Source: Candidatus Latescibacterota bacterium
Lineage (GTDB): Bacteria > Latescibacterota > UBA2968 > GCA-2709665
Length of the DNA stretch: 64,000 nucleotides
Direction of reading: 5' to 3'
Assembly (NCBI GenBank): GCA_965222075.1
Contig: OZ244937.1
Location: 128,001-192,000, forward strand
In this document: positions 1 through 64,000 of the stretch, piece by piece
How the letters are laid out: every line of letters begins with the position of its first letter
Position numbering within the stretch: position 1 is the stretch's first letter
The notes under the pieces: generated by a model
Databases searched by the model: none
Seen by the model: only the letters and a program-made list of their open reading frames with translations
Told to the model about the DNA's origin: nothing
Position numbers and translations under genes: made by a program

Positions 1-2
1 AG

Positions 3-1208
3 GCGCTGGAGGAAGAGGCGATCCCCCTGATTCTGGATCTGGAACGGCACCACTGGTCCGACATGTCTCCCTGGGACGCTATTTTCGATCTGTGCGAGGC
101 GTACCCGCGCCTGCCGGTGATCCTGCTGCGGGAGGGGGGGGATGCGCCCCGGGTGATGTACCATTTGTGGGATGAATTTCCGAATCTCTACCTGGAAACT
201 TCGTATATTCAGAGCGCAAACTGCCTCGAGGAGGTCTGCGAGCGCTTCGGGAGCGGGCGGGTGCTGTTTGGAGGCGGCATGCCGATGTACGATGCGGGCG
301 GCGCGATTGCCACGGTCAGGGGCAGCAGGCTGACCGGCCAGCAGCGGGCCGAGATCGCAGGGAACAACGCCCGCAGGCTGCTGGGCCTGGAGGCCGGCCC
401 GGAGACGATGGACCGCGACTGGCCGGTTGCGGCAGGCGGCATGCGGGTGTGGGACATCCACGGCCATCTGGGGCCGTGGTACAAGGTCCCTTACCCTGTT
501 TACGATGCGGCGGACACGGTCCGGCGTATGGATGAGGTGGGTGTGGAACGCTTTGTGATCAGCGATATTCGGGCGATTGAAAACGACCCGGATTCGGGGA
601 ACGCCAGGGCGATTGCGGCCGCTGCGGAATTTCCCGGCCGCCTCTACGTCTACGCCGGGTATTCGCCCAGCAAGTATGCGAAAAACATCGGGGCGTTCGA
701 GCGGTTTCTGGACCAGCCAGGGGTTGTGGGCATCAAGTTCCACTGCCAGCTGCACAATACGCCGCCCGAGTCGCCGAAATACCGGCCTGCTTTCGAGGCG
801 GCCAACGAGCGGCGCCTGCCGATTCTGACCCACGGCGTGCTGTCCCTGGACCTGCTTCGCTCCCTGCTGGCGGAGATGCCCAATCTGATTTATATTGCGG
901 CCCATTTTGCCGCGAGTCCACCCGAGGCGCACGAACCCTATCTGGCGATTGCCCGCGAGTTTTCCAATTTCTACTACGATACCACCGGCTCGACCGTGCT
1001 GCGGGGGGGCTTTGCCCGGCTGGTGGAACAGATGCCTGCCGAGCAGATTTTATACGGATCGGATTTTCCCATTATGGATTTTCCCTACCAGCTCGGGCGC
1101 GTGCTGTATGCAGATATCAGCGATGAGCTCAAGCGCAAGATTCTCTGGGAGAACCCGGCGCGGATATACCACAAGGCCGGGGGTGCGGAGAAAGGAGGAA
1201 GTGTATGA
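3..1208 (+). CDS. Amidohydrolase_2-family protein with two tandem TIM-barrel domains (5' partial)
   Basis: The frame is open from base 3 (ALEEEAIPLILDLERHHWSD-MSPW...), so the start lies upstream of the window. The C-terminal domain has DIHGH (HxH), GIKFH, LTHG, AAHF and YGSDFP motifs. Confidence 0.85.
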   Translation, partial: ALEEEAIPLILDLERHHWSDMSPWDAIFDLCEAYPRLPVILLREGGDAPRVMYHLWDEFPNLYLETSYIQSANCLEEVCERFGSGRVLFGGGMPMYDAGGAIATVRGSRLTGQQRAEIAGNNARRLLGLEAGPETMDRDWPVAAGGMRVWDIHGHLGPWYKVPYPVYDAADTVRRMDEVGVERFVISDIRAIENDPDSGNARAIAAAAEFPGRLYVYAGYSPSKYAKNIGAFERFLDQPGVVGIKFHCQLHNTPPESPKYRPAFEAANERRLPILTHGVLSLDLLRSLLAEMPNLIYIAAHFAASPPEAHEPYLAIAREFSNFYYDTTGSTVLRGGFARLVEQMPAEQILYGSDFPIMDFPYQLGRVLYADISDELKRKILWENPARIYHKAGGAEKGGSV

Positions 1209-2479
1209 AGCCGGAACGGGTTGAGGTGACGTACGGACCGCCTGCAAAGGCGCGTTTTGAGGTGGAGATGATTACGGATACGGCGGGCTACCAACAGACC
1301 GGGGGCAGCGGGGCGAGTTGCTGGGGGTATAACCAGTCCAATATTGTTCGTCAGGGGGAGGAGGTCTACGCTCTGAGCTGGCGGGACGATCTGACGCTGG
1401 TGGTGTTCCGGCGCACGGGCGCCGGGCAGTGGGAGGCCAGCGATCCCCTGCCGCCGGTGCCGCAGAACGGCAACCTGCTGGTGGACAGCTCGGGCCGGTT
1501 GCGCGTGATTGGGGGAAAGCATGGCAGTTACCATGTCATCTTCGATCCGCCGGGACAGGTGGAGAGGTTCACCATTCAGGAGTATGCCACGGCCGAAAGC
1601 CGTTTTGGCGCGTCGATCAACGCGAAGGACCAGATTTTTGTGGCCGGCGGGCTGGCGACGATGGGCTGGTACGTGCTGGATCCGGAGAACGACTACCGCC
1701 CCATGGCCTGGGGGAGCGTGCAGCACGAGCAGGCCCGGGGATACAACTTCGTGGTGTTCAACGGGTCTGAGGTACAGGCGATTTCCAGCGACGATTATTT
1801 CGTGCAGGGAGAGCAGTACCCCAACCAGACGGTGACTCACCGGGACGCGGAGACGGGCGAGATGAAGACGGTTGAGACGCCCCGGGGCATTTACCCGGTC
1901 CTGAGAGCCTACTATTATTATTGTCCGGATGTGTTTCAATCTCCTGAAGACTGGCGGATGACGGTGATCAGCGATGTGTCCGACACATTCGACGGCACCG
2001 CGCGGGGCACGACCGATCACCAGGATCTCATGCTGGATATGGAGGGGCGGGTACACCTGACGTATTATGAGAACCGGCAGCCTGTGACGACGGTTTGGGC
2101 CGGGATGGGCCAGGATTCGGGGAATAGCCTGCTTTATCACGCGGTGGGCGACCCGGACGGGCCGTTCACACACTTTTGTGTGGGCAATTTCAACAGCGGT
2201 CGGCTCTACCAGGGGCCGGACGGCCGGGTTCACTATTTTCTTACGCGAGGGAAGCGAGGCAACGCGGAGGGGGTCTGGTACGCGGTGGGCGAGGCCGACC
2301 GATGGGACCGGGTGAGCGAACCCGTGCGGCTGGAGATGCCGTCGCGGCTGTGGCACTTTTTCACCAATACCACCCGCGCGGGCGGCACCCGGGCGCCGTT
2401 CGTGGATTGTTACTGGACGGGGGCGTCTCAGCAGAACAGCAATGAGGTGTTTTACGGGCGATTGACGCCGGAGCCGTAG
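1205..2479 (+). CDS. Hypothetical protein, beta-rich (possible beta-propeller)
   Basis: 424-aa ORF with AGGAGG RBS and an ATGA overlap with the upstream stop. It has repeated D-x-x-G-R-V/L-H blade-like segments and no signal peptide. Confidence 0.7.
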   Translation: MKPERVEVTYGPPAKARFEVEMITDTAGYQQTGGSGASCWGYNQSNIVRQGEEVYALSWRDDLTLVVFRRTGAGQWEASDPLPPVPQNGNLLVDSSGRLRVIGGKHGSYHVIFDPPGQVERFTIQEYATAESRFGASINAKDQIFVAGGLATMGWYVLDPENDYRPMAWGSVQHEQARGYNFVVFNGSEVQAISSDDYFVQGEQYPNQTVTHRDAETGEMKTVETPRGIYPVLRAYYYYCPDVFQSPEDWRMTVISDVSDTFDGTARGTTDHQDLMLDMEGRVHLTYYENRQPVTTVWAGMGQDSGNSLLYHAVGDPDGPFTHFCVGNFNSGRLYQGPDGRVHYFLTRGKRGNAEGVWYAVGEADRWDRVSEPVRLEMPSRLWHFFTNTTRAGGTRAPFVDCYWTGASQQNSNEVFYGRLTPEP

Positions 2480-2490
2480 GGCGTTGAACG

Positions 2491-4206
2491 CTAATTTTTG
2501 AGGCGCGAGAGGTCCGCGCGCGCTTTTGCATCCGCCGGATCAAGTTCCAGAATGCGCTCCAGCGCTTGCAGGGCCGAGTCGATTCGCCCTGCGCGTTCGT
2601 AGAGCGCGGCCAGCGAGCGATGGGCGACCACGCTGCCGGGGTCCCGGCGGACGGCCTGCTCGAATGCGGCGATGGCCGCCTGCCACCGCCGTTGGCGCTC
2701 ATGGACCGCGCCAAGGGCCAGGCTGGGTGCTGGGGACGGGGAGAGCCGCACGGCCCGTTTCAACGCCCGTTCGGCAGTTGCCAGATCCCCGATTTCCGCG
2801 GCCGCCATGCCCAGCCCCTCGTATGCGTCAGCGAAGAGGGTGTCCCGCTCGACGGCCCGGACAAAGGAGGCTGCGGCTTCCCGGGCGCGCCCCTGCGTGG
2901 CGTAGGCCCGGCCGAGGCGATAGTGAAGCTCCGGGTTCTCGGGGTGGCGCAACGCCGCCCGCTCCAGGATATCCAGCTTGTGGCCCTCTTTCGAGAGTCG
3001 CTCGAATATTTCCATCTCCCTTTGCCCCTCTTCCTGCCTCCCCTGCAGCAGGCAGGTCCGGCCCAGGCCGTAGTGGGCTTTGGCGTGATCCGCATTGAGC
3101 GCGATTGTCCGGCGGAAAGCGGCCTCGGCTTCGGACAGATGGCCCAGCCTCAGCAGGACCTCGCCCAGACCGTAGTGGGCGCCGGCGTGTGCCGGTGCGT
3201 ACCGCACGGCCTCCCGGAAGGCGTCCGCGGCTTTTTGGTCCTCCCCCAGGGCGGTATATGCGTCGGCCAGGGCAGAACGGGCATCCGCAAAATCAGGAGC
3301 CAGCCGGATGGCCCGCCGGAACGCCGGGATGGCGTCTTGCACCCGTCCCAGAAGGACGAGCGCCCTGCCCAGCAGGTAGGGGGCGTCCACGTTCGCAGCG
3401 TCGGCCTGTTCAGCCCGCTGGAAGGCGTCTACGGCCCGGGCGTGGTTGTTCCGCACGGCCTCCACATCTCCCAGGCCCTGCCATCCGCTTGAAGAGGCGG
3501 GGTTGAGGGCCACAATGTGGTTGTAAGCATCCAGCGCCCGGCGCAGGTGGTGTTGCCGCTTGTAGTAAGCGGCCAACTCCAGCCAGGCCGGCAGGAAGGT
3601 GGCGTCCAGCGCTACGGCCCGTTGCAAGGCCGCTTCGCCGTCTTTCCGGTTGCCCCTTTTCAGTTCTACAGCGCCGAGCCTGTAGCGAAGCTCCGCGCTG
3701 TTGGGGGCCAGTTTCACGGCCCGTTGGAACGCAGCGGCGGCCGCTGCCAGGTCGTTTTGGGCCACGGCGAGGATGCCGAGCGCCCGGTGCGCGTCCGGCA
3801 TGTGCGGGGCCAGGTCTACGGCGCGCCGATACGCCTCTTGGGCCTCCTGCAGGCGCCCCATCCGCTGGTAGACGGCGCCGAGCACAATGTGGGTGTGCCG
3901 ATAGTCGGGCTCCAGCCTGGCCGCACGGTTGAGCATGCGCACCGCACCTTCCAGCCGGCCCATCTGGGCACTGAGGATGCCGAAGTTGTGCCATACCTCC
4001 GCAGATGTCGGGGCCAGTTCCGCGGCGCGGGCCATTGCCTCGGAGGCCTCCCGCAGCCGGCCCGCTTGGGCATGGGCGATGCCGGCCTCCAGAGCCGCCT
4101 GCGCAGAGGCGGACAGCCCGGGTTTTGCGCCGGCGGTGAGGATGGGGGAAGGGACAATACAGCATACCGCGAGGAAAAGGACCACCTGTCGGGTCACGCT
4201 ATCCAT
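2491..4206 (-). CDS. Tetratricopeptide-repeat protein with predicted signal peptide
   Basis: Consecutive 34-aa TPR units span the whole length (e.g. AHYGLGEVLLRLGHLSEAEAAFRRTIALNADH). Probable start is ATG 4206 (MDSVTRQVVLFLAVCCIV...) rather than 4317. Confidence 0.85.
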   Translation of the reverse strand: MDSVTRQVVLFLAVCCIVPSPILTAGAKPGLSASAQAALEAGIAHAQAGRLREASEAMARAAELAPTSAEVWHNFGILSAQMGRLEGAVRMLNRAARLEPDYRHTHIVLGAVYQRMGRLQEAQEAYRRAVDLAPHMPDAHRALGILAVAQNDLAAAAAAFQRAVKLAPNSAELRYRLGAVELKRGNRKDGEAALQRAVALDATFLPAWLELAAYYKRQHHLRRALDAYNHIVALNPASSSGWQGLGDVEAVRNNHARAVDAFQRAEQADAANVDAPYLLGRALVLLGRVQDAIPAFRRAIRLAPDFADARSALADAYTALGEDQKAADAFREAVRYAPAHAGAHYGLGEVLLRLGHLSEAEAAFRRTIALNADHAKAHYGLGRTCLLQGRQEEGQREMEIFERLSKEGHKLDILERAALRHPENPELHYRLGRAYATQGRAREAAASFVRAVERDTLFADAYEGLGMAAAEIGDLATAERALKRAVRLSPSPAPSLALGAVHERQRRWQAAIAAFEQAVRRDPGSVVAHRSLAALYERAGRIDSALQALERILELDPADAKARADLSRLKN

Positions 4207-4324
4207 CCTTTCTTCAGAATTTAGAGATTCGATAGAAAGATACCTGTAGAACACAAGAATAAGCAACCGAAAAACGCCGGATGGGACCCGTGCACCGATT
4301 CTGAAGCGGGGCGGCAAAAAGTGC

Positions 4325-4353
4325 TTGACTTGGCGCTGAGGTTATATTAATTT
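4325..4353 (+). promoter_or_regulatory. Putative sigma70-type promoter for the surface-protein operon
   Basis: TTGACT (4325-4330), 17 bp spacer, TAATTT (4348-4353), in the AT-rich divergent intergenic region. Same geometry as the promoter at 29600. Confidence 0.55.
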
Positions 4354-4443
4354 TAGTTGATCGTTTGGAAGATTCGAGCGATAAGTGAATAAGCCATTCA
4401 GTAACAATATGTTGAACAGTTTTTCTACGTATGGTTTCAAGTC

Positions 4444-4456
4444 AATCAAGGAGTTA
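4444..4456 (+). promoter_or_regulatory. IHF-consensus-like site
   Basis: AATCAAGGAGTTA matches WATCAANNNNTTR. A one-mismatch copy TAACAATATGTTG lies at 4402-4414. Confidence 0.3.
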
Positions 4457-4545
4457 CAACTTGTATTTGGCCGAAGCTGGGAAAGGAGGTCTGTTGTTAT
4501 GAAAGGGACTGGCATACCGATTTCGGGATTCAGATCAGATGGATT

Positions 4546-5247
4546 TTGGGAGTGGTTCTTCTCTTTGGTGTGGGTTTTGCCCCCACCCCAAGGGTAGAGG
4601 CGCAGGAGCTGCGCTACGGACTTGGTCTATACGGGTCCATGCTGCAGCCGATGGGGCCGTTCAAGGGCTGGTATAACATCTCTCCGGCGTTCATCGCGCA
4701 GCTTACCTATGTGGTGTCTCCCAGGACGATGACGGAGGTGGAAGTTCACTACACGACGCTGTCCGATGCGGGGCTGGACGGCCGGGAATTCGTCTGGCAC
4801 AACGGGCTGGGCGCGGCCAACGGGTCCAAGGTGAAAAGCCCCAGTGCCAAGGCCGATATGTGGATCGCCAGCCTGGTGGTGAACGGGCTGCGCACCTTTA
4901 AGCCGGACGAGGCGGGCCAGACCGTCCCCTACATTGTGGCCGGTATCGGCTTTTACAAGTTCAACCACGAGGTGACAGGGCTGATTTGGCCGGGGCAGGT
5001 GGGCAATCAGATCAAGGCCGATGCGCAGAGCATGCTGGAGCCGACCAGGGATACGGATGCAGCGCTGTCCATCAATACCGGGCTGGGTTTCTACCATCGC
5101 ACGTCGGAGCGGTTCCTGGTCGATTTCCGGGTCCGTTGGAATGTGTCGATGGGCGAACTGAGGCCGTATGAGGACTGGGGCCTGAAGAAGACGTTTCCGA
5201 TTCAGAGCCTCAACCTGATGATCGGATTAAAGTACTTCCTGAGTTAA
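4546..5247 (+). CDS. Small outer-membrane beta-barrel protein (OMP_b-brl-like); start uncertain
   Basis: Hydrophobic N-terminus ending VEA|QEL, alternating amphipathic strands, PYIVAGIGFY motif and C-terminal IGLKYF. The strong SD/ATG at 4484-4501 is out of frame. Confidence 0.75.
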   Translation: MGVVLLFGVGFAPTPRVEAQELRYGLGLYGSMLQPMGPFKGWYNISPAFIAQLTYVVSPRTMTEVEVHYTTLSDAGLDGREFVWHNGLGAANGSKVKSPSAKADMWIASLVVNGLRTFKPDEAGQTVPYIVAGIGFYKFNHEVTGLIWPGQVGNQIKADAQSMLEPTRDTDAALSINTGLGFYHRTSERFLVDFRVRWNVSMGELRPYEDWGLKKTFPIQSLNLMIGLKYFLS

Positions 5248-5955
5248 ATGAACACACGGTTTGGAACGGTTCTCTTTCTTATCCCCTTTATGGTCGGCTG
5301 GGGCGATTGGGGGGCCGAGGCCCGGCCGAAACGGGTTTTTCAGATTCCGAACGGTGCTTTGGCCCATTGTCGCACCTGTCATATCGGCCGGGGCACAACC
5401 ACAACGCGGCTCGACATCCCGCTTTCCCAGGAGACGCACGAGGCCGCCAATGACGGGGATGAGATCTGTGCCAGCTGTCACCTGGACACCAGCGGGGGCG
5501 GCCCCCTCAACCTCTTCGGCGTGACGGTTAAAAGCGGGTACCTGACCGAGGCGGGGTATCCGGGCAACGTGATGTGGGGAGTGACGCTGGCCAAAGTGGA
5601 TTCGGATGGAGACGGGTTTACCAACGGGGAGGAACTGGGAGACCTGGAGGGTGTGTGGAAGCCGGGCGACCCGGCACCGGGCCGGGTGCTGTCGTTGAGC
5701 AATCCGGGCGTTCGCAGTAGCGTGCCGGTGCAGTCGGCTTCGGACAGTACGGAAATCGACCCGGAGGCGCGCATGCGGTCGGACTTTAACGGAGACGGGA
5801 AGGTAAATTTCGCCGATTTTGTCCGGTTCGCGGTGGCCTTTGGAAAAACCCGGGAGGATCCGGGGTTTGACCCGCTGTTTGACCTGACCGGAGACGGGAG
5901 GGTGGGCTTGGGCGACTTTGTGGGGTTTGCACAGGATTTCGGTAAGGGGGGATGA
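5248..5955 (+). CDS. Secreted temptin-like domain protein with two CxxCH motifs and a C-terminal dockerin/EF-hand-like pair
   Basis: Signal peptide (AEA|RP), then IPNG...CRTCH...CASCH...GGGPLNLFG...W...DSDGDGFTNGEELGD..G.W.PG...SNPG. C-terminal DFNGDGKVNFADF / DLTGDGRVGLGDF. Confidence 0.75.
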   Translation: MNTRFGTVLFLIPFMVGWGDWGAEARPKRVFQIPNGALAHCRTCHIGRGTTTTRLDIPLSQETHEAANDGDEICASCHLDTSGGGPLNLFGVTVKSGYLTEAGYPGNVMWGVTLAKVDSDGDGFTNGEELGDLEGVWKPGDPAPGRVLSLSNPGVRSSVPVQSASDSTEIDPEARMRSDFNGDGKVNFADFVRFAVAFGKTREDPGFDPLFDLTGDGRVGLGDFVGFAQDFGKGG

Positions 5956-5973
5956 GCCGCGGGGAATGCCAGA

Positions 5974-6198
5974 TCGCGCTGCTCCTTGTGCATGTTGAAG
6001 AAGAAAGAGGGTAAAAAGGCAAAACGCGGGAGGTGTGATATGAAACGGGTATTGATGTTGTCCGCTGTTGTCGAATGAGCAGATTTACAAAAGCCCGGCA
6101 GACGGGATAAGACTGCTCCTGGGATGGGCAGTTTCACCCACGGGTGAACGTCGCGCTGCTCCTTGTGCATGTTGAAGAAGAAAGAGGGTAAAAAGGCA
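5974..6198 (+). repeat. 48-bp perfect direct repeat (5974-6021 and 6151-6198)
   Basis: TCGCGCTGCTCCTTGTGCATGTTGAAGAAGAAAGAGGGTAAAAAGGCA occurs twice, 177 bp apart. Confidence 0.95.
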
Positions 6199-6957
6199 CT
6201 GCTGGTTTTCCCGGTCCAGGGAGCGGCCGTAACCCATCACGAGGTCCTGGTCAACGCCTCTGGCGACCTCCTGTTGTCCGGACAGGAGGTTTCAGTAGAT
6301 GTGAAGATGACCAACCGGAAGATGCTGCATGGGTACGGCTTCGTGCTGAACTACAATCCGGATCGGTTTGAATTTGTGCGGGTTGTGCCGGCCGAGTTTA
6401 CGGCGGAGCTGCTGCGGTCGGGCGGTGGCGAGCCGCCGGAGTTCACCGCTCAGGTGGCCCGGCCCGGCCGGCTGCTGCTGGCGAACGCCTCGGGGATTTG
6501 CGACGCCGGTGTGTTTGAGGGCACGGGGGTTTACAACGGTACGGTGACCACCGTGGTCTTCAAGGTGCTCCAGTCGTTTGAGAGCGATGCCCGGATCGAG
6601 ATCGCCGAGGGGGTGCTGCTGGGGCCCGATGTGGCCGAAGGCCCGATGGCGCTTCTGTTGAAGGGTGAGGGCACACCCACGGGGTTCGAGCTTTTCCAGA
6701 ATTTCCCGAATCCGTTCAATCCGGAGACGCAAATCGTGTTCCATCTTCCCCAGGCCGCAGAGATCTCTCTGGTGGTCTACAACGTGCAGGGCCAGCAGGT
6801 CCGCGTGCTGGGCCGGGGCTACTGGGAAGCCGGCGCCTACCAGACGCGTTGGGACGGGCTGGACGCCTCCGGACGGCCGGTGTCAAGCGGTGTGTACTTC
6901 TACCGCCTGACCGCCGACGCGTTTCAGGCGCAGCGCCCGATGTTATTGCTCAAATAA
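6163..6957 (+). CDS. Cohesin-like domain plus FlgD-Ig/T9SS type-A-like C-terminal sorting domain protein; likely original start 6040, interrupted by an insertion
   Basis: GYGFVLNYNPDRFEFV cohesin-like motif and C-terminal FELFQNFPNPFNPETQI...VYNVQGQQVRVL...SSGVYFYRL...MLLLK. An in-frame GGAGGT/ATG at 6040 encodes MKRVLMLSAVV before TGA at 6076. Confidence 0.75.
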   Translation: MCMLKKKEGKKALLVFPVQGAAVTHHEVLVNASGDLLLSGQEVSVDVKMTNRKMLHGYGFVLNYNPDRFEFVRVVPAEFTAELLRSGGGEPPEFTAQVARPGRLLLANASGICDAGVFEGTGVYNGTVTTVVFKVLQSFESDARIEIAEGVLLGPDVAEGPMALLLKGEGTPTGFELFQNFPNPFNPETQIVFHLPQAAEISLVVYNVQGQQVRVLGRGYWEAGAYQTRWDGLDASGRPVSSGVYFYRLTADAFQAQRPMLLLK

Positions 6958-7002
6958 CGCTTCAACCCACTCTGTTTTGTTCGTTTACGAGGAGGACTGC
7001 CT

Positions 7003-7056
7003 ATGGAGGTTATACCGGTAAGAGCCGGGTATAGAGGGTTCCTTATTCACCATTAG
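7003..7056 (+). other. SD-led mini-ORF (17 aa, MEVIPVRAGYRGFLIHH) upstream of TonB-dependent receptor 1
   Basis: AGGAGGACTGCCTATG followed by 17 codons and TAG. A counterpart lies at 29738. Confidence 0.35.
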
Positions 7057-7080
7057 GGTATTCCATCAAGGAGTTGGCGT

Positions 7081-10000
7081 ATGAATCGCATTTTTTTGGT
7101 TATTGGCATGGTTGCGGCCCTTTGCATATCGGCCGGGCAGGCGTGGTCTCAGTCGTCTTACGGGAAGATCACCGGAAGAGTGACCGACGCGAGTGGTGAG
7201 ATCCTGCCGGGGGCCAATGTGGTCATCGAAGATACGCGCTTCGGGGCGACGTCCGACAGCGATGGCTTCTATGTTATGATCGGTGTGGAGCCGGGCCTTT
7301 ACAAGTTGAAGGCTTCGATGGTCGGCTACGAGGCGGTGGTGCGGCAGGGGGTGAAGGTGGCTGCGGGCCTGACGACGGTGGCGAACTTCACGCTCCGGGA
7401 GTCGGCGATTGAGGCGGCCGAGATCGTGGTGACGGCCGAGCGCCCGCTTGTGGAGGTGGACCGGACCTCGAGCGAGACGAAAATCTCGTCGCAGGAGATC
7501 GCACAGGTTCCGATTATTCGAGACGTGAGGTCGCATCTCCAGTACGCCGTGGGCACCAATGTGAACGACAGCCCCGGCAACGGAGTGCGCATCCGCCACA
7601 TGAGTTATTATTCGATGCGTGCGGCGCAGACCTGGACGTTCGACGGCATTGAGCTGATGAACCTGGACACGTCGCAGCAGACGGCGCCCAGGCAGTACAC
7701 GAACCTGCCCGTGACGTCCATCGGCGAGATGGGCCTCGTAAGAGGGGGCGCCGACGCCTCGCAGGCCTCCTCGCCGGCTGGTGTGATCAATATTGTCAGC
7801 CGGGAGGGATCGCGGATCTACCGCGGCGGCATCGACCTCCGGATCGAGCCGCCCGGCAGGCGGCACCGGGGCGCGAACGTTTACGACGCAACCCCCGGGC
7901 AAGCGGGGGGGGCGAACGGGTACTGGCGGGACAAGCTGCAGTGGAACAATCCCGAATGGGTAAATGAGACCGACCCGGAAACCGGGCAGCAGATCCACGT
8001 GAGGCAGGACTACGAGGGCGCGATCGGACACCTGGTGGAGGGGTGGGTCAGCGGGCCCCTGGCCGATAACGTGACATTTGTGCTGAGTGGGAAGACCAGC
8101 CGATCCAAGCAGACGCTCCCCGGCCCGACGCGGGTGGGGCTGCGCCAGAACAGCGTATTCGGAAAGCTCAGCTTCACGCCTACGTCCAACCTCAAGCTGA
8201 AGGTGGGGTATAACCACTCGAACGAGCCCACGTTTTTCGGGGATACCAACCGGGGTGTGAATTCCAACCTGTTTTTGATTAACGGCACGACGGGGTACGA
8301 GCAGAAGCGGGTGAACCAGATCTTCTACGTGACGGGTACCCACAGCCTCAGCCCCAGGATGTTCCACGAGTTCCAGGTCGCGTATTTTGGAACGAAAACC
8401 GAACCGGACGGCACCGTGGATGGCACGACGACATCCTGGCGGAGGGACGCGCTGGGCCAGTTCAATCTCGACCGGGAGCGCAGGCGTATTGTTGTGGAAG
8501 ACAACCGCCGGTACAATCTCCGCTACGACTTCACCGGTCAGCTCACCCGGCGCAACCTTTTCAAGGCGGGTTTTGTGTTTCAGAACCTCAACAATCTCAA
8601 CTGGGATTACAACCGGTCAAGCGCGACCAACGCCACAATCAAGATTATGGCCAAGAACAGCGAGCCGGGCCAGCGGTATACCGTTAACCGGCTGGCGGCC
8701 TATGTGGACGAAAAGCTGGAATTTCAGGGTATGGTCGTGCACGCGGGCCTGCGCTTCGACAGCTTCTGGGGCGGGCCCGAGCGGACGCTGGCGGGCTTTA
8801 TGAAGGCGCTGCCGGGGTGGCGGACCTACAAGGCCTGGCGGACGGGGCGCGTCCCTCTGGAGCAGACGAGGCCGATGACGAGCCTGTCGCCCCGGATCGG
8901 CCTGTCTCACCCGATCACGGACCGGTCGACCGTGCGGTATTCCTACGGCGTGTACTACAAACCCCCGCAATTCTCGCTGCTGTGGCTGGAGCCCTGGACC
9001 ACGTCGGACGCGCAGAACCACCCCGAGCTGGACGATGTTTGGTTCGATCTGAACTGGATCGGGGGCGGGCAGTGGCGCTTAGACGGCGGGTACCAGAACC
9101 CGGGAGGGCTGCCGAACACGGCCGAATTTGAGGTGACGGGAGAGTGGAACTTCATCAGCGACTTCGTGATGGAGCTGTCCACCTACTACCGCCGGACGGA
9201 GCGCGTGGGCTCCGGCGGTGTGCACCGATTCATTGATCCGGTGCAGACGCTGGCCTATGTGGGGCACCGGGGGCCGAACGCCCGTTTGGAGACAAAGGGC
9301 ATCGAGGTCGGGTTTACCAAGGCCTTTTCCCACAACTTCTCCTTCCGGGTGGGGCTGGACGTGAGCTGGGCGCTCTTCAACTGGTCGGGCGGCTCTCAGC
9401 TCCTGGTCCATACGTATCCGGACTCCAACTTCATCGCCGGGCCGAACTACTTCACCGTGGATGCAAACGACGACCCGGTGCGGTTGACCGCCGACGAGAT
9501 TCGGACGATCGGCCGCAGGGCCAACGACATTATCCGGAAATTACAGGCAGATGGGACGACATTCGCCGGCGCCTGGGGCACCAACCGGCTCGATACGCTC
9601 CGTCCCTGGTACGAGTATCCGGGTCTGAGCGAATCGGAGAAGCAGCGGATGGAGAACCTCTATTTCCAGGATGTGTGGCGGCAGGTGGACGCGTTCCGGG
9701 GGCAGCCGCCGACGACGAACGCCTCGTTCCAGTTCCTCTGGTCTACGCCGATGGACTGGGGAGGGGCCTGGAGGCCGCTCCTGGGCGGTGTGCAGGCGAA
9801 TCTTGTCTGGCGGATCGACAACGGGGGGCAGTTCCAGATTACCCTGCCGGGCACGAGCGTGCAGACCGCCCGCAACCGGCCGGTGTTCGTCCGGACGGAC
9901 ATGAATGTCCAGAAGTCGTTCCGGATAGGGTCGGTCACCCCCACGCTCTACATGGAGGTGTTCAACCTCTTCAATACCTATTACGATTCGTCCTCCGGCG

Positions 10001-10131
10001 CCAACTACATCCGGTGGGGGCTGAAGACGCCCACCCCGAACGATAGCAATTATCTGAAGTACGGCGACTCGAACTTCAGGCGGGGCAGCACGCCAAGGTA
10101 TGTGAACCTGGGAGTGCGGGTCGGCTTCTGA
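7081..10131 (+). CDS. TonB-dependent receptor with N-terminal carboxypeptidase-regulatory-like domain (copy 1)
   Basis: Signal peptide; GKITGRVTD...LPGANVVIE...GATSDSDGFY; EIVVTAERP TonB-box region; plug end AGVINIVSREG; SPRIGLSHPIT; EVFNLFN; C-terminal GVRVGF. Confidence 0.92.
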   Translation: MNRIFLVIGMVAALCISAGQAWSQSSYGKITGRVTDASGEILPGANVVIEDTRFGATSDSDGFYVMIGVEPGLYKLKASMVGYEAVVRQGVKVAAGLTTVANFTLRESAIEAAEIVVTAERPLVEVDRTSSETKISSQEIAQVPIIRDVRSHLQYAVGTNVNDSPGNGVRIRHMSYYSMRAAQTWTFDGIELMNLDTSQQTAPRQYTNLPVTSIGEMGLVRGGADASQASSPAGVINIVSREGSRIYRGGIDLRIEPPGRRHRGANVYDATPGQAGGANGYWRDKLQWNNPEWVNETDPETGQQIHVRQDYEGAIGHLVEGWVSGPLADNVTFVLSGKTSRSKQTLPGPTRVGLRQNSVFGKLSFTPTSNLKLKVGYNHSNEPTFFGDTNRGVNSNLFLINGTTGYEQKRVNQIFYVTGTHSLSPRMFHEFQVAYFGTKTEPDGTVDGTTTSWRRDALGQFNLDRERRRIVVEDNRRYNLRYDFTGQLTRRNLFKAGFVFQNLNNLNWDYNRSSATNATIKIMAKNSEPGQRYTVNRLAAYVDEKLEFQGMVVHAGLRFDSFWGGPERTLAGFMKALPGWRTYKAWRTGRVPLEQTRPMTSLSPRIGLSHPITDRSTVRYSYGVYYKPPQFSLLWLEPWTTSDAQNHPELDDVWFDLNWIGGGQWRLDGGYQNPGGLPNTAEFEVTGEWNFISDFVMELSTYYRRTERVGSGGVHRFIDPVQTLAYVGHRGPNARLETKGIEVGFTKAFSHNFSFRVGLDVSWALFNWSGGSQLLVHTYPDSNFIAGPNYFTVDANDDPVRLTADEIRTIGRRANDIIRKLQADGTTFAGAWGTNRLDTLRPWYEYPGLSESEKQRMENLYFQDVWRQVDAFRGQPPTTNASFQFLWSTPMDWGGAWRPLLGGVQANLVWRIDNGGQFQITLPGTSVQTARNRPVFVRTDMNVQKSFRIGSVTPTLYMEVFNLFNTYYDSSSGANYIRWGLKTPTPNDSNYLKYGDSNFRRGSTPRYVNLGVRVGF

Positions 10132-10143
10132 GAATGGGTACGA

Positions 10144-10171
10144 TGTCGGGGCGACGAAGGTCGCCTCGACA
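10144..10171 (+). other. Intergenic stem-loop between receptor 1 and CTD protein 1
   Basis: TGTCGGGGCGAC-GAAG-GTCGCCTCGACA forms a 12-bp stem with one G.U pair and no U-tract. Confidence 0.6.
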
Positions 10172-10192
10172 CAAACAGGTGGGAGAGATTCG

Positions 10193-12721
10193 ATGAGACG
10201 CATATTCGCATTTGCGGGCGCGCTGTTGATTGCGGGCGCGCTCTGGTGTCCGGCCAAGGCGCAGCGCCCGACCTTTTCCAATGCGGCCGGACAGTCGCTG
10301 ACTCCCCGTCAGCTGACCCGGGGCACGCTTTGGCACAGTTACCTGAGCACCGGCGCAGAGGGGGCGCGGCCGGTGGAGGGGAACTACGCTGGGCTTTACC
10401 TGGATCTGGCCTATCCGGGCTTCGCGCTGATCAGCTGGGGCGGGGGGGGGACGAACGACTTTTCGGCCTATTACGGGGAGCAGCGGAACGCCGGGAGCAT
10501 GCACGTGGACCTGTCGTCGCACAACGGCCGCGGGCACGGGTGGTGGATCGGCACGAAGGTGAACGGCCAGGCGGTGGTGACCTGGGCCAACCCCCTCATC
10601 CCGGCGATGGAGGAGAGCGAGGATGTGGTTGCGATGGCGGTGGATCCATCTGTCGATTTCGGGGGCCGGTATTCAAGCCTCGGGAACGATGTGATCAGCC
10701 CAAACACGGGTCGGGCGATGGCCAACTGGTGGCCCGGCACCGGGGTGGAACTGGATGCGCTGGAGCCAAGGGAGATTTTGAACTACCACATCGGGCAGTA
10801 CAACAGCCCCCTGGTGGACAATGTTCCGGAAGACATCATTCTGAGCAAGTGGACGACGGGTCTGGGCATCACCGGAGAGAAGGCGGCCTTCGCCTGGAAC
10901 CACCCGGACTACGACGATTTTGTGATCACGGAGTGGGTGTTTGAAAACACGGGGGATACGGACGGGGATCGGGCGGCCGACCTGCCGGGGGGAGGCCACG
11001 CCCTTGAGAATGTGTATTTCTCCTTTCACCACCGTTTTATGCCCTCCTCCTCCGGGGTTTCCCGGACGAGCTACAGGGCCTACTACTCCGACTATGGCAC
11101 GGGAGACGGGTGCAGCAGCAACTTCGGGCCGCTGGACAATTCCCAGGACGACAAGATCAAGTACACGGAGTCGCCCAATTACGACGGCCCGGGGACGGCC
11201 CGGGGGCTGAGGCTGACCTACCAGTACGACTGGGACAACTTCTGCCTCACCGGGCCGCTGGCCGATGATATCGGCGACCCGTATCGCTCCGAACTGAGGT
11301 GCTCCCAGTGTACGTTTCCCAGTCTTACCAGAGTGGGGGACATCACATCGCCCGCCTGGATCGGGAAGGCGCCCATCGACGTGGACCCGACGGACGGGTT
11401 CGTGGGAGACAGCGAGGTGTACGAGGCGCCCAAGGTGGCGCAGCAGCCGTTTGCTTACAACTTCTTCCATTTTCTGTACCGATATCCTTCCAGCGCGTCG
11501 GCGGCCATCGGGTTCTTCACCGATGAGCCGAACCCGAACGAGATGAACCACGAGACGCTCTACCAGATGCTCATCAGCACGCCGGACCCGTCCTACTTCA
11601 ACGAGCCGCTGTTAGAGCGCCAAAGCCGGGGATCGGGCAACCCCAACCTGGGGGTGCCGCTCCTCGCCGTGCCGGATAACCCGACCGAGCCGATGCCCTA
11701 TATGCCTGTTCCCACCTGGGAGTGGGAGGGTCGGCACGGGATTGCGGCTGCGTACACGCCCATGGAGACCTACGGTCCCTACGACCTGGCGCCGGGCCAG
11801 AAGGTGAAGTTCGTGTTCGCATACGTGGGAGGCGCTCCGGTGACCGAGAACTTCCGGACCTATCAACAGGCGGGAAACACCAGCGAACTGAAAAAGGAGG
11901 AGGACGGAGCGGCTTTTACCAACCTGCTCAACCACCTGAAGAAGGCGAAGGAGGCCTACGAACTGGGCTACGACCTGCCCAACCAGCCGCCGGACGTGGA
12001 CGCGTGGGTGGGGTCCTCGGAGAATGCGCAAAACCTGGTCACCTGGAAGGGCGACCCGGAGAAGTCGAGCAACCCGGACACGGGCAGCCCGGACGTGGCG
12101 GGCTACCGGGTGTATCAGTCGGCAACCCAGCCCGGCCTCTGGAATCAGATTGCGGATGTGCCCGCGAACGGTTCGGCGGAATACTCATTTGAGGACAACC
12201 AGTCGCTGGCGGGGTTTGAATACTATTATACCGTGCGTTCCTATCAGGGCAGCGCGAACACCGCATTTGTCAGCGACGTGACGGGCCAGACTGTTGAGGG
12301 CGGCGTCTCGGCCTACGAATCCGGATCCGGGGACGCGTCGACCTATTACCTGCCTTCCAGCGGGGCCAGCCCGGACAGCCCGGTGCAGGTGCCTTCGAGC
12401 GGCGCAGATCTGCTGGATAAAGACATCCTCATTGTGCCCAACCCCTACACTCCGGACAGCCCGCATACCTATGAGGCCTCGACCAAGATCCGCATCCTGA
12501 ACGTGCCCAGGAAGGCCAAGATCCGGATCTTTTCCGTGGCCGGGGATCTGGTGGGGGAGATCGATCACGATTCGCAGAGTGTGGGCGAGGCGGCTTACTT
12601 CCAGTTCAACAGGACGCATATTACCCAGCTGACCTTCGGGGTCTACTTTGTGACCGTCGAGTCCCTGTTGCCCGAGAGCCAGGGCAAGATCAAGGGCACC
12701 AAGTTCGTGATTATTCGTTAA
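10193..12721 (+). CDS. Large secreted protein with FN3-like domain and T9SS-like C-terminal domain (copy 1)
   Basis: Signal peptide (AKA|QR); ENTGDTDGD; FN3-like DVAGYRVY...YYYTVRSY; CTD ILIVPNPY...IRILNVP..AKIRIFSVAGDLV..IDH...GVYFVTVES...KFVIIR. Confidence 0.85.
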   Translation: MRRIFAFAGALLIAGALWCPAKAQRPTFSNAAGQSLTPRQLTRGTLWHSYLSTGAEGARPVEGNYAGLYLDLAYPGFALISWGGGGTNDFSAYYGEQRNAGSMHVDLSSHNGRGHGWWIGTKVNGQAVVTWANPLIPAMEESEDVVAMAVDPSVDFGGRYSSLGNDVISPNTGRAMANWWPGTGVELDALEPREILNYHIGQYNSPLVDNVPEDIILSKWTTGLGITGEKAAFAWNHPDYDDFVITEWVFENTGDTDGDRAADLPGGGHALENVYFSFHHRFMPSSSGVSRTSYRAYYSDYGTGDGCSSNFGPLDNSQDDKIKYTESPNYDGPGTARGLRLTYQYDWDNFCLTGPLADDIGDPYRSELRCSQCTFPSLTRVGDITSPAWIGKAPIDVDPTDGFVGDSEVYEAPKVAQQPFAYNFFHFLYRYPSSASAAIGFFTDEPNPNEMNHETLYQMLISTPDPSYFNEPLLERQSRGSGNPNLGVPLLAVPDNPTEPMPYMPVPTWEWEGRHGIAAAYTPMETYGPYDLAPGQKVKFVFAYVGGAPVTENFRTYQQAGNTSELKKEEDGAAFTNLLNHLKKAKEAYELGYDLPNQPPDVDAWVGSSENAQNLVTWKGDPEKSSNPDTGSPDVAGYRVYQSATQPGLWNQIADVPANGSAEYSFEDNQSLAGFEYYYTVRSYQGSANTAFVSDVTGQTVEGGVSAYESGSGDASTYYLPSSGASPDSPVQVPSSGADLLDKDILIVPNPYTPDSPHTYEASTKIRILNVPRKAKIRIFSVAGDLVGEIDHDSQSVGEAAYFQFNRTHITQLTFGVYFVTVESLLPESQGKIKGTKFVIIR

Positions 12722-12733
12722 GGAGAGATTGTT

Positions 12734-13702
12734 ATGCGGAGCATTCATCAGATCGGATTTGCGGCGCTCTTCGGTGTTCTGGCCCTCTCCGCACCGGCGC
12801 TGGCGGATATCTCGAACCAGACCCCGGTGGGCGAGACCTACGCCACCTTTTTAGAGGTGGCCCAGGGCGCGAGGGCCGCAGGAATGGGAGACGCCTATGT
12901 GGCCGTATCGGACGACATCAATGCCGTGTTCTGGAACCCGGCCGGACTGTCGGCCATGCCGGCGAACCGGTTCCAGTTTATGTTCACCAACACCCGGTGG
13001 CTCCTGGAGTCGAATTTTAATTCCGGAGCCGTGGGCATCAATTCCAGCTACGGGGCGTTTGCCTTGAGTATGGTGACGTTCTCAACCGGTGACATCGAGG
13101 AGACGACCATTTTCGACCCGCAGGGAACGGGCCGCACGCTGGATACCGGGGCCTGGGCCGTGGGTGGGGCCTATGCCAAGCGGTTCACAGACCGGTTTTC
13201 CATTGGTTTCCAGATGCGGGTGATCCAGGAAAGGCTGGACAGGGACGTCGACTACAGGACGTTCGACCTGGCGGTGGGGACCTTTTACCACACCGGCTTC
13301 CGGAGCCTTCGAATCGCCATGTCGCTGCGGAACTTCGGGAAAGACATAGTGCTTCTGACGGACGAGGCGATCCGGGGTAAGATGCCCGTTTCCTTCAGCC
13401 TGGCGACGGCCGCCGAGGTGTACGGGGAGCGGGGCGACGACGTTTCGCTGACCGGGGCTCTTGAGGCGCTCTACAACGTGAGCGTTGAGCGGCGGGTGCA
13501 TGTGGGAGGGGAACTCTGGCTGCGGAACATTATCGCGCTGCGGGGCGGATACAAGTGGAACTACGATGTGCAGGACTTTACCGCCGGGGCGGGGGTGCGG
13601 CTGCAGCGGGGCATACACTACTTACAGGTCGATTTTGCCTGGGTGAAGTTCGATAAGTTCCCCACCAACCCCCTGCGGTTCTCCCTGACGGGATCGTTCT
13701 GA
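12734..13702 (+). CDS. PorV/PorQ-family outer-membrane barrel (copy 1)
   Basis: ATFLEVAQGARAAGMGDAYVAVSDDINAVFWNPAGL PorV-type N-terminal motif; ALRGGY; C-terminal RFSLTGSF. Confidence 0.9.
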   Translation: MRSIHQIGFAALFGVLALSAPALADISNQTPVGETYATFLEVAQGARAAGMGDAYVAVSDDINAVFWNPAGLSAMPANRFQFMFTNTRWLLESNFNSGAVGINSSYGAFALSMVTFSTGDIEETTIFDPQGTGRTLDTGAWAVGGAYAKRFTDRFSIGFQMRVIQERLDRDVDYRTFDLAVGTFYHTGFRSLRIAMSLRNFGKDIVLLTDEAIRGKMPVSFSLATAAEVYGERGDDVSLTGALEALYNVSVERRVHVGGELWLRNIIALRGGYKWNYDVQDFTAGAGVRLQRGIHYLQVDFAWVKFDKFPTNPLRFSLTGSF

Positions 13703-13739
13703 TCCCGCAGGTGCGGGGCAGTACCATTGACGTGAACCC

Positions 13740-13785
13740 GATAGGCGGCTTTTGTTGATTGTGACAGGGCCGCCTATCTGTTTAT
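13740..13785 (+). terminator. Putative intrinsic terminator after PorV copy 1
   Basis: GATAGGCGGC (13740-13749) and GCCGCCTATC (13769-13778) are a perfect inverted repeat, followed by TGTTTAT. Confidence 0.65.
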
Positions 13786-13804
13786 ATAAGGGTGTGACGG
13801 CATT

Positions 13805-16570
13805 ATGATGAATTGCAGATCGGTTTTGTTGCATTGGGTTCTGGGAGGCGTCCTGGTGGCACTCTGGCCGGAAACGGACCTGACCGCCGGGACATCCCTT
13901 AAGGATCTGGAGGCGGTTTACACGCGCGGGCTGAAGGCCCGGGACGTGCAGACGATTGTGGCGGCGGCAGTGAAGTTGGAGGAGGCCGTGCAGGACCATC
14001 CGGACCTTGTGGGGCTACTGATGAACCGGGCCGGTATGCTCTATTTGCGAGTGGGAAGGTCCAGGAATGCGCTTATGGCGTTTACACGCGCGGTGAGGTT
14101 CGACCCGAAGCTGGCCACCGCGCACTGCGGCCTGGGCCGGGTCTACCTGGAACTGGCGGGCGACGCGCAAGGGGCGTTGCCCCACCTGAAAGCGGCGCTG
14201 CGGGCGGATTCCACGTATACCTGGACGTACGTTTTTCTGGCCCGGGCGCTGGCGCAGATCGGACAGGACCACCTGAAGGCGGGGGCGGCGGACAGCGCCC
14301 GGACGGCGTTTCAGGACGCGCTTGGGCACGATCCGAAGCTGGCGGCTGCGCACTGCGGGTTGGGCCGGGTCTATCTGGAGTTGGAGGAAGACGCGCAAGG
14401 GGCGTTGCCCCACCTGAAAGCGGCGCTGCGGGCGGATTCCACGTACGCGGAGGGCCACTATTTTCTGGCCCGGGCCTACCAGAGCGCCGAACGACCCGGG
14501 GCGAGGCGGGCCGCTGACCGGGCGATCCGGTACGATCCGACGTACGCCCCGGCCTACCTGCTGCTGGCCGAGTCGCACCGGGAGGAGGGCAACCGGCTGG
14601 CGACGATGCTTTATTATCAAAAGTACCTGGAGCAGAGACCGGCAGACCAGGAACCGGCGCTGGCGTTTGTCCGGGATCAGCTGAGGGAGGGGCGGTTCAA
14701 GGAGGTGGAAATCCTCACCTCTCTGATGACGGACGATCGGGCACTGCCCCTGCTGGCGCAGGCGCTGATGGGCCGGGGCGACCACGAAGGGGCCATGCGG
14801 GCGTTTAAACTCTATATCGACGGCCTGAACCCGGAGGCGCAGGCGCTCTACCTGGATGTGGCCCTGGTAGGGCTTCCTCACGAGATCGAAGCTTATAACA
14901 GGACGCCTCCGGAGAAGCGAGAGGCGTTCCTCCAGCAGTTCTGGCTGCGCCACGATCCGTTCAAGGCCTCCAGGGGGGCCATGCGCCGTGCGGAGCACTA
15001 CCGGCGGGTCTGGCACGCCCGGACCTTGTATGGGGAAAAAAAGTGGCCCTGGGACCGCCGTGGGGAAGTCTACATCCGGTACGGGGAGCCGGACTACCGC
15101 TCCTCTTCGCTGCAGCCGAACCCCCAGGTGCCTCCCGAGGTCGAGCGCGTGCAGGACCATATGGCCTACCAGCTCTACGGCACCCAGGGGCTGGGAATTA
15201 CCTTTGTGGGGCCGGTCTTTCCCATCCGGACGGATCTGGGTTCTTTTATGGAACCCAGTGAAGACATCCGGCGCGACCTGCAGGCTGCGGTGATCGAGGA
15301 GCTCGACCTGGCCGTGGCGGCTCCGGATGAGAATGAGTCCGGTTTCGGGGGAAATCCCGCTGCGGCGCCCCGGGAGCTTGTGGACCTGGAAGACTCCCCC
15401 ATCGAGGCGGGCATTGACCTGGATCCTGAGTTTGCTATCGGGCTGAGCGGGTGGAAGCCGGTGACCATAGGGCACAACTGGGCGTCCGTGTCCTGGGAGG
15501 TGTGGGTGTATGCCGATGTGGGGAAGGGCTTGGAGGTCGCCTTTACGGATGAACGCAATTCGGGCGTGTACGACTATGCCCCGGTCCCCGGTGTGGACAG
15601 TGAGGACCTGAAGCGACTGGACAAAGACCGGCACGTGGGAGAGCTGGCTTATCTGCGCATGTTTCAGCGGCTCACGGAGTTTGCCCCTGCAACCCGGGTG
15701 GCGATGGTGTCGCGGGAGCAGCCGGAACGCTACAGCCTGACCGGTTTCGAGCCGCTCGACTTCGCCTACGATGTGGTCTCTTTCCGGGGGCAGGATGGCA
15801 GGACGGAATTACAGGTGAACGTGGGCATCCCGATCGAGCACGTGGTGATGCCCGGGGATACCGATACCAGCGTGCTGGTCAACCGCCGGGTCGCGCTGAT
15901 TGACAGCCGGCAGACCCAGGTGTTGCCCGCGCAGCAGGATCTGGAAGTGCCGATTTCCGGGCCGAAGCGGGACCGGGCGCTGCTGGACCGGGTGGACCTG
16001 GTCAACGTTACGCCGGGGGACTACGAGCTGGCCGTGCAGGTGCAGCGCCACAACACGAACCGACTGCAGGCCTACGTGCAGGAGCTGCCGGTGGAGGATT
16101 ACTCGGGCGACGCGCTGAAGCTGAGCGACCTGTTTGTGGCCCAGCATGTGGGCGCGGCCGGGCTCGCGCCGGATCCCAAGTTTGTCCGGGGGGAGTGGAC
16201 GATTACCCCCTTGCCGTCGCACGTGTTCAGGACCGGGCAGCACGTGTTTGTTTTTTTTGAAATTTACAACCTGAACCGGGATACGTTTGGGGCCACGCAT
16301 TACGAGGTGACCTACGGGGTTCACAGTACCGATGAAAGCGGAACCCGTTTCTTCCCCCTGCTGACGCGGGTTATGGGGCGGTCGGAATCGGGGGTGACGG
16401 TCCGTTACGAACAGACGGGCACGGAGGCATCCGTCTCGGATTACGCGGAGTTAGATATCGGAGAGGCTGCGGAGGGACGCTACAGGGTCCGGATAACGGT
16501 GAAGGACCTGAACAGCGGGCAGGAGGTGACCAGGGAAGGGCTGTTCTGGGTCAAGGCGCCATCCGGATGA
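13805..16570 (+). CDS. GWxTD-domain protein with N-terminal TPRs and C-terminal Ig-like domains
   Basis: Signal peptide and TPRs; FLQQFWLRHDP...EHYRRVWHARTLYG...WDRRGEVYIRYGEPD; WEVWVY; LKLSDL; VFFEIYNL. Confidence 0.85.
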   Translation: MMNCRSVLLHWVLGGVLVALWPETDLTAGTSLKDLEAVYTRGLKARDVQTIVAAAVKLEEAVQDHPDLVGLLMNRAGMLYLRVGRSRNALMAFTRAVRFDPKLATAHCGLGRVYLELAGDAQGALPHLKAALRADSTYTWTYVFLARALAQIGQDHLKAGAADSARTAFQDALGHDPKLAAAHCGLGRVYLELEEDAQGALPHLKAALRADSTYAEGHYFLARAYQSAERPGARRAADRAIRYDPTYAPAYLLLAESHREEGNRLATMLYYQKYLEQRPADQEPALAFVRDQLREGRFKEVEILTSLMTDDRALPLLAQALMGRGDHEGAMRAFKLYIDGLNPEAQALYLDVALVGLPHEIEAYNRTPPEKREAFLQQFWLRHDPFKASRGAMRRAEHYRRVWHARTLYGEKKWPWDRRGEVYIRYGEPDYRSSSLQPNPQVPPEVERVQDHMAYQLYGTQGLGITFVGPVFPIRTDLGSFMEPSEDIRRDLQAAVIEELDLAVAAPDENESGFGGNPAAAPRELVDLEDSPIEAGIDLDPEFAIGLSGWKPVTIGHNWASVSWEVWVYADVGKGLEVAFTDERNSGVYDYAPVPGVDSEDLKRLDKDRHVGELAYLRMFQRLTEFAPATRVAMVSREQPERYSLTGFEPLDFAYDVVSFRGQDGRTELQVNVGIPIEHVVMPGDTDTSVLVNRRVALIDSRQTQVLPAQQDLEVPISGPKRDRALLDRVDLVNVTPGDYELAVQVQRHNTNRLQAYVQELPVEDYSGDALKLSDLFVAQHVGAAGLAPDPKFVRGEWTITPLPSHVFRTGQHVFVFFEIYNLNRDTFGATHYEVTYGVHSTDESGTRFFPLLTRVMGRSESGVTVRYEQTGTEASVSDYAELDIGEAAEGRYRVRITVKDLNSGQEVTREGLFWVKAPSG
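14101..14445 (+). repeat. Intragenic 228-bp-period duplication of a TPR pair
   Basis: DPKLA.AHCGLGRVYLEL..DAQGALPHLKAALRADSTY occurs twice; 56 bp are identical at 14162-14217 and 14390-14445. Confidence 0.9.
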
Positions 16571-16772
16571 AGGCGTAGACCCCTCCAGCGCCGGATGCCA
16601 ACGCGAGAGGCTTGCAGCCTCACAGACGCCATCCTCCGGAAGGGTGGCGTTCGGCTTTCGGAAAGCGATTGAAAGGAGGACTGGAGGATGGCGAAGGACC
16701 TCTTGGCGATGGCGCGGGCGCTGGGTCAGGATTCCGTCTGAAGGATGCGGGGAGCTTTTGAAGAGGCAGGCA

Positions 16773-18884
16773 ATGGCGACCAAAACGTGGATGTACAGGC
16801 ACGATGAGATCCTGACGGGACGCCCGTTCGGGTTCGACGTGGATGAGGAGGGCTGGCTGTGGGAGGGGTGCGGGAGGGACCGCCTCACGGGCCACAACCT
16901 GCGCACCGCCGCGTGTGTCCAGATTCCCGTCCCCCAGATGGGACAGCGGCCCGTCTACCAGGCCATTGCCTGGGAGGGAAAACTCGTATTGACACTGGGC
17001 GATGCGCCGTTTTACCTGGTCTTCGACCCGGCGAAGCGGACGTGCGTCCGACGCGAAATTCCTGCGGCCCGGCCCATTGTGTGGTACGGGAAAAAGGCAT
17101 CCAACGGAAAGGTGATCCTGTTTGAGCGCACGGAATCGAAGGTGCTCGTTCTGGACGGTCCCAACGCGGAGCCGCGCCCCGTGGCCTGCCCGTTCGAGGG
17201 CCAGCTCGCCGGCGGCTGGTCCCAGAGCGATGGGTACCTCTACTGCCCGCTCTCCGACCCTGCGCGGGTCGTCCGTTTCGATCCGGTAAAGGAGCGGTTT
17301 ATCGATGAGAATCGCTCGCCCTTTGCCGAGGCGACACTGGCCGGGAGCCACGAACAGGACGAGATTCTCTACCTCTGGGACACGGCCGGGGGCCGATTGC
17401 TGCCCCTGGCGTTTGAGAAGGGCACGTGGCTGGATCCCATTCCGGCGCCCGACCACGGCAGGGTCTACGGCTTTATGGGCGGCGGCTTCAGTTTTCAGGG
17501 CAGGGTCTACATCTGCCTGAGCACCTTTGCCCACCCCAGCCGGCTCGACCTGGAAACGGGAACGTGCGTTGTTCCCGAAGGTCCGCTCACCGTGGACGGG
17601 CGCCCGCCGCGGTTCCTGGACCGGTTGCTCGTGTTCGACCCCCGGATGCAGTCGTTCGATTACCTCGTTGCGCCCGAGCAGCCGGACGGCATCCCGCTGC
17701 TGTGCTACAGCTGGACGGACGGGGAACGCTTCGCAATCACGGGGATTGTGATTCCGTTTGCAGAGCCGGGAGAGCCCGGCCGGATTTTCGGGCCCTGGTT
17801 CGTTTTGCAGAGCGAGCCCGCAAAGGCGGAGCCGGGCTTTGAGCTGCCCGACGTGGCGTTCGACCGCGAGGCGCATCTGGCCCGGTATCGCCGGGGGTAC
17901 GGCGCGCCGCGGTCGCTGTACCTGCCCCACGAAGCGCATTCGCCGGCGATTATCAACATGCAGGGCCCTGCCACGGACTACCCTCCCGGTCGAGAGGCCG
18001 AAATCGTCCGCCGGGCAAAAAAGACCGACACAAACGCCTACTTGTCGCACCTGGCGGAGGTGGTGACACGGGACGCTGGAACGGATGCCGAGGCGGTGAA
18101 GCGGGTCGCGGGGTATGTGCACCAGGCCCTCTACTACAATCCTATCCAGATTCCCCACACCAGCGATCCCGTGGCGATCCTGGAATCCCACGATGCCCGC
18201 TGCGGCCAGGGGGTTGCCGTCACCCTCGCGCTTCTAAAGGCACTGGGCATCCCGGCCCGGCGCGTGCCGCTTTCGCACCATGTGGTCGCCGAAGCCACCT
18301 ACGACGGCGGCGATCACATCGTGGATGCCATGTTTTTCGGAGCAGACCAGCCTCACCGCGACGGGCGCGTGCTCTCTGTGGAAGCACTCAAGGCCGATCC
18401 CTATTTTGGGGATGCTTTTCCACAGGCGTGCTTCGCCTACGATCCGGAGCTGTTGGAGAGCACGGACGGGTTCTGGGTGCTGGGCTATGTTTTCGGCATC
18501 TGGGGATCGGAGCCTTATTATTCTTACTATCTGGGCGCGGAGAAGGAACATCCCCCGATGCTTCCCCTGGCGCTTCCGGCCCGGCGTGTGGATGGACACC
18601 GCGTCTGTCTGAACTGGGCCCGGTCTCTCAAGATGGGCGGGGGCGCAGTGGAGTACGACGTCTGTGTGTATTCGGATCGGGCATGTACGGAAGCGGTTTT
18701 TCACGTGACGACGGAGGAGACCTCAGTTGTCTATGAGGTGGAGGAGCCGAACCGGATGTATTTTGTGGAGGAGCGCGCAATGGACGGTCACCGTGAGAAG
18801 AATCCCGATACGTGGTATCCCGCCGCGCGTTCCAACTTCGTCCTGGTCCCGGAAGACCAGTACGGCTGGTACGGCGTGGTGTGA
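16773..18884 (+). CDS. Transglutaminase-like domain protein with N-terminal beta-propeller-like region and C-terminal FN3-like domain
   Basis: ARCGQ...LGIPARRVPLSHHVVAEATYDGGDHIVDA gives a Cys-His-Asp triad. Likely start is ATG 16773 (the ORF track starts at 16644). Confidence 0.75.
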   Translation: MATKTWMYRHDEILTGRPFGFDVDEEGWLWEGCGRDRLTGHNLRTAACVQIPVPQMGQRPVYQAIAWEGKLVLTLGDAPFYLVFDPAKRTCVRREIPAARPIVWYGKKASNGKVILFERTESKVLVLDGPNAEPRPVACPFEGQLAGGWSQSDGYLYCPLSDPARVVRFDPVKERFIDENRSPFAEATLAGSHEQDEILYLWDTAGGRLLPLAFEKGTWLDPIPAPDHGRVYGFMGGGFSFQGRVYICLSTFAHPSRLDLETGTCVVPEGPLTVDGRPPRFLDRLLVFDPRMQSFDYLVAPEQPDGIPLLCYSWTDGERFAITGIVIPFAEPGEPGRIFGPWFVLQSEPAKAEPGFELPDVAFDREAHLARYRRGYGAPRSLYLPHEAHSPAIINMQGPATDYPPGREAEIVRRAKKTDTNAYLSHLAEVVTRDAGTDAEAVKRVAGYVHQALYYNPIQIPHTSDPVAILESHDARCGQGVAVTLALLKALGIPARRVPLSHHVVAEATYDGGDHIVDAMFFGADQPHRDGRVLSVEALKADPYFGDAFPQACFAYDPELLESTDGFWVLGYVFGIWGSEPYYSYYLGAEKEHPPMLPLALPARRVDGHRVCLNWARSLKMGGGAVEYDVCVYSDRACTEAVFHVTTEETSVVYEVEEPNRMYFVEERAMDGHREKNPDTWYPAARSNFVLVPEDQYGWYGVV

Positions 18885-18943
18885 GGTGATGAATACGGGA
18901 TTTTTCATTTGTGCAACCGCGGGCAGTACACCGCAGAGGAACC

Positions 18944-19696
18944 ATGGAACCCGCAGACGCCCGCACAGAGAGGTCCGGCGAGAGGCGGGCGCCCCGACGC
19001 CCGCCCCCCGGGTCCTGGATTACCGGAAGGGTGGTTTGCGTCAAAAGTCCGGAGGCGGACCTGAAGGCGCAGTACCCGAAAGTTTTCTCCATCTCTATCG
19101 CGATTTCGTGTGTGCTTCATATCGCCGTTGCAGTGGCTTTTCCGGCCTTCCAGTTCCGGACGCCGACCGTTAGAAAGCGTCCGGTTGTCATCCTGATGGA
19201 GGATATTCCGGAAACCCGTCAGATCAAGCGACCGCCCCTTTCCCGACCGGCGGTGCCGATTGAGGTTGAGGGTAAGGATGTGCCCGAGGACGTGGCGACC
19301 GGGTCCGCCGAAGTGGGGTTGGGCCAGATTGCGATCCACCTTACGCCCCCGTCCTCCGCCGTCCTCACCGCAGCTCCGCTGGAGGAAGAGGCCAGGGAGG
19401 AGATCTACAACATCAGGTTTGTAGAGAAGAAGCCCGAGCTGCTCAAACAGGTGAAGCCGGAGTATCCGCAGGCAGCGCGAGAGGCCGGGCTGGAGGGTGT
19501 GGTGCTTGTGGAATTTACCGTGGGAAAGGACGGCAGGGTTAAAGACGCCAGGGTGATGGAAGGGCACGCATGGTTCCGGAAGCCGTCGCTGGAGGCGCTC
19601 TCCGGGTTCCGGTTCAACCCGGGGCGCCAGAACGAGAGGTTTGTTGAGGTGCGGATGTTTATCTTTATGAGGTTTCAACTGAACAGCAGATTTTGA
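18944..19696 (+). CDS. tonB: Energy transducer TonB
   Basis: K.PEADLK..Y, then a single TM helix with S..LH, a Pro-rich linker, and TonB_C PEYPQAAREAGLEGVVLVEFTVGKDGRV...RFNPGRQ. ATG 18944 follows AGAGGA. Confidence 0.85.
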   Translation: MEPADARTERSGERRAPRRPPPGSWITGRVVCVKSPEADLKAQYPKVFSISIAISCVLHIAVAVAFPAFQFRTPTVRKRPVVILMEDIPETRQIKRPPLSRPAVPIEVEGKDVPEDVATGSAEVGLGQIAIHLTPPSSAVLTAAPLEEEAREEIYNIRFVEKKPELLKQVKPEYPQAAREAGLEGVVLVEFTVGKDGRVKDARVMEGHAWFRKPSLEALSGFRFNPGRQNERFVEVRMFIFMRFQLNSRF

Positions 19697-19727
19697 GGCA
19701 GGCACGGCCGGCGAATCTGTAGGAGGA

Positions 19728-20924
19728 ATGGAAATGGAGGAGATACGCATCGGGATTGCGGGCCTGGGCGGCCGCGGGCTGCACTGGATCCGGCTGCTGC
19801 AGAAGGTGCCGGGCTATCGCATTACGGCGGTCTACGACTGGGTCGAGCCGCTGCAGGATCGGGCGCTGGCGGAGATTCCTTACCGGGATGAGGTGAAAGC
19901 GTTTGGCGACTACGAGGATTTTCTGGCCTACCCTGGGATGGATGCGGTGGGGTTGGTGGTACGGCAGCGGGAGGTGGGGGCGATGGCGGCGCAGGCGCTG
20001 GAGGCGGGCAAGCATGTGAATTCCGAGGTGCCAGGGGCGTATACGATGGCGGAGTGCTGGCGGATTGTGACGGATGTGGAGCGGACGGGTCTGGTCTACA
20101 GCCTGGCGGAGCAGACGCGGTTCTGGGGATTCGTGGACGGATGGAAGCGTCTGGTGGACGACGGGCTGCTGGGCAAGATCACCTATGCCGAAGGCCAGTA
20201 CGTGGGCTACTACGGCACGCACCAGTTTTTTCAGGACTACAAGACGGGCAAGCAGTATTCGGTTGAGGAACTGCCCGACCACCCGGAGGCCAAGCCGACT
20301 TTTCCCCACGATACCCCGCCCATCATTGCTGCGTCGTACGATCTCAGCATTCTGTTGAAGGTCCTGGACGACCGGGTGGGGGAGGTGACGGCGATGAGTA
20401 CGAAGAGGCCCAGCTACGCGCATCCGCAGATCAGAAAGCCGGATGTGCAGGTGGCGCTGATGAAGACGGAGAAGGATACGCTGATCCGCATGTTGGACGG
20501 CCACACCCAGCCACGTCCAAAGGGGGACCACCACTGGTGGCAGATGATCGGCACGAAAGGCAGCGTGGAGTGGCGGCGGTCACGCAACGAGAAGCCGAAG
20601 GTGTGGTTTGCGGATACACAGATGAACGACTGGTCGGAGGTGGACTGGCGGTATGAGCGCACGGATGCGCCACCGGAGGCGCAGGGCAGCGGTCACAGCG
20701 ATGCGGATTATTATGTCCACATGCATTTTCGGGATGCGGTGCTGAAGGGCGAGTCGCTGGCGTTTGACGTTTATCGGGCGATGGATACGGTGGCAGCGGC
20801 GGTCCGGGCGATCGATTCGATCCAGGAGGGGAGCCGGTTGATGCGGGTTCCGGACTTTCGTCCGAACAAGGAGCGGGCTGTGGGGCAGATGCCGGCGGAC
20901 CTGGGCGGGGTGGGGCTGCGATGA
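19728..20924 (+). CDS. Gfo/Idh/MocA-family NAD-dependent oxidoreductase (GH109-like motifs)
   Basis: IGIAGLGGRG Rossmann motif; ALEAGKHVNSEVP; GSGHSDADYY. Confidence 0.85.
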   Translation: MEMEEIRIGIAGLGGRGLHWIRLLQKVPGYRITAVYDWVEPLQDRALAEIPYRDEVKAFGDYEDFLAYPGMDAVGLVVRQREVGAMAAQALEAGKHVNSEVPGAYTMAECWRIVTDVERTGLVYSLAEQTRFWGFVDGWKRLVDDGLLGKITYAEGQYVGYYGTHQFFQDYKTGKQYSVEELPDHPEAKPTFPHDTPPIIAASYDLSILLKVLDDRVGEVTAMSTKRPSYAHPQIRKPDVQVALMKTEKDTLIRMLDGHTQPRPKGDHHWWQMIGTKGSVEWRRSRNEKPKVWFADTQMNDWSEVDWRYERTDAPPEAQGSGHSDADYYVHMHFRDAVLKGESLAFDVYRAMDTVAAAVRAIDSIQEGSRLMRVPDFRPNKERAVGQMPADLGGVGLR

Positions 20925-20977
20925 GCGCGATGGGAATTTGGCGCTGAGCAGAGAAAAGGAGAACAGGCGGGGGACTT

Positions 20978-22972
20978 ATGGCCGAAGAAGGGGGGGCCGC
21001 AGCCCAAAGACTACGCCGGGGGGTGACGACCCGCGCGCTCATCTGCGGGCTGGGTCTGGCCGTGGCCGTGAACCTGCTGGCCAACACGATGCGCTATGTG
21101 CAGCGGGGGTCGTACATGGCCATCAGCCTGATTCCGATGGGCGACCTCGTTCTCTTTTTGCTGTTGGTCCTGGTCTGCGCGGTGCTGGCCCGGTGGTTCG
21201 GGCGCCGGTTCGTGCTTGCTCCGGCGGAGTGGATCACGATCTTCAGCATGGGGCTTATCAGCGCCATGGGCCCCACGTATGGCATCAGCGGTTATCTCGT
21301 CAGCCAGATGGTGGCTCCGTACTATTTCGCAACTCCGGAGAACCGGTGGGCGGAGTACCTCCACCCCCACCTGCCCGGCTGGTTGATTTCCACGGACGAG
21401 CGCAGGGCGATCACGCTGTTTTTCGAGGGGCTGCCCAGGGGGGCGTCCATTCCCTGGGAGGCCTGGGGGGGGCCGCTGCTGTGGTGGTTCAGCTTTATTG
21501 CAGCCCTGGGGTTCGCCTGCTTCTGTGTGTCGGTGATCCTCCATCGGCAGTGGGCGGACCACGAGAGGCTGGTGTATCCGGCGCTGACGCCGGTCCTGGA
21601 GATGACGAACCGGGCCGGGAGCGGGGTGCGGGCGCTGCCGGGGTTTATGAGGGGGAAAGCGTTCTGGGCGGGGTTTGCGCTGACCTCGACGGTGTTCTGG
21701 CTGAATATGGTTCACTGGTTCTATCCGGCGTTTCCCAAGGTGATGAATACCCACATGACCTATGTGTGGGATCTCCTGTCGAAACAGTACCCTCCCTTCT
21801 GCATCTACCTGAGCATTTTTGTCATCTGCTTCTCCTATTTCGCCAGCCTGGACGTGCTCTTCAGCATCTGGTTCTTCGATATCGTGTATATGGTCGAGGC
21901 GGGCCTCCTGAATCGTGTGGGGATCGTGGCCACCTCTCCCCACTACGGGGCCGGTCCATATAATGTGACGAGCTACAAGTTTCAGACGGCCGGGGCGTTC
22001 GCCGCGCTGGTGCTCTGGTGGATCTGGATTTCCCGGGGACATCTACGGGAGGTGTTCCGGAAGGCGTACCACCCGGACCGTTCGTCCCTGGACGACAGCC
22101 GGGAGTTCATTTCTTACCGGGCGGCCGCGATCGGTCTGGTTGTTTGCTGTGTGTACATCGCGGCCTGGCTGGAACAGGCGGGGATAGAAGCCGGGATGAT
22201 CGCGGTGCTGATACCAGCCATGTTTATCACTTATGTGGGAGTGGCGAAGGTGATGGCCGATTCGGGGTTGGTCTACATCGATCCGCCGGCCGTGGCCTGG
22301 GACTATGCTCTGTTTGCTCTGGGGGGAGAACGTGCGCTGAACGCCTCCACGAACGCGGGCTTCAGCCTGCTGTCGTTCACGGTCAACCATCCAAGGAGTT
22401 TTGCCCTGTCCATGATCGCCCAGGTCAACCGCCTGGGCGATTTTGTCCCGGAGGGCAAACGCCGGTTTTTCTGGGCGATTTTTGGGGCGTTTGTTGTGGG
22501 GATGGTGGTTTCCACGCTCCACACGATCTGGCTGGCCTATACGATGGGGGGATACAATTTCCAACCCAACTGGTTGATCCTCCACGAGGGCGAATGGAAT
22601 TACGGGATGGCGGTGAACGCGTTGCGGAATCCCAGGCCGATTCTGAGGGTGGAGTACTGGCTCTTCCTGGCCGGAATCGGGGTGATGACGGCCTTGAACC
22701 TGATGCGCTACCGATTCCCCCGGTGGCGGCTGCACCCGGTGGGGTTCGCCCTTTCCGGGACGATTTTCACGCGGCTGGAGAGCATGACGCTCCTGGTCGC
22801 ATGGCTGATCAAGTTTCTGATGATCAAGATCGGCGGGGCGGCGTTCTACCGGAGGTCAATGCCGTTTTTTATCGGGATTCTGACGGGGTACATCGTGGCC
22901 GTGATTGCGGGCACGGTGGTGGATGCCATCTGGTTTCCGTATGCGGGGCACAGGGTGCACAGCTGGCATTAG
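20978..22972 (+). CDS. DUF6785/DUF6784-like polytopic membrane protein, putative transporter (copy 1)
   Basis: 664 aa with many TM helices; YFATPEN.W; QWADHERLVYP; LDVLFSIWFF; W.LHPVG; GG..FYRR..PFF.G. Confidence 0.8.
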   Translation: MAEEGGAAAQRLRRGVTTRALICGLGLAVAVNLLANTMRYVQRGSYMAISLIPMGDLVLFLLLVLVCAVLARWFGRRFVLAPAEWITIFSMGLISAMGPTYGISGYLVSQMVAPYYFATPENRWAEYLHPHLPGWLISTDERRAITLFFEGLPRGASIPWEAWGGPLLWWFSFIAALGFACFCVSVILHRQWADHERLVYPALTPVLEMTNRAGSGVRALPGFMRGKAFWAGFALTSTVFWLNMVHWFYPAFPKVMNTHMTYVWDLLSKQYPPFCIYLSIFVICFSYFASLDVLFSIWFFDIVYMVEAGLLNRVGIVATSPHYGAGPYNVTSYKFQTAGAFAALVLWWIWISRGHLREVFRKAYHPDRSSLDDSREFISYRAAAIGLVVCCVYIAAWLEQAGIEAGMIAVLIPAMFITYVGVAKVMADSGLVYIDPPAVAWDYALFALGGERALNASTNAGFSLLSFTVNHPRSFALSMIAQVNRLGDFVPEGKRRFFWAIFGAFVVGMVVSTLHTIWLAYTMGGYNFQPNWLILHEGEWNYGMAVNALRNPRPILRVEYWLFLAGIGVMTALNLMRYRFPRWRLHPVGFALSGTIFTRLESMTLLVAWLIKFLMIKIGGAAFYRRSMPFFIGILTGYIVAVIAGTVVDAIWFPYAGHRVHSWH

Positions 22973-23001
22973 GCAGGTCAATACTGGAGAGGAGGAGGCG
23001 T

Positions 23002-23937
23002 ATGGCAGAGGGTATTCTGAAGGCTCTGGAGCAGGGGTTCGTGCTGACCGACGGCGGGAATGTGGAGGAACTGAAGCTGCGGGGATATCGCACGCCGGGG
23101 GTTCTGGTGGCGTTTCCGGACGCTGTGCGGCTGGTCCACCAGGATTTCTTCCGGGCGGGCGCGGGGGTGCTTCGAGCCCTGACCGGGCTGTGCACACGCA
23201 CCGGCCTGGAAGAGCGGGGGGAGGTGGGATGGGGCAACCGGATCGAGGCGTTGAACCGGACGGCGGTGGCACTGGCGAAAACGGTGGCCGGTGACGAGGC
23301 GCTGGTGGCCGGGACCGTGGGACCGACGGGGGCTTTTCAGGCCGGCGACGGGGAAGCGGCAGACCGGGCGCGGGCGGAGTGGGAGGAGCAGGTGGACGTA
23401 CTGGCCGATGCGGGCGTGGACCTGCTGGTGTGCGAGTCGTTCGAGCGGCTGGACGAGGCGCGGCTTGCGCTGGCCTGCTGCAAAAAGACCTCGCTGCCGG
23501 TGGTGGTTACGATGGATCTCACCCTGCCCGAGGGCCGATTGAACAAGCCGGTGCTCCGGGAGGACGAGGTGACCCCGGATGGGGCGGCTGCTGCCGAGTG
23601 CGCCCGTGCGCTGGCGAGCGATGGGGCCGATGTGGTGGGGGCGAGCGGCAAACGGGAACCGGAGGACCTGTGGCCTGTTGTGCTGGAGATGCGGGAGGCG
23701 GTGGACACACCGATTGCCTTTCTGCCGAACGGGTACCGGACGAACCGGCCCAACTGGGAGCGAATGCGGGAGGCGATGCACGTTTACGGGATAGAACTGG
23801 GCCAGTATGCGCTGAAGGCGAAGGCGCACGGGATGTGTTTCCTCGGCGGGTCCGACGGGGTCGTGGTGCGGCTGCTTCGCTCGATGGCCCAGGCGCTGGA
23901 CCGCGAGCGGGCGCATATTGAGCTGCGGCCGAGGTGA
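23002..23937 (+). CDS. Homocysteine S-methyltransferase-family protein lacking the Zn-binding cysteines
   Basis: ATG 23002 after AGGAGGAGG; LTDGG, HQDFFRAGA, VAGTVGP, GVDLLVCESF. The Cys motifs are replaced by VVGASG and FLGGSDG. Confidence 0.85.
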   Translation: MAEGILKALEQGFVLTDGGNVEELKLRGYRTPGVLVAFPDAVRLVHQDFFRAGAGVLRALTGLCTRTGLEERGEVGWGNRIEALNRTAVALAKTVAGDEALVAGTVGPTGAFQAGDGEAADRARAEWEEQVDVLADAGVDLLVCESFERLDEARLALACCKKTSLPVVVTMDLTLPEGRLNKPVLREDEVTPDGAAAAECARALASDGADVVGASGKREPEDLWPVVLEMREAVDTPIAFLPNGYRTNRPNWERMREAMHVYGIELGQYALKAKAHGMCFLGGSDGVVVRLLRSMAQALDRERAHIELRPR

Positions 23938-23983
23938 GGGTCAGGGATCAGGGGACAGTGTCCGTTGAACAGGAGGACTGAGG

Positions 23984-24880
23984 ATGGGGAAGGATATTTT
24001 GAAGATGCTGGAGGAGGAGGTTGTTTTGTGCGATGGGGGGATGATTATTGAGGCGAGGTGGCGGGGATACAATACGCCCGATATGATTCTGGAAGATCCG
24101 GATGCGCTGCGGCAGATCCATCAGGATTTTTTTCGGGCCGGCTCACAGGTGCTTCAGGCCCAGACCTGGTGGACCAGCCGCACGCAGCTGGACCGCAAAC
24201 ACAATTGGGGCGATCGGCTGGAGGAGATTACCCACACGGCCATCCAGCTGGCAAAGGAGGCGTCGGACGGGGAGGCGCTGGTGGCCGGGTGTGTGAACCA
24301 GACGGCCGCGGGGTCGTGGGAGGGGCCCTTTATTTACAGCCCTGACAATGCCTATGCGCGCGACCGGGCATGCGCGGAGTGGGACGAGCATATTGCTTCG
24401 ATGGTGGACGCGGGGGCAGACCTGCTGGTGCCGGAGACGTTTGCCCGGCTGGACGAGGCGCGGCTGTGTCTGTCGCGCTGCAAGAAGACGGATGTGCCGA
24501 CGATGGTGCTGATGGGAGCGAGTACGAAAACACGGGATGGGGCGACGCCTGCGGAGTGCGCGAAGGTGCTGGCGGACGATGGCGCGGATATCGTGGGTCT
24601 GGTCTGCAGCGGCGATTCCATGAATATGTGGCCTGGTGTTCTGGCGATGCGGGAGGCGGTGGATATCCCGATCGCGTACCAGCCGCAGGGCTACCGGAAC
24701 GCGGGTCCGAACCAGTCGGTGATCCGGGAGTCGATGATTGTTTCCGGGACCGAGATGGGCGAGTATGCGTTGAAGGCGAAGGCGGAGGGGATCAACTTTA
24801 TCGGCGCGTGCTGCGGGGCGGGTCCTTCGCATATTCGAGCGATGGCGCAGGCGCTGGGATGCGAGCGGTATCCGGTTTGA
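23984..24880 (+). CDS. Homocysteine S-methyltransferase-family protein (Zn ligands intact)
   Basis: LCDGG, HQDFFRAGS, GADLLVPETF, IVGLVCS, FIGACCG, P.HIRAMA. Confidence 0.88.
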   Translation: MGKDILKMLEEEVVLCDGGMIIEARWRGYNTPDMILEDPDALRQIHQDFFRAGSQVLQAQTWWTSRTQLDRKHNWGDRLEEITHTAIQLAKEASDGEALVAGCVNQTAAGSWEGPFIYSPDNAYARDRACAEWDEHIASMVDAGADLLVPETFARLDEARLCLSRCKKTDVPTMVLMGASTKTRDGATPAECAKVLADDGADIVGLVCSGDSMNMWPGVLAMREAVDIPIAYQPQGYRNAGPNQSVIRESMIVSGTEMGEYALKAKAEGINFIGACCGAGPSHIRAMAQALGCERYPV

Positions 24881-24897
24881 ACGGGGGAGGCTGGAGC

Positions 24898-26451
24898 ATG
24901 GCTTATGACGTGGATGTGGCAATTGTTGGCGCGGGGCATAACGGGCTGGTGGCCGCGACCTATCTGGCCCGATCCGGGCTGCGGGTGGCGGTTTTCGAGC
25001 GCCGTCCGTTCGTGGGCGGAGGGGCGATCTCTGAAGAGCTGTGGCCCGGGTTCCGGTTTTCGACCTGTGCGCACGCGGCGCACGCCATTCACCCAAAAAT
25101 CATCCGGGATCTGGATCTGTACAATCGGGGGTTCGAGGTGCTCCCGCGAAGGCCAAACATTGTGATTAACGTGGAGGGGACCTACTGGGCTCCCGCCGAG
25201 TACGGGTCTCCCCGAAACCTGACGAAAAAGTTGACCGATGCAGAAGGGGAGGGAGAGCGGAAGTACTCCGAATTCAGGCAGAGCCTGATGGGGATCTTTT
25301 CGTCCTACCGGTTGGGACCCCCACCGACGCTGGAGGAAGTGCGCGCGAAGGTGGCGGGGACTCCGGCAGCGCAGGTGCTGGAGACGGCACTGAAGACACG
25401 GATCCGGGATATCCAGGACGAGTTGCTTCCCTCGCCGAGGCTGAGGGACAAACACGCGACCGAGTGCGCCTCCTTCGGCCGGAACCTGCTGGCCCTGGCG
25501 ATCGCCTTCTCCGCGATCAACCTGCCGGATGAAGAAACCGGCGAGCCGCCGCCGAACGGGTACATCCGTGGGGGAACAGGGACCTTCAGCCGGACGCTTC
25601 AGGCGGCGGCGGAGGAAGCCGGAACCGAGATCCTCGTGAACCACGAGGTTGAGTCGCTGATCGTGGAGGGGGGGCGGGTGCTGGGTGTGAGGTTCACAGG
25701 CGGGGAACAGGTCCGTGCTCGTGTGACGGTGTCCAACCTGGACCCCAAGCAGACGTTTTTGCGGCTGATCGTTCCGGAGCACCTACCTTCGGGTTTCCTG
25801 CTGCGGGTTCGAGAGCTGGTGACCCACGTCAGCGCTTTCAAGCTGCTGGCCGTGATCTCGGAGTTGCCGCGCTGGAAGGACTGGGATGGCGACCCGGATT
25901 TGCCGAGCAAGGGAGCGGTGGGGCTGTGGCGGTCCCGGGCGTCGGTGGAAGCGGCGTTCGACGACCTGGACGGGGGGCAACCTACCCGCGTCCCTCTGGT
26001 GAATTTCTCGGTGCCTTCCGCGGTGGACCCAAGCCTGACACAGCCGGGATACCACACCGCCTCCCTCTGGGTCTACCCCGGAGCTGCCAGGCTGCGCCGG
26101 GGGACGTGGGATCAAGTGCGGGAACAGACGGCGGAGCGGATCATCGACAATATCACCCGGTTTGCACCTAATTTCCGAGGATCAATTGTACACTACCGGC
26201 TGCGCACGCCGCAGGATCTGGAACGAGAAAACGGGTTCACAGATGGGTGCATCTGGCACATTCAGCATACGCCCGAGCAGCTGTTCTGGAATCGGCCGCT
26301 GCCGGAGCTGGCACACTACCGGACACCCTTGAAGGGGCTCTATCTGAGCGGGTGCGGGCAGCATCCCGGCGGGGAGCTCAGCGGACTGCCGGGCCACAAC
26401 GCGGCCCAGGAGGTCCTCAAGGACCTGGGTGGAAACGGAAGATTGTCGTAA
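24898..26451 (+). CDS. Phytoene dehydrogenase-like FAD-dependent oxidoreductase
   Basis: MAYDVDVAIVGAGHNGLVAATYLARSG..V.VFERR..VGG; C-terminal YRTPLKGLYLSG...HPGG...G.PGHNAA. Start ATG 24898. Confidence 0.88.
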   Translation: MAYDVDVAIVGAGHNGLVAATYLARSGLRVAVFERRPFVGGGAISEELWPGFRFSTCAHAAHAIHPKIIRDLDLYNRGFEVLPRRPNIVINVEGTYWAPAEYGSPRNLTKKLTDAEGEGERKYSEFRQSLMGIFSSYRLGPPPTLEEVRAKVAGTPAAQVLETALKTRIRDIQDELLPSPRLRDKHATECASFGRNLLALAIAFSAINLPDEETGEPPPNGYIRGGTGTFSRTLQAAAEEAGTEILVNHEVESLIVEGGRVLGVRFTGGEQVRARVTVSNLDPKQTFLRLIVPEHLPSGFLLRVRELVTHVSAFKLLAVISELPRWKDWDGDPDLPSKGAVGLWRSRASVEAAFDDLDGGQPTRVPLVNFSVPSAVDPSLTQPGYHTASLWVYPGAARLRRGTWDQVREQTAERIIDNITRFAPNFRGSIVHYRLRTPQDLERENGFTDGCIWHIQHTPEQLFWNRPLPELAHYRTPLKGLYLSGCGQHPGGELSGLPGHNAAQEVLKDLGGNGRLS

Positions 26452-26508
26452 TGCATGAAAGCAGATGAGACCACCGATACTCAACCAGGAGGAGAGGAGA
26501 GACGGAAT

Positions 26509-27339
26509 ATGAACGAGTACGAAAAGTACCTTTTTGATCTGAACGGGTACCTGCTCCTGGAGGATGTGCTGAGCCCGGAAGAGGTGGCCGCCTGCAACGA
26601 GGCCATCGACCACAACCTGGAGCGCCTGGAGCAGCGTGAGGTTCGGTCCGAGAAATGGTCGGACACGCTAAAGGGAAAGGGCCGGAAGGATCTCCGGGGG
26701 ATGCTCACCTGGCCCCAGCCCTGGTGCCAGCCCTTCCGGGACCTCCTGGTCCACCCCAGAATCCTCCCCTGCCTCCTCGAACTCCTTGGCGACGGGTTCC
26801 GGCTGGACCACATCTACGGCATTGTCATGAGCAAAGGCACAGAGGGCCTTGCGCTCCACGGAGGCGGTGCCAGGCGGGACAACCTCATCAATTTCTACGA
26901 ATTCCTCCACGGCCGGATGATGAGCGCGCTCACCGTGGTCTCCTGGGCGCTCACCGACTGCGGCCCCGAAGACGGCGGGTTCATCTGCATCCCGGCCAGC
27001 CACAAGTCCAACTATCCCCTGCCGCCCGACGCCGCCGTCCTGGGCAACGATCTCGGCGTCGTCAAGCAGGTCCAGATGGCGGCCGGATCGGTCGTCATCT
27101 TCACCGAGGCCCTCGCCCACGGCACCCTGCCCTGGAACGCCGACCACGAACGCCGGTCCGCCCTCTACAAGTACTCGCCCGGTTCCATCAGCTACGCCCC
27201 CCCCGACAGCGACTTCACACACACCGAGGACTACCTCCCCCCCGGAATCCGCGAGGTTTGGGACGAACTGACTCCTGAACAACAGGCCGTGCTGGAACCC
27301 CCCTACCACCCCAACCGGCCCAGTATTCCGGTGCGCTGA
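26509..27339 (+). CDS. Phytanoyl-CoA dioxygenase (PhyH)-like Fe(II)/2OG enzyme, RLDH...HxG subfamily (copy 1)
   Basis: YLFDLNGYL; FRLDHIYG; LHGG; GGFICIPASHK; AGSVVIFTEALAHGTLPW; RRSALYKY. Start 26509 chosen by paralogue alignment and RBS. Confidence 0.85.
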   Translation: MNEYEKYLFDLNGYLLLEDVLSPEEVAACNEAIDHNLERLEQREVRSEKWSDTLKGKGRKDLRGMLTWPQPWCQPFRDLLVHPRILPCLLELLGDGFRLDHIYGIVMSKGTEGLALHGGGARRDNLINFYEFLHGRMMSALTVVSWALTDCGPEDGGFICIPASHKSNYPLPPDAAVLGNDLGVVKQVQMAAGSVVIFTEALAHGTLPWNADHERRSALYKYSPGSISYAPPDSDFTHTEDYLPPGIREVWDELTPEQQAVLEPPYHPNRPSIPVR

Positions 27340-27390
27340 CCCCCTGCCACAGGGGTAAGACCACCCAACACGAAGACGTTAGGAAAGGCT

Positions 27391-29385
27391 ATGGACGATC
27401 CTGTTTCGGTACAGAAACGAGATGAAAGCGCCGGGGTTCTCCAGGCGTCGGTCCCCCCCCTCACGACTCGTGCGGTAACGCCCCGAGCTCTGGGAACGGC
27501 CCTGCTGATCATCGTGGCCGGCGTGCTCTGGGACGAGTGGGCGGCCTACTACCTCCGCGGATCGCGGTTGACCCGCAGTCACTTTCCGATGGCGGTATTC
27601 TTCCCGTTTCTGTCGGTGACGGTCCTCAGTATGCTGATAAACCGGTTCCGGCCGGGTCGGGGGTTGACCAGGCCGGAGTTGCTGGTCGTGCTGGGGATGG
27701 GCCTGGTGGCCATGACGATACCTTTCGACGGCCTGACGGGAGGGCTGATCGGAATCCTGGGCGGGTCCACCTATCTGGCCTCCCCCGAAAACGGCTGGGC
27801 GCTCTACATCCACGACCACATCCCGGCCTGGCTGGTGCCCCACGACCGGGGCAACGCCATCGTCTGGTTCTACGAGGGCGTACCACCCCGGGGAGAGTTT
27901 CCCGCCTTGGGGGCCTGGGTCACTCCCCTGTTCTGGTGGACCACCCTGGTCGGGGGGCTGGCCTTCTCCCTGTTCTGCCTGGTCGTGATGCTCCGCAAGC
28001 AGTGGTCCGAGCACGAACGCCTGACCTATCCCCTGATGGAAGTTGGGCAGATGCTGACGGAGACGGAAGCCGGCGGACGGATGCCGGCGCTTTTCCGCTC
28101 CCCGCTCTTCTGGTCGGGCTTCGGGCTGGTGATGGGACTCAAGATGTGGAACGTGGTCTCCTATTTCTCCCCCCTCTTTCCAGCAGTTCCGTTTGAGGGG
28201 GCACGGCTTATCCTGATGCCCGACTTTCCCCATCTGATCCGGCGCGTCAGCTTCTATGCCGTCGGGTTCGGCTACTTCGCCCGGCTGGACGTGCTGTTCA
28301 GCGTCTGGTTCTTCTTGCTGGCGACCGGGTTCGAGGTGTTCGCGTTCAACCGGTTGGGCTACGCCCTCGGCGCCTCGGAGGATCAATGGTCCAGCGTGGC
28401 GCTCTCTTGGCAAAGCCTCGGTGCGCTCATATTTCTGGCCGGCTGGAGCCTCTGGATGGCTAGGGTCCACCTGGGCAACGTCTGGCGGAAGGCCCTACAC
28501 CCCGGCTGCGAGGTGGACGACAGCAGAGAGCTCATCTCCTATCGTCTGGCCGTCCTCGGCCTCGCGGGCTCCCTGCTCTTTGTCGGCGGATGGCTGCACG
28601 CGGCCGGGATGGAACCCACGGTTGTACTCACGTTTCTGCCGGTCTCGCTGCTCATCTACCTGGGACTCTCCAGAGTGGTGGCGGAGCTGGGCCTGGTCTA
28701 CGTCTACCACACAGTCTACCCCTACAGGGCGATGATCCAGGCCTGGGGCACCCAGACCCTTGGCCATTCCAGCGTCACAACCCTCTCGTTCATGCACGTC
28801 TTCCACAGCCTGGGTCGGGGGTTTGTCACCCCGGCGTTCACCCAGGCGGTCAAGGCCGTTGAATGGGTCGCCAGCCCCAGAAAGATCGCCTTCGCGCTCT
28901 GGTTGGCCCTGGCTGTCGCTCTGGCCGTCTCCATCTCCGATACGCTCGCACTCGGGTATTATTACGGCGGATACAACATGAAAGGTCAGATGCTCTGGGC
29001 CCCCCGCACGACCTTCAACTACACCGTCTCGGCCATTCGAAATCCCGCCCCGCCGGGAGGCGAGGGACGCGTCGCGTGGGCCGCCATAGGCGCCGTGGCT
29101 ATGGCGTTGCTCACGCTGGTACGCTACAGGGCGCCCTGGTGGCCGCTCCACCCGATCGGATTGGCCATACAGGGGGGCTGGGGCGTCACCAAGTCCGGTA
29201 TGTCCGTCTTCCTGGTCTGGGCGGTCAAGTCCATCATCGTTCGGATCGGAGGGGCCGGACTCTACGAGCGGGGAAAGCCCTTTTTTGTCGGGATCCTCGC
29301 GGGCCAGGCGCTCAGTACGGCCGTGATCTTCGTCATCGATATGATCTGGTTTCCGATAAAGGGCCACAATGTTCACAATTACTGA
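27391..29385 (+). CDS. DUF6785/DUF6784-like polytopic membrane protein (copy 2)
   Basis: Paralogue of 20978-22972: YLASPENGW, QWSEHERLTYP, LDVLFSVWFF, DDSRELISYR, WPLHPIG. Confidence 0.8.
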   Translation: MDDPVSVQKRDESAGVLQASVPPLTTRAVTPRALGTALLIIVAGVLWDEWAAYYLRGSRLTRSHFPMAVFFPFLSVTVLSMLINRFRPGRGLTRPELLVVLGMGLVAMTIPFDGLTGGLIGILGGSTYLASPENGWALYIHDHIPAWLVPHDRGNAIVWFYEGVPPRGEFPALGAWVTPLFWWTTLVGGLAFSLFCLVVMLRKQWSEHERLTYPLMEVGQMLTETEAGGRMPALFRSPLFWSGFGLVMGLKMWNVVSYFSPLFPAVPFEGARLILMPDFPHLIRRVSFYAVGFGYFARLDVLFSVWFFLLATGFEVFAFNRLGYALGASEDQWSSVALSWQSLGALIFLAGWSLWMARVHLGNVWRKALHPGCEVDDSRELISYRLAVLGLAGSLLFVGGWLHAAGMEPTVVLTFLPVSLLIYLGLSRVVAELGLVYVYHTVYPYRAMIQAWGTQTLGHSSVTTLSFMHVFHSLGRGFVTPAFTQAVKAVEWVASPRKIAFALWLALAVALAVSISDTLALGYYYGGYNMKGQMLWAPRTTFNYTVSAIRNPAPPGGEGRVAWAAIGAVAMALLTLVRYRAPWWPLHPIGLAIQGGWGVTKSGMSVFLVWAVKSIIVRIGGAGLYERGKPFFVGILAGQALSTAVIFVIDMIWFPIKGHNVHNY

Positions 29386-29599
29386 TTTTGAGCCCAAAAA
29401 CCTCTTGGAACACCGAAGGATCGGGTTTGTGGCGAGGTGGCACCGCGATGAGCTGTTAGACATCGACATCAATTATTGACGTCAAGTTTGGGGTTTCCGC
29501 TGATTTCAGAGATATTTTTAACGTAAATCTTTGTTTTTAATAAGGTTATAGCATATGCAACGGCCTCTCAGGGAGCAGATCGATCCCTCTGGAAAGAGC

Positions 29600-29628
29600 T
29601 TGACATCGGCACAAACTATCGTTAATCT
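29600..29628 (+). promoter_or_regulatory. Putative sigma70-type promoter of cassette 2
   Basis: TTGACA (29600-29605), 17 bp spacer, TAATCT (29623-29628). Confidence 0.7.
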
Positions 29629-29630
29629 AT

Positions 29631-29644
29631 TGTAAGCGCTTACA
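29631..29644. promoter_or_regulatory. LacI/GalR-type operator (perfect palindrome)
   Basis: TGTAAGCGCTTACA is a 14-bp perfect palindrome with central CG, immediately downstream of the -10 box. Confidence 0.8.
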
Positions 29645-29737
29645 CAATTGGCGAGAAGGGGCTGCCGGCGCTCAGATATCTAGAGATGGGTCAATCCTTT
29701 TGTAGGGGAGTTCTCACACGAGCAAGGAGGTCAGCCT

Positions 29738-29785
29738 ATGATGAGCTTTACCCAAAAGGGAGGGGCGGAGCGTCGATTGGAATGA
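29738..29785 (+). other. SD-led mini-ORF (15 aa, MMSFTQKGGAERRLE) upstream of TonB-dependent receptor 2
   Basis: AAGGAGGTCAGCCTATG followed by 15 codons and TGA. Confidence 0.35.
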
Positions 29786-29831
29786 CACCATTCAGTAGCG
29801 GTCGGGGTCACTCGCGAAGGAGGTCATCGAT

Positions 29832-32800
29832 ATGAATCGATGGATATTAATATGTCTCACAGTTGCCGCCGGCGTCTGCCTGGCAGTCGCACCGGCGGAA
29901 TCCCAGATCCTATCCGGGAAAATGACCGGTGTCGTGACGGATCCGAACGGATCCTCGCTGCCCGGCGCCAACGTCGTCGTTAAGGGCACCCGCTACGGGA
30001 CCACGGCCGACCCCGAAGGGGTCTACGTGATCCTCGGCGTGGAGCCCGGCGTCTACGAAATTGAGGCCTCGCTCGTCGGCTACAGCACGGTCGTCCGCAA
30101 GAACGTGCGCGTGGTCGGGGGCCGGAGCATCAAGGCCAACTTCACCCTGCGGGAGACCGCGATCCAGGCCGAGGAGATTGTCGTCACCGCAAAGCACCCG
30201 CTCATCGAGGTCGACCGCACCGGGAGCGAGACCAAGATCCTGAAGGAGGCCATCGAGCAGGTCCCGATCATCCGAGACGTGCAGGGACACCTCGAGCACG
30301 TCTCCGGTGTGGACGTGCTCAGCGCCCGGGACGGAGGACGAGGCTATACTGACGACAACGGCATCCGCATCCGCCGGCAGGTCGGGGATACGATGGGTTC
30401 CGGCCAGACCTGGACCCTCGACGGCATGGAGTTAACCATCCTCGATGTCGGATTCATCAGCAACCTGCGGCAGTACAACAACCTCCCGGTCACCGCCATC
30501 TCCGAAATGGCGATCGTCAAAGGCGGCATCGACGCCTCCCAGGCCTCGGCCGTCGCCGGCGTCATCAACATGGTCTCGCGCGAGGGCACCCGGGCTATCC
30601 ACGGGGGGATCGACGTGAGAATCGAGCCCTCCGGGAGACGCCACCGCGGGCCCAACATCTACGACGCGGTCGCCGGCCAGGCCGGCGGGACGAACGGGCT
30701 GTGGCGGGACAAGCTCAAGTGGGACGACCCGGACTGGGTCAACGAAGTCGACTCGGTTACCGGCGAGCAGGTCCACGTCAGGCAGGATTACGAGGGCGCG
30801 ATCGGGCACTTGGTTGAGGGGTGGGTCTCCGGTCCCCTGGGCGAGAACACCACCTTCTTCGTCAGCGGCAAGACCAGCCGGGACAAGGTTGTCTTTCCCG
30901 CCCCGGAGCGGATCGGGCTCCGGCAGTGGTCCATCTTTGGGAAACTCACCCATACCCTCGCGGACAACCTCAAACTCAAAATCGCCTACAACCAGTCGAA
31001 CGAGCCAAAGTACCAGGGAGACGTCCGGGGTCCGGGCGACGTCCTGGGTTCCACCTCCAACCTCTTCCTGGTCAACGGGTTCACCGGATACGAGGAGCAG
31101 CACCGGAACCGCGTCGTCTACGCCACCGTCACCCACGCGATCAGCCCCCGGACCTTCCAGGAGATGCAGGTCGGCTTTTTCGGCACGATCGTCGACACCA
31201 CCGACAAAACGCCCACGACCTCGGGGGGCTGGCGGAAGGACGAGGACGGCAAGTTCAACCTCTATCGAGACTACAGGCGGCTCTACGTCGACAACAACCG
31301 GCGCTACAACCTCCGCTACGACCTCACCAGCCAGGTGACCCGGCGAAACCTGCTCAGGACCGGGTTCACCTACCAGATTTTCAATAACACCAACATGCAG
31401 TTCGTGCAGAATAACGCCTCCCGGGGATCCATCAAGATCATCGCCGGGGGAGACTACCTCCCCGGTGAGCGCTACACCGCCCAACGGTTCAACTGGTATT
31501 TCTCGGACAAGGTCGAGTTCCAGGGCCTGATCGTCAACTTCGGCCTCCGCTACGACCGCCTCTGGGGCGGGCCGGAAAAGGCGATCGGGGGCTGGTACCG
31601 CGGGCAGCCAGGGCTCCGGACTTACAATGCCTTTGTCACCCGCACCCCTCGGGGAAAGATGAGACCGCTGGCCACCTGGTCACCCCGGATCGGGGTCTCC
31701 CACCCGCTCACCGACCGGGCGGTGCTCCGCTACTCCTTCGGGCTCTACTACAAACCGGCGATGTTCGGGCAGATCTGGGGCGAGGGCTTTGTCGGCACCA
31801 ACCTCAAGGTTGATCCCACCCTCGCGCCGGGGGCCACCACCTGGATGGACGACACCAACGGCACCGGAACCGCCTGGCGGATGGACAGCACCTGGCACAA
31901 CCCGAGCGGGCTTACCAACACGACCGAGTTCGAGGCGGCGGCCGAATGGAACTTCGTCAGCGACCTCGTCCTGGACGTGGGAACCTACTTCCGCCGGGTG
32001 GAGCGCGTCACCGGGCTCACCCTCAAGCGTTGGTGGGACCCCATCCAGGGCCTGCTAAACCGGCACGGCGGCAACGGCCCCCACGGGCGGTTCGAGTCCA
32101 AGGGCCTGGAGCTTTCGGTTTACAAGCCCTTCTCCGAAAACTTCTCGTTCCAGACCTCCTTGGACGTCGGGTGGAGCTTCTACAACATCGCCTCCGGGAT
32201 CGGGGTGCCCCGCGGGCACTACTTCTACCCCGACTCGACATTTATCGCCAGCCCCCACTACTTCCTGACGGACAAGGATGATAACCCGGTGGCGCTCACG
32301 GATGCACAGGTCCGAGACATCGGCCACGCCGCCAACGAGCAACTCAAGTCCCTGGGCAGATCGCTCGAGAACCAGACCAACACCCGGGTCCGGACCGGCC
32401 CGCTCACGCCCCTCAGGGACTACCCCGACTTCACGGATGAGGAGCGGAACCGGTCGGATATCCAGGGGATCTGGTTTACCGAACGGTATCTGAATGACCA
32501 GCGGGTCCGCATCTTTGCGCCCCCGGTGGCCAACGCCTCCTTTCAGTTCCTCTGGTCCACTCCCCCCGACTGGGGTCCCGGGCCGCTCGTGGGCGGCGCC
32601 AGGCTGCTCGGAGGCATCCAGGCCAACCTGGTCTGGCGCTACGACAGCGGGCAGGTGATCAAGTTCACCCCGGCAGGGGCTTCGACCGAAGTCTCCCGCA
32701 GGGGCCCGCAGTTCGTCCGCACGGACCTGAACTTCCAGAAGAGCCTCGCATTCGGGATCGTCCGACCCACCCTTTACGCGGAGGTCTTCAACCTGTTCAA

Positions 32801-32966
32801 CTCCCAGGTCGACCGGGAGCGCAGCTATCCCGGGGTCAACTACCTCCGGTGGGGGCTCTACAGACCCGCCCCCAACGACAAGAACCTGCAGAAGTTCGGC
32901 GACCCCAGGCCCTTCCGGGGCGGCGATGCCCGCTACGTCAACCTGGGGGTGCGGGTCCGATTCTAG
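29832..32966 (+). CDS. TonB-dependent receptor (copy 2)
   Basis: Paralogue of 7081-10131, sharing HVRQDYEGAIGHLVEGWVSGPL, NRRYNLRYD and YVNLGVRV.F; AAGGAGGT RBS. Confidence 0.92.
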   Translation: MNRWILICLTVAAGVCLAVAPAESQILSGKMTGVVTDPNGSSLPGANVVVKGTRYGTTADPEGVYVILGVEPGVYEIEASLVGYSTVVRKNVRVVGGRSIKANFTLRETAIQAEEIVVTAKHPLIEVDRTGSETKILKEAIEQVPIIRDVQGHLEHVSGVDVLSARDGGRGYTDDNGIRIRRQVGDTMGSGQTWTLDGMELTILDVGFISNLRQYNNLPVTAISEMAIVKGGIDASQASAVAGVINMVSREGTRAIHGGIDVRIEPSGRRHRGPNIYDAVAGQAGGTNGLWRDKLKWDDPDWVNEVDSVTGEQVHVRQDYEGAIGHLVEGWVSGPLGENTTFFVSGKTSRDKVVFPAPERIGLRQWSIFGKLTHTLADNLKLKIAYNQSNEPKYQGDVRGPGDVLGSTSNLFLVNGFTGYEEQHRNRVVYATVTHAISPRTFQEMQVGFFGTIVDTTDKTPTTSGGWRKDEDGKFNLYRDYRRLYVDNNRRYNLRYDLTSQVTRRNLLRTGFTYQIFNNTNMQFVQNNASRGSIKIIAGGDYLPGERYTAQRFNWYFSDKVEFQGLIVNFGLRYDRLWGGPEKAIGGWYRGQPGLRTYNAFVTRTPRGKMRPLATWSPRIGVSHPLTDRAVLRYSFGLYYKPAMFGQIWGEGFVGTNLKVDPTLAPGATTWMDDTNGTGTAWRMDSTWHNPSGLTNTTEFEAAAEWNFVSDLVLDVGTYFRRVERVTGLTLKRWWDPIQGLLNRHGGNGPHGRFESKGLELSVYKPFSENFSFQTSLDVGWSFYNIASGIGVPRGHYFYPDSTFIASPHYFLTDKDDNPVALTDAQVRDIGHAANEQLKSLGRSLENQTNTRVRTGPLTPLRDYPDFTDEERNRSDIQGIWFTERYLNDQRVRIFAPPVANASFQFLWSTPPDWGPGPLVGGARLLGGIQANLVWRYDSGQVIKFTPAGASTEVSRRGPQFVRTDLNFQKSLAFGIVRPTLYAEVFNLFNSQVDRERSYPGVNYLRWGLYRPAPNDKNLQKFGDPRPFRGGDARYVNLGVRVRF

Positions 32967-32986
32967 CCTTCCCTGAATCCAATCGA

Positions 32987-33029
32987 ATCGGTGGTTGGGT
33001 GGGCAACCGGCTCACCCCGCCACCCCGAT
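32987..33029 (+). other. Intergenic imperfect stem-loop between receptor 2 and CTD protein 2
   Basis: ATCGG-TGG..GGGTGGGC pairs with GCTCACCC..CCACC..CCGAT. Confidence 0.45.
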
Positions 33030-33048
33030 ATTTCGAGAGAGGACCGAT

Positions 33049-35577
33049 ATGCGCATGAAAATGCTCGTCATTTCGGCGGCTGTCCTCGTGGTGGGGACGC
33101 TCGCTGCCTGCGCGGACGCGCAGGACGTCATCGGCGGAACGGCCAACCAGCTCCTCGAACCCCGGCAGCTCACCCGGGGGCAGCTTTGGCTCTCTTACTT
33201 CAACACCGGCGCCTCGGGCTACCGGCACCCCGAGCAGGCCACCGGAAATCTCTTCGCCGACCTCAACTACCCGGGCACCTACATCCCGGGCGGGGACGAC
33301 TTCCAGGAGCACTTCGGGGCCCGCTCCTTCCTCTACGACCAGATCGACATCCAGACTCTCCAGGCCCGCGGCCACGGCTGGTACACCGCCGTCAAGGTGG
33401 ACGGCCAGGAGTCCGTCAGCTACGCCAGCTCCCTCGTCAAGGCCAAGGAGGAGAGCGATGACGTCCTGATGATGACGGTCGACCCGACCGTCGACTTCGG
33501 GGGGCGCTTCGCCAGCGTCGGCAACGACGTGATCAACCCCCGGTCCAGCCGGTCCATGGGCACCTGGTGGCCCGGTACCGGCGTCGTCAACGACGCCAAG
33601 AAGCCGGTCGAGATCCTGAACTACCGGTCCGGGCAATACAACAGCGCCGCCACGGACAACTTCCCCGAGAATATTATCCTCTCCAAGTGGACGACCAAGA
33701 CGGGCATCACCGGCCACAAGGCCGCCTACGCCTGGAACCACCCGGAATACGACGACTTCATCATCGAGGAGTGGATCTGGGAAAACACCGGGGATACGGA
33801 CGGCGACCGGGTGGCCGACCTGCCGGGCGGGGGTCACGACCTGCAGAACGTCTACTTCGGCCTCCACAACCGATTCACCACCTCCTCCTCCGGTTACCGG
33901 GGCAGCCACACCGCCTGGTACTGGGACTGGGGACCGCTGGATTCCTGTTTCAGCCGCTTCCAGCCCAACGCCGATAACGGGCAGGACGACAAGATCAAGT
34001 ATACCGAGTCCCCCAACTACGACGGGCCGGCCTCGGCCGTCGGATTGAAGCTCACCTACCAGTACGACTGGAACAACTTCTGCCTCACCGGGTCCCTGGC
34101 CGACGACGTCGGGGACCCCTGGCGCTCCGTGCTCAAGGCCGCCACCCGCCCGGTCCCCGACTTCACCGACGATGGGGACCTGCTTGGCATCGCTTACGTG
34201 GGCGTCGCGGATATCGACACCGACCCAACCGACGGGTTCATCGGGGACAATGAGGTCTACATCGCCCCCGACGTCGCCCAGCAGCCCTTCGCGCACAACT
34301 TCTTCCACCACGTCCACCGCCAGCAGGACGGCAACACCCGCTCCGACCTGGTCACCGACGAGCCCAATCCGTTCGAAATGAGCGACGCGGTCATGTACCA
34401 GCTCATCACCCGCTCTCCCCCGCTCTCCTACTTCGAGCCGTTCACCTCCCACGACGCCGCCCTGGCCCGCCCCACCCGCGCCTCGGGCGACGAGAATCTG
34501 GGAGTGCCCCTGCTCCCCCTCCCGGACGACCCGACCGAGCCGATGCCCGTCGGACCCATCCCGGAATGGGAGTGGGTCAACCGGCACGGGATCGCGGCCG
34601 CCTACTCGGTGATAGACACCTACGGCCCCTACGACATGGCGCCCGGCGACAAGGTCAAGCTCGTGATCGCCTACGTCGCCGGAGCCCCCGTGGAGCACAG
34701 CTTCAGGACCTACCGCCGGCAGCAGGACAACAGCGAACTCAAAAAGGAGGAGGGCGGCGCCGCCTTCACCAACCTGATCAAGCACCTGAACAAGGCCAAG
34801 GAGGCCTACGCCCTCGGGTTTGACCTCCCCAACCAGCCGCCCGACGTGAACGCCACCCTGCAGTCCTCTGAAAACGCCCGCTCCGAGCTGGTCTGGTCGA
34901 ACGACGCGGACGGGGCCATCAACCCGGACACCGGGCAGCCCGACGTCGCCGGCTACCGCGTCTATCGGTCGGAGACCCTTCCGGACATGTGGGTCCAGTT
35001 CGCCGACGTCAAGGTCGGGACCGCGAGTTCCGGGACCTACCGGGTCGAAGACCCGGAATCGGTCTCCGGCTTCCAGTACCTCTACCAGGTCCGCTCCTAC
35101 CAGGGCAGCGCCAACTCCGGGTTTGTCAGCCGGGTCACGGGCGCCACGGTGGCGGGCGGCGTCTCCGCCTACGAATCGGGTCCGGGAGACCCCTCCACCT
35201 TCTACTACCCTGACGGCGGCGTGAACGGACTCAGCCCGGTGCAGGTCGCCTCGGCCGACGCGGACCGGATGGAGAAGCAGGTCGCGGTGGTCCCCAACCC
35301 CTACATTGATGATGGTATCCATAGCTATGAAGGCACCGTCAAGCTCCGGATCATAAACCTGCCGAGGCGGGCCAAGCTCCGGATCTATTCCATGGCGGGC
35401 GACCTGGTCGGTGCCCTGGATCACGAGTCCGATACGGTGGGGGAACGGAGCTACTACCAGCTCAACAGGCTGATAACGAATGAGATCCAGTTCGGCACCT
35501 ACATCCTGGTCGTCGAGTCGTTGATGCCCGAGAGCCTGGGTCAGACGCAGTTCACCAAATTTGTGATCATTCGCTGA
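33049..35577 (+). CDS. Large secreted protein with FN3-like and T9SS-like C-terminal domain (copy 2)
   Basis: Paralogue of 10193-12721, sharing DDKIKYTESPNYDGP, NLGVPLL..PD.PTEPMP, DLPNQPPDV and KFVIIR. Start ATG 33049 follows GAGAGGA. Confidence 0.85.
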   Translation: MRMKMLVISAAVLVVGTLAACADAQDVIGGTANQLLEPRQLTRGQLWLSYFNTGASGYRHPEQATGNLFADLNYPGTYIPGGDDFQEHFGARSFLYDQIDIQTLQARGHGWYTAVKVDGQESVSYASSLVKAKEESDDVLMMTVDPTVDFGGRFASVGNDVINPRSSRSMGTWWPGTGVVNDAKKPVEILNYRSGQYNSAATDNFPENIILSKWTTKTGITGHKAAYAWNHPEYDDFIIEEWIWENTGDTDGDRVADLPGGGHDLQNVYFGLHNRFTTSSSGYRGSHTAWYWDWGPLDSCFSRFQPNADNGQDDKIKYTESPNYDGPASAVGLKLTYQYDWNNFCLTGSLADDVGDPWRSVLKAATRPVPDFTDDGDLLGIAYVGVADIDTDPTDGFIGDNEVYIAPDVAQQPFAHNFFHHVHRQQDGNTRSDLVTDEPNPFEMSDAVMYQLITRSPPLSYFEPFTSHDAALARPTRASGDENLGVPLLPLPDDPTEPMPVGPIPEWEWVNRHGIAAAYSVIDTYGPYDMAPGDKVKLVIAYVAGAPVEHSFRTYRRQQDNSELKKEEGGAAFTNLIKHLNKAKEAYALGFDLPNQPPDVNATLQSSENARSELVWSNDADGAINPDTGQPDVAGYRVYRSETLPDMWVQFADVKVGTASSGTYRVEDPESVSGFQYLYQVRSYQGSANSGFVSRVTGATVAGGVSAYESGPGDPSTFYYPDGGVNGLSPVQVASADADRMEKQVAVVPNPYIDDGIHSYEGTVKLRIINLPRRAKLRIYSMAGDLVGALDHESDTVGERSYYQLNRLITNEIQFGTYILVVESLMPESLGQTQFTKFVIIR

Positions 35578-35587
35578 GGAGGTCGCC

Positions 35588-36556
35588 ATGCGAAACCTAT
35601 TTCTGTTTGGATGGGCAGCGGCCTTCGCCGCGATCCTCATCTCTTCGCCGGCCGCGGCGGGGATCTCGGGCCAGACGCCCCTGGGCGAGAGCTACGCCAG
35701 CTTCTTAGAGGTGGCCCAGGGGGCCAGACCCGCCGGGATGGGGGATGCCTACGTGGCCGTGGCGGACGACATCACGAGCGTCTTCTGGAACGTGGCCGGA
35801 CTGACCAAGATGGCCAGGAACCGGTTCCAGTTCACCTTTACCAACACCCAGTGGATAGCCGACACCCAGTTCAACTCCGGGGCCGTGGGAATCAACACCA
35901 ACTACGGGGCGATCGCCTTCAGCTTTGTCGCCCTCGACCCCGGCGACATCGAGGAGCGGACCATCTTCCAGCCGGATGGGACCGGCCGGATGGTCGACAA
36001 CGGGAGCTGGGCATTCGGCCTCGCCTACGCCAAGCAATTCACCGACCGGATGTCCGTCGGCGGACAGGGCCGGATCTTCGAAGAGCGGCTCGACACCGAC
36101 TACGGCTACCGCGTGTTCGACCTGGCCGTGGGGGGGATCTACCACACCGGGTTCCGCAGCCTGCGAATCGCGATGTCCCTCCGCAACTTTGGGAAGGACA
36201 AGGTGCTCCTCTCCGATGAACAGAGCCGGAGCAAGATGCCGGTCATCTTCAACGTTGCCGCGGCCGCAGAGGTGCTGGGCACCAAGGAGGATCCGGTCTA
36301 CCTGACCGGCGCCTTCGAGGCCCTCTACAACGTGGCGGTGGAGAAGCGCATCCACGTCGGCGGCGAGCTCTGGCTGCGCAACATCCTGGCGCTCCGGGGC
36401 GGCTACAAGTGGAACTACGACGCCCAGGATTTCACTGTGGGAGCCGGCCTGAAGCTGCAGCGAGGCGTCCACTACCTCCAGGCCGACATCGCCTGGGTGG
36501 ACTTCGGAAAGGACTTCGGCGCCCCCCTCCGCGTCTCCGTGACGGGCTCCTTTTGA
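35588..36556 (+). CDS. PorV/PorQ-family outer-membrane barrel (copy 2)
   Basis: ASFLEVAQGARPAGMGDAYVAVADDITSVFWNVAGL; same length (322 aa) as copy 1; ends TGSF. Confidence 0.9.
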   Translation: MRNLFLFGWAAAFAAILISSPAAAGISGQTPLGESYASFLEVAQGARPAGMGDAYVAVADDITSVFWNVAGLTKMARNRFQFTFTNTQWIADTQFNSGAVGINTNYGAIAFSFVALDPGDIEERTIFQPDGTGRMVDNGSWAFGLAYAKQFTDRMSVGGQGRIFEERLDTDYGYRVFDLAVGGIYHTGFRSLRIAMSLRNFGKDKVLLSDEQSRSKMPVIFNVAAAAEVLGTKEDPVYLTGAFEALYNVAVEKRIHVGGELWLRNILALRGGYKWNYDAQDFTVGAGLKLQRGVHYLQADIAWVDFGKDFGAPLRVSVTGSF

Positions 36557-36769
36557 CCCATCGTCCAACCTCACGACAGAGTGAGGACAGACTCTACGTC
36601 CTTCGAGGGAAACTCAACGATATTAGGGTAACCGGGTTAGCGGTTCAGACCCGCACGGCCTCAGGGGCGCAGCGAATTTCTCGGTTGGTCCAGTGGACGG
36701 AATCCGGGCCATTTTGTGCTGCACCCCGCCGACGGTGCGGGTCTTTCTTTGCCCATTTGGGACATCCTA

Positions 36770-37804
36770 ATGCGCCCATTGATCTTCGAGGATGACCTCT
36801 CCCAGCTCATCGACCGGTCCCGGCCCGCCATGCTGTTCCAGGGTAACACGGTCGAGGAGCTCCAGGAATGGCAGGTTCGCTTCAGATCGGTCCTGACCCG
36901 ACTCCTCGGTTCTCGTCCCGACCGGACGGAGCTCGATCTCCAGGTTCAAACGAAGAGCGACTGTGGGACGTTCGTGCGTCAGCGGGTGCGATACCAGACC
37001 GAACCCGGGGTCTTCGTCCCCGCCTACCTTCTCGTTCCCAAGAATATCCCGAAGGGGCAACGGGTCCCCGGGCTGCTCTGCCTGCACGGTCACAGCCATT
37101 GGGGCAAAGACAGCGTCTCCGGGATCGACGACACGCCCGAGCGCAGGGCCCAAATCGAGCAAAAGGGCTACAACTACGGTCAGAAGTTCGCCGAGCAGGG
37201 CTACGTTGTCCTCGCGCCCGACATGCGGGGATTCGGCGAGCGCCGGCCCGGCTACCCCGGCCCCCGGACCGACCACTGCACCCGCAACTACCTCTGCGCC
37301 ACCCTGATGGGCACAACCGTCGTGGCTTTAAATCTCTGCGACCTCGAGGCCGCCCTCGACGTGCTCCAGTCGCTGGAATACGTCGACGGTGAGCGGCTCG
37401 GCTGTGCCGGGCTCTCCTTTGGGGGTCGGATGACGATGATGATCTCGGCGATGGATGAAAGGATCAAGATCGCCGTCGCCTCCGGATGTATGAGCCTGTA
37501 TCAGGAACGGTATCAAGCGCTCAAACGATGTGGAGCCCAACTCATCCCAGGACTCCTCCGCTACGGTGACACCCCCGAAATCTTTTCCCTAATCGCCCCT
37601 CGGCCGCTGGTGATCGAGTGGGGATTGAAGGACCGCCTGGCCCCGCACGACTGGGCCGAGCGGGGGCTGGCCCGAATCCGCAGGGCCTACGAGGCCGGCG
37701 GCGTTCCGGAACGCCTCGTCCTCGACCGGTTCGACGGCGGGCATCTCTTCCACATGACAGTAGCTCGGGAGGTCCTTCAGCGGTGGCGCGCGGACGTGCT
37801 CTGA
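36770..37804 (+). CDS. Alpha/beta hydrolase (dienelactone hydrolase/Abhydrolase_7-like)
   Basis: VPAYLLVP, LCLHGH, GYVVLAPDMRGFGER, nucleophile elbow GLSFGG, LIAPRPL, GGHLF. Confidence 0.85.
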   Translation: MRPLIFEDDLSQLIDRSRPAMLFQGNTVEELQEWQVRFRSVLTRLLGSRPDRTELDLQVQTKSDCGTFVRQRVRYQTEPGVFVPAYLLVPKNIPKGQRVPGLLCLHGHSHWGKDSVSGIDDTPERRAQIEQKGYNYGQKFAEQGYVVLAPDMRGFGERRPGYPGPRTDHCTRNYLCATLMGTTVVALNLCDLEAALDVLQSLEYVDGERLGCAGLSFGGRMTMMISAMDERIKIAVASGCMSLYQERYQALKRCGAQLIPGLLRYGDTPEIFSLIAPRPLVIEWGLKDRLAPHDWAERGLARIRRAYEAGGVPERLVLDRFDGGHLFHMTVAREVLQRWRADVL

Positions 37805-37907
37805 TTCCGGTACCTTGAGTCACTCAGAATTGACACGGAAGTGCCCCTTAACCGGTCTGAATGACAATCTGACTTCAGTCCAGTTGACGAGAAGACGGAG
37901 TACCAGA

Positions 37908-38747
37908 ATGGTCGCCGAGCGGGACACCATACACGAAGATTATGTTAGAGAATTCATCAAGCTCAGCCTCTGGTACGTCCATCGAACCCTGCGCAATGGC
38001 GAGGCCGACTTTGAAGACCTCATCAACGTTCGCGTCAACATCTACAGAAACACCTCGCTTTACACCGGCGGCCTCTACAGCCAGGCGGGGAAGAGGCGTC
38101 ATCCAGCCTTTCAAGACGTCGGACCCCAATGGAGGGCTATCCTCGAAGACCTCCGAGCCATCTGCGATCGTCATCGTGACAATCCCTCTTCGACCCCAAT
38201 CGAAAAGGTGGGGTTGGAGATGCTGTGGCCCTATCTGGAGGCTCGACTCCGGCAGCAGGGCCCAGACCCGATGCCCGACATGAAAGACCGCCCCTACGAA
38301 TGCTGGAGGCTCGATCCGAGAAATGACCGGATCAACCTCCACATCATCAACATGTACCGACCCAAATCCCCCCTGAGCGAAATGTGGATCGCCTTCGCCG
38401 CCGCGCTTATCCGTCTGCTCAGGGACGCCCGGGCGCGGCACCCCGAGATCCAGTTGGCCAGATGCAACAGCTGGCTGAACTCCGCCCCACGATTCCAGGA
38501 GCTCTTCCCGGAATCCTGGGTGCGGTCCACGCAGCCCAGCCCCTCCATCAGGTTCAGCATGGGCCACTGGGGCCAGTTCACGGACCGGAGGGGGAGCTTT
38601 CACGCCGCCAACGGTCAGCGCTTCCGGCAGACCGGATCGTTTCCGTTTCCTTGCGTGAGCTGCGAATGCCCTGTTGAGGAGATCCAGACCCACCTGGAGG
38701 CTTCCGTCCCCGAGGCGGTCGACTACAACTTGGCCCTGAGCGCCTGA
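37908..38747 (+). CDS. Hypothetical protein
   Basis: Long ORF co-oriented with its neighbours; ATG 37908 follows GGAG. No motif recognised. Confidence 0.6.
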   Translation: MVAERDTIHEDYVREFIKLSLWYVHRTLRNGEADFEDLINVRVNIYRNTSLYTGGLYSQAGKRRHPAFQDVGPQWRAILEDLRAICDRHRDNPSSTPIEKVGLEMLWPYLEARLRQQGPDPMPDMKDRPYECWRLDPRNDRINLHIINMYRPKSPLSEMWIAFAAALIRLLRDARARHPEIQLARCNSWLNSAPRFQELFPESWVRSTQPSPSIRFSMGHWGQFTDRRGSFHAANGQRFRQTGSFPFPCVSCECPVEEIQTHLEASVPEAVDYNLALSA

Positions 38748-38776
38748 ATCCTGGATCACGATCAGGACAGAACGAG

Positions 38777-40378
38777 ATGCCCGGATACAGACAGATTGAT
38801 CTTCGAACGATCGCCGGATTGAGCGGCATCATCCCCTCCTGGTGGATCTCCCCTGCACGCGGGGAGACCGGCGGAGCGGACGCGTGGCTCTCATTCAAGA
38901 GCGAGCTGGATCCGTCCGGCGAGACTCGAGACGAGCTGCGGTGGTTTCCGTTCGACAACGGCGAGCACTACGGGCTGATGCCCGCGAAGATCTGGGAGAA
39001 GATCGGGCGTCCCGATCACCCCAGAATCTTCGCCGCGGCGGGCGTCTACGCCCCGGGTCCCGTAGAGGCCCTGTATCGCTTCGATTTCCTCTGCAACTAC
39101 CGGCTCTGGGTCAACGGCGAACGGGTTGCCGACCGATGGGAGGACGACATCCCACTCCTGGATAAGGGTCAGGTCGAGGTCAGACTCAACCAGGGACTCA
39201 ACGGGATCATCCTCGAACTGCCTCTGCCCATCTTCAAAGACAAGATCCTCTTTTGCGGCCGAATCAGTGGCCCTGACGAGACTGACCTTAATGGCCTCAA
39301 GATCCTCGCCTCCGGCAGGGAGAACGCGACAACATCCAAAGACGAGGAGCTGACGCGCTCCTTTTCCGCCTTCGAAATCTTCAACCGCTTCGTCTCCAAA
39401 GAGCCCGCGATGCGGTTCACGGGCGATGGACCTGACGACTTCAGGGCGTGGAAGGCGCACTTCAAAGGAAAATTCCTGGAGCTCATCGGGGACTTTCCGG
39501 AACCCGTGCCCCTGGACCCCAGGATCGTCGACATCAGCCACAGAGAGGGAATCACCCGCGAAAGGGTCTTCATCCAGACCCAGGACGGCCTCTACCTGCC
39601 CCTCCACCTTCTCATCCCGGACAAAAGGCGCGACGGACAGGCCATCGTCTGCGTGCACGGGCACGGAGGTCGACGCGGGAAATACGGCAAGGAGCAGGTC
39701 ACGGGGGAGGTGAACGGTGACCCTACCCTTCAGTGGAACGTATGGAAACTGGATTACGACTACGGCCTGCGCTTCGCGCGGGAGGGATACATCACGATCA
39801 CCCCCGACTTCCGGGGATTCGGCGAGCGTGCGGAGTCCCTCCCCTTCTCGAGTCACGATGACTGCGCGGTAAACCTGATGAGGTACATCTGCTACGGAGA
39901 GAACTTCCTGACGTACCAGATCTGGGATGGCATCCGGGCGGTCGATTACCTGGTCAGCCGACCGGAGGTGGACCCCGACCGGATCGGATTGACCGGCCTC
40001 TCCTACGGGGGCCGCATGACCCAGTACATCGGGGCTGTGGACGAGAGAATGAAGGTCTGTGTGGCCAGCGGAACCATGAGCACGCTCAGAGAGCGGAAGA
40101 CCGTGGGCCGCGCCTGCGGCTCCCAGACCCTGCCCGGGCTCCTGACCTACGGGGATGCCACGGAAGTCTTCGGGCTTATCGCCCCCCGGCCCCTGATGAT
40201 GCAGCTTGGCACGAACGACGCCACCGCGCCCGTCTTTTTCGCTCCCGAGATCGACCGGGACTTGAGACGGATCTACGCCAGCGCCGGTGATGAATCCAGG
40301 TATTCACTCGACGTCTACCACGCCAAGCACCGCTACAACTTCCCCACGGCGCTCAAATGGTTTGAAAGGTGGCTCTAG
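38777..40378 (+). CDS. Alpha/beta hydrolase with an extra N-terminal beta-sandwich-like domain
   Basis: N-terminal YRLWVNGERV...VRLNQGLNGIIL; C-terminal CVHGHG, PDFRGFGER, GLSYGG, LIAPRPL. Confidence 0.85.
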   Translation: MPGYRQIDLRTIAGLSGIIPSWWISPARGETGGADAWLSFKSELDPSGETRDELRWFPFDNGEHYGLMPAKIWEKIGRPDHPRIFAAAGVYAPGPVEALYRFDFLCNYRLWVNGERVADRWEDDIPLLDKGQVEVRLNQGLNGIILELPLPIFKDKILFCGRISGPDETDLNGLKILASGRENATTSKDEELTRSFSAFEIFNRFVSKEPAMRFTGDGPDDFRAWKAHFKGKFLELIGDFPEPVPLDPRIVDISHREGITRERVFIQTQDGLYLPLHLLIPDKRRDGQAIVCVHGHGGRRGKYGKEQVTGEVNGDPTLQWNVWKLDYDYGLRFAREGYITITPDFRGFGERAESLPFSSHDDCAVNLMRYICYGENFLTYQIWDGIRAVDYLVSRPEVDPDRIGLTGLSYGGRMTQYIGAVDERMKVCVASGTMSTLRERKTVGRACGSQTLPGLLTYGDATEVFGLIAPRPLMMQLGTNDATAPVFFAPEIDRDLRRIYASAGDESRYSLDVYHAKHRYNFPTALKWFERWL

Positions 40379-41649
40379 TGCCTTGTCAAGTCTTAATTTT
40401 AGGGTAAACAGACTTGAGTTTGCAGCGTGCGTCGTCGATCTTCATCTGCCAGTCCACACCGCGTTGACGCCTGTTGACATCAACAGACCAAGCACACAGC
40501 TCAGACTGTAACCTCTCCAAATCGCCAATGCGACGACCACTGACACATTGGCTTGTCATCGCACTCAATTCATTTTCCGCAATGTTAAGCCAACTGCCAT
40601 GTTTAGGCGTGTAGCAAAACGCGATGCGACGCACCAAAGCACGCGCCCTATAAGGCGCAAACATTTCGTAAAAGGCCCCCTTCGTATGCGTATTGAGATT
40701 GTCGCAGACCAGCGTGACCCGCTCACAGTATGCATAGCGGCCTTCCAGTAACTGTGCCACCTCTGCTGCCCAGTCGGTCTTTGTGCGCTGTTTCCGCGCT
40801 GTGGCACGCCGCCAACCAACCAAAGGCTCACTGAACATAAAGATTGACGCCGTGCCGGCACGTTCGTATTCATAGTCAACCCGCCGCGCATGGCTTCGGG
40901 TGGCTTTGACCGGGTGGCGGGTCTCTCGGACCAACTGAACAGGCTGCTCATCCATACAGATAACCGGATGGTGCCGCTGATAGGGGCGTTCATAGGTCTC
41001 CAAGACCGCTTCCATGTTCGCCACGAATTCGGCATCTTCCTCGGGTGGGATCACCCAGTATTGGATTTTGCGCCGCGTCATCCCGTTTTTTTTAAAGTCT
41101 GTCGCACGGTCTCGTAGCTGATGGAAGCCACGATTTCCAGTTCCACGGCCTTGTCTGCCAAGAGGCGTAGCGTCCAGTTGGCATAGCCCGTGGGCGCAGG
41201 GCCTAAACGCAGGGCGATGATTTGGGCTTCCTGCTCGCCATCAAGAAGCTTCTGTGTTGGAGGAGACTGGCGTTTCTTGCGCGAGAGGGCATGCTCAAAC
41301 CCTTCCAGCACGCAGCGCTGGCGGATGTTTTCCACCGTCTTGATCCGACATGAGAACGCCTCGGCGGTCTGCTGATCTGTCCATGCAGGCCCGTCTGCGT
41401 CTGTCTTTAGAAGAATCTGTGCACGGCGAACCTTCTGACTGGTGCCTTTGAGTTTGTCTATTGTCTCGCGACACAGCCCCCGTTCTTCTGGCATGAGTCG
41501 CACGACGTATTTTTTCGGCATGGAAAGCCTCCACTCTCCTGTCTGCGTGCGTGCATCCGCACGCACAGGCAGGTCTGTGTGTCTTGATCATTAGAATTGT
41601 TCGCTATGAGAACATCATAACCATAATTTTTAGATTTGACAAGGCACTA
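40376..41649 (-). mobile_element. IS630-family insertion sequence (coordinates include the flanking TA duplication)
   Basis: Terminal inverted repeats TAGTGCCTTGTCAA (40376-40389) and TTGACAAGGCACTA (41636-41649); CTAG at both junctions; visibly lower GC than flanks; DDE transposase inside. Confidence 0.95.
40386..41521 (-). CDS. IS630 transposase, OrfA (41521-41078, HTH) plus OrfB (41081-40386, DDE), joined by a probable -1 frameshift
   Basis: MPKKYVVRL...RRAQILL...WTLRLLA...ETVRQTLKK; A8 run at 41086-41093; VICMDE, LVCDNLNTH and TPKHGSWLNIAE.E motifs. Confidence 0.92.
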
Positions 41650-41755
41650 GCGGCCTTTAGAGCGACATCGAGCTCCATCAGAAAAGCGAGTGGAATGCGC
41701 TGATCTGTACAGGCAGGAACAACAGACGCCAAGCAGAATGGAGAGCAGATAGGAA

Positions 41756-42568
41756 ATGGCACGCGATCAGGTTCAATCGGCCGCACTTCTAAGCGATACC
41801 CAATGGCAGCAATACCTTGAAGAAGGTCACGTCCGCCTTGGAAAGGTGACGGAAGAGGGCGAGGTTGAGGCCCTCTGCCAGCGGATCGACGACATCATGC
41901 TTGGGAAGGCCACGATCGACTATGACCGGATGCTCATGCAGCTGGACAGCAAGACCGGCGAGGCCTTCACGGCGGGGCCCCAGACCAAGGGCCACAAGGG
42001 TGCCACCCTGGACTACCGGAAGATCCAGGATCTGGAGCTCGACCCTCTCTTTCTGTCCTACATGCAAAAGCCCCTCTTCCGAGAAATCTGCGCGCGCGCC
42101 TACGGCAAAGACACCCCCATCTCCTGCTTCCGGGCGATGTTTATGAACAAGCCGGCCAAGAGGGGAACCCACCTGACCTGGCATCAGGACGTCTTTCGAG
42201 ACCTAGATGGTAACCCGACGGTCACGATCTGGATGGCCATGGACCGCGCGACGACCGAGAACGGATGTGTCAAGATCATCCCCGGGTCGCACAGATCCCT
42301 CCTGGATCCGGAAAGCCGCAAGGCCTTTCTGCCCGATGAGAAGGTGGAGCCCTATCTCAAACAGTCTGGATTCCTGACCCTCGAGGCCGGAGCCGGCGAG
42401 GGCTTCCTCTTGCACAACTGGATGATCCACGGCTCTGAAATCAACAAGACCGACCACCCCCGCCGGGCGTTCAGCGTCTGCTTCATGGACGCTGCGACCA
42501 AATCTGACAAGGGTCAGGAATTCTCCATCATTTTCGGTGAGGGTGCCCTGGAACCCGATTTGCCGTAG
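41756..42568 (+). CDS. PhyH-family dioxygenase with canonical HxD...H triad
   Basis: LTWHQD; ENGCVKIIPGSH; HNWMIHGSEIN...PRRAF. Confidence 0.88.
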   Translation: MARDQVQSAALLSDTQWQQYLEEGHVRLGKVTEEGEVEALCQRIDDIMLGKATIDYDRMLMQLDSKTGEAFTAGPQTKGHKGATLDYRKIQDLELDPLFLSYMQKPLFREICARAYGKDTPISCFRAMFMNKPAKRGTHLTWHQDVFRDLDGNPTVTIWMAMDRATTENGCVKIIPGSHRSLLDPESRKAFLPDEKVEPYLKQSGFLTLEAGAGEGFLLHNWMIHGSEINKTDHPRRAFSVCFMDAATKSDKGQEFSIIFGEGALEPDLP

Positions 42569-42699
42569 CTCGAATGCCTCTGCCGGATCGTCAAGAGTGG
42601 CGATTTAGGCGACAGCTGGCAGCAGGTGGACCTCCCTGAGGCCGCGGGTATTTCATCACAGCCTTTTGCACGGGAGTTCCCCAAATCTGGAATGGAACG

Positions 42700-43569
42700 A
42701 TGAGCGAAATTGTCGTCTGCTCACCGGAAGAACTGACGAGCCATTGGGGCGGTGACCAGAACTTCTTGATCAGTCCGAAGTTCTGGCGCTTCGACGTGGC
42801 CTTTCCGCCTGTGGAAGAGGTCGTCGACCACGTGAGGAAGGACAATGGCGCCCACATTCGAATCGACGGGGATCACGACGAGGCCGAAAAGGCCGAACTG
42901 ATCCAGAGGTTCAGGACCGGTCCTATCGATGAGGTCATCGACTATCCCTTCAGGCTCGGTCACTACCATCTGAGCCAGTTCTATGGTCCGGACTATTGGC
43001 GCGTATCAGGAAGGGAATCCGCTGAATCCCTGCAGCCCCCTCGGGAATCTTCCGGGAACGGGACGGTTCCCTTCCTGAGGGACCTCCAGGACAAAGTCAT
43101 GAACCCCTGGCGGGGTTTCCTATCCAGTTTGGGTTTCACCTGGCAGCGCTGCCATCCGATCATCTTCATCTCGGGAAAGGGTTGCGGATCCGGCTACCAC
43201 GTCGACGTCTCCCACGTCGTGGCATGGCAGGTCTGGGGGACAAAGGTCTTCAATGGCTTCAGAAACCCGGAACGGTATGCCCCCCTCGAGCAATGCGTCA
43301 AAGCGAAGAACAGCCTGAGGCGGGAAAAGCCTCCCGACCACCCTGACGAGGATCTCGTCAGGTGTGAGATGAATCCGGGAGACCTTTTGTGGAACCAGAT
43401 CCTGACCCCGCACTGGGTGGATGCCACAAAGGATGAAGTGGCGATGAGCCTCAATATCGCCCACGGTGGGCTCCGGTACCGGGGGGCCTTCTGTCCCAGA
43501 GAGGCCCGGCTGAGAGAACACTGGGCCGAACACCCCGAAGAGGCCAAGCTGACGAACTTGCGGTATTAG
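42700..43569 (+). CDS. JmjC/cupin-like Fe(II)/2OG oxygenase
   Basis: SGYHVD...WQVWGTK...MNPGDLLW......HWV......SLNI, matching a JmjC-type HxD...H layout. Confidence 0.7.
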   Translation: MSEIVVCSPEELTSHWGGDQNFLISPKFWRFDVAFPPVEEVVDHVRKDNGAHIRIDGDHDEAEKAELIQRFRTGPIDEVIDYPFRLGHYHLSQFYGPDYWRVSGRESAESLQPPRESSGNGTVPFLRDLQDKVMNPWRGFLSSLGFTWQRCHPIIFISGKGCGSGYHVDVSHVVAWQVWGTKVFNGFRNPERYAPLEQCVKAKNSLRREKPPDHPDEDLVRCEMNPGDLLWNQILTPHWVDATKDEVAMSLNIAHGGLRYRGAFCPREARLREHWAEHPEEAKLTNLRY

Positions 43570-43640
43570 TGTGGCCTGGCGGCCCCGTATACGAGTGATA
43601 ATGCAACCAGGTGATGCCCAAAACAGATGAAAGGGCTCCG

Positions 43641-45110
43641 ATGAACGTCCTCCTGATTCAGACCGATCGGCACAATCCCCAGTTTTCGGGATGCTACGGC
43701 AGTCCCATCACCCGCACCCCGAATATCGACAGCCTCGCCGAACGGGGCACACGTTTCGACCGCGCCTACTGCATCAGCCCTCTGTGTGCGCCCACCCGGG
43801 CCGCCGTCATGGCCGGAAGGTATGTCCACGAGATCGGGACCTGGTCGAACGCCTTTCCCTACACCGGTGTCCCGAAAGGTTGGGGCCACTACTTCAAAGA
43901 GCAGGGCGTCCATCTCACCACCATCGGCAAGCTGGACTACGACCCGGAGGCCGACCACGGCATCGCCGATGTCCGCCAGTCCAAGCTTCGCCAAAACCTC
44001 AACGTCCTCTCCTGCTTCCGCGAGCAGGACATGCCGCCCCGTTACCTGCTCCTCCACCGGCTGCGCAAGACCGGTCCGGCTGATTCGCCCCAACCCTTCA
44101 AGAGCGATGACGACGTCGCGGAGGAGGCGACGCGCTGGCTGGCCGACGAGCACCCCACCGACCGGCCCTGGATCCTCAGCGTCAATTTCACGAGTCCACA
44201 TCCCACCTGGAACCCACCCAAGGAGCTGTGGGACCACTACGATCCGCTGATCAAGATCGAAGACTTCGACGAACGCTATACCGAGGACCTCTCCCGTCTT
44301 CACCCCCACCACCGGACCTTCATTCGTCACGTCTGCGGGGACCTGGTGAAGCCTGAGGAGCTTCGCCTCGGGCACGTGGGCATGCACGCCACCACCGAAG
44401 CGGTGGACGGCAACGTGGGTCGTGTCGTAAATGCACTGGATGGGGCCGGTCTGATGGGGAAGACGGTCGTCGTCTATACCTCCGATCACGGGGGGTGTTG
44501 CGGGGAGCACAGAGACTGGGGCATCGGCTCCATGTATGAAGACTCCATCCGGGTCCCCATCATCGTCGCAGGACCCGGCGTCTCTTCCGGGGCGGTCCAG
44601 AACACACCCATTTCCCATCACGACCTGTACCAGACCATCTGCGAGGCCACCGGAGCGGACCTGCCCATACACACGCGTGGCCTGTCGCTCTGGGGCCTGC
44701 TGCGGGGCGAAAAGGACGCCTCAAGACCCCGATTCACGCTCTCCGAGTACCACGCCGTCGGATTTCCCGCCAGCATCTTCGCCATCCGTTCGGGCCATCT
44801 CAAATACGTCGAGTATGTGGGCGAAAGGCCTTCGCTCTTCAATCTTGAGGATGACCCTCTCGAGATGCACGACCTCGTCCTCGAACGCCCTGACGACCCC
44901 GAAACGCAGGCGAACATCCGCCGGCTGCGGAGGATGCTCTGCGAAGTCTGCTCCCCCGAGGCCGTCGACGCCCGGGCCAAGGCCGATCAGCGCGCCCTCC
45001 GAAAAGAGGTCACCGAGAGCGGTCGCATCCTCCGGGAGCTGTGGAGGCGCGGCTTCGAGCGGAATCCCGACGAGCTGATACCCCGAGAAGACATCATTCC
45101 AGAGCTCTGA
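43641..45110 (+). CDS. Sulfatase-family (choline-sulfatase-like) hydrolase 1
   Basis: NVLLIQTDRHN; RTPNIDSLA; CAPTR (CxPxR); TSDHG; MYEDSIRVP; LFNLEDDPLE. Confidence 0.9.
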   Translation: MNVLLIQTDRHNPQFSGCYGSPITRTPNIDSLAERGTRFDRAYCISPLCAPTRAAVMAGRYVHEIGTWSNAFPYTGVPKGWGHYFKEQGVHLTTIGKLDYDPEADHGIADVRQSKLRQNLNVLSCFREQDMPPRYLLLHRLRKTGPADSPQPFKSDDDVAEEATRWLADEHPTDRPWILSVNFTSPHPTWNPPKELWDHYDPLIKIEDFDERYTEDLSRLHPHHRTFIRHVCGDLVKPEELRLGHVGMHATTEAVDGNVGRVVNALDGAGLMGKTVVVYTSDHGGCCGEHRDWGIGSMYEDSIRVPIIVAGPGVSSGAVQNTPISHHDLYQTICEATGADLPIHTRGLSLWGLLRGEKDASRPRFTLSEYHAVGFPASIFAIRSGHLKYVEYVGERPSLFNLEDDPLEMHDLVLERPDDPETQANIRRLRRMLCEVCSPEAVDARAKADQRALRKEVTESGRILRELWRRGFERNPDELIPREDIIPEL

Positions 45111-45111
45111 T

Positions 45112-45366
45112 CCGGAAAAGGGAGAGATATGGCAGGCCCCTCCGGAAGGCCGAATTCACGTACTCTACTCGGTCACGGACCCGTCGGTCGATCCCACTCT
45201 GGCGGTGACCCACGACAATGGCGACTCGTGGGAACTCATCGATATCGTCTCGGAGATCGCCAAACGACCCGGTCACCGGGTCTACTGGAACACCGCCATG
45301 TCGCGCCTCTCCAGGGAGGGTTGGGTCTACTCCGCCTGCACTGAATCCAAACTCGAACGGATCTGA
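45112..45366 (+). pseudogene. Start-less remnant of an Asp-box/BNR-repeat protein
   Basis: The frame through 45121 reads GEIWQAPPEGRIHVLYSVTDPSVDPTLAVTHDNGDSWELIDIV...KLERI*, containing the Asp-box T-x-D-x-G-x-S-W. No plausible start. Confidence 0.55.
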
Positions 45367-45375
45367 GGAACAGAA

Positions 45376-46371
45376 ATGAACCAGCCCCCAGAAACCTTCA
45401 TCAGGGTCTCCCACCGGGACCTGCAGGCCTTCGTCTCCAGGGCCGCACAGACCGTCGGCATGCCCGAAGAGAAGGCCGATCTCCTCGCCGAATTGCTCAC
45501 CGCCTGCGACCTCCGGGGTAACGTCAGCCACGGCAGCCGACAGATCGCCCGGTATGCCACCTGGATGCGGGACCGAAAGATCAACCCGAATCCGACCGTG
45601 CGCGTGGTCAAAGAGACCCACGTCAGCCTAATCGTGGATGGAGACGGCGGCCTGGGTTACTTCCCGATGGTCGAGGGGACCAAGCGCGCGATCGAGAAGG
45701 CGAAGGCCGAGGGGATGGCCGTGGTACTGACCCGAAACCACGGTCACTTCGGCGCAGCGGGTCTCTATTCCCGGATGCCCCTCGCGCACGACCTGCTAAC
45801 ACTCGTGACCGAGGGCTTTCGGCCGAATATTGCGCCGGGCATGCCCATCCACCTCGCCGCGGGGGGCTCCCCTCCGATCTCCTTCAGCGCGCCTGCCGGA
45901 GAAGAGCCCCCGCTGGTCCTGGATTTCGGGACGATGCACGACCTTCACCCCGGCTCTCCTCACCGGGAGGAGATCTCGAGGATGGCGCCCGGCATCCTCT
46001 TCCGATCGCTCGGACTGGGGGCGATCTGCCAGGCCTGGGCCGCCTTTCTATCTGGTGCGGGCGAATCGGAGTTCCCTGCGGATGTCCCGAGACCCGGAGC
46101 GCAACCCAAGTCCAAAGGGGGACTGCTGATCACGTTCCAGATCGGCCTGTTCACGGACCCGGCTCGGTTCAAAAGAGAGATGGACGACTACGCGCGCCAG
46201 GTGCGGTCGCTCGAACCGCTTGGGGGATTCGATGGGGCCTGTCTGGCGGGTGGACCGGAGGCGGCACGCGAGCGCATCTACCGAAAGGAAGGCATCCCCG
46301 TGGGGACCGAGCACCAGCAGCGGCTTGAAAAGCTGGCTGCCGAGTTGGAGATTGAAGTGCCCTGGGCGTGA
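45376..46371 (+). CDS. Ldh_2-family (type 2 malate/L-lactate/sulfolactate dehydrogenase-like) oxidoreductase, copy 1
   Basis: DLRGNVSHG, VDGDGGLG, AIEKAK..G, RNHGHFGAAG.Y, PLVLDF. Confidence 0.88.
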   Translation: MNQPPETFIRVSHRDLQAFVSRAAQTVGMPEEKADLLAELLTACDLRGNVSHGSRQIARYATWMRDRKINPNPTVRVVKETHVSLIVDGDGGLGYFPMVEGTKRAIEKAKAEGMAVVLTRNHGHFGAAGLYSRMPLAHDLLTLVTEGFRPNIAPGMPIHLAAGGSPPISFSAPAGEEPPLVLDFGTMHDLHPGSPHREEISRMAPGILFRSLGLGAICQAWAAFLSGAGESEFPADVPRPGAQPKSKGGLLITFQIGLFTDPARFKREMDDYARQVRSLEPLGGFDGACLAGGPEAARERIYRKEGIPVGTEHQQRLEKLAAELEIEVPWA

Positions 46372-46463
46372 GCATAAATTGCGGGATGAGCGTTTTTCTG
46401 AGATTCCCTCACGGCCCAACTTCCTGAATCGACCCAGAATGGCCAATCCAAAAGGGAGTTGAA

Positions 46464-47483
46464 ATGACCTATCTCGCCTGCGTATCCGTTCACGGGGAAA
46501 ACAAGATTTCGACATTCAGAATAGACCCTGAAACCGGGGCGCTCCAAAACCGGACCGAAGTCCCACTCGACGCCGCCCCCGGGTCACTCGTTTTCGGCCC
46601 CGAACGAAGTGTCCTCTATGCCGTTATCCGGCAGCCACACCTCCAGATCCTCAGCCTGCGAATCGATCCAGACGGAGGGGGGTTTTCGCCCGTCGGCACG
46701 GTATCCCTCGAGGCGAATCCCTGTTACGTAACCTTGGATCAGACGCGCCGCTTTTTGTTCTCCGCCTACTACTTCGACGGTCTGGTCGCGGTACATCCCA
46801 TCGACGAAAATGGGGCAGCCGGCGGCCCGCCCGTCGAATGGCGCTCTACGGCCGTGAAGGCCCACTGCTTCCGGACCGACCCGTCCAACCGGTATGCCTT
46901 TGTCCCCCACACCGGCGAGTCCAACTTCATTGCTCAGTTCAAATTCGATGGGGAAACAGGCGCCTTGACTCCCAACGACCCCCCCAGGGTCGAAGCCGAT
47001 GAGGGCGCCGGTCCCCGCCACTTCCTCTTCCACCCTGACAAGGATGTCGTCTATTTCTCCAACGAGCAGGGGGGCAGCGTCACAGCCTACCGATTCGATC
47101 CGTCCGCCGGGACGCTCGCGGCCTTCCAGACCGTTTCGACCCTGCCCGAAGGCTTTACCGAACATAACCACTGTGCCCAGATCAACATCACGCCCTCCGG
47201 GAGGTTCCTCTACGTCTCCAATCGGGGCCACGACAGCATCGCCTGCTTTGCGATCGACGGTGACACCGGTGAGCTAACCGCTCTCGGGCAGCAGCCCACG
47301 GAGCAGAGGCCGAGGGCGTTCACCGTCGATCCGACCGGGAATTTTCTGCTCGCCGCCGGCCAGGAATCCGGGAGACTGGCCTCCTACCGAATCGATGCTG
47401 AAACCGGCAAGCTCGAGCCCTTGAAGATTTACGACATCGGCGACAATCCGGCCTGGGTGCTCGCTCTCGCCTTGCCGGAATAG
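46464..47483 (+). CDS. 6-phosphogluconolactonase-like lactonase (7-bladed propeller)
   Basis: KAHCFRTDP, GAGPRHFLFHP, SNE, FLYVSNRGHDSIA, PRAFTVDPTG. Confidence 0.9.
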   Translation: MTYLACVSVHGENKISTFRIDPETGALQNRTEVPLDAAPGSLVFGPERSVLYAVIRQPHLQILSLRIDPDGGGFSPVGTVSLEANPCYVTLDQTRRFLFSAYYFDGLVAVHPIDENGAAGGPPVEWRSTAVKAHCFRTDPSNRYAFVPHTGESNFIAQFKFDGETGALTPNDPPRVEADEGAGPRHFLFHPDKDVVYFSNEQGGSVTAYRFDPSAGTLAAFQTVSTLPEGFTEHNHCAQINITPSGRFLYVSNRGHDSIACFAIDGDTGELTALGQQPTEQRPRAFTVDPTGNFLLAAGQESGRLASYRIDAETGKLEPLKIYDIGDNPAWVLALALPE

Positions 47484-47523
47484 ACATCGCGGCACCCTGC
47501 GCACATCAAGTGGAGAAAAGCAA

Positions 47524-48441
47524 ATGGAGTCAGAGGATTGGCGGGGGATCTTCACGATTCCCCAATCCGTATTCCACGATGACGGAAGGTTCGACGAGGC
47601 CGGGCTGGAGGCCGAGCTTGAATTCTGCCTCGGGGCGGGGGCACACGGCATCGTCTGGCCGGTCATGGCCAGCCGGTTCGCCATCCTCTCTCACCAGGAG
47701 CGGAAACGGACCGCCGAGATCGTCATCCGGAAGGTAGGCGGAAGTGCCCCAGTCGTCATCGGCGTGGCCACGGTCTGGTCTGAGTCTTCGGTCGACCTGG
47801 CCCGCCACGCCGAAACGGAAGGCGCGGACGCCATCATCTCTCTCCCGCCCTGGGAGGTGAAACCGACACGAGAGCAGGCCTTCGATTACTACCGCGCCCT
47901 CTCCGAGGCCGTCACGATCCCGATCTTCATCCAGAACGCCGGGGGGAAGTTTGGGATGGCGCTCCCGGCTGAGCACGTGGCTCGGATGGTCCGGGAGCTC
48001 GACGGTGTGGACTACGTCAAGCAGGAGATCGCGCCCTTCGGCCAGCACATCACGCAGGTCATCGACGCCTGCGGAGACTCGGTCAAAGGCGTGTTTGGAG
48101 GCGCCAACGGCAGACACATCGTCGACGAGTTCAACCGGGGTGCGGTCGGCAACATGCCGGCTTGCGCGATCACCGACGTCCTCGTCGAGCTCTACAAGCG
48201 ATATGCGCGTGGAGACGAGCCCGGTGCTCGGGAGGTCTACCACGCAATCATGCCTTACCTCAATTTCCTCAGACTGTTCGGCATGGGGCTCATCCTGGAG
48301 GTCCTCCGACGCAGGGGGGTGGTCCGGTCCACGTCGCCCCGGATCGGGAAATTCGAGCAGCTTGATGCCAATGACCACCGTGAGCTGGATCTCATCCTTG
48401 AGGGGCTCCGTCCTTATTTCCGGCTCCAACCCCCTGCTTGA
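47524..48441 (+). CDS. Dihydrodipicolinate synthase (DapA/NAL)-family aldolase/dehydratase
   Basis: F.DDG.FD; GAHGIV; PVVIGV; GADAIISLPP; IPIFIQN; Schiff-base Lys in YVKQE. Confidence 0.85.
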   Translation: MESEDWRGIFTIPQSVFHDDGRFDEAGLEAELEFCLGAGAHGIVWPVMASRFAILSHQERKRTAEIVIRKVGGSAPVVIGVATVWSESSVDLARHAETEGADAIISLPPWEVKPTREQAFDYYRALSEAVTIPIFIQNAGGKFGMALPAEHVARMVRELDGVDYVKQEIAPFGQHITQVIDACGDSVKGVFGGANGRHIVDEFNRGAVGNMPACAITDVLVELYKRYARGDEPGAREVYHAIMPYLNFLRLFGMGLILEVLRRRGVVRSTSPRIGKFEQLDANDHRELDLILEGLRPYFRLQPPA

Positions 48442-48479
48442 CTGGGCGCCGGTCTAGGGACAGGATTGAGGACTCGACC

Positions 48480-49966
48480 ATGAATACCATTTCAAATCCA
48501 TACGAAAGAATCGGTGTGCGCAGCTTCATCAACTGCTGCGACACCCGAACGGTCCACAGCGGCACGCTGATCCTCCCCGAAGTGGCAGATGCGATGGTGG
48601 CCGCCTCCAAGCATTTCGTGAACATGGAAGAACTAAAGGCGTGAGCAGGCGGCTCGCGGAACTCACAGGCGCAGAGTGGGGAATCGTAACCGCGGGGGCC
48701 GCGGCCTCCCTCTTTCAGGCCACGGCGGCCTCCATAGCCGGCGCCGACCCGGAGTTGATGATTCGCCTGCCGAATACGGAAGGCCTCAAAGACCGGGTCA
48801 TCACGTGGAAGGGAGGGCGATACACCTTCGACCACGCGGTCCGAATGGCCGGTGCCCGGATTGTGGAGGTGGAGACCCGTGAGGAATTGATCGCCGCCCT
48901 GGATGAGCGGGCCGCGATGTTCCTCATCCGGGCGAGCCAGGAGAAGCAGGGACCGCTCTGCCTTGAAGAGATCGCAGAAATCACGCGTCCCCGGGGGATC
49001 CCCATCACCATCGATGGCGCGGGCCATCACCTCGTCTTGCCCAACCCCTACCTGACCCGGGGCGCCACGATGATCGCCTACAGCGGCGGAAAGTACTTCC
49101 GGGGGCCGCAGTGCACCGGATTGCTCTTGGGCGACAAGAAATGGATCCGTGCCGCCTGGCGAAACGCCTCCCCGCATCACACCCTCGGGCGGGCGATCAA
49201 GGTCGGGAAAGAGGAGATCGTGGGGCTCCTGGCCGCGGTGGAACACTGGGCGGCCGTGCGGGACCCGGAGGCGGAGCTTCGGCAGTGGGAGGCCGACCTG
49301 GCCACGATTGCGGACGAAATCGGCAAGGTGCCGACTGTGGAGACCGAAGTTATCCAGGCGGGGGTGCCTTTCATGCCCGTGCCCCGGCTCAGAGTCCGTT
49401 GGGACGGCAACCGGATCGGGCTGACCGGCCTGGAGCTCCGGGAGCGTCTCCTGGAAGGAGAACCCCGAATCATGCTCGACGACCGCAGGGCCACCGACTC
49501 CTCCCTGTTCATCCTGCCCTATTCGTTGCAGCCTGGCCAGGCCTCCGCCGTGGCCTCCCGGCTCCGGGAGGCGCTGGCGAACGCCCCGATGCGCAGCCTA
49601 AGCAAACCCGACCCCCCTGCCGTTAAAATCACCGGTGTGTGGCAGATGGACGTCGAATTCGTCAAGGGGACCTCGGCCCACGAGGTCGTCCTGGAGCAGC
49701 AGAGAGGCGAACTGACCGGGCTCCACCGCACCCGGTTCCTGGAGAATCCCCTCTCCGGCAGCGTGAGGGGAAACGAGGTCACGTTTAGAAGCTGGCAGCC
49801 GCTCGAAGGCATCAATCTCTCGTATTGCTTCACGGGTACGGTAGATGGAGATACCATGGAGGGCCTCGTGGAACTCGGGAATTCCAGTTCTTCCACCCCG
49901 GGACCGCTCAACCAGCAGGAGTTTGGCCACGCACGATGGCAGGCCAGACGAAAGGACGGGACCTGA
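48480..49966 (+). pseudogene. SelA-like/DgaE-like PLP-dependent enzyme split by a frameshift (48480-48644 plus 48641-49966)
   Basis: The N-fragment MNTISNPYERIGVRSFINC...PEVADAMVAASKHFVNMEEL continues in another frame as VSRRLAELTGAEWGIVTAGAAA. PLP-Lys motif YSGGKYFRGPQ.TG; RAIKVGKEEIVG. Confidence 0.75.
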
Positions 49967-51414
49967 TGAACATCCTTCACATCCAGAGCGATCGGCACAA
50001 CGCGGAGTTCGCCGGCTGCTACGGTAACCCCATCACCCGCACACCCCACATCGACAGCATCGCGGAGCGGGGAACGCGGTTCGACAGCGCCTATTGCCTC
50101 ACCCCCCTCTGCTCACCCACCCGGGCCGGTGTCGTGTCCGGACGGTATCCACACGAGATCGGCTCCTGGTCCATCTCCTTTCCCTACACCGGGGTCCCTC
50201 GCGGATGGGCACATTACTTTTCCCATCAGGGCGTCCACGTCACAACGATTGGGAAGGTGGACTTTCATCCCGATTCCGATCACGGCATCGCGGACACGCG
50301 TCTGGTTCAGCACCGTGACTCGCCCGAGCCTCTCTCTCTGTTTCGAGAGCAGGAGATCCAGCCGCGATATGGCTATTTGGACAGGCTCCGGGCCAGCGGC
50401 CCGGCCGACTCGCCTTTCGCCAGCGACGCCCGGGTGGCCGAGGAAGCGGTCCACTGGTTCACAGAAGCGAGGCCGACCGACCGGCCCTGGTTCCTCAGCG
50501 TCAACTTCCTCAAACCCCTCCCCTCCTGGACACCGCCCAGAGAGTTGTGGGACTACTATGACCCCCTGGTCCGACTCGAGGACCTCGATGAAAGGTATAC
50601 GGAAGACCTGTCCAACCTCCACCCTTTCAATCAAACGTTCGTCAAACACGTCTGCGGCGACCTGATGCGCCCAGAAGATCTACGGCGGGCCCACGTCGGG
50701 ATACACGGCACTTGCGAATCGATGGATGGACACGTGGGCCTCGTTCTGGGCGCGCTGGAGCAAGCAGGTCTGCCGGACGAGACCCTCGTCGTCTACACCT
50801 CCGACCACGGCGGGGCCTGCGGGGAACACAGAGACTGGGGCATTGGATCGATGTACGAAGGCTCCATCCGTGTGCCCCTCGTCGTGGCCGGATCCGGCCT
50901 CCGATCAGGCCGCGTCGAGACCGCACCGGTCTCCCACCACGACCTGTTCCAGACCTTTTGCGATGCCCTGGATCTGGAGCACCCGGTCCATATGAGAGGC
51001 ACCCCGCTCTGGGACCTCCTCCAGGGCAAGAAAGATGCCCCGAAACCGGCATTCACCCTGTCCGAGTACCACGCCGCCGGGTTCCCGTCCAGCATCTTCG
51101 CCATCCGCTCCGGGCACGACAAATATGTCGAGAACGTCGGAGAACGTCCCTCGCTCTTCGACCTGGAGCAGGATCCCCTCGAGATGCACGACCTGGCCCT
51201 CGAGCGACCGGAGGACCCCGACGTCAAGGCCACGATCCGTCGACTCAGAATGATGCTCTGCCAGGTCTGCTCTCCGGAGGCGGTGGATGCCCGGGCCAAG
51301 GCGGACCAGAGAAGACTCCGCAGGGAATTGACGGATAGGGGGGAGATTGTCGACATGATGTGGAGAGCGGGATACGAACGGAATCCGGAACGGCTGATTC
51401 CGCGCAAGGAATGA
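49966..51414 (+). CDS. Sulfatase-family hydrolase 2
   Basis: ATG 49966 overlaps the upstream TGA; NILHIQSDRHN; CSPTR; TSDHG. Confidence 0.9.
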   Translation: MNILHIQSDRHNAEFAGCYGNPITRTPHIDSIAERGTRFDSAYCLTPLCSPTRAGVVSGRYPHEIGSWSISFPYTGVPRGWAHYFSHQGVHVTTIGKVDFHPDSDHGIADTRLVQHRDSPEPLSLFREQEIQPRYGYLDRLRASGPADSPFASDARVAEEAVHWFTEARPTDRPWFLSVNFLKPLPSWTPPRELWDYYDPLVRLEDLDERYTEDLSNLHPFNQTFVKHVCGDLMRPEDLRRAHVGIHGTCESMDGHVGLVLGALEQAGLPDETLVVYTSDHGGACGEHRDWGIGSMYEGSIRVPLVVAGSGLRSGRVETAPVSHHDLFQTFCDALDLEHPVHMRGTPLWDLLQGKKDAPKPAFTLSEYHAAGFPSSIFAIRSGHDKYVENVGERPSLFDLEQDPLEMHDLALERPEDPDVKATIRRLRMMLCQVCSPEAVDARAKADQRRLRRELTDRGEIVDMMWRAGYERNPERLIPRKE

Positions 51415-51562
51415 TCGTTCCAACAGGAAGAGTTCGGCTCGACTGAGGAAGGATGAATCGCGGCCCTTGAAAAGAAAGCCGTATCGGCACTTCTTGCTAT
51501 GGCCTGTCTGAATCTAACTTCAGTCACGATCAAGCCGATCGGTGATTCAATGGGAGGCATAA

Positions 51563-52420
51563 ATGGACGAATATGAAAAGTACCTCTTCGACCTCAACGG
51601 CTATCTGGTCCTGGAAGATGTCCTGACCCCCGAGGAGGTCGCAGCTTGCAACGAAGCGATCGACCAGAATCAGGACCGCGTCCAGAGGCGCCCCTCGGAC
51701 CGAGCCAGGTCAAGAGGCTCGGAGGCCCTCCAGGGCAAAGTTCGAGGGGATCTCCTGGGGATGCTCGTCTGGCCCAAGCCCTGGTGCCAACCGTTCCGTG
51801 ACCTCCTCTCCCATCCCAGGATCATGGCCTGCTTGCTCGAGTTGATTGGAGAAGGCTTCCGCCTGGACCACCTCTACGGAATCGTCATGGACAAAGGTAC
51901 CGAAGGGCACAGGCTGCACGGGGCCAAAGCCAACAGCTTTTTTAACTTCTACGGATTCATCAACGGCCGGATCCGCTGTGGGGTCGTCGTCGTCTCCTGG
52001 GTGCTCACCGACTGTGGCCCCGGAACCGGCGGGTTCATGGTCATCCCGGGGAGTCACAAATCCAACTTTCCGCTGCCCCGCGATCTGGACCGGCTGCAAA
52101 GCGAGCTGGGCTTGGCCAGGCAGGTGGAGGCGAAGGCCGGATCGGTCATCATCTTCCCCGAGGCCCTCGCCCACGGCGCGCTCCCGTGGAGGGCCGACCA
52201 CCAGCGTCGTTCGATGCTCTACAAATACGCACCCGGCCCCCTGGTGCACAATGCCCCTGACGCATTCGAGGATCCAGGATACACCACCGACACGAAGAGC
52301 TACCGACCGGAAGGCGTCGAAGAGGTGATGGACGAATTCACCCCGCTGCAGCGGGCGCTCCTCGAACCCCCCTACTACCCGAAGCGACCCAGCATCTCGG
52401 AATATCTCGCAAATGGGTAA
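51563..52420 (+). CDS. PhyH-like Fe(II)/2OG enzyme, RLDH...HxA subfamily (copy 2)
   Basis: MDEYEKYLFDLNGY; FRLDHLYG; RLHGA; PGSHK; EALAHGALPW. Confidence 0.85.
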   Translation: MDEYEKYLFDLNGYLVLEDVLTPEEVAACNEAIDQNQDRVQRRPSDRARSRGSEALQGKVRGDLLGMLVWPKPWCQPFRDLLSHPRIMACLLELIGEGFRLDHLYGIVMDKGTEGHRLHGAKANSFFNFYGFINGRIRCGVVVVSWVLTDCGPGTGGFMVIPGSHKSNFPLPRDLDRLQSELGLARQVEAKAGSVIIFPEALAHGALPWRADHQRRSMLYKYAPGPLVHNAPDAFEDPGYTTDTKSYRPEGVEEVMDEFTPLQRALLEPPYYPKRPSISEYLANG

Positions 52421-52443
52421 GAAACCAACAGAGAGACGAATCG

Positions 52444-53907
52444 ATGAACGTCCTCTTCATTCTGAGCGATCGGCACAACCCGGAGTTCACAGGCTGCTAC
52501 GGCAACCCGATCACCCGGACGCCGCACATCGACAGCATCGCTGAACGGGGCACACGGTTTGAAGGCGCCTATTGCATCAGTCCCCTCTGTGGGCCCACTC
52601 GCGCGGCTATTATCTCCGGACGATACCCGCACGAAATCGGCGCATGGTCCAACGGCTTTCTCTACACCGGAATCCCGAAGGGATGGGGTCACTATTTCAA
52701 GGAACAGGGCGTTCACACGACGACCATCGGCAAGGTGGACTTTCATCAGGAGGCGGATCACGGCATCGCCGACACCCGTCTGGTCAGGCATCGCGACAGG
52801 CCGGATATCCACGGTTTATATCGAGAGGATGAGATCGTTCGCCGGTACACGCTCCTTCACCGAATCCGCTCCATCGGTCCCGCCGATTCACCCGATCCCT
52901 ACGCGGACGATGACGAGGTGGCGAACGAGGCCGTTCGCTGGCTCACGGAGGAGATCCCGTGCGATCGACCCTGGATCCTCAACGTCAATTTCCTCAGGCC
53001 CCTTCCCCCCTGGACTCCACCCAAGGACCTGTGGGACCACTATGACGAGCGGGTCCGGCTTGAAGACCTGGACGAAAGATATTTCGAGGATCCGACCCGG
53101 CTTCATCCTTATAACCAGACCTTCGTCCGGCACCTCTGCGGGGACCTGATCCGCCCAGAGGAACTGCGGCGTGCCCACGTGGGCATGCACGGCACCTGTG
53201 AAGCGATGGATCATAACGTTGGCCGCGTGCTGCGTGCCCTTGAGCAGTCAGGCCACACGGATGAGACACTCGTCGTCTACACTTCGGACCACGGCGGGGG
53301 CTGCGGCGAGCACCTGGACTGGGACGTCGGCGGTATGTACGAGGCCTCGATTCGGGTCCCCTTCGTCATCGCCGGCCCGGGGGTAAAGTCGGGGGCGGTC
53401 GAGTCGAACCCGGTCTCCCATCACGACCTGTTCCAGACCTTTTGCAAGGCGCTGGATCTTGAGCCTCCGGTTCATACCAGAGGCGATTCCCTCTGGGGCC
53501 TCCTTCAGGACGAAAAGGGAGCCACGAAACCTGCCTTCACCCTCACCCAATTCCACGCGGGCGGGTTTCCGGCCAGCACATTCGTAGTCCGTTCGGGAAG
53601 CTACAAATATGTCGAATGTGTAGGTGAGCGTCCGCTCCTGTTCGACCTGGCGCGAGACCCTCTGGAAATGCACGACCTCGTCGTGGAACAACCTGAAAGT
53701 GTCCAGGTGAAGGCCACGATCCGGCGCCTGCGCGGCCTGCTCTGCGGGGTCTGTTCTCCAGAGGCGGTGGATGCCAGGGCCAGGGCAGACCAGCGAAGGC
53801 TTCGGCGAGAACTCACCGAAAACGGCCAGCTGGCCGAGATGATCTGGAAAGCCGGCTATGAGCGGAACCCGGATCGGCTGATCCCCCGTCAGGACCTCAT
53901 TCCGTAA
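52444..53907 (+). CDS. Sulfatase-family hydrolase 3
   Basis: NVLFILSDRHN; CGPTR; TSDHG. Confidence 0.9.
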   Translation: MNVLFILSDRHNPEFTGCYGNPITRTPHIDSIAERGTRFEGAYCISPLCGPTRAAIISGRYPHEIGAWSNGFLYTGIPKGWGHYFKEQGVHTTTIGKVDFHQEADHGIADTRLVRHRDRPDIHGLYREDEIVRRYTLLHRIRSIGPADSPDPYADDDEVANEAVRWLTEEIPCDRPWILNVNFLRPLPPWTPPKDLWDHYDERVRLEDLDERYFEDPTRLHPYNQTFVRHLCGDLIRPEELRRAHVGMHGTCEAMDHNVGRVLRALEQSGHTDETLVVYTSDHGGGCGEHLDWDVGGMYEASIRVPFVIAGPGVKSGAVESNPVSHHDLFQTFCKALDLEPPVHTRGDSLWGLLQDEKGATKPAFTLTQFHAGGFPASTFVVRSGSYKYVECVGERPLLFDLARDPLEMHDLVVEQPESVQVKATIRRLRGLLCGVCSPEAVDARARADQRRLRRELTENGQLAEMIWKAGYERNPDRLIPRQDLIP

Positions 53908-54077
53908 GAGCTCCTTCGTTTTCCCTTTTCGTTCTATGCCGGGGAAAACGGCCGACACTTCGGTTGCGGCATCATAAACGCCGAAGCCTATCGTTGCAAC
54001 TTTTGCTGTAAACGTTCTCTCCACTGCGAGGGAAATCCGATCATCCAGACCGACCAGCCACAGCCAGGGGACCAGAA

Positions 54078-54920
54078 ATGGATGAATACGAGAAATACCT
54101 CTTCGATCTGAACGGATACCTGATTCTGGAAGACGTACTCTCCTCCGAAGAGGTGGCCGCCTGCAACGAGGCCATCGACAGCAACGTGGACACCTCTGGA
54201 AGAAAGCAAGATCTGAGCTATTTCACGGGGATGCTCGTCTGGCCGGAGCCGGCCTGCAGCCTCTTCAGGGAGATCATGGCCTTTCCAAAGGTGATCTCCT
54301 GCCTCCTCGAACTGCACGGCGACGCCTTCCGCCTGGACCACATCTATGGGATCCTCGTGCCCCGGGGCGCGGGCGGCCTGATCCACAGCGGCGGCCATCT
54401 CCGTCACCAGCCCGCCTGCTATTACGGTTTCCACAACGGCCGGATCTGCTCTGGCGTCACAGTCGTCACCTGGCTGCTCACCGATTGCCGCCCCGGGGAC
54501 GGAGGGTTCGGATGGATTCCGTGCAGCCACAAATCCAACTACACGCTTGCCAAAGACGTGGCCAGCCACGAAAAAGACCTCGGGGTGATCAAACAGGTGG
54601 AGGCGAAGGCCGGGTCGGTCGTGATCTTCCCCCACGCGCTTACCCACGGCACCCTCCCCTGGGTGCCGGACCACGACCTCCGGAGCATACGCTGCAAGTA
54701 CTCCCCCGGCCCGATGACCCACCACCCTCCCGACTCCAGTAAGCATCCCACGGTGGTCGCGGACACGCGAAATTATCTGCCCCACGACATCGAGAAGGTC
54801 ATGGACGACCTCACGCCTCTCCAGCGGGCGCTGCTCGAGCCTCCTTATCATCCCAACAGGCCCAACATAAAAGAACACTTCGAGCGCCAGTCCGCAAATG
54901 GGCAGAGGGAGATTCCGTGA
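54078..54920 (+). CDS. PhyH-like Fe(II)/2OG enzyme, RLDH...HxG subfamily (copy 3)
   Basis: MDEYEKYLFDLNGY; FRLDHIYG; LIHSG; PCSHK; HALTHGTLPW. Confidence 0.85.
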   Translation: MDEYEKYLFDLNGYLILEDVLSSEEVAACNEAIDSNVDTSGRKQDLSYFTGMLVWPEPACSLFREIMAFPKVISCLLELHGDAFRLDHIYGILVPRGAGGLIHSGGHLRHQPACYYGFHNGRICSGVTVVTWLLTDCRPGDGGFGWIPCSHKSNYTLAKDVASHEKDLGVIKQVEAKAGSVVIFPHALTHGTLPWVPDHDLRSIRCKYSPGPMTHHPPDSSKHPTVVADTRNYLPHDIEKVMDDLTPLQRALLEPPYHPNRPNIKEHFERQSANGQREIP

Positions 54921-56404
54921 ATATCGTCTACATCCTGAGCGATCGACACAACGCGGAATTCGCCGGCTGTTATGGGAGCCCGATCACCCGAACTCCGCAC
55001 ATCGACAGCATCGCAGAACGCGGCACGCGGTTCGAACACGCCTACTGCATCAGTCCCCTCTGCACCCCTTCCCGGGCAGCCCTGTTTTCCGGGCGATACG
55101 TACACGAAATCGGCACCTGGGACTGTGCCTTTCCCTACACCGGAACCCCGCGCGGGTGGAGCCATTTTTTCGCCGAGCAGGGCGTGGATCTCGTCACCAT
55201 CGGCAAGCTCGATTTCCATCCTGATCCCGACTACCGCATCGCGGATGCCCGTCTCGCCTCCTACCGCGAGAACCTCAACGTCTTCTCCCTGTTTCGGGAG
55301 CAGGACATGCCGCCCCGCTACCTGCTCATCCACCGACTGCGCGCCAGCGGTCCCTCCGATACCCCTCAGCCCTTTGAGGAAGACGACAGGGTGGCTGAGG
55401 ATGCGGTCCGCTGGCTCACCGAGGAGGCGCCGACGGACAGGTCCTGGATCCTGAACGTCAATTTCCTCAAACCGCTTCCCGTGTGGACGCCCCCCGGAGA
55501 GTTGTGGGACTACTATGACCCCCTGGTCCGACTCGAGGACCTCGACGAGCGGTACCGGGAAGACCCCTCCCGACTCCATCTTTACCACAGGGCATTCATC
55601 CGGCACACCTGCGGTGACTTGATGCGCCCCGAGGATCTGCGGCGGGCCCACGTCGGGATACACGGCACCTGCGAGGCCGTGGATCGGAATGTCGGCCTCG
55701 TGCTGCACGCCCTCGAGCAGTCGGGCCTCGCGGATGAGACCCTCGTTGTCTACACCTCCGACCACGGGGGATGCGCTGGGGACCACGGGGACTGGTGCAT
55801 CGGGTCGATGTACGAAGGTTCCATCCGCGTGCCCCTCGTCGTGGCCGGACCCGGCCTCCGATCGGGCCGCGTCGAGACCGCACCGGTCTCCCACCACGAC
55901 CTGTTCCAGACCTTTTGCGATGCCCTGGACCTGGAGCACCCGGTCCATATGAGAGGTACCTCGCTCTGGGACCTCCTCCAGGGCAAGAAGGATGCCTCGA
56001 AACCGGCATTCACTCTGTCCGAGTACCACGCCGCCGGGTTTCCGTCCAGTATCTTCGCTATCCGTTCGGGGCACGACAAATATGTTGAGAACGTGGGAGA
56101 ACGTCCCTCGCTCTTCGACCTGGAGCAGGATCCCCTCGAGATGCACGACCTGGTCCTCGAGCGACCGGAGGACCCCGACGTCAAGGCCACGATCCGTCGA
56201 CTCAGAATGATGCTCTGCGAGGTCTGCTCTCCCGAGGCGGTGGACGCACGCGCCAAGGCGGACCAAAGAAGGCTCCGCAGAAAATTGACCGATAACGGTC
56301 GGATGGTCCAGGCGATGTGGAGGCTCGGTTTTCAGAAGAATCCTGAATATCTGATCCCCCGGGAGGAATTAAAGCCTGAGGATGGTCAAGAACCAACTCC
56401 CTGA
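54917..56404 (+). CDS. Sulfatase-family hydrolase 4
   Basis: GTG start overlapping the upstream TGA; NIVYILSDRHN; CTPSR; TSDHG. Confidence 0.9.
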   Translation: MNIVYILSDRHNAEFAGCYGSPITRTPHIDSIAERGTRFEHAYCISPLCTPSRAALFSGRYVHEIGTWDCAFPYTGTPRGWSHFFAEQGVDLVTIGKLDFHPDPDYRIADARLASYRENLNVFSLFREQDMPPRYLLIHRLRASGPSDTPQPFEEDDRVAEDAVRWLTEEAPTDRSWILNVNFLKPLPVWTPPGELWDYYDPLVRLEDLDERYREDPSRLHLYHRAFIRHTCGDLMRPEDLRRAHVGIHGTCEAVDRNVGLVLHALEQSGLADETLVVYTSDHGGCAGDHGDWCIGSMYEGSIRVPLVVAGPGLRSGRVETAPVSHHDLFQTFCDALDLEHPVHMRGTSLWDLLQGKKDASKPAFTLSEYHAAGFPSSIFAIRSGHDKYVENVGERPSLFDLEQDPLEMHDLVLERPEDPDVKATIRRLRMMLCEVCSPEAVDARAKADQRRLRRKLTDNGRMVQAMWRLGFQKNPEYLIPREELKPEDGQEPTP

Positions 56405-56482
56405 AGGCCTGCTCTTCCTGACCGGGTGCTCCGAGGCTCTACCCATAAATGAGACGCGGACTACAGAGCACGGAATCAAGAG

Positions 56483-57481
56483 ATGAACCGACCGCCTGAA
56501 ACCTTCATCAGGGTCTCCCACCGGGATCTGCAGGCCTTCGTCTCCAGGGCCGCGCAGACCGTCGGCGTGCCCCAGGAGAAGGCCGAACTCCTCGCCGAAA
56601 TGCTCACCGCCTGCGACCTCCGGGGTAACGTCAGCCACGGCACCCGACAGATCGCCCGGTATGCCCGCTGGATGCGAGACCGTGAGATCAACCCAGACCC
56701 GAACGTGCACGTGGTCAAAGAGACACGCGTGAGCTTGGTCGTGGACGGAGACGGCGGCCTGGGCTACTTCCCGATGGTCGAGGGGACCAAGCGCGCGATC
56801 GAGAAGGCAAAGGCCGAGGGGATAGCCGTGGTACTTACCCGAAACCACGGTCACTTCGGCGCGGCGGGACTCTACTCCCGGATGCCCCTCGAGCACGACC
56901 TCCTGACACTCGTGACCGAGGGCTTCCGGCCCAATCTTGCGCCGGGGATGCCGGTCTACCTCTCCGCCGGGGGCTGCCCCCCGATCTCATTCAGCGCCCC
57001 TTCCGGAGAAGAGCCCCCGCTGGTCCTCGATTTCGGGACGACGCACGATTTTCTGCCTGAATCCCCACACCGGGATGAGATCATCAAAATGGCGCCCGGC
57101 ATCCTCTTCCGATCGCTCGGACTGGGGGCGATCTGCCAGGCCTGGTCCGCCCTCCTGGCAGCGACGCCACTCTCTGAACCCCCGGCGGACGACCCGAATC
57201 AATTGGTGGTTCCAAAGCCCAAAAGTGCCCTCCTCCTCACGTTTCAAATCGGACTATTCACGGATCCGGTTCAATACAGACGTGAAATAGACGAATACAT
57301 CCGCCAGGTGCGGACCCTCGAACCGCTCGAGGGATTCGATGGGGCCTGTCTGGCGGGCGGACCGGAGGCTGCGTGTGAACGGCTGTACCGGGAAGCTGGT
57401 GTCCCTGTGGAACCGGGGCATCAGCAAGCCTTGGAGGGCCTCGCAGCTGAACTCGCGATAGACGTCCCGTGGAGGAGATAA
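56483..57481 (+). CDS. Ldh_2-family oxidoreductase, copy 2
   Basis: Close paralogue of 45376-46371, near-identical over the N-terminal half. Confidence 0.88.
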   Translation: MNRPPETFIRVSHRDLQAFVSRAAQTVGVPQEKAELLAEMLTACDLRGNVSHGTRQIARYARWMRDREINPDPNVHVVKETRVSLVVDGDGGLGYFPMVEGTKRAIEKAKAEGIAVVLTRNHGHFGAAGLYSRMPLEHDLLTLVTEGFRPNLAPGMPVYLSAGGCPPISFSAPSGEEPPLVLDFGTTHDFLPESPHRDEIIKMAPGILFRSLGLGAICQAWSALLAATPLSEPPADDPNQLVVPKPKSALLLTFQIGLFTDPVQYRREIDEYIRQVRTLEPLEGFDGACLAGGPEAACERLYREAGVPVEPGHQQALEGLAAELAIDVPWRR

Positions 57482-57599
57482 TCCCCTTAAGCCGCCTGCA
57501 GAAGTCCGAATGATAGTTCACGCCAGATTCCTGACGTTTGCTCAAGCCCGACATCGGCTCCACGCGAGGCTCAGATCGGTTCAAGAAAGGTGAGGAATA

Positions 57600-58592
57600 T
57601 TGGAATACCGCTTCCTGGGAAAATCGGGCCTCAAGGTCTCGGAGATCTGCTTCGGACCTGGACACAGCAACATCACGGAAGATAAGGAAGGCGTAGCCAT
57701 TCTCGAGGCCGCCCACGACATGGGCGTCACCCTATACGATACCTCCAATGGCCAAAAGGGAGGGAAAGTCGAGGAATGGCTGGGGAAGGCCTTTCACCGC
57801 CGGCGCGACGACGTCGTCATTGCGACGAAGTTCTCGGGAGACGCCACCCGAAAGCACATCCTGAGGGAATGTGAAAAGAGCCTGAAGCGGTTGAAGGTCG
57901 ACTACATCGACGTCTACCGGTTCCACTTCTGGCACCCGACCGTGGCGATCGAGGAGAGCCTGGAGGCATTGACCGTGCTGGTTCAGCAGGGCAAGATCCA
58001 CTACGCCGGTTGCTGCGGATTCACGACCTACCAGATGGCCAATGCCCTGCGGATCTCCGAGCGGTACGGTTTCACAAAACTTGTGGTGGTAGGGGCCAGG
58101 TACTGCCTCCTGGGCCAGGATCCCGTCGCGCGAAGGCGTTATCCGCTGATGGAGGTGCAGGAGTTCGACCTGATTCCGTTCCTCGAGGAGGAACAGCTCG
58201 GGTTCATCCCTTTCAGGGCGCTTGCGGGTGGGCTGATGACGGGAAAATACCGACCCGGTGAACCGCCCCCATCGGACGGCCGGTACGCGGGTTCGAAATA
58301 CGGTTGGCCCGACTTCGCGCAGAGGGCGAAGCCGTCGCTCGAAGTCGTGGAGAGGCTTCGTCCCCTGGCCGAGAGACGCGGGGAGACGCTGGCCCAGTTT
58401 GCGATCGCCTGGGCACTCACGAGCCCTGTTGTCTCCAGCCTCTTGCTCGGTGCGAACACGGTGGCGCAGTTGAAAGAATGTCTGGGTGCCAGCGGCCACA
58501 GGCTGAGCGAGGAGGAATTGGAGGAGGTGAACGAGATTCGGAGCACCCTGCCCGGGTGCGTGACCGTCCCGGACGCGAGCGTGGAGCGATGA
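57600..58592 (+). CDS. Aldo/keto reductase 1 (catalytic Tyr position substituted)
   Basis: TTG start after GAGG; EYRFLGKSGLKVSEICFG; YDTSNGQ; VVIATKF; SLKRL.VDYID; LAGGLMTGKY. Confidence 0.85.
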   Translation: MEYRFLGKSGLKVSEICFGPGHSNITEDKEGVAILEAAHDMGVTLYDTSNGQKGGKVEEWLGKAFHRRRDDVVIATKFSGDATRKHILRECEKSLKRLKVDYIDVYRFHFWHPTVAIEESLEALTVLVQQGKIHYAGCCGFTTYQMANALRISERYGFTKLVVVGARYCLLGQDPVARRRYPLMEVQEFDLIPFLEEEQLGFIPFRALAGGLMTGKYRPGEPPPSDGRYAGSKYGWPDFAQRAKPSLEVVERLRPLAERRGETLAQFAIAWALTSPVVSSLLLGANTVAQLKECLGASGHRLSEEELEEVNEIRSTLPGCVTVPDASVER

Positions 58593-58798
58593 CGGAAGGG
58601 CGACCTTTCCTGCACCCCCGGCGAAAGGCCGTGGCGACAGAACGGCCGGGGCCGGGAGTCTTATCGATGGCGCGTTTGCACCTGCGGATGACCAGACCAG
58701 ATTGGATCACGGCCGGATATTCAGATACCCCTTCAGGTGGAGTCGACAGGACTTGACATTGAGCACGGCCACATAATCACAAAGAGGGAATACGGGCA

Positions 58799-60331
58799 AT
58801 GTCTCCCTATCTGAGGTTCGCAAAGTCCGCGGTTGAGACGCTCCTGGAACATCAGTCCGCCCGTGTGGGCGGCCCGCCCGATGGGACGCTGTGCATCACG
58901 ATAACCACGCACTCCAACAGGACCAACCGGCGCGTGAGGAGGGGGAGAGATATCCAGAAAGGACAGGTGGAAGAGTACAATTTCTCAGGCCTCCAGGAAG
59001 AGCAGCCGGTGGTGGAACATCCCTGCCGGATGGATCTGCAAATCTGGCCGGTCCTGGAACTCTACTCGGACGTGACGGGCGACCCGGAGTACCGTCAGAT
59101 GGTTGTGGAGATGGCGTCCGTTCTCGGTCGCCACGGGTTTGAGCCGTCGTCGGGCCTGGGCTACCTGGGGGCGACGGCCGAGTTCGACGTGCTTCGGCTC
59201 CAACCGGTATCCGAGTCGGGCCGAAAGCAGCCGCTCTTCAAGCCAATTGCCGGGCTTCCGCTGGACCGGCTCTGGTCGGAGGCGCCCGAACAGACGGGGC
59301 GGATGATCAAATCGGCTTACTACGGGCTGATCACCGGACCCGAGGCGATGGACTACAACCGGTACTGCTACTACGGGTACGACGATTCGGTGAAGGCGCC
59401 GTCTATGGAGATCCGGTCCGGCCACACGGCCTTTGCGCAAACGGGGTCCATCTTGATCCACTGGTGGGGGTATCACTTGGCCTGTACGGGGGACGAGGAA
59501 TGCCTGGGGTGGGCGCAAGCGATGGCGGACAAGTGGCACGCGGTGCAGCACCCGGAGTCGGGGCTATTTCCGCACGCGTTCCGCGTTGATGAGGGGGACG
59601 AGGAGACAACCATGCAGCCGTGGCCGTACGTCACCAGCAACGAAACCAATACCGCGATTGTGTTGCTGAAGGCGGCCGGTGAGTTCAAAAGACGTCGGGA
59701 AGGGATGGCGTTGTCCGATCAGGTGGCCGGTATGGGGCGGCGGCTGTTGAAGGCGATGGCGCGATATCATTACGATGCCCGGCAGCGGCTGTTTCCGCAG
59801 TGGCTGCGCCTGGACGGGGAGGCCTGCCAGGAGTGTGTGAATTATACGTTCCACTCCCAGGCAGAAAAGGATGAGGCCCTCAAGCGGCATCCCGAAGCGG
59901 CAGAGGTGGATGTCTACCCCGGATCCGGTTTCTACCAGGCGGGACCCTGGAGCCTCGGGGCGAAGAACCCTTGTCCGTATGAGCTGGCGCTGGGGGCGAG
60001 CCTGACGGGCGAGGCCGAGGTGCTGGATCGCGTTCAGGAAATGGCCGTCGATCTGATGGAGGAGGCCGGGAAGCTCACATCCGAGTTCAATGCGTGGGGA
60101 CAATGGACCTATCCGGCCAGCGCGTCACACATCAAGACGATGCTGCTTTTACATAAGATGACGGGAAAAGACCGATTCCTGGACTCGGCCAGGCAGCTGG
60201 CAGATATGGAACTGGAGCTACTGGGCCGGGCTTTGCCCGCAGGTAAGCCCGAGTGGTGGCGGATGCCGTTCAGGAGCGATCTGTTGGAGGCGCTGCTGCT
60301 TTTGCACCGGCAACCGGATGGTGCCGAATAG
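58799..60331 (+). CDS. Hypothetical (alpha/alpha)-barrel protein, distant resemblance to polysaccharide lyase family 2
   Basis: SDVTGDPEY...SGLGY.G; MDYNRY; FAQTGS.LI; TGD...LGWA..MA......HPESGL. This motif order recalls PL2 pectate lyases. No signal peptide. Confidence 0.55.
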   Translation: MSPYLRFAKSAVETLLEHQSARVGGPPDGTLCITITTHSNRTNRRVRRGRDIQKGQVEEYNFSGLQEEQPVVEHPCRMDLQIWPVLELYSDVTGDPEYRQMVVEMASVLGRHGFEPSSGLGYLGATAEFDVLRLQPVSESGRKQPLFKPIAGLPLDRLWSEAPEQTGRMIKSAYYGLITGPEAMDYNRYCYYGYDDSVKAPSMEIRSGHTAFAQTGSILIHWWGYHLACTGDEECLGWAQAMADKWHAVQHPESGLFPHAFRVDEGDEETTMQPWPYVTSNETNTAIVLLKAAGEFKRRREGMALSDQVAGMGRRLLKAMARYHYDARQRLFPQWLRLDGEACQECVNYTFHSQAEKDEALKRHPEAAEVDVYPGSGFYQAGPWSLGAKNPCPYELALGASLTGEAEVLDRVQEMAVDLMEEAGKLTSEFNAWGQWTYPASASHIKTMLLLHKMTGKDRFLDSARQLADMELELLGRALPAGKPEWWRMPFRSDLLEALLLLHRQPDGAE

Positions 60332-60484
60332 GCAGGAAGTATCGCGATCCACGATCCGAACCGAAGGACTGCCCGGGTCCCGGCCGCGATACATGCAGGG
60401 TCGAGGTATTTCACCGGTCGGACATCTGGTCGGGTGATACGATCCTCGTCCAGAGAATCTCTACCGACGACAGGAGGATATCCG

Positions 60485-61969
60485 ATGAATGTGGTCCTTA
60501 TTGTAGGCGATCGACATAACCCCGACTTCGCAGGGTGCTACGGCAACCCGATTACACGCACCCCGTATATCGACAGCATCGCCGAACGGGGCGCACGTTT
60601 CGACAGCGCCTACTGCATCAGTCCTCTCTGCACGCCGTCCAGGGCCGCCTCGATCACCGGCCGCTACGTCCACGAGATCGGAACCTGGGACTGCGCCTTT
60701 CCCTATACCGGAGCACCCAGCGGGTGGGGCCACTACTTTGCGGACCAAGGCGTGCAGATGACCACAGTGGGCAAGCTGGACTTCCAGCCGGGAGTGGGCC
60801 ACGGGATTGCCGATGAACGCATGCCCTCACACCGGTCGAGTCTGGCGCCCCACTCCCTCTTTCGGACCCAGGAGGTCCCTCGAAGGTACCACCACCTCAG
60901 CCGGCTGCGCAAGGCCGGGCCGGCCGACCCATCCAAAGGGGAATCCAAGGACCACAGGTGGGCGGAAGAGGCCGTCCGCTGGATTCAGGAGGATCGCCCG
61001 ACGGACCGCCCCTGGGTCCTGAGTGTGAACTACAACAACCTGCACGGCTGGGTACCCCCGCAGGAACTCTGGGACCACTACGATCCCCTCGTCAAGCTGG
61101 ATGACCTGGACGAACGCTACTTCGAAGACCACACCCAGGTTCATCCCTACCACCGCGACTGGGTCAACCGGACCTGCGGGGACTGGATTCAGCCGGAGGA
61201 GCTGCGACGTGGCCTTGTGGGCTACCACGGCATGTGCGAAAACATGGACCAGAGCGCTGGCCGGGTGATTCGAGCCCTGGAGGAAATCCGCATCCTGGAA
61301 GAGACGCTCGTTATCTACACCTCCGACCACGGGGGGAGCTGTGGGGCGCACCGGATGCTGGATTACGGCACCATGTACAACGACTCCATTCGCGTTTTCT
61401 TCGTCGCCGCCGGCCCCGGAATCCAACCCGGCGCAATCGAACCTACCCCGGTCACTCACCACGACATGTATGCCACCATCTGCGAGGCGGTCGGTTTGGA
61501 CCTGCCCGTGCATATGCGCGGCGTCTCCCTGCTGCCCCTCCTGCAAGGGGTAGAGGGTGCGCCGAGGCCCGGCTTCGCCCTCTCAGAGTACCACGGGGAC
61601 GGGTTTCCCAGCAGCATCTTCTCGATACGCTCCGGACCCTACAAGCTGATCGAATGCGTGGGCGAGAGACCGATCCTCTTCAACCTGCAGCAGGATCCCC
61701 TGGAGATGCACGATCTTGTCCAGGAGCGGGGGGGCGATCGAGAAGTCGAGGCCACGGTCCGGCGACTCCGGAACATCCTCTGCAACATCTGCTCCCCCGA
61801 GGCAGTGGACGCCCGTGTCAAGGCCGACCAGCTTGCCCTCAGGCGTGAACTGACCGAAAGCGGGCGGCTATTCGACGAGCAATGGAGGCGCGGGTACGAG
61901 CGGAATCCGGATGCCTTGATCCATCGTCCCGAATTCGTCCTCGAAGAGCCGAAGACGGTGATGAAATGA
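60485..61969 (+). CDS. Sulfatase-family hydrolase 5
   Basis: ATG 60485 after AGGAGG; NVVLIVGDRHN; CTPSR; TSDHG. Confidence 0.9.
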   Translation: MNVVLIVGDRHNPDFAGCYGNPITRTPYIDSIAERGARFDSAYCISPLCTPSRAASITGRYVHEIGTWDCAFPYTGAPSGWGHYFADQGVQMTTVGKLDFQPGVGHGIADERMPSHRSSLAPHSLFRTQEVPRRYHHLSRLRKAGPADPSKGESKDHRWAEEAVRWIQEDRPTDRPWVLSVNYNNLHGWVPPQELWDHYDPLVKLDDLDERYFEDHTQVHPYHRDWVNRTCGDWIQPEELRRGLVGYHGMCENMDQSAGRVIRALEEIRILEETLVIYTSDHGGSCGAHRMLDYGTMYNDSIRVFFVAAGPGIQPGAIEPTPVTHHDMYATICEAVGLDLPVHMRGVSLLPLLQGVEGAPRPGFALSEYHGDGFPSSIFSIRSGPYKLIECVGERPILFNLQQDPLEMHDLVQERGGDREVEATVRRLRNILCNICSPEAVDARVKADQLALRRELTESGRLFDEQWRRGYERNPDALIHRPEFVLEEPKTVMK

Positions 61970-62130
61970 AAGACGCCGCTTCAAAGCGGGTGAGAATCAC
62001 GATCCAATCGGTGCCGGGGAATGAGCCGGATACGCCTTTTCGATCCACCGCCCATTTGCGCACAGATCCAGCACGACGGTAGCGTTCTGATCCAGGACAG
62101 TATTCTGGATCACCTATGGAGGATGGACCG

Positions 62131-63120
62131 ATGGAATTCCGATTGATGGGAAAGACGGGCCTGAAGGTCTCCGAGTTCTGCTTCGGGCCGGGAAACAACA
62201 ATGTGACCGACGACCGCGAGGGGATGGACATGATCCGGGCGGCGTTCGATCTGGGGATTACGCTCTACGATACGTCCAATGTGGAGAAGGGCGGCAAAGT
62301 GGAGAAGTGGCTGGGGAAGGTGTTCGAGGGCCGGCGGGACGAAGTGGTCATTGCGTCTAAGTTTTCCGGAGACGGGACCCGAAAACATATTATGAGGGAG
62401 TGCGAGAAGAGCCTCAAACGGTTGAAAACCGACTATATCGACCTCTACCGGTTCCATTTCTGGCAGCCGGGCGTGGCTATCGAGGAAAGCCTGGAGGCTC
62501 TGACCGTACTGGTGCAACAGGGGAAGATTTTGTACGCCGGGTGCGGGGGCTTCAAGACCTACCAGATCGCCAATGCCCTGCGGACCTCGGAACAGTACGG
62601 ATATACCAAACTGGCGGCCGTTGGCGCCAGGTACGGCATCGCACGGACCCGGTATCCGCTAATGGAGGTGCAGGCGTTCGATTTGATTCCGTTCCTGGAG
62701 GAGGAGAAACTGGGGTTTATTCCCTTTATGGCGCTGGCTGGGGGGCTTCTGACGGGCAAATACAGGCCGGGCGAACCGCCACCGCCGGGCAGCCGATTTG
62801 CCGGTTCCAAGCACGGGCGAGACGATTTTGTGGAGAAGGCGAAGCCCGTGCTGGAGGTGGTGGAGAAGCTGCGGCCGCTGGCCGAGCGGCGGGGGGAGAC
62901 GCTGGCCCAGTTCGCGATTGCCTGGACGCTGTCCAAGCCGGTCGTGTCCAGTATTCTGATCGGGGCGAATACTCTGGACCAGCTCAATGAACTCGCGGCT
63001 GCTTCGGGCCACACCCTGAGCGCGGAGGAACTTCGGGAGGTAGACGAGATCCGGAGTGTGTTGCCCGGCTGCGTGACGGCTCCGAGTATACTCGACATCC
63101 GCATGCGCCAGCGAGCGTGA
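62131..63120 (+). CDS. Aldo/keto reductase 2 (catalytic Tyr position substituted)
   Basis: MEFRLMGKTGLKVSEFCFG; YDTSNVE; paralogue of 57600-58592. Confidence 0.85.
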   Translation: MEFRLMGKTGLKVSEFCFGPGNNNVTDDREGMDMIRAAFDLGITLYDTSNVEKGGKVEKWLGKVFEGRRDEVVIASKFSGDGTRKHIMRECEKSLKRLKTDYIDLYRFHFWQPGVAIEESLEALTVLVQQGKILYAGCGGFKTYQIANALRTSEQYGYTKLAAVGARYGIARTRYPLMEVQAFDLIPFLEEEKLGFIPFMALAGGLLTGKYRPGEPPPPGSRFAGSKHGRDDFVEKAKPVLEVVEKLRPLAERRGETLAQFAIAWTLSKPVVSSILIGANTLDQLNELAAASGHTLSAEELREVDEIRSVLPGCVTAPSILDIRMRQRA

Positions 63121-63153
63121 AAGCACTGATCATCATCACCAGGAGGTTGCCAG

Positions 63154-64000
63154 ATGAATGTTGTGCTTATTGTAGGCGATCGGCACAATCCGGAGTTCGC
63201 CGGCTGTTATGGAAACTCGCTCACGCGGACGCCCCACATCGACAGCATCGCCGGGAGGGGCACACGCTTCGACAATGCCTACTGCCACAGTCCGCTCTGC
63301 GCGCCGTCTCGGGGTGCGGCCATGAGCGGGCGTTATGTACACGAGATCGGGACGTGGGACAATGCGTTTCCTTACACGGGCGTGCCCAGGGGATGGGCGC
63401 ATTATTTTTCCGACCAGGGGGTGCATTTCGCCACAGTCGGCAAGCTGGACTTCGAGCCGGGGGCGGACTGCGGGGTCGCGGAGGAGCACCTGGGCGTACA
63501 GCGCAAGAGCCTGGACCCCCATTCGCTTTTCCGAGAGCAGGGCATCAACCGGCGGTTCCGCCACCTGCACCGGTTGCGCGCAGCAGGCCCGTCCAATAAG
63601 ACGGAGGAGGGAGGCCGGGACGTTCAGATCGCGAAGTACGCGGCCCGGTGGATTGCAGAGGAACGCCCCTCCGACCGCCCCTGGGTGTTGAGCGTCAATT
63701 TCAATCACCTCCACCAGTGGAATCCATCACAAGAACTCTGGAACCACTACGATCCCCTGGTGAGGCTGGAGGACCTGGATGAACGCTACACCGAAGAGCT
63801 GTCGCACCTTCATCCCCATCACCAGGCCTGGGCCCATCGGAGCTGCGGTGATCTGATCCAGCCCGAAGAGTTGCGGCGGGGACTGGTGGGTTATCACGGC
63901 ATGTGTGAGATGATGGACCGGAACGTGGGTCGTGTACTCAAGGGTCTGGAGCAGGAGGGGTTTCTGGAAGAGACCCTTGTCATCTACGCTTCAGACCACG
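63154..64000 (+). CDS. Sulfatase-family hydrolase 6 (3' partial; not listed in the ORF track)
   Basis: AGGAGGT RBS and ATG 63154: MNVVLIVGDRHNPEFAGCYG...HSPLCAPSR...GKLDF...YASDH, running off the window end. Confidence 0.9.
   Translation, partial: MNVVLIVGDRHNPEFAGCYGNSLTRTPHIDSIAGRGTRFDNAYCHSPLCAPSRGAAMSGRYVHEIGTWDNAFPYTGVPRGWAHYFSDQGVHFATVGKLDFEPGADCGVAEEHLGVQRKSLDPHSLFREQGINRRFRHLHRLRAAGPSNKTEEGGRDVQIAKYAARWIAEERPSDRPWVLSVNFNHLHQWNPSQELWNHYDPLVRLEDLDERYTEELSHLHPHHQAWAHRSCGDLIQPEELRRGLVGYHGMCEMMDRNVGRVLKGLEQEGFLEETLVIYASDH

What the first reader, a model, noticed from the sequence alone, without database searches (positions are those of the whole stretch)
7081..36556. Duplicated SusD-less uptake cassette: TonB-dependent receptor + T9SS-CTD surface protein + dedicated PorV
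Seen: the same three genes occur in the same order twice (7081-13702 and 29832-36556), with conserved scaffolds, divergent loop segments and no SusD-like lipoprotein. Known: in Bacteroidota PorV is a general shuttle that binds type-A CTD cargo of the T9SS, and SusC receptors use a lipoprotein lid (SusD). Inference: each cassette encodes its own PorV that anchors a cognate ~840-aa CTD protein at the surface, where it acts as the substrate-binding lid of the co-encoded receptor. That would be a functional analogue of SusCD built from T9SS parts. A tonB gene (18944) and a catabolic island nearby fit an uptake role. This is the best candidate for an uncharacterised system in the window.
Basis: partly seen in the sequence, partly recalled or inferred. 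Interest (0 to 1): 0.9.

Follow-up and report, generated by a model that had tools for sequence, protein, structure and literature searches.

The report
TonB receptor with PorV-tethered surface partner
Two copies of a three-gene outer-membrane set (a TonB-dependent importer, a secreted sugar-binding-type protein and a small PorV-like barrel predicted to hold that protein's tail) lie in this window, and the set probably does what the SusC/SusD nutrient-uptake pair does in Bacteroides, without a SusD lipoprotein.

Summary
Both trios sit exactly where stated, and the paralogue pairs are 51, 57 and 68% identical. The 5.36 Mb genome carries 20 such trios, always in the same order and on one strand; 18 are intact.

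- **Gene 1** is a real TonB-dependent transporter by plug profile and whole-chain fold.
- **Gene 2** has no Pfam family. Its model shows a galactose-mutarotase-like beta-supersandwich, an FN3 domain and a tail shaped like the PorZ T9SS C-terminal domain.
- **Gene 3** is a PorV/PorQ-family barrel, but it fits neither the PorV nor the PorQ equivalog.

A two-chain model puts the tail on the barrel: score 0.92, best control 0.08. No SusD is found in the genome. The three gene trees agree. Order is kept in 72 of 79 related loci, labelled Latescibacterota, Neomarinimicrobiota/Marinimicrobia and Fidelibacterota among others. Sponge metatranscriptome contigs cover cassette A.

Receptor-partner contact, surface retention and the substrate remain untested, so the "lid" role is inference. 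This scan has already noted the same cassette on other DNA.

The parts
4546..5247 (+). Small outer-membrane beta-barrel protein (233 aa), a recurrent upstream companion of the cassette
   Evidence: Paralogues lie 14-170 nt upstream of the receptor gene in 9 of the 20 trios; the copy near cassette A lies 1834 nt upstream, giving 10 of 20 trios with one within 8 kb upstream. OMP_b-brl hits in 6 of 7 copies scanned, four of them at or over the cut-off. The window copy has only a weak TIGR04565 hit, E 0.0056.
7081..10131 (+). Cassette A gene 1: TonB-dependent transporter with an N-terminal CarboxypepD_reg domain
   Evidence: CarboxypepD_reg 1.7e-19. The family profile hits the FepA/Cir plug (1fep_A 2.6e-14) and a SusC homolog N-terminus (8aa4_A 5.9e-9). 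The AF2 model (pLDDT 70.6) matches TBDTs over its whole length (9nn6_A E 3.9e-22, TMt 0.72; SusC 5fq6_B 2.7e-20). It ends in Phe.
10132..10192 (+). Receptor-partner spacer with a 12-bp hairpin and no T-run
   Evidence: MFE -23.8 kcal/mol, z -4.24, 0 of 200 shuffles fold as well. A comparable hairpin follows the receptor stop in 14 of 20 cassettes.
10193..12721 (+). Cassette A gene 2: 842-aa secreted protein made of signal peptide, beta-supersandwich, FN3 and CTD-like tail
   Evidence: No Pfam family. AF2 model pLDDT 73.6, pTM 0.79. Residues 22-600 match the non-catalytic N-domain of GH65/GH15/GH94 enzymes (7fe3_A Z 14.7, 246 residues). Residues 601-729 are FN3. Residues 736-842 match the PorZ CTD at Z 10.3.
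12734..13702 (+). Cassette A gene 3: PorV/PorQ-family outer-membrane barrel (322 aa)
   Evidence: NF033709 scores 175.7 bits (cut-off 90). The PorV equivalog scores 75.3 of 250 and the PorQ equivalog 60.7 of 220. The family profile hits F. johnsoniae PorV 6h3i_F at 3.7e-19. Predicted to bind the gene-2 tail.
13805..16570 (+). TPR + GWxTD-domain protein (921 aa), a recurrent downstream neighbour
   Evidence: TIGR04514 GWxTD 7.3e-12, over the cut-off, plus TPR families. Paralogues lie within 8 kb of 11 of 20 trios, often directly after the barrel gene.
18911..19696 (+). TonB-type energy transducer
   Evidence: TonB_C 1.4e-15.
20978..22972 (+). DUF6785/DUF6784 polytopic membrane protein (664 aa), a candidate inner-membrane permease
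   Evidence: DUF6785 3.3e-102 and DUF6784 1.4e-17. About 10 hydrophobic segments. Paralogues lie within 8 kb of 14 of 20 trios. The permease role is inference.
27391..29385 (+). Second DUF6785/DUF6784 membrane protein, 447 nt upstream of cassette B
   Evidence: DUF6785 7.8e-106. About 12 hydrophobic segments. Same paralogue group as above.
29832..32966 (+). Cassette B gene 1: TonB-dependent transporter (1044 aa)
   Evidence: 51% identical to the cassette A receptor over its whole length. CarboxypepD_reg 4.6e-17. Member of alignment A2, which was used.
32967..33048 (+). Receptor-partner spacer of cassette B, with a hairpin
   Evidence: MFE -34.0 kcal/mol, z -3.03, 0 of 200 shuffles fold as well.
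33049..35577 (+). Cassette B gene 2: 842-aa paralogue of the partner protein (ATG at 33049; the ORF is open from TTG 32995)
   Evidence: 57% identical to the A copy over 851 columns, tail included. Start read.
35588..36556 (+). Cassette B gene 3: PorV/PorQ-family barrel (322 aa)
   Evidence: NF033709 scores 151.4 bits (cut-off 90). 68% identical to the A copy.

Best explanation
Each cassette encodes a three-part outer-membrane uptake unit.
1. The first gene is a TonB-dependent transporter. It is energised by TonB, and a tonB gene lies at 18911.
2. The second gene is exported by Sec and carried across the outer membrane by its T9SS-type C-terminal domain through the SprA translocon.
3. That domain is not removed. 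It docks on the extracellular face of the co-encoded PorV/PorQ-family barrel, which keeps the protein on the cell surface. This is the way PorQ holds PorZ in Porphyromonas.
4. The tethered protein presents a carbohydrate-binding-type beta-supersandwich with hypervariable loops. These loops capture a substrate, probably a sulfated or acidic glycan fragment, and pass it to the neighbouring transporter.
5. The unit therefore fills the role that SusD or surface glycan-binding lipoproteins fill in Bacteroidota.
6. Twenty diverged copies give the cell twenty specificities.

Shown here: the gene set, its copy number, the family or fold of each part, the absence of SusD, conserved synteny, and presence in RNA libraries.
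Predicted here: the tail-barrel contact.
Inferred: retention on the surface, contact with the transporter (as a lid or alongside it), and the substrate class.
For: - **Linkage.** There are 20 trios in one genome in strict order, with apparent gaps of at most 141 nt. Order is kept in 72 of 79 related loci. Five of the other seven are cut by a locus end on the missing side.
- **Co-inheritance.** The three trees share 9-13 of 17 splits. Robinson-Foulds distances are 8-16, against a mean of 33.6 for label shuffles; 0 of 2000 shuffles do as well.
- **Parts.** Gene 1 is a TBDT by plug profile and whole-chain fold. Gene 3 is a PorV/PorQ-family barrel. Gene 2 has a supersandwich matching only the non-catalytic N-domains of GH65/GH15/GH94 enzymes (Z 14.7), then FN3, then a PorZ-like CTD (Z 10.3).
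- **Docking.** ipSAE was 0.92, 0.91 and 0.92 in three runs, with a best control of 0.08. The mark was reached by 116 of 157 solved complexes and 2 of 215 mismatched pairs. The runs agree in at least 93% of contacts, and partner pLDDT is at least 72. The contacts include the invariant VPNP motif (748-751) and the last strand, 833-842.
- **Precedent.** In passages of a review, the PorZ CTD is retained to bind PorQ, and cognate PorV-like barrels are proposed to protect CTDs from cleavage. The same passages say type-B CTD genes cluster with their PorP/SprF barrels (PMC10202324).
- **Need.** No SusD is found in the genome. Twenty of about 34 TBDT genes sit in cassettes: the 20 cassette receptors plus 14 non-cassette Plug matches, with 16 of the 30 Plug matches falling in cassette receptors.
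- **Context.** The window holds TonB, esterases, seven sulfatase genes, a pectate-lyase-like gene and sugar-acid catabolism genes.
- **Secretion parts.** SprA is present at 618 bits. A PorU-like protein scores below its cut-off.
- **Expression.** Contigs at least 99% identical, from four sponge metatranscriptome runs of one study, cover the small barrel gene and cassette A. They leave 13.8-19.8 kb almost bare. They bridge the gene 2/gene 3 junction in 4 of 4 runs and the gene 1/gene 2 junction in 2 of 4.
Against: - No contact between the transporter and the partner was tested.
- The tail reaches no T9SS CTD sequence model. Among 10 tails scanned, Por_Secre_tail hit 3, CHU_C hit 5 and FlgD_ig hit 1, all below cut-off. 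Three tails had no CTD-type hit.
- PorV-cargo structures are solved, so the complex score may reflect likeness to them rather than binding of this copy.
- The strongest contact motifs are invariant in all paralogues. One barrel might therefore bind any tail, and 'dedicated' would mean co-expression rather than specificity.
- GldL, GldM and GldN models found nothing in the genome, though no control genome rang. GldK gave only sub-cut-off matches to its C-terminal part.
- A supersandwich can be catalytic. Lyases and a GH174 fucanase appear among the matches at Z 8.9-10.8.
- The RNA evidence comes from contigs of one study. The runs were chosen because they hold this stretch, and DNA carry-over is not excluded.
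- No glycoside hydrolase family was seen among the window's ORFs.
Confidence: 0.55

Rival explanations
1. The barrel acts only as a shuttle. It is a cassette-supplied PorV that collects the partner from SprA. A PorU-like sortase then removes the tail, and the partner is released or linked to lipopolysaccharide. It would then act as a free or LPS-bound binding protein or enzyme, not as a fixed part of a receptor complex.
For: This is the canonical role of PorV, as read in passages of the review PMC10202324. A PorU-like gene exists: a 1961-aa ORF scoring 212.8 bits. The tail-barrel contact fits a shuttle as well as an anchor. The invariant contact motifs suggest generic recognition.
Against: - The PorU-like gene scores below its cut-off of 420 bits.
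- The closest solved tail is PorZ's, which the review says is retained.
- One shuttle would serve all cargo, yet each of the 20 cassettes keeps its own barrel, and so do 72 of 79 related loci.
- The genome's ordinary type-A CTD proteins, such as 6163-6957, carry a different tail that is over its model cut-off.
Confidence: 0.2
2. The middle protein is an enzyme, such as a lyase, hydrolase or epimerase acting on the polymer at the surface. It would not be a binding protein, although it may still be tethered by the barrel.
For: Supersandwich domains can be catalytic. Matches include polysaccharide lyases (5no8_A Z 10.8; 3a0o_A Z 9.1), a GH174 fucanase (9k1g_B Z 8.9) and mutarotase-like proteins (Z 8.8). 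Many acidic residues are invariant: E194, E213, D319, D320, D346 and D359. No glycoside hydrolase family was found among the window's ORFs.
Against: The best matches (Z 12-14.7) are all to the non-catalytic N-domains of larger enzymes, and no catalytic domain follows in this protein. No enzyme family is hit in Pfam or NCBIfam. The hypervariable, indel-rich loops on a fixed scaffold look like specificity loops.
Confidence: 0.15
3. The barrel is a FadL-type channel or an assembly factor for the transporter and has nothing to do with the middle protein's tail. Alternatively, the trio is an adhesin or surface-layer module rather than an uptake unit.
For: There are weak hits to FadL/Toluene_X (E 0.0066) and BamG (E 1.3e-4). 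TPR/GWxTD and transglutaminase-like neighbours are not typical uptake genes.
Against: The PorV/PorQ family score is far higher (175.7 bits). The tail-barrel model passes its controls. The first gene is a TBDT, a tonB gene is nearby, and the loci hold catabolic genes.
Confidence: 0.07

Closest known systems
SusC/SusD (RagA/RagB) pairs and utilisomes of Bacteroidota polysaccharide utilisation loci
   Same: - A TBDT with an N-terminal CarboxypepD_reg-type domain is followed at once by a gene for a surface partner.
- The unit is multiplied many times per genome with diverged copies.
- It sits among catabolic genes.
- The receptor model matches SusC structures (5fq6_B E 2.7e-20; 8aa4_A).
   Different: - The partner is not SusD. 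It has no SusD family hit and a beta-sandwich fold, not the helical fold of SusD (the SusD fold is recalled from memory).
- The consensus signal peptide ends in an Ala-x-Ala type site, so the partner is probably not a lipoprotein.
- A third gene, the PorV-like barrel, is obligatory.
- The receptor fails the SusC/RagA model: 50 bits against a cut-off of 368.
PorQ-PorZ (and PorV-PorU) pairs of the Porphyromonas gingivalis T9SS attachment complex
   Same: A CTD protein keeps its tail and is held on the surface by a PorV-family barrel (PMC10202324 passages). The partner's tail is closest to the PorZ CTD, at Z 10.3 and 22% identity. NCBIfam gives a weak PorZ C-terminus hit at E 0.0089.
   Different: Here the pair is not part of the secretion machine. 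It is coupled to a TBDT and repeated 20 times. The barrel meets neither the PorQ nor the PorV equivalog cut-off. The passenger is a supersandwich, whereas PorZ's passenger is beta-propellers (recalled from memory).
Type-B CTD cargo with cognate PorP/SprF barrels (for example SprB-SprF in Flavobacterium)
   Same: The cargo gene and its own PorV-like barrel gene are clustered, and the barrel is proposed to anchor the cargo (PMC10202324 passages). Five of 10 tails give weak CHU_C (type B) hits.
   Different: The barrels here score as PorV/PorQ family. PorP/SprF membership was not tested. No TBDT is part of the known pairs, whose cargo are adhesins.
TBDT with a dedicated extracellular partner outside the SusCD type (HasR-HasA hemophore, XusA-XusB)
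   Same: The receptor works with a separate substrate-capturing protein. Both kinds of receptor appear among the fold matches (3ddr_A, 9gbc_A).
   Different: Those partners are a free secreted hemophore or a lipoprotein. Neither is anchored through a T9SS-type tail and a barrel.

Membership tests
TonB-dependent transporter | N-terminal plug domain | tested here: met
   The profile of 18 paralogues hits the FepA/Cir plug regions (1fep_A 2.6e-14, profile 137-268). Pfam Plug is over its cut-off in 16 of the 20 cassette receptors. It does not reach E <= 0.001 in the two window copies.
TonB-dependent transporter | 22-strand barrel enclosing the plug | tested here: met
   The AF2 model (pLDDT 70.6) aligns over its whole length to Cir, FepA, PirA and SusC (E 3.9e-22 to 1e-18, TMt 0.5-0.8). 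Strands were not counted.
TonB-dependent transporter | TonB box ahead of the plug | tested here: inconclusive
   A conserved EIVVTAE stretch follows the N-terminal domain. Its likeness to the TonB box of BtuB or FepA is recalled from memory, not scored.
SusC/RagA subfamily (TIGR04056) | Score over the subfamily cut-off | tested here: not met
   50.1 and 50.4 bits against a cut-off of 368. Only the N-terminal 110-180 residues match.
SusD/RagB | SusD_RagB or SusD-like Pfam domain in the gene after the receptor, or anywhere in the genome | tested here: not met
   No Pfam hit on either partner. PF07980 and PF14322 give 0 matches in the genome, while the B. thetaiotaomicron control rings.
PorV/PorQ family (NF033709) | Score over the family cut-off | tested here: met
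   175.7 and 151.4 bits against a cut-off of 90. The profile hits solved PorV 6h3i_F at 3.7e-19.
PorV proper (NF033710) / PorQ proper (NF033711) | Score over the equivalog cut-off | tested here: not met
   PorV: 75.3 and 50.8 bits of 250. PorQ: 60.7 and 43.7 bits of 220.
T9SS type-A CTD (PF18962 / TIGR04183) | Sequence model over cut-off on the last ~80 residues | tested here: not met
   Best score is 17.7 bits against a cut-off of 27 on the A tail. The B tail has no hit. Hits occur in 3 of 10 tails, all below cut-off. There is no TIGR04183 hit at E <= 0.1.
T9SS CTD (fold) | Seven-strand Ig-like sandwich at the extreme C-terminus | tested here: met
   Residues 736-842 align to the PorZ CTD 5m11_A at Z 10.3, rmsd 3.0, 90 residues, 22% identity.
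T9SS type-B CTD (PF13585 CHU_C) | Sequence model over cut-off | tested here: not met
   Hits in 5 of 10 tails at E 0.00045-0.2, with a best score of 20.7 bits against a cut-off of 27.
Complete T9SS in the genome | SprA translocon | tested here: met
   TIGR04189 scores 618 bits summed over a 2126-aa ORF, against a cut-off of 200.
Complete T9SS in the genome | PorK/L/M/N (GldK/L/M/N) motor and ring | tested here: inconclusive
   The GldL, GldM and GldN models give 0 matches, but none of the control genomes rang either. GldK gives only sub-cut-off matches to its C-terminal part.

The most novel reading that the evidence does not exclude
Several phyla allied to Bacteroidota build their main glycan-import machines without lipoproteins. 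The searches here point to Latescibacterota, Neomarinimicrobiota/Fidelibacterota and, by the Atlas lead only, Gemmatimonadota and Ignavibacteriota. In this reading a T9SS-delivered protein with a retained tail is permanently held by a private PorV paralogue. It forms a stable three-protein complex with a TonB-dependent transporter, over which it acts as the substrate-binding lid. The PorV family would then have two ancient roles, secretion shuttle and structural anchor of uptake complexes. Secretion here may run through SprA without a recognisable PorKLMN motor.
Probability: 0.3. Interest if true: 0.9.

Novelty: new variant of a known kind. Interest (0 to 1): 0.75.

Why it matters
SusC/SusD pairs are the marker by which polysaccharide-utilisation loci are found, and they are taken as a hallmark of Bacteroidota. 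If this trio is their counterpart, glycan-uptake loci could be recognised in abundant uncultured groups such as sponge-associated Latescibacterota and marine SAR406-type lineages. The capacity of these groups to take up polymers is currently read from CAZymes and sulfatases alone. The middle-protein family has 226 representatives at E <= 1e-30 in a library clustered at 50% identity, yet it has no Pfam family. The trio would also widen the known use of PorV-family barrels from secretion to anchoring nutrient-capture proteins. Finally, it gives a testable model of how bacteria place binding proteins on the surface without surface lipoproteins.

Tried and rejected
- **Pfam and NCBIfam on the middle protein** gave nothing usable. 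Pfam found 0 families for the window copies. Across the 22 members of A1 the only hits were Ig_RIMBP2 in 4 and CHU_C in 2, all weak.
- **Foldseek on the whole partner model** returned only FN3 tandem matches with TMq near 0.1. The VIA wide search was needed to see the N-domain fold.
- **Transporter-partner contact** was not modelled.
- **Cognate versus swapped barrel-tail pairs** were not modelled, for the same cap.
- **Interface covariation** was inspected by eye. Barrel position 41 is E in the clade holding both window copies and K, R or N elsewhere. No matching charge change was seen in the tail, so there is no evidence for or against specificity.
- **Interface versus non-interface conservation in the tail** barely differs: 0.59 against 0.56.
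- **GldL, GldM and GldN searches** found nothing but had no positive control. GldK matches look like unrelated proteins sharing its C-terminal domain.
- **The sigma-70 promoter and intrinsic-terminator scan** over 4300-19800 was no better than shuffles: 5 promoter-like sites against 3.4 expected, and 12 terminator-like sites against 12.5.
- **Look-up of earlier scan notes by sequence** found nothing.
- **Literature.** Only the listings and abstract starts were seen, apart from passages of PMC10202324 and PMC4454575. Supplements were not opened.
- **RNA cover gaps.** The parts of the receptor gene without cover in runs X2 and X4 (bin 8512-9025) are not interpreted.

Full report
**1. Observation**

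The window has about 62% G+C. It carries two sets of three + strand ORFs at the stated coordinates.
- Set A: 7081-10131, 10193-12721 and 12734-13702.
- Set B: 29832-32966, 32995-35577 and 35588-36556.

The middle gene of B most likely starts at the ATG at 33049, which gives 842 aa, the same length as in A. The spacers are 61 and 12 nt in A, and 82 and 10 nt in B. The paired proteins are 51%, 57% and 68% identical over their full lengths. The duplication is therefore real and old.

**2. It is not a duplication but a family of 20**

The window is bases 128001-192000 of a single 5,360,005-base contig, rated 97.6% complete. I ran blastp with the six proteins against all ORFs of 150 aa or more in that genome. 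It found 24 receptor-like, 21 partner-like and 21 barrel-like ORFs.

Sorted by position, these make 20 trios. Each trio runs receptor, partner, barrel on one strand, with apparent gaps of at most 141 nt.
- Eighteen trios are intact.
- One has the receptor in two ORFs of 907 and 236 aa.
- One has the partner in two ORFs of 539 and 263 aa, split by a TGA.
- One further barrel stands alone at 3888687-3889580 and scores best as PorQ-like (79.5 bits, cut-off 220).

Pfam Plug finds 30 places in the genome. Sixteen fall in cassette receptors and 14 elsewhere. The two window receptors and two others fall below E 0.001. So about 20 of 34 TonB-dependent transporter genes sit in cassettes.

**3. The receptor**

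Pfam sees only the N-terminal CarboxypepD_reg domain in the window copies. NCBIfam's SusC/RagA model matches only that N-terminus, at 50 bits against a cut-off of 368.

A profile of 18 paralogues (A2) hits the plug regions of FepA, PfeA and Cir. The best hit is 1fep_A at 2.6e-14. It also hits the N-terminus of a SusC homolog, 8aa4_A, at 5.9e-9.

The AlphaFold2 model has mean pLDDT 70.6 and pTM 0.69. It aligns over its whole length to TonB-dependent transporters. Examples are Cir 9nn6_A (E 3.9e-22, TMt 0.72) and SusC of BT2261-2264, 5fq6_B (E 2.7e-20).

A conserved EIVVTAE stretch lies where a TonB box would be. The likeness of that motif is recalled from memory, not scored. Both window proteins end in Phe. 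This is a divergent but genuine TonB-dependent transporter. It is not a member of the SusC/RagA subfamily as NCBI defines it.

**4. The middle protein**

It has no Pfam family in either window copy. Across the 22 members of alignment A1 there are only stray weak hits. The one name any source gives a relative is 'fibronectin type III domain-containing protein [Candidatus Latescibacteria]'.

The model has mean pLDDT 73.6 and pTM 0.79 from 22 sequences. Foldseek finds only FN3 tandems. The search that aligns every representative chain resolves three parts.
- Residues about 22-600 match the N-terminal beta-supersandwich of GH65, GH15 and GH94 enzymes. Examples are 7fe3_A (Z 14.7, rmsd 3.5, 246 residues, chain range 31-291 of 659), 4zle_A (Z 13.9) and 1lf6_A (Z 13.4). 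This is their non-catalytic domain, and no catalytic domain follows here.
- Residues 601-729 form an FN3 domain (5g56_A, Z 8.7).
- Residues 736-842 match the C-terminal domain of PorZ (5m11_A, Z 10.3, rmsd 3.0, 90 residues, 22% identity).

Sequence models for T9SS tails do not reach their cut-offs. I scanned 10 tails, the two window copies and eight paralogues.
- Por_Secre_tail hit 3, with a best E of 0.0045 and 17.7 bits against a cut-off of 27.
- CHU_C hit 5, with a best E of 0.00045.
- FlgD_ig hit 1.
- Three tails had no CTD-type hit.

By contrast, the small protein at 6163-6957 in this window carries an ordinary type-A tail that is over its cut-off (TIGR04183, 32.1 bits against 23). The partner's tail is therefore a distinct, divergent kind of T9SS-type C-terminal domain.

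Across the paralogues the scaffold, FN3 and tail are conserved. Segments 21-40, 81-100, 301-320, 421-440 and 461-520 are hypervariable with many indels.

**5. The barrel**

Both window copies pass NCBIfam's PorV/PorQ family model, at 175.7 and 151.4 bits against a cut-off of 90. They fail the PorV, PorQ and PorV2 equivalogs. A profile of 17 paralogues (A3) finds one solved relative, Flavobacterium johnsoniae PorV 6h3i_F, at 3.7e-19.

**6. Do tail and barrel touch?**

I ran one complex job with barrel A (using alignment A3) and residues 598-842 of partner A (using A1).
- It scored ipSAE 0.92, 0.91 and 0.92 in three runs.
- The three controls scored 0.00, 0.00 and 0.08.
- The tool's mark was reached by 116 of 157 solved complexes and 2 of 215 mismatched pairs.
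- The runs agree in at least 93% of contacts, and partner pLDDT is at least 72.

The contacts involve the invariant VPNP motif (748-751), G784, G816/Y818 and the last strand 833-842 of the tail. On the barrel they involve the N-terminal segment 31-42 and loops at 116-131, 166-172 and 207-218. This supports binding but does not show it. PorV-cargo complexes are solved, so the score may partly reflect likeness to them.

The main contact motifs are invariant in all paralogues, and I saw no compensating changes. Nothing here shows that a barrel prefers its own partner.

**7. Inheritance as a unit and range**

Maximum-likelihood trees of the three proteins from the 20 trios recover the same major clades. 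I used the quick method with LG+G4, and took the largest piece of each of the two broken genes. One clade holds both window copies with three others. The trees share 9-13 of 17 splits. Robinson-Foulds distances are 8-16 against a mean of 33.6 for shuffled labels, and 0 of 2000 shuffles do as well. This shows co-duplication, not physical co-evolution.

In one genome per species of GTDB, 146 stretches encode a relative, and the best 80 (79 distinct loci) were kept. Their records are labelled Candidatus Latescibacterota, Gemmatimonadota, Candidatus Neomarinimicrobiota/Marinimicrobia, Fidelibacterota, and a few 'uncultured' bins under other names.

tblastn with all 20 paralogues of each gene finds receptor, partner and barrel in order in 72 of the 79 loci.
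- Five of the other seven are cut by the locus end on the missing side.
- L070 lacks a barrel hit despite 5 kb of downstream sequence.
- L071 lacks a receptor hit despite 4.9 kb of upstream sequence.

Orthologues of cassette A are 83-96% identical in other Latescibacterota genomes, so the duplication predates those species.

In a sample of 121 genomes of the phylum, G000 included, 76 have a match to the partner profile at E <= 1e-10. Among genomes of high quality the count is 35 of 52. All genomes of the two nearest families match (12 of 12 and 29 of 29). Many hits in a third family are single weak ones, at 1e-13 to 1e-20, and may be domain-level only.

The exhaustive profile search counts 226 representatives at E <= 1e-30, 2208 at <= 1e-10 and 6220 at <= 0.001. 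The Atlas lists look-alike clusters whose commonest labelled phyla are Gemmatimonadota, Bacteroidota, Fidelibacterota and Ignavibacteriota. These are leads only.

**8. Surroundings**

No SusD family is found anywhere in the genome. SprA is present. A PorU-like 1961-aa ORF scores below its cut-off.

GldL, GldM and GldN models find nothing, but no control genome rang, so this is inconclusive. GldK gives only sub-cut-off matches to its C-terminal part.

Three further gene families recur within 8 kb of the trios.
- A DUF6785/DUF6784 membrane protein with about 10-12 hydrophobic segments lies near 14 of 20. In the window these are 20978-22972 and 27391-29385.
- A TPR plus GWxTD protein lies near 11 of 20. 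In the window this is 13805-16570.
- A small OMP_b-brl barrel lies upstream of the receptor in 10 of 20. In nine of these it is 14-170 nt away; near cassette A it is 1834 nt away, at 4546-5247.

The window also holds a tonB gene at 18911-19696 and two AXE1/Abhydrolase_7 esterases after cassette B. Downstream are a DDE transposase and a 22-kb block. That block holds seven sulfatase genes (the last cut by the window's end), four PhyH dioxygenases, two Ldh_2 dehydrogenases, a lactonase, a DHDPS-family enzyme, two aldo-keto reductases and a pectate-lyase-like protein. This is a polymer-catabolism setting, although no glycoside hydrolase family was seen.

**9. Expression**

Four RNA libraries labelled sponge metagenome, all from one study, hold 70-76% of the sampled words of cassette A. 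Laid on 4400-19800, their contigs are mostly at least 99% identical.
- They cover the small barrel gene and most of 6.5-13.7 kb, at word depth roughly 2-14 with gaps in the receptor.
- The 12 bins from 13652 to 19800 show depth 0-3.
- Contigs bridge the partner/barrel junction in 4 of 4 runs and the receptor/partner junction in 2 of 4.

The uneven cover argues against plain DNA carry-over. But these are contigs, the runs were chosen for holding this stretch, and a contig across two genes does not prove one transcript.

**10. Reading**

The best-supported model has these steps.
1. The receptor imports a substrate using TonB.
2. The partner is secreted by way of its C-terminal domain.
3. It stays tethered by that domain to the co-encoded PorV-family barrel.
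4. It uses a carbohydrate-binding-type supersandwich with variable loops to capture substrate for the receptor.

The tether principle is already described. In passages of the review PMC10202324 the PorZ CTD is retained to bind PorQ. Cognate PorV-like barrels are proposed to protect CTDs from cleavage. Type-B CTD genes cluster with their PorP/SprF barrels.

What is new is that such a pair is coupled to a TonB-dependent transporter, has become the main transporter format of a genome, and is conserved in at least two or three phyla that lack SusD. Whether the partner caps the barrel as SusD does, stands beside it like a surface glycan-binding protein, or is an enzyme remains open.

**11. Prior knowledge**

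Passages of the 2015 Latescibacteria genome paper mention TonB only for vitamin B12 and iron (PMC4454575). These searches cover open-access papers and bioRxiv only.

Earlier notes of this scan describe the same cassette in two other windows of this genome and in other genomes. They agree with what I found, but they are not independent evidence.

**12. Verdict**

I class it as a new variant of known kinds: TonB-dependent uptake with a surface partner, and CTD proteins anchored by PorV-family barrels. Interest is 0.75.

Noticed in passing
window 20978-22972 and 27391-29385: DUF6785/DUF6784 proteins (664 aa each, about 10-12 hydrophobic segments) recur within 8 kb of 14 of the 20 cassettes. They are a candidate inner-membrane permease for what the receptors import, and the family is uncharacterised.
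   Followed up: partly
window 10132-10192 and 32967-33048: The receptor-partner spacers carry stable hairpins without a T-run (z -4.2 and -3.0). A strong hairpin follows the receptor stop in 14 of 20 cassettes and follows the barrel gene in 10 of 20 (mononucleotide shuffles). They may set the relative mRNA levels within the operon.
   Followed up: partly
window 13805-16570 and 16644-18884: A TPR + GWxTD protein lies directly after the barrel gene. Paralogues lie near 11 of 20 cassettes. In the window it is followed by a transglutaminase-core protein. Its role in the cassette is unknown.
   Followed up: partly
window 4546-5247: A small 8-strand-type outer-membrane barrel has paralogues directly upstream (14-170 nt) of the receptor in nine other cassettes. 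In cassette A two small secreted-protein genes lie between it and the receptor.
   Followed up: partly
window 6163-6957: A 264-aa protein carries a regular type-A T9SS tail (TIGR04183 over cut-off; FlgD_ig 3e-9) and a weak cohesin hit. It shows that the genome's ordinary T9SS cargo uses a different tail from the cassette partners.
   Followed up: partly
G000:C1:3888687-3889580 (L112:2688-3581, - strand): This is the only PorV/PorQ-family barrel outside a cassette (297 aa, PorQ-like at 79.5 bits). It may be the barrel of the general secretion pathway.
   Followed up: partly
whole genome G000: SprA is present and a PorU-like protein scores below its cut-off. No GldL, GldM or GldN match was found, and GldK gave only sub-cut-off matches to its C-terminal part. 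This suggests either a T9SS without a recognisable motor or very divergent parts, but there was no positive control.
   Followed up: partly
window 33049-33120: The signal peptide of partner B ends in LAAC, which resembles a lipobox (the motif is recalled from memory). Partner A and the family consensus instead end in an Ala-x-Ala type site.
   Followed up: no
window 41756-63999: This block repeats sulfatase, PhyH dioxygenase, Ldh_2 and aldo-keto reductase genes. It holds seven sulfatases, four PhyH, two Ldh_2 and two AKR genes, plus a lactonase, a DHDPS-family enzyme and a pectate-lyase-like gene. It looks like tandemly amplified catabolic modules for a sulfated substrate.
   Followed up: no
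window 40386-41081 (- strand): A DDE_3 transposase gene lies between the cassette B region and the sulfatase block.
   Followed up: no
window 22018-26451: Between the two cassettes lie two homocysteine S-methyltransferase-domain proteins, an FAD amine-oxidase-type protein and a PhyH dioxygenase. They may form a pathway for a methylated amine or sulfonium compound.
   Followed up: no
window 6072-6197: RNA-library contigs of two runs skip 123-124 nt here (X1 and X3), upstream of and into the start of the ORF at 6163. This could be a strain-level deletion or an assembly effect.
   Followed up: no
L072, L075, L077, L080, L082, L087, L091 (about 3-4 kb downstream of the barrel gene); L074: In loci mostly labelled Neomarinimicrobiota, Marinimicrobia or Fidelibacterota, a second partner-like gene lies 3-4 kb after the barrel gene. 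In L074 a second receptor lies between them. The cassettes therefore stand in tandem there too.
   Followed up: partly
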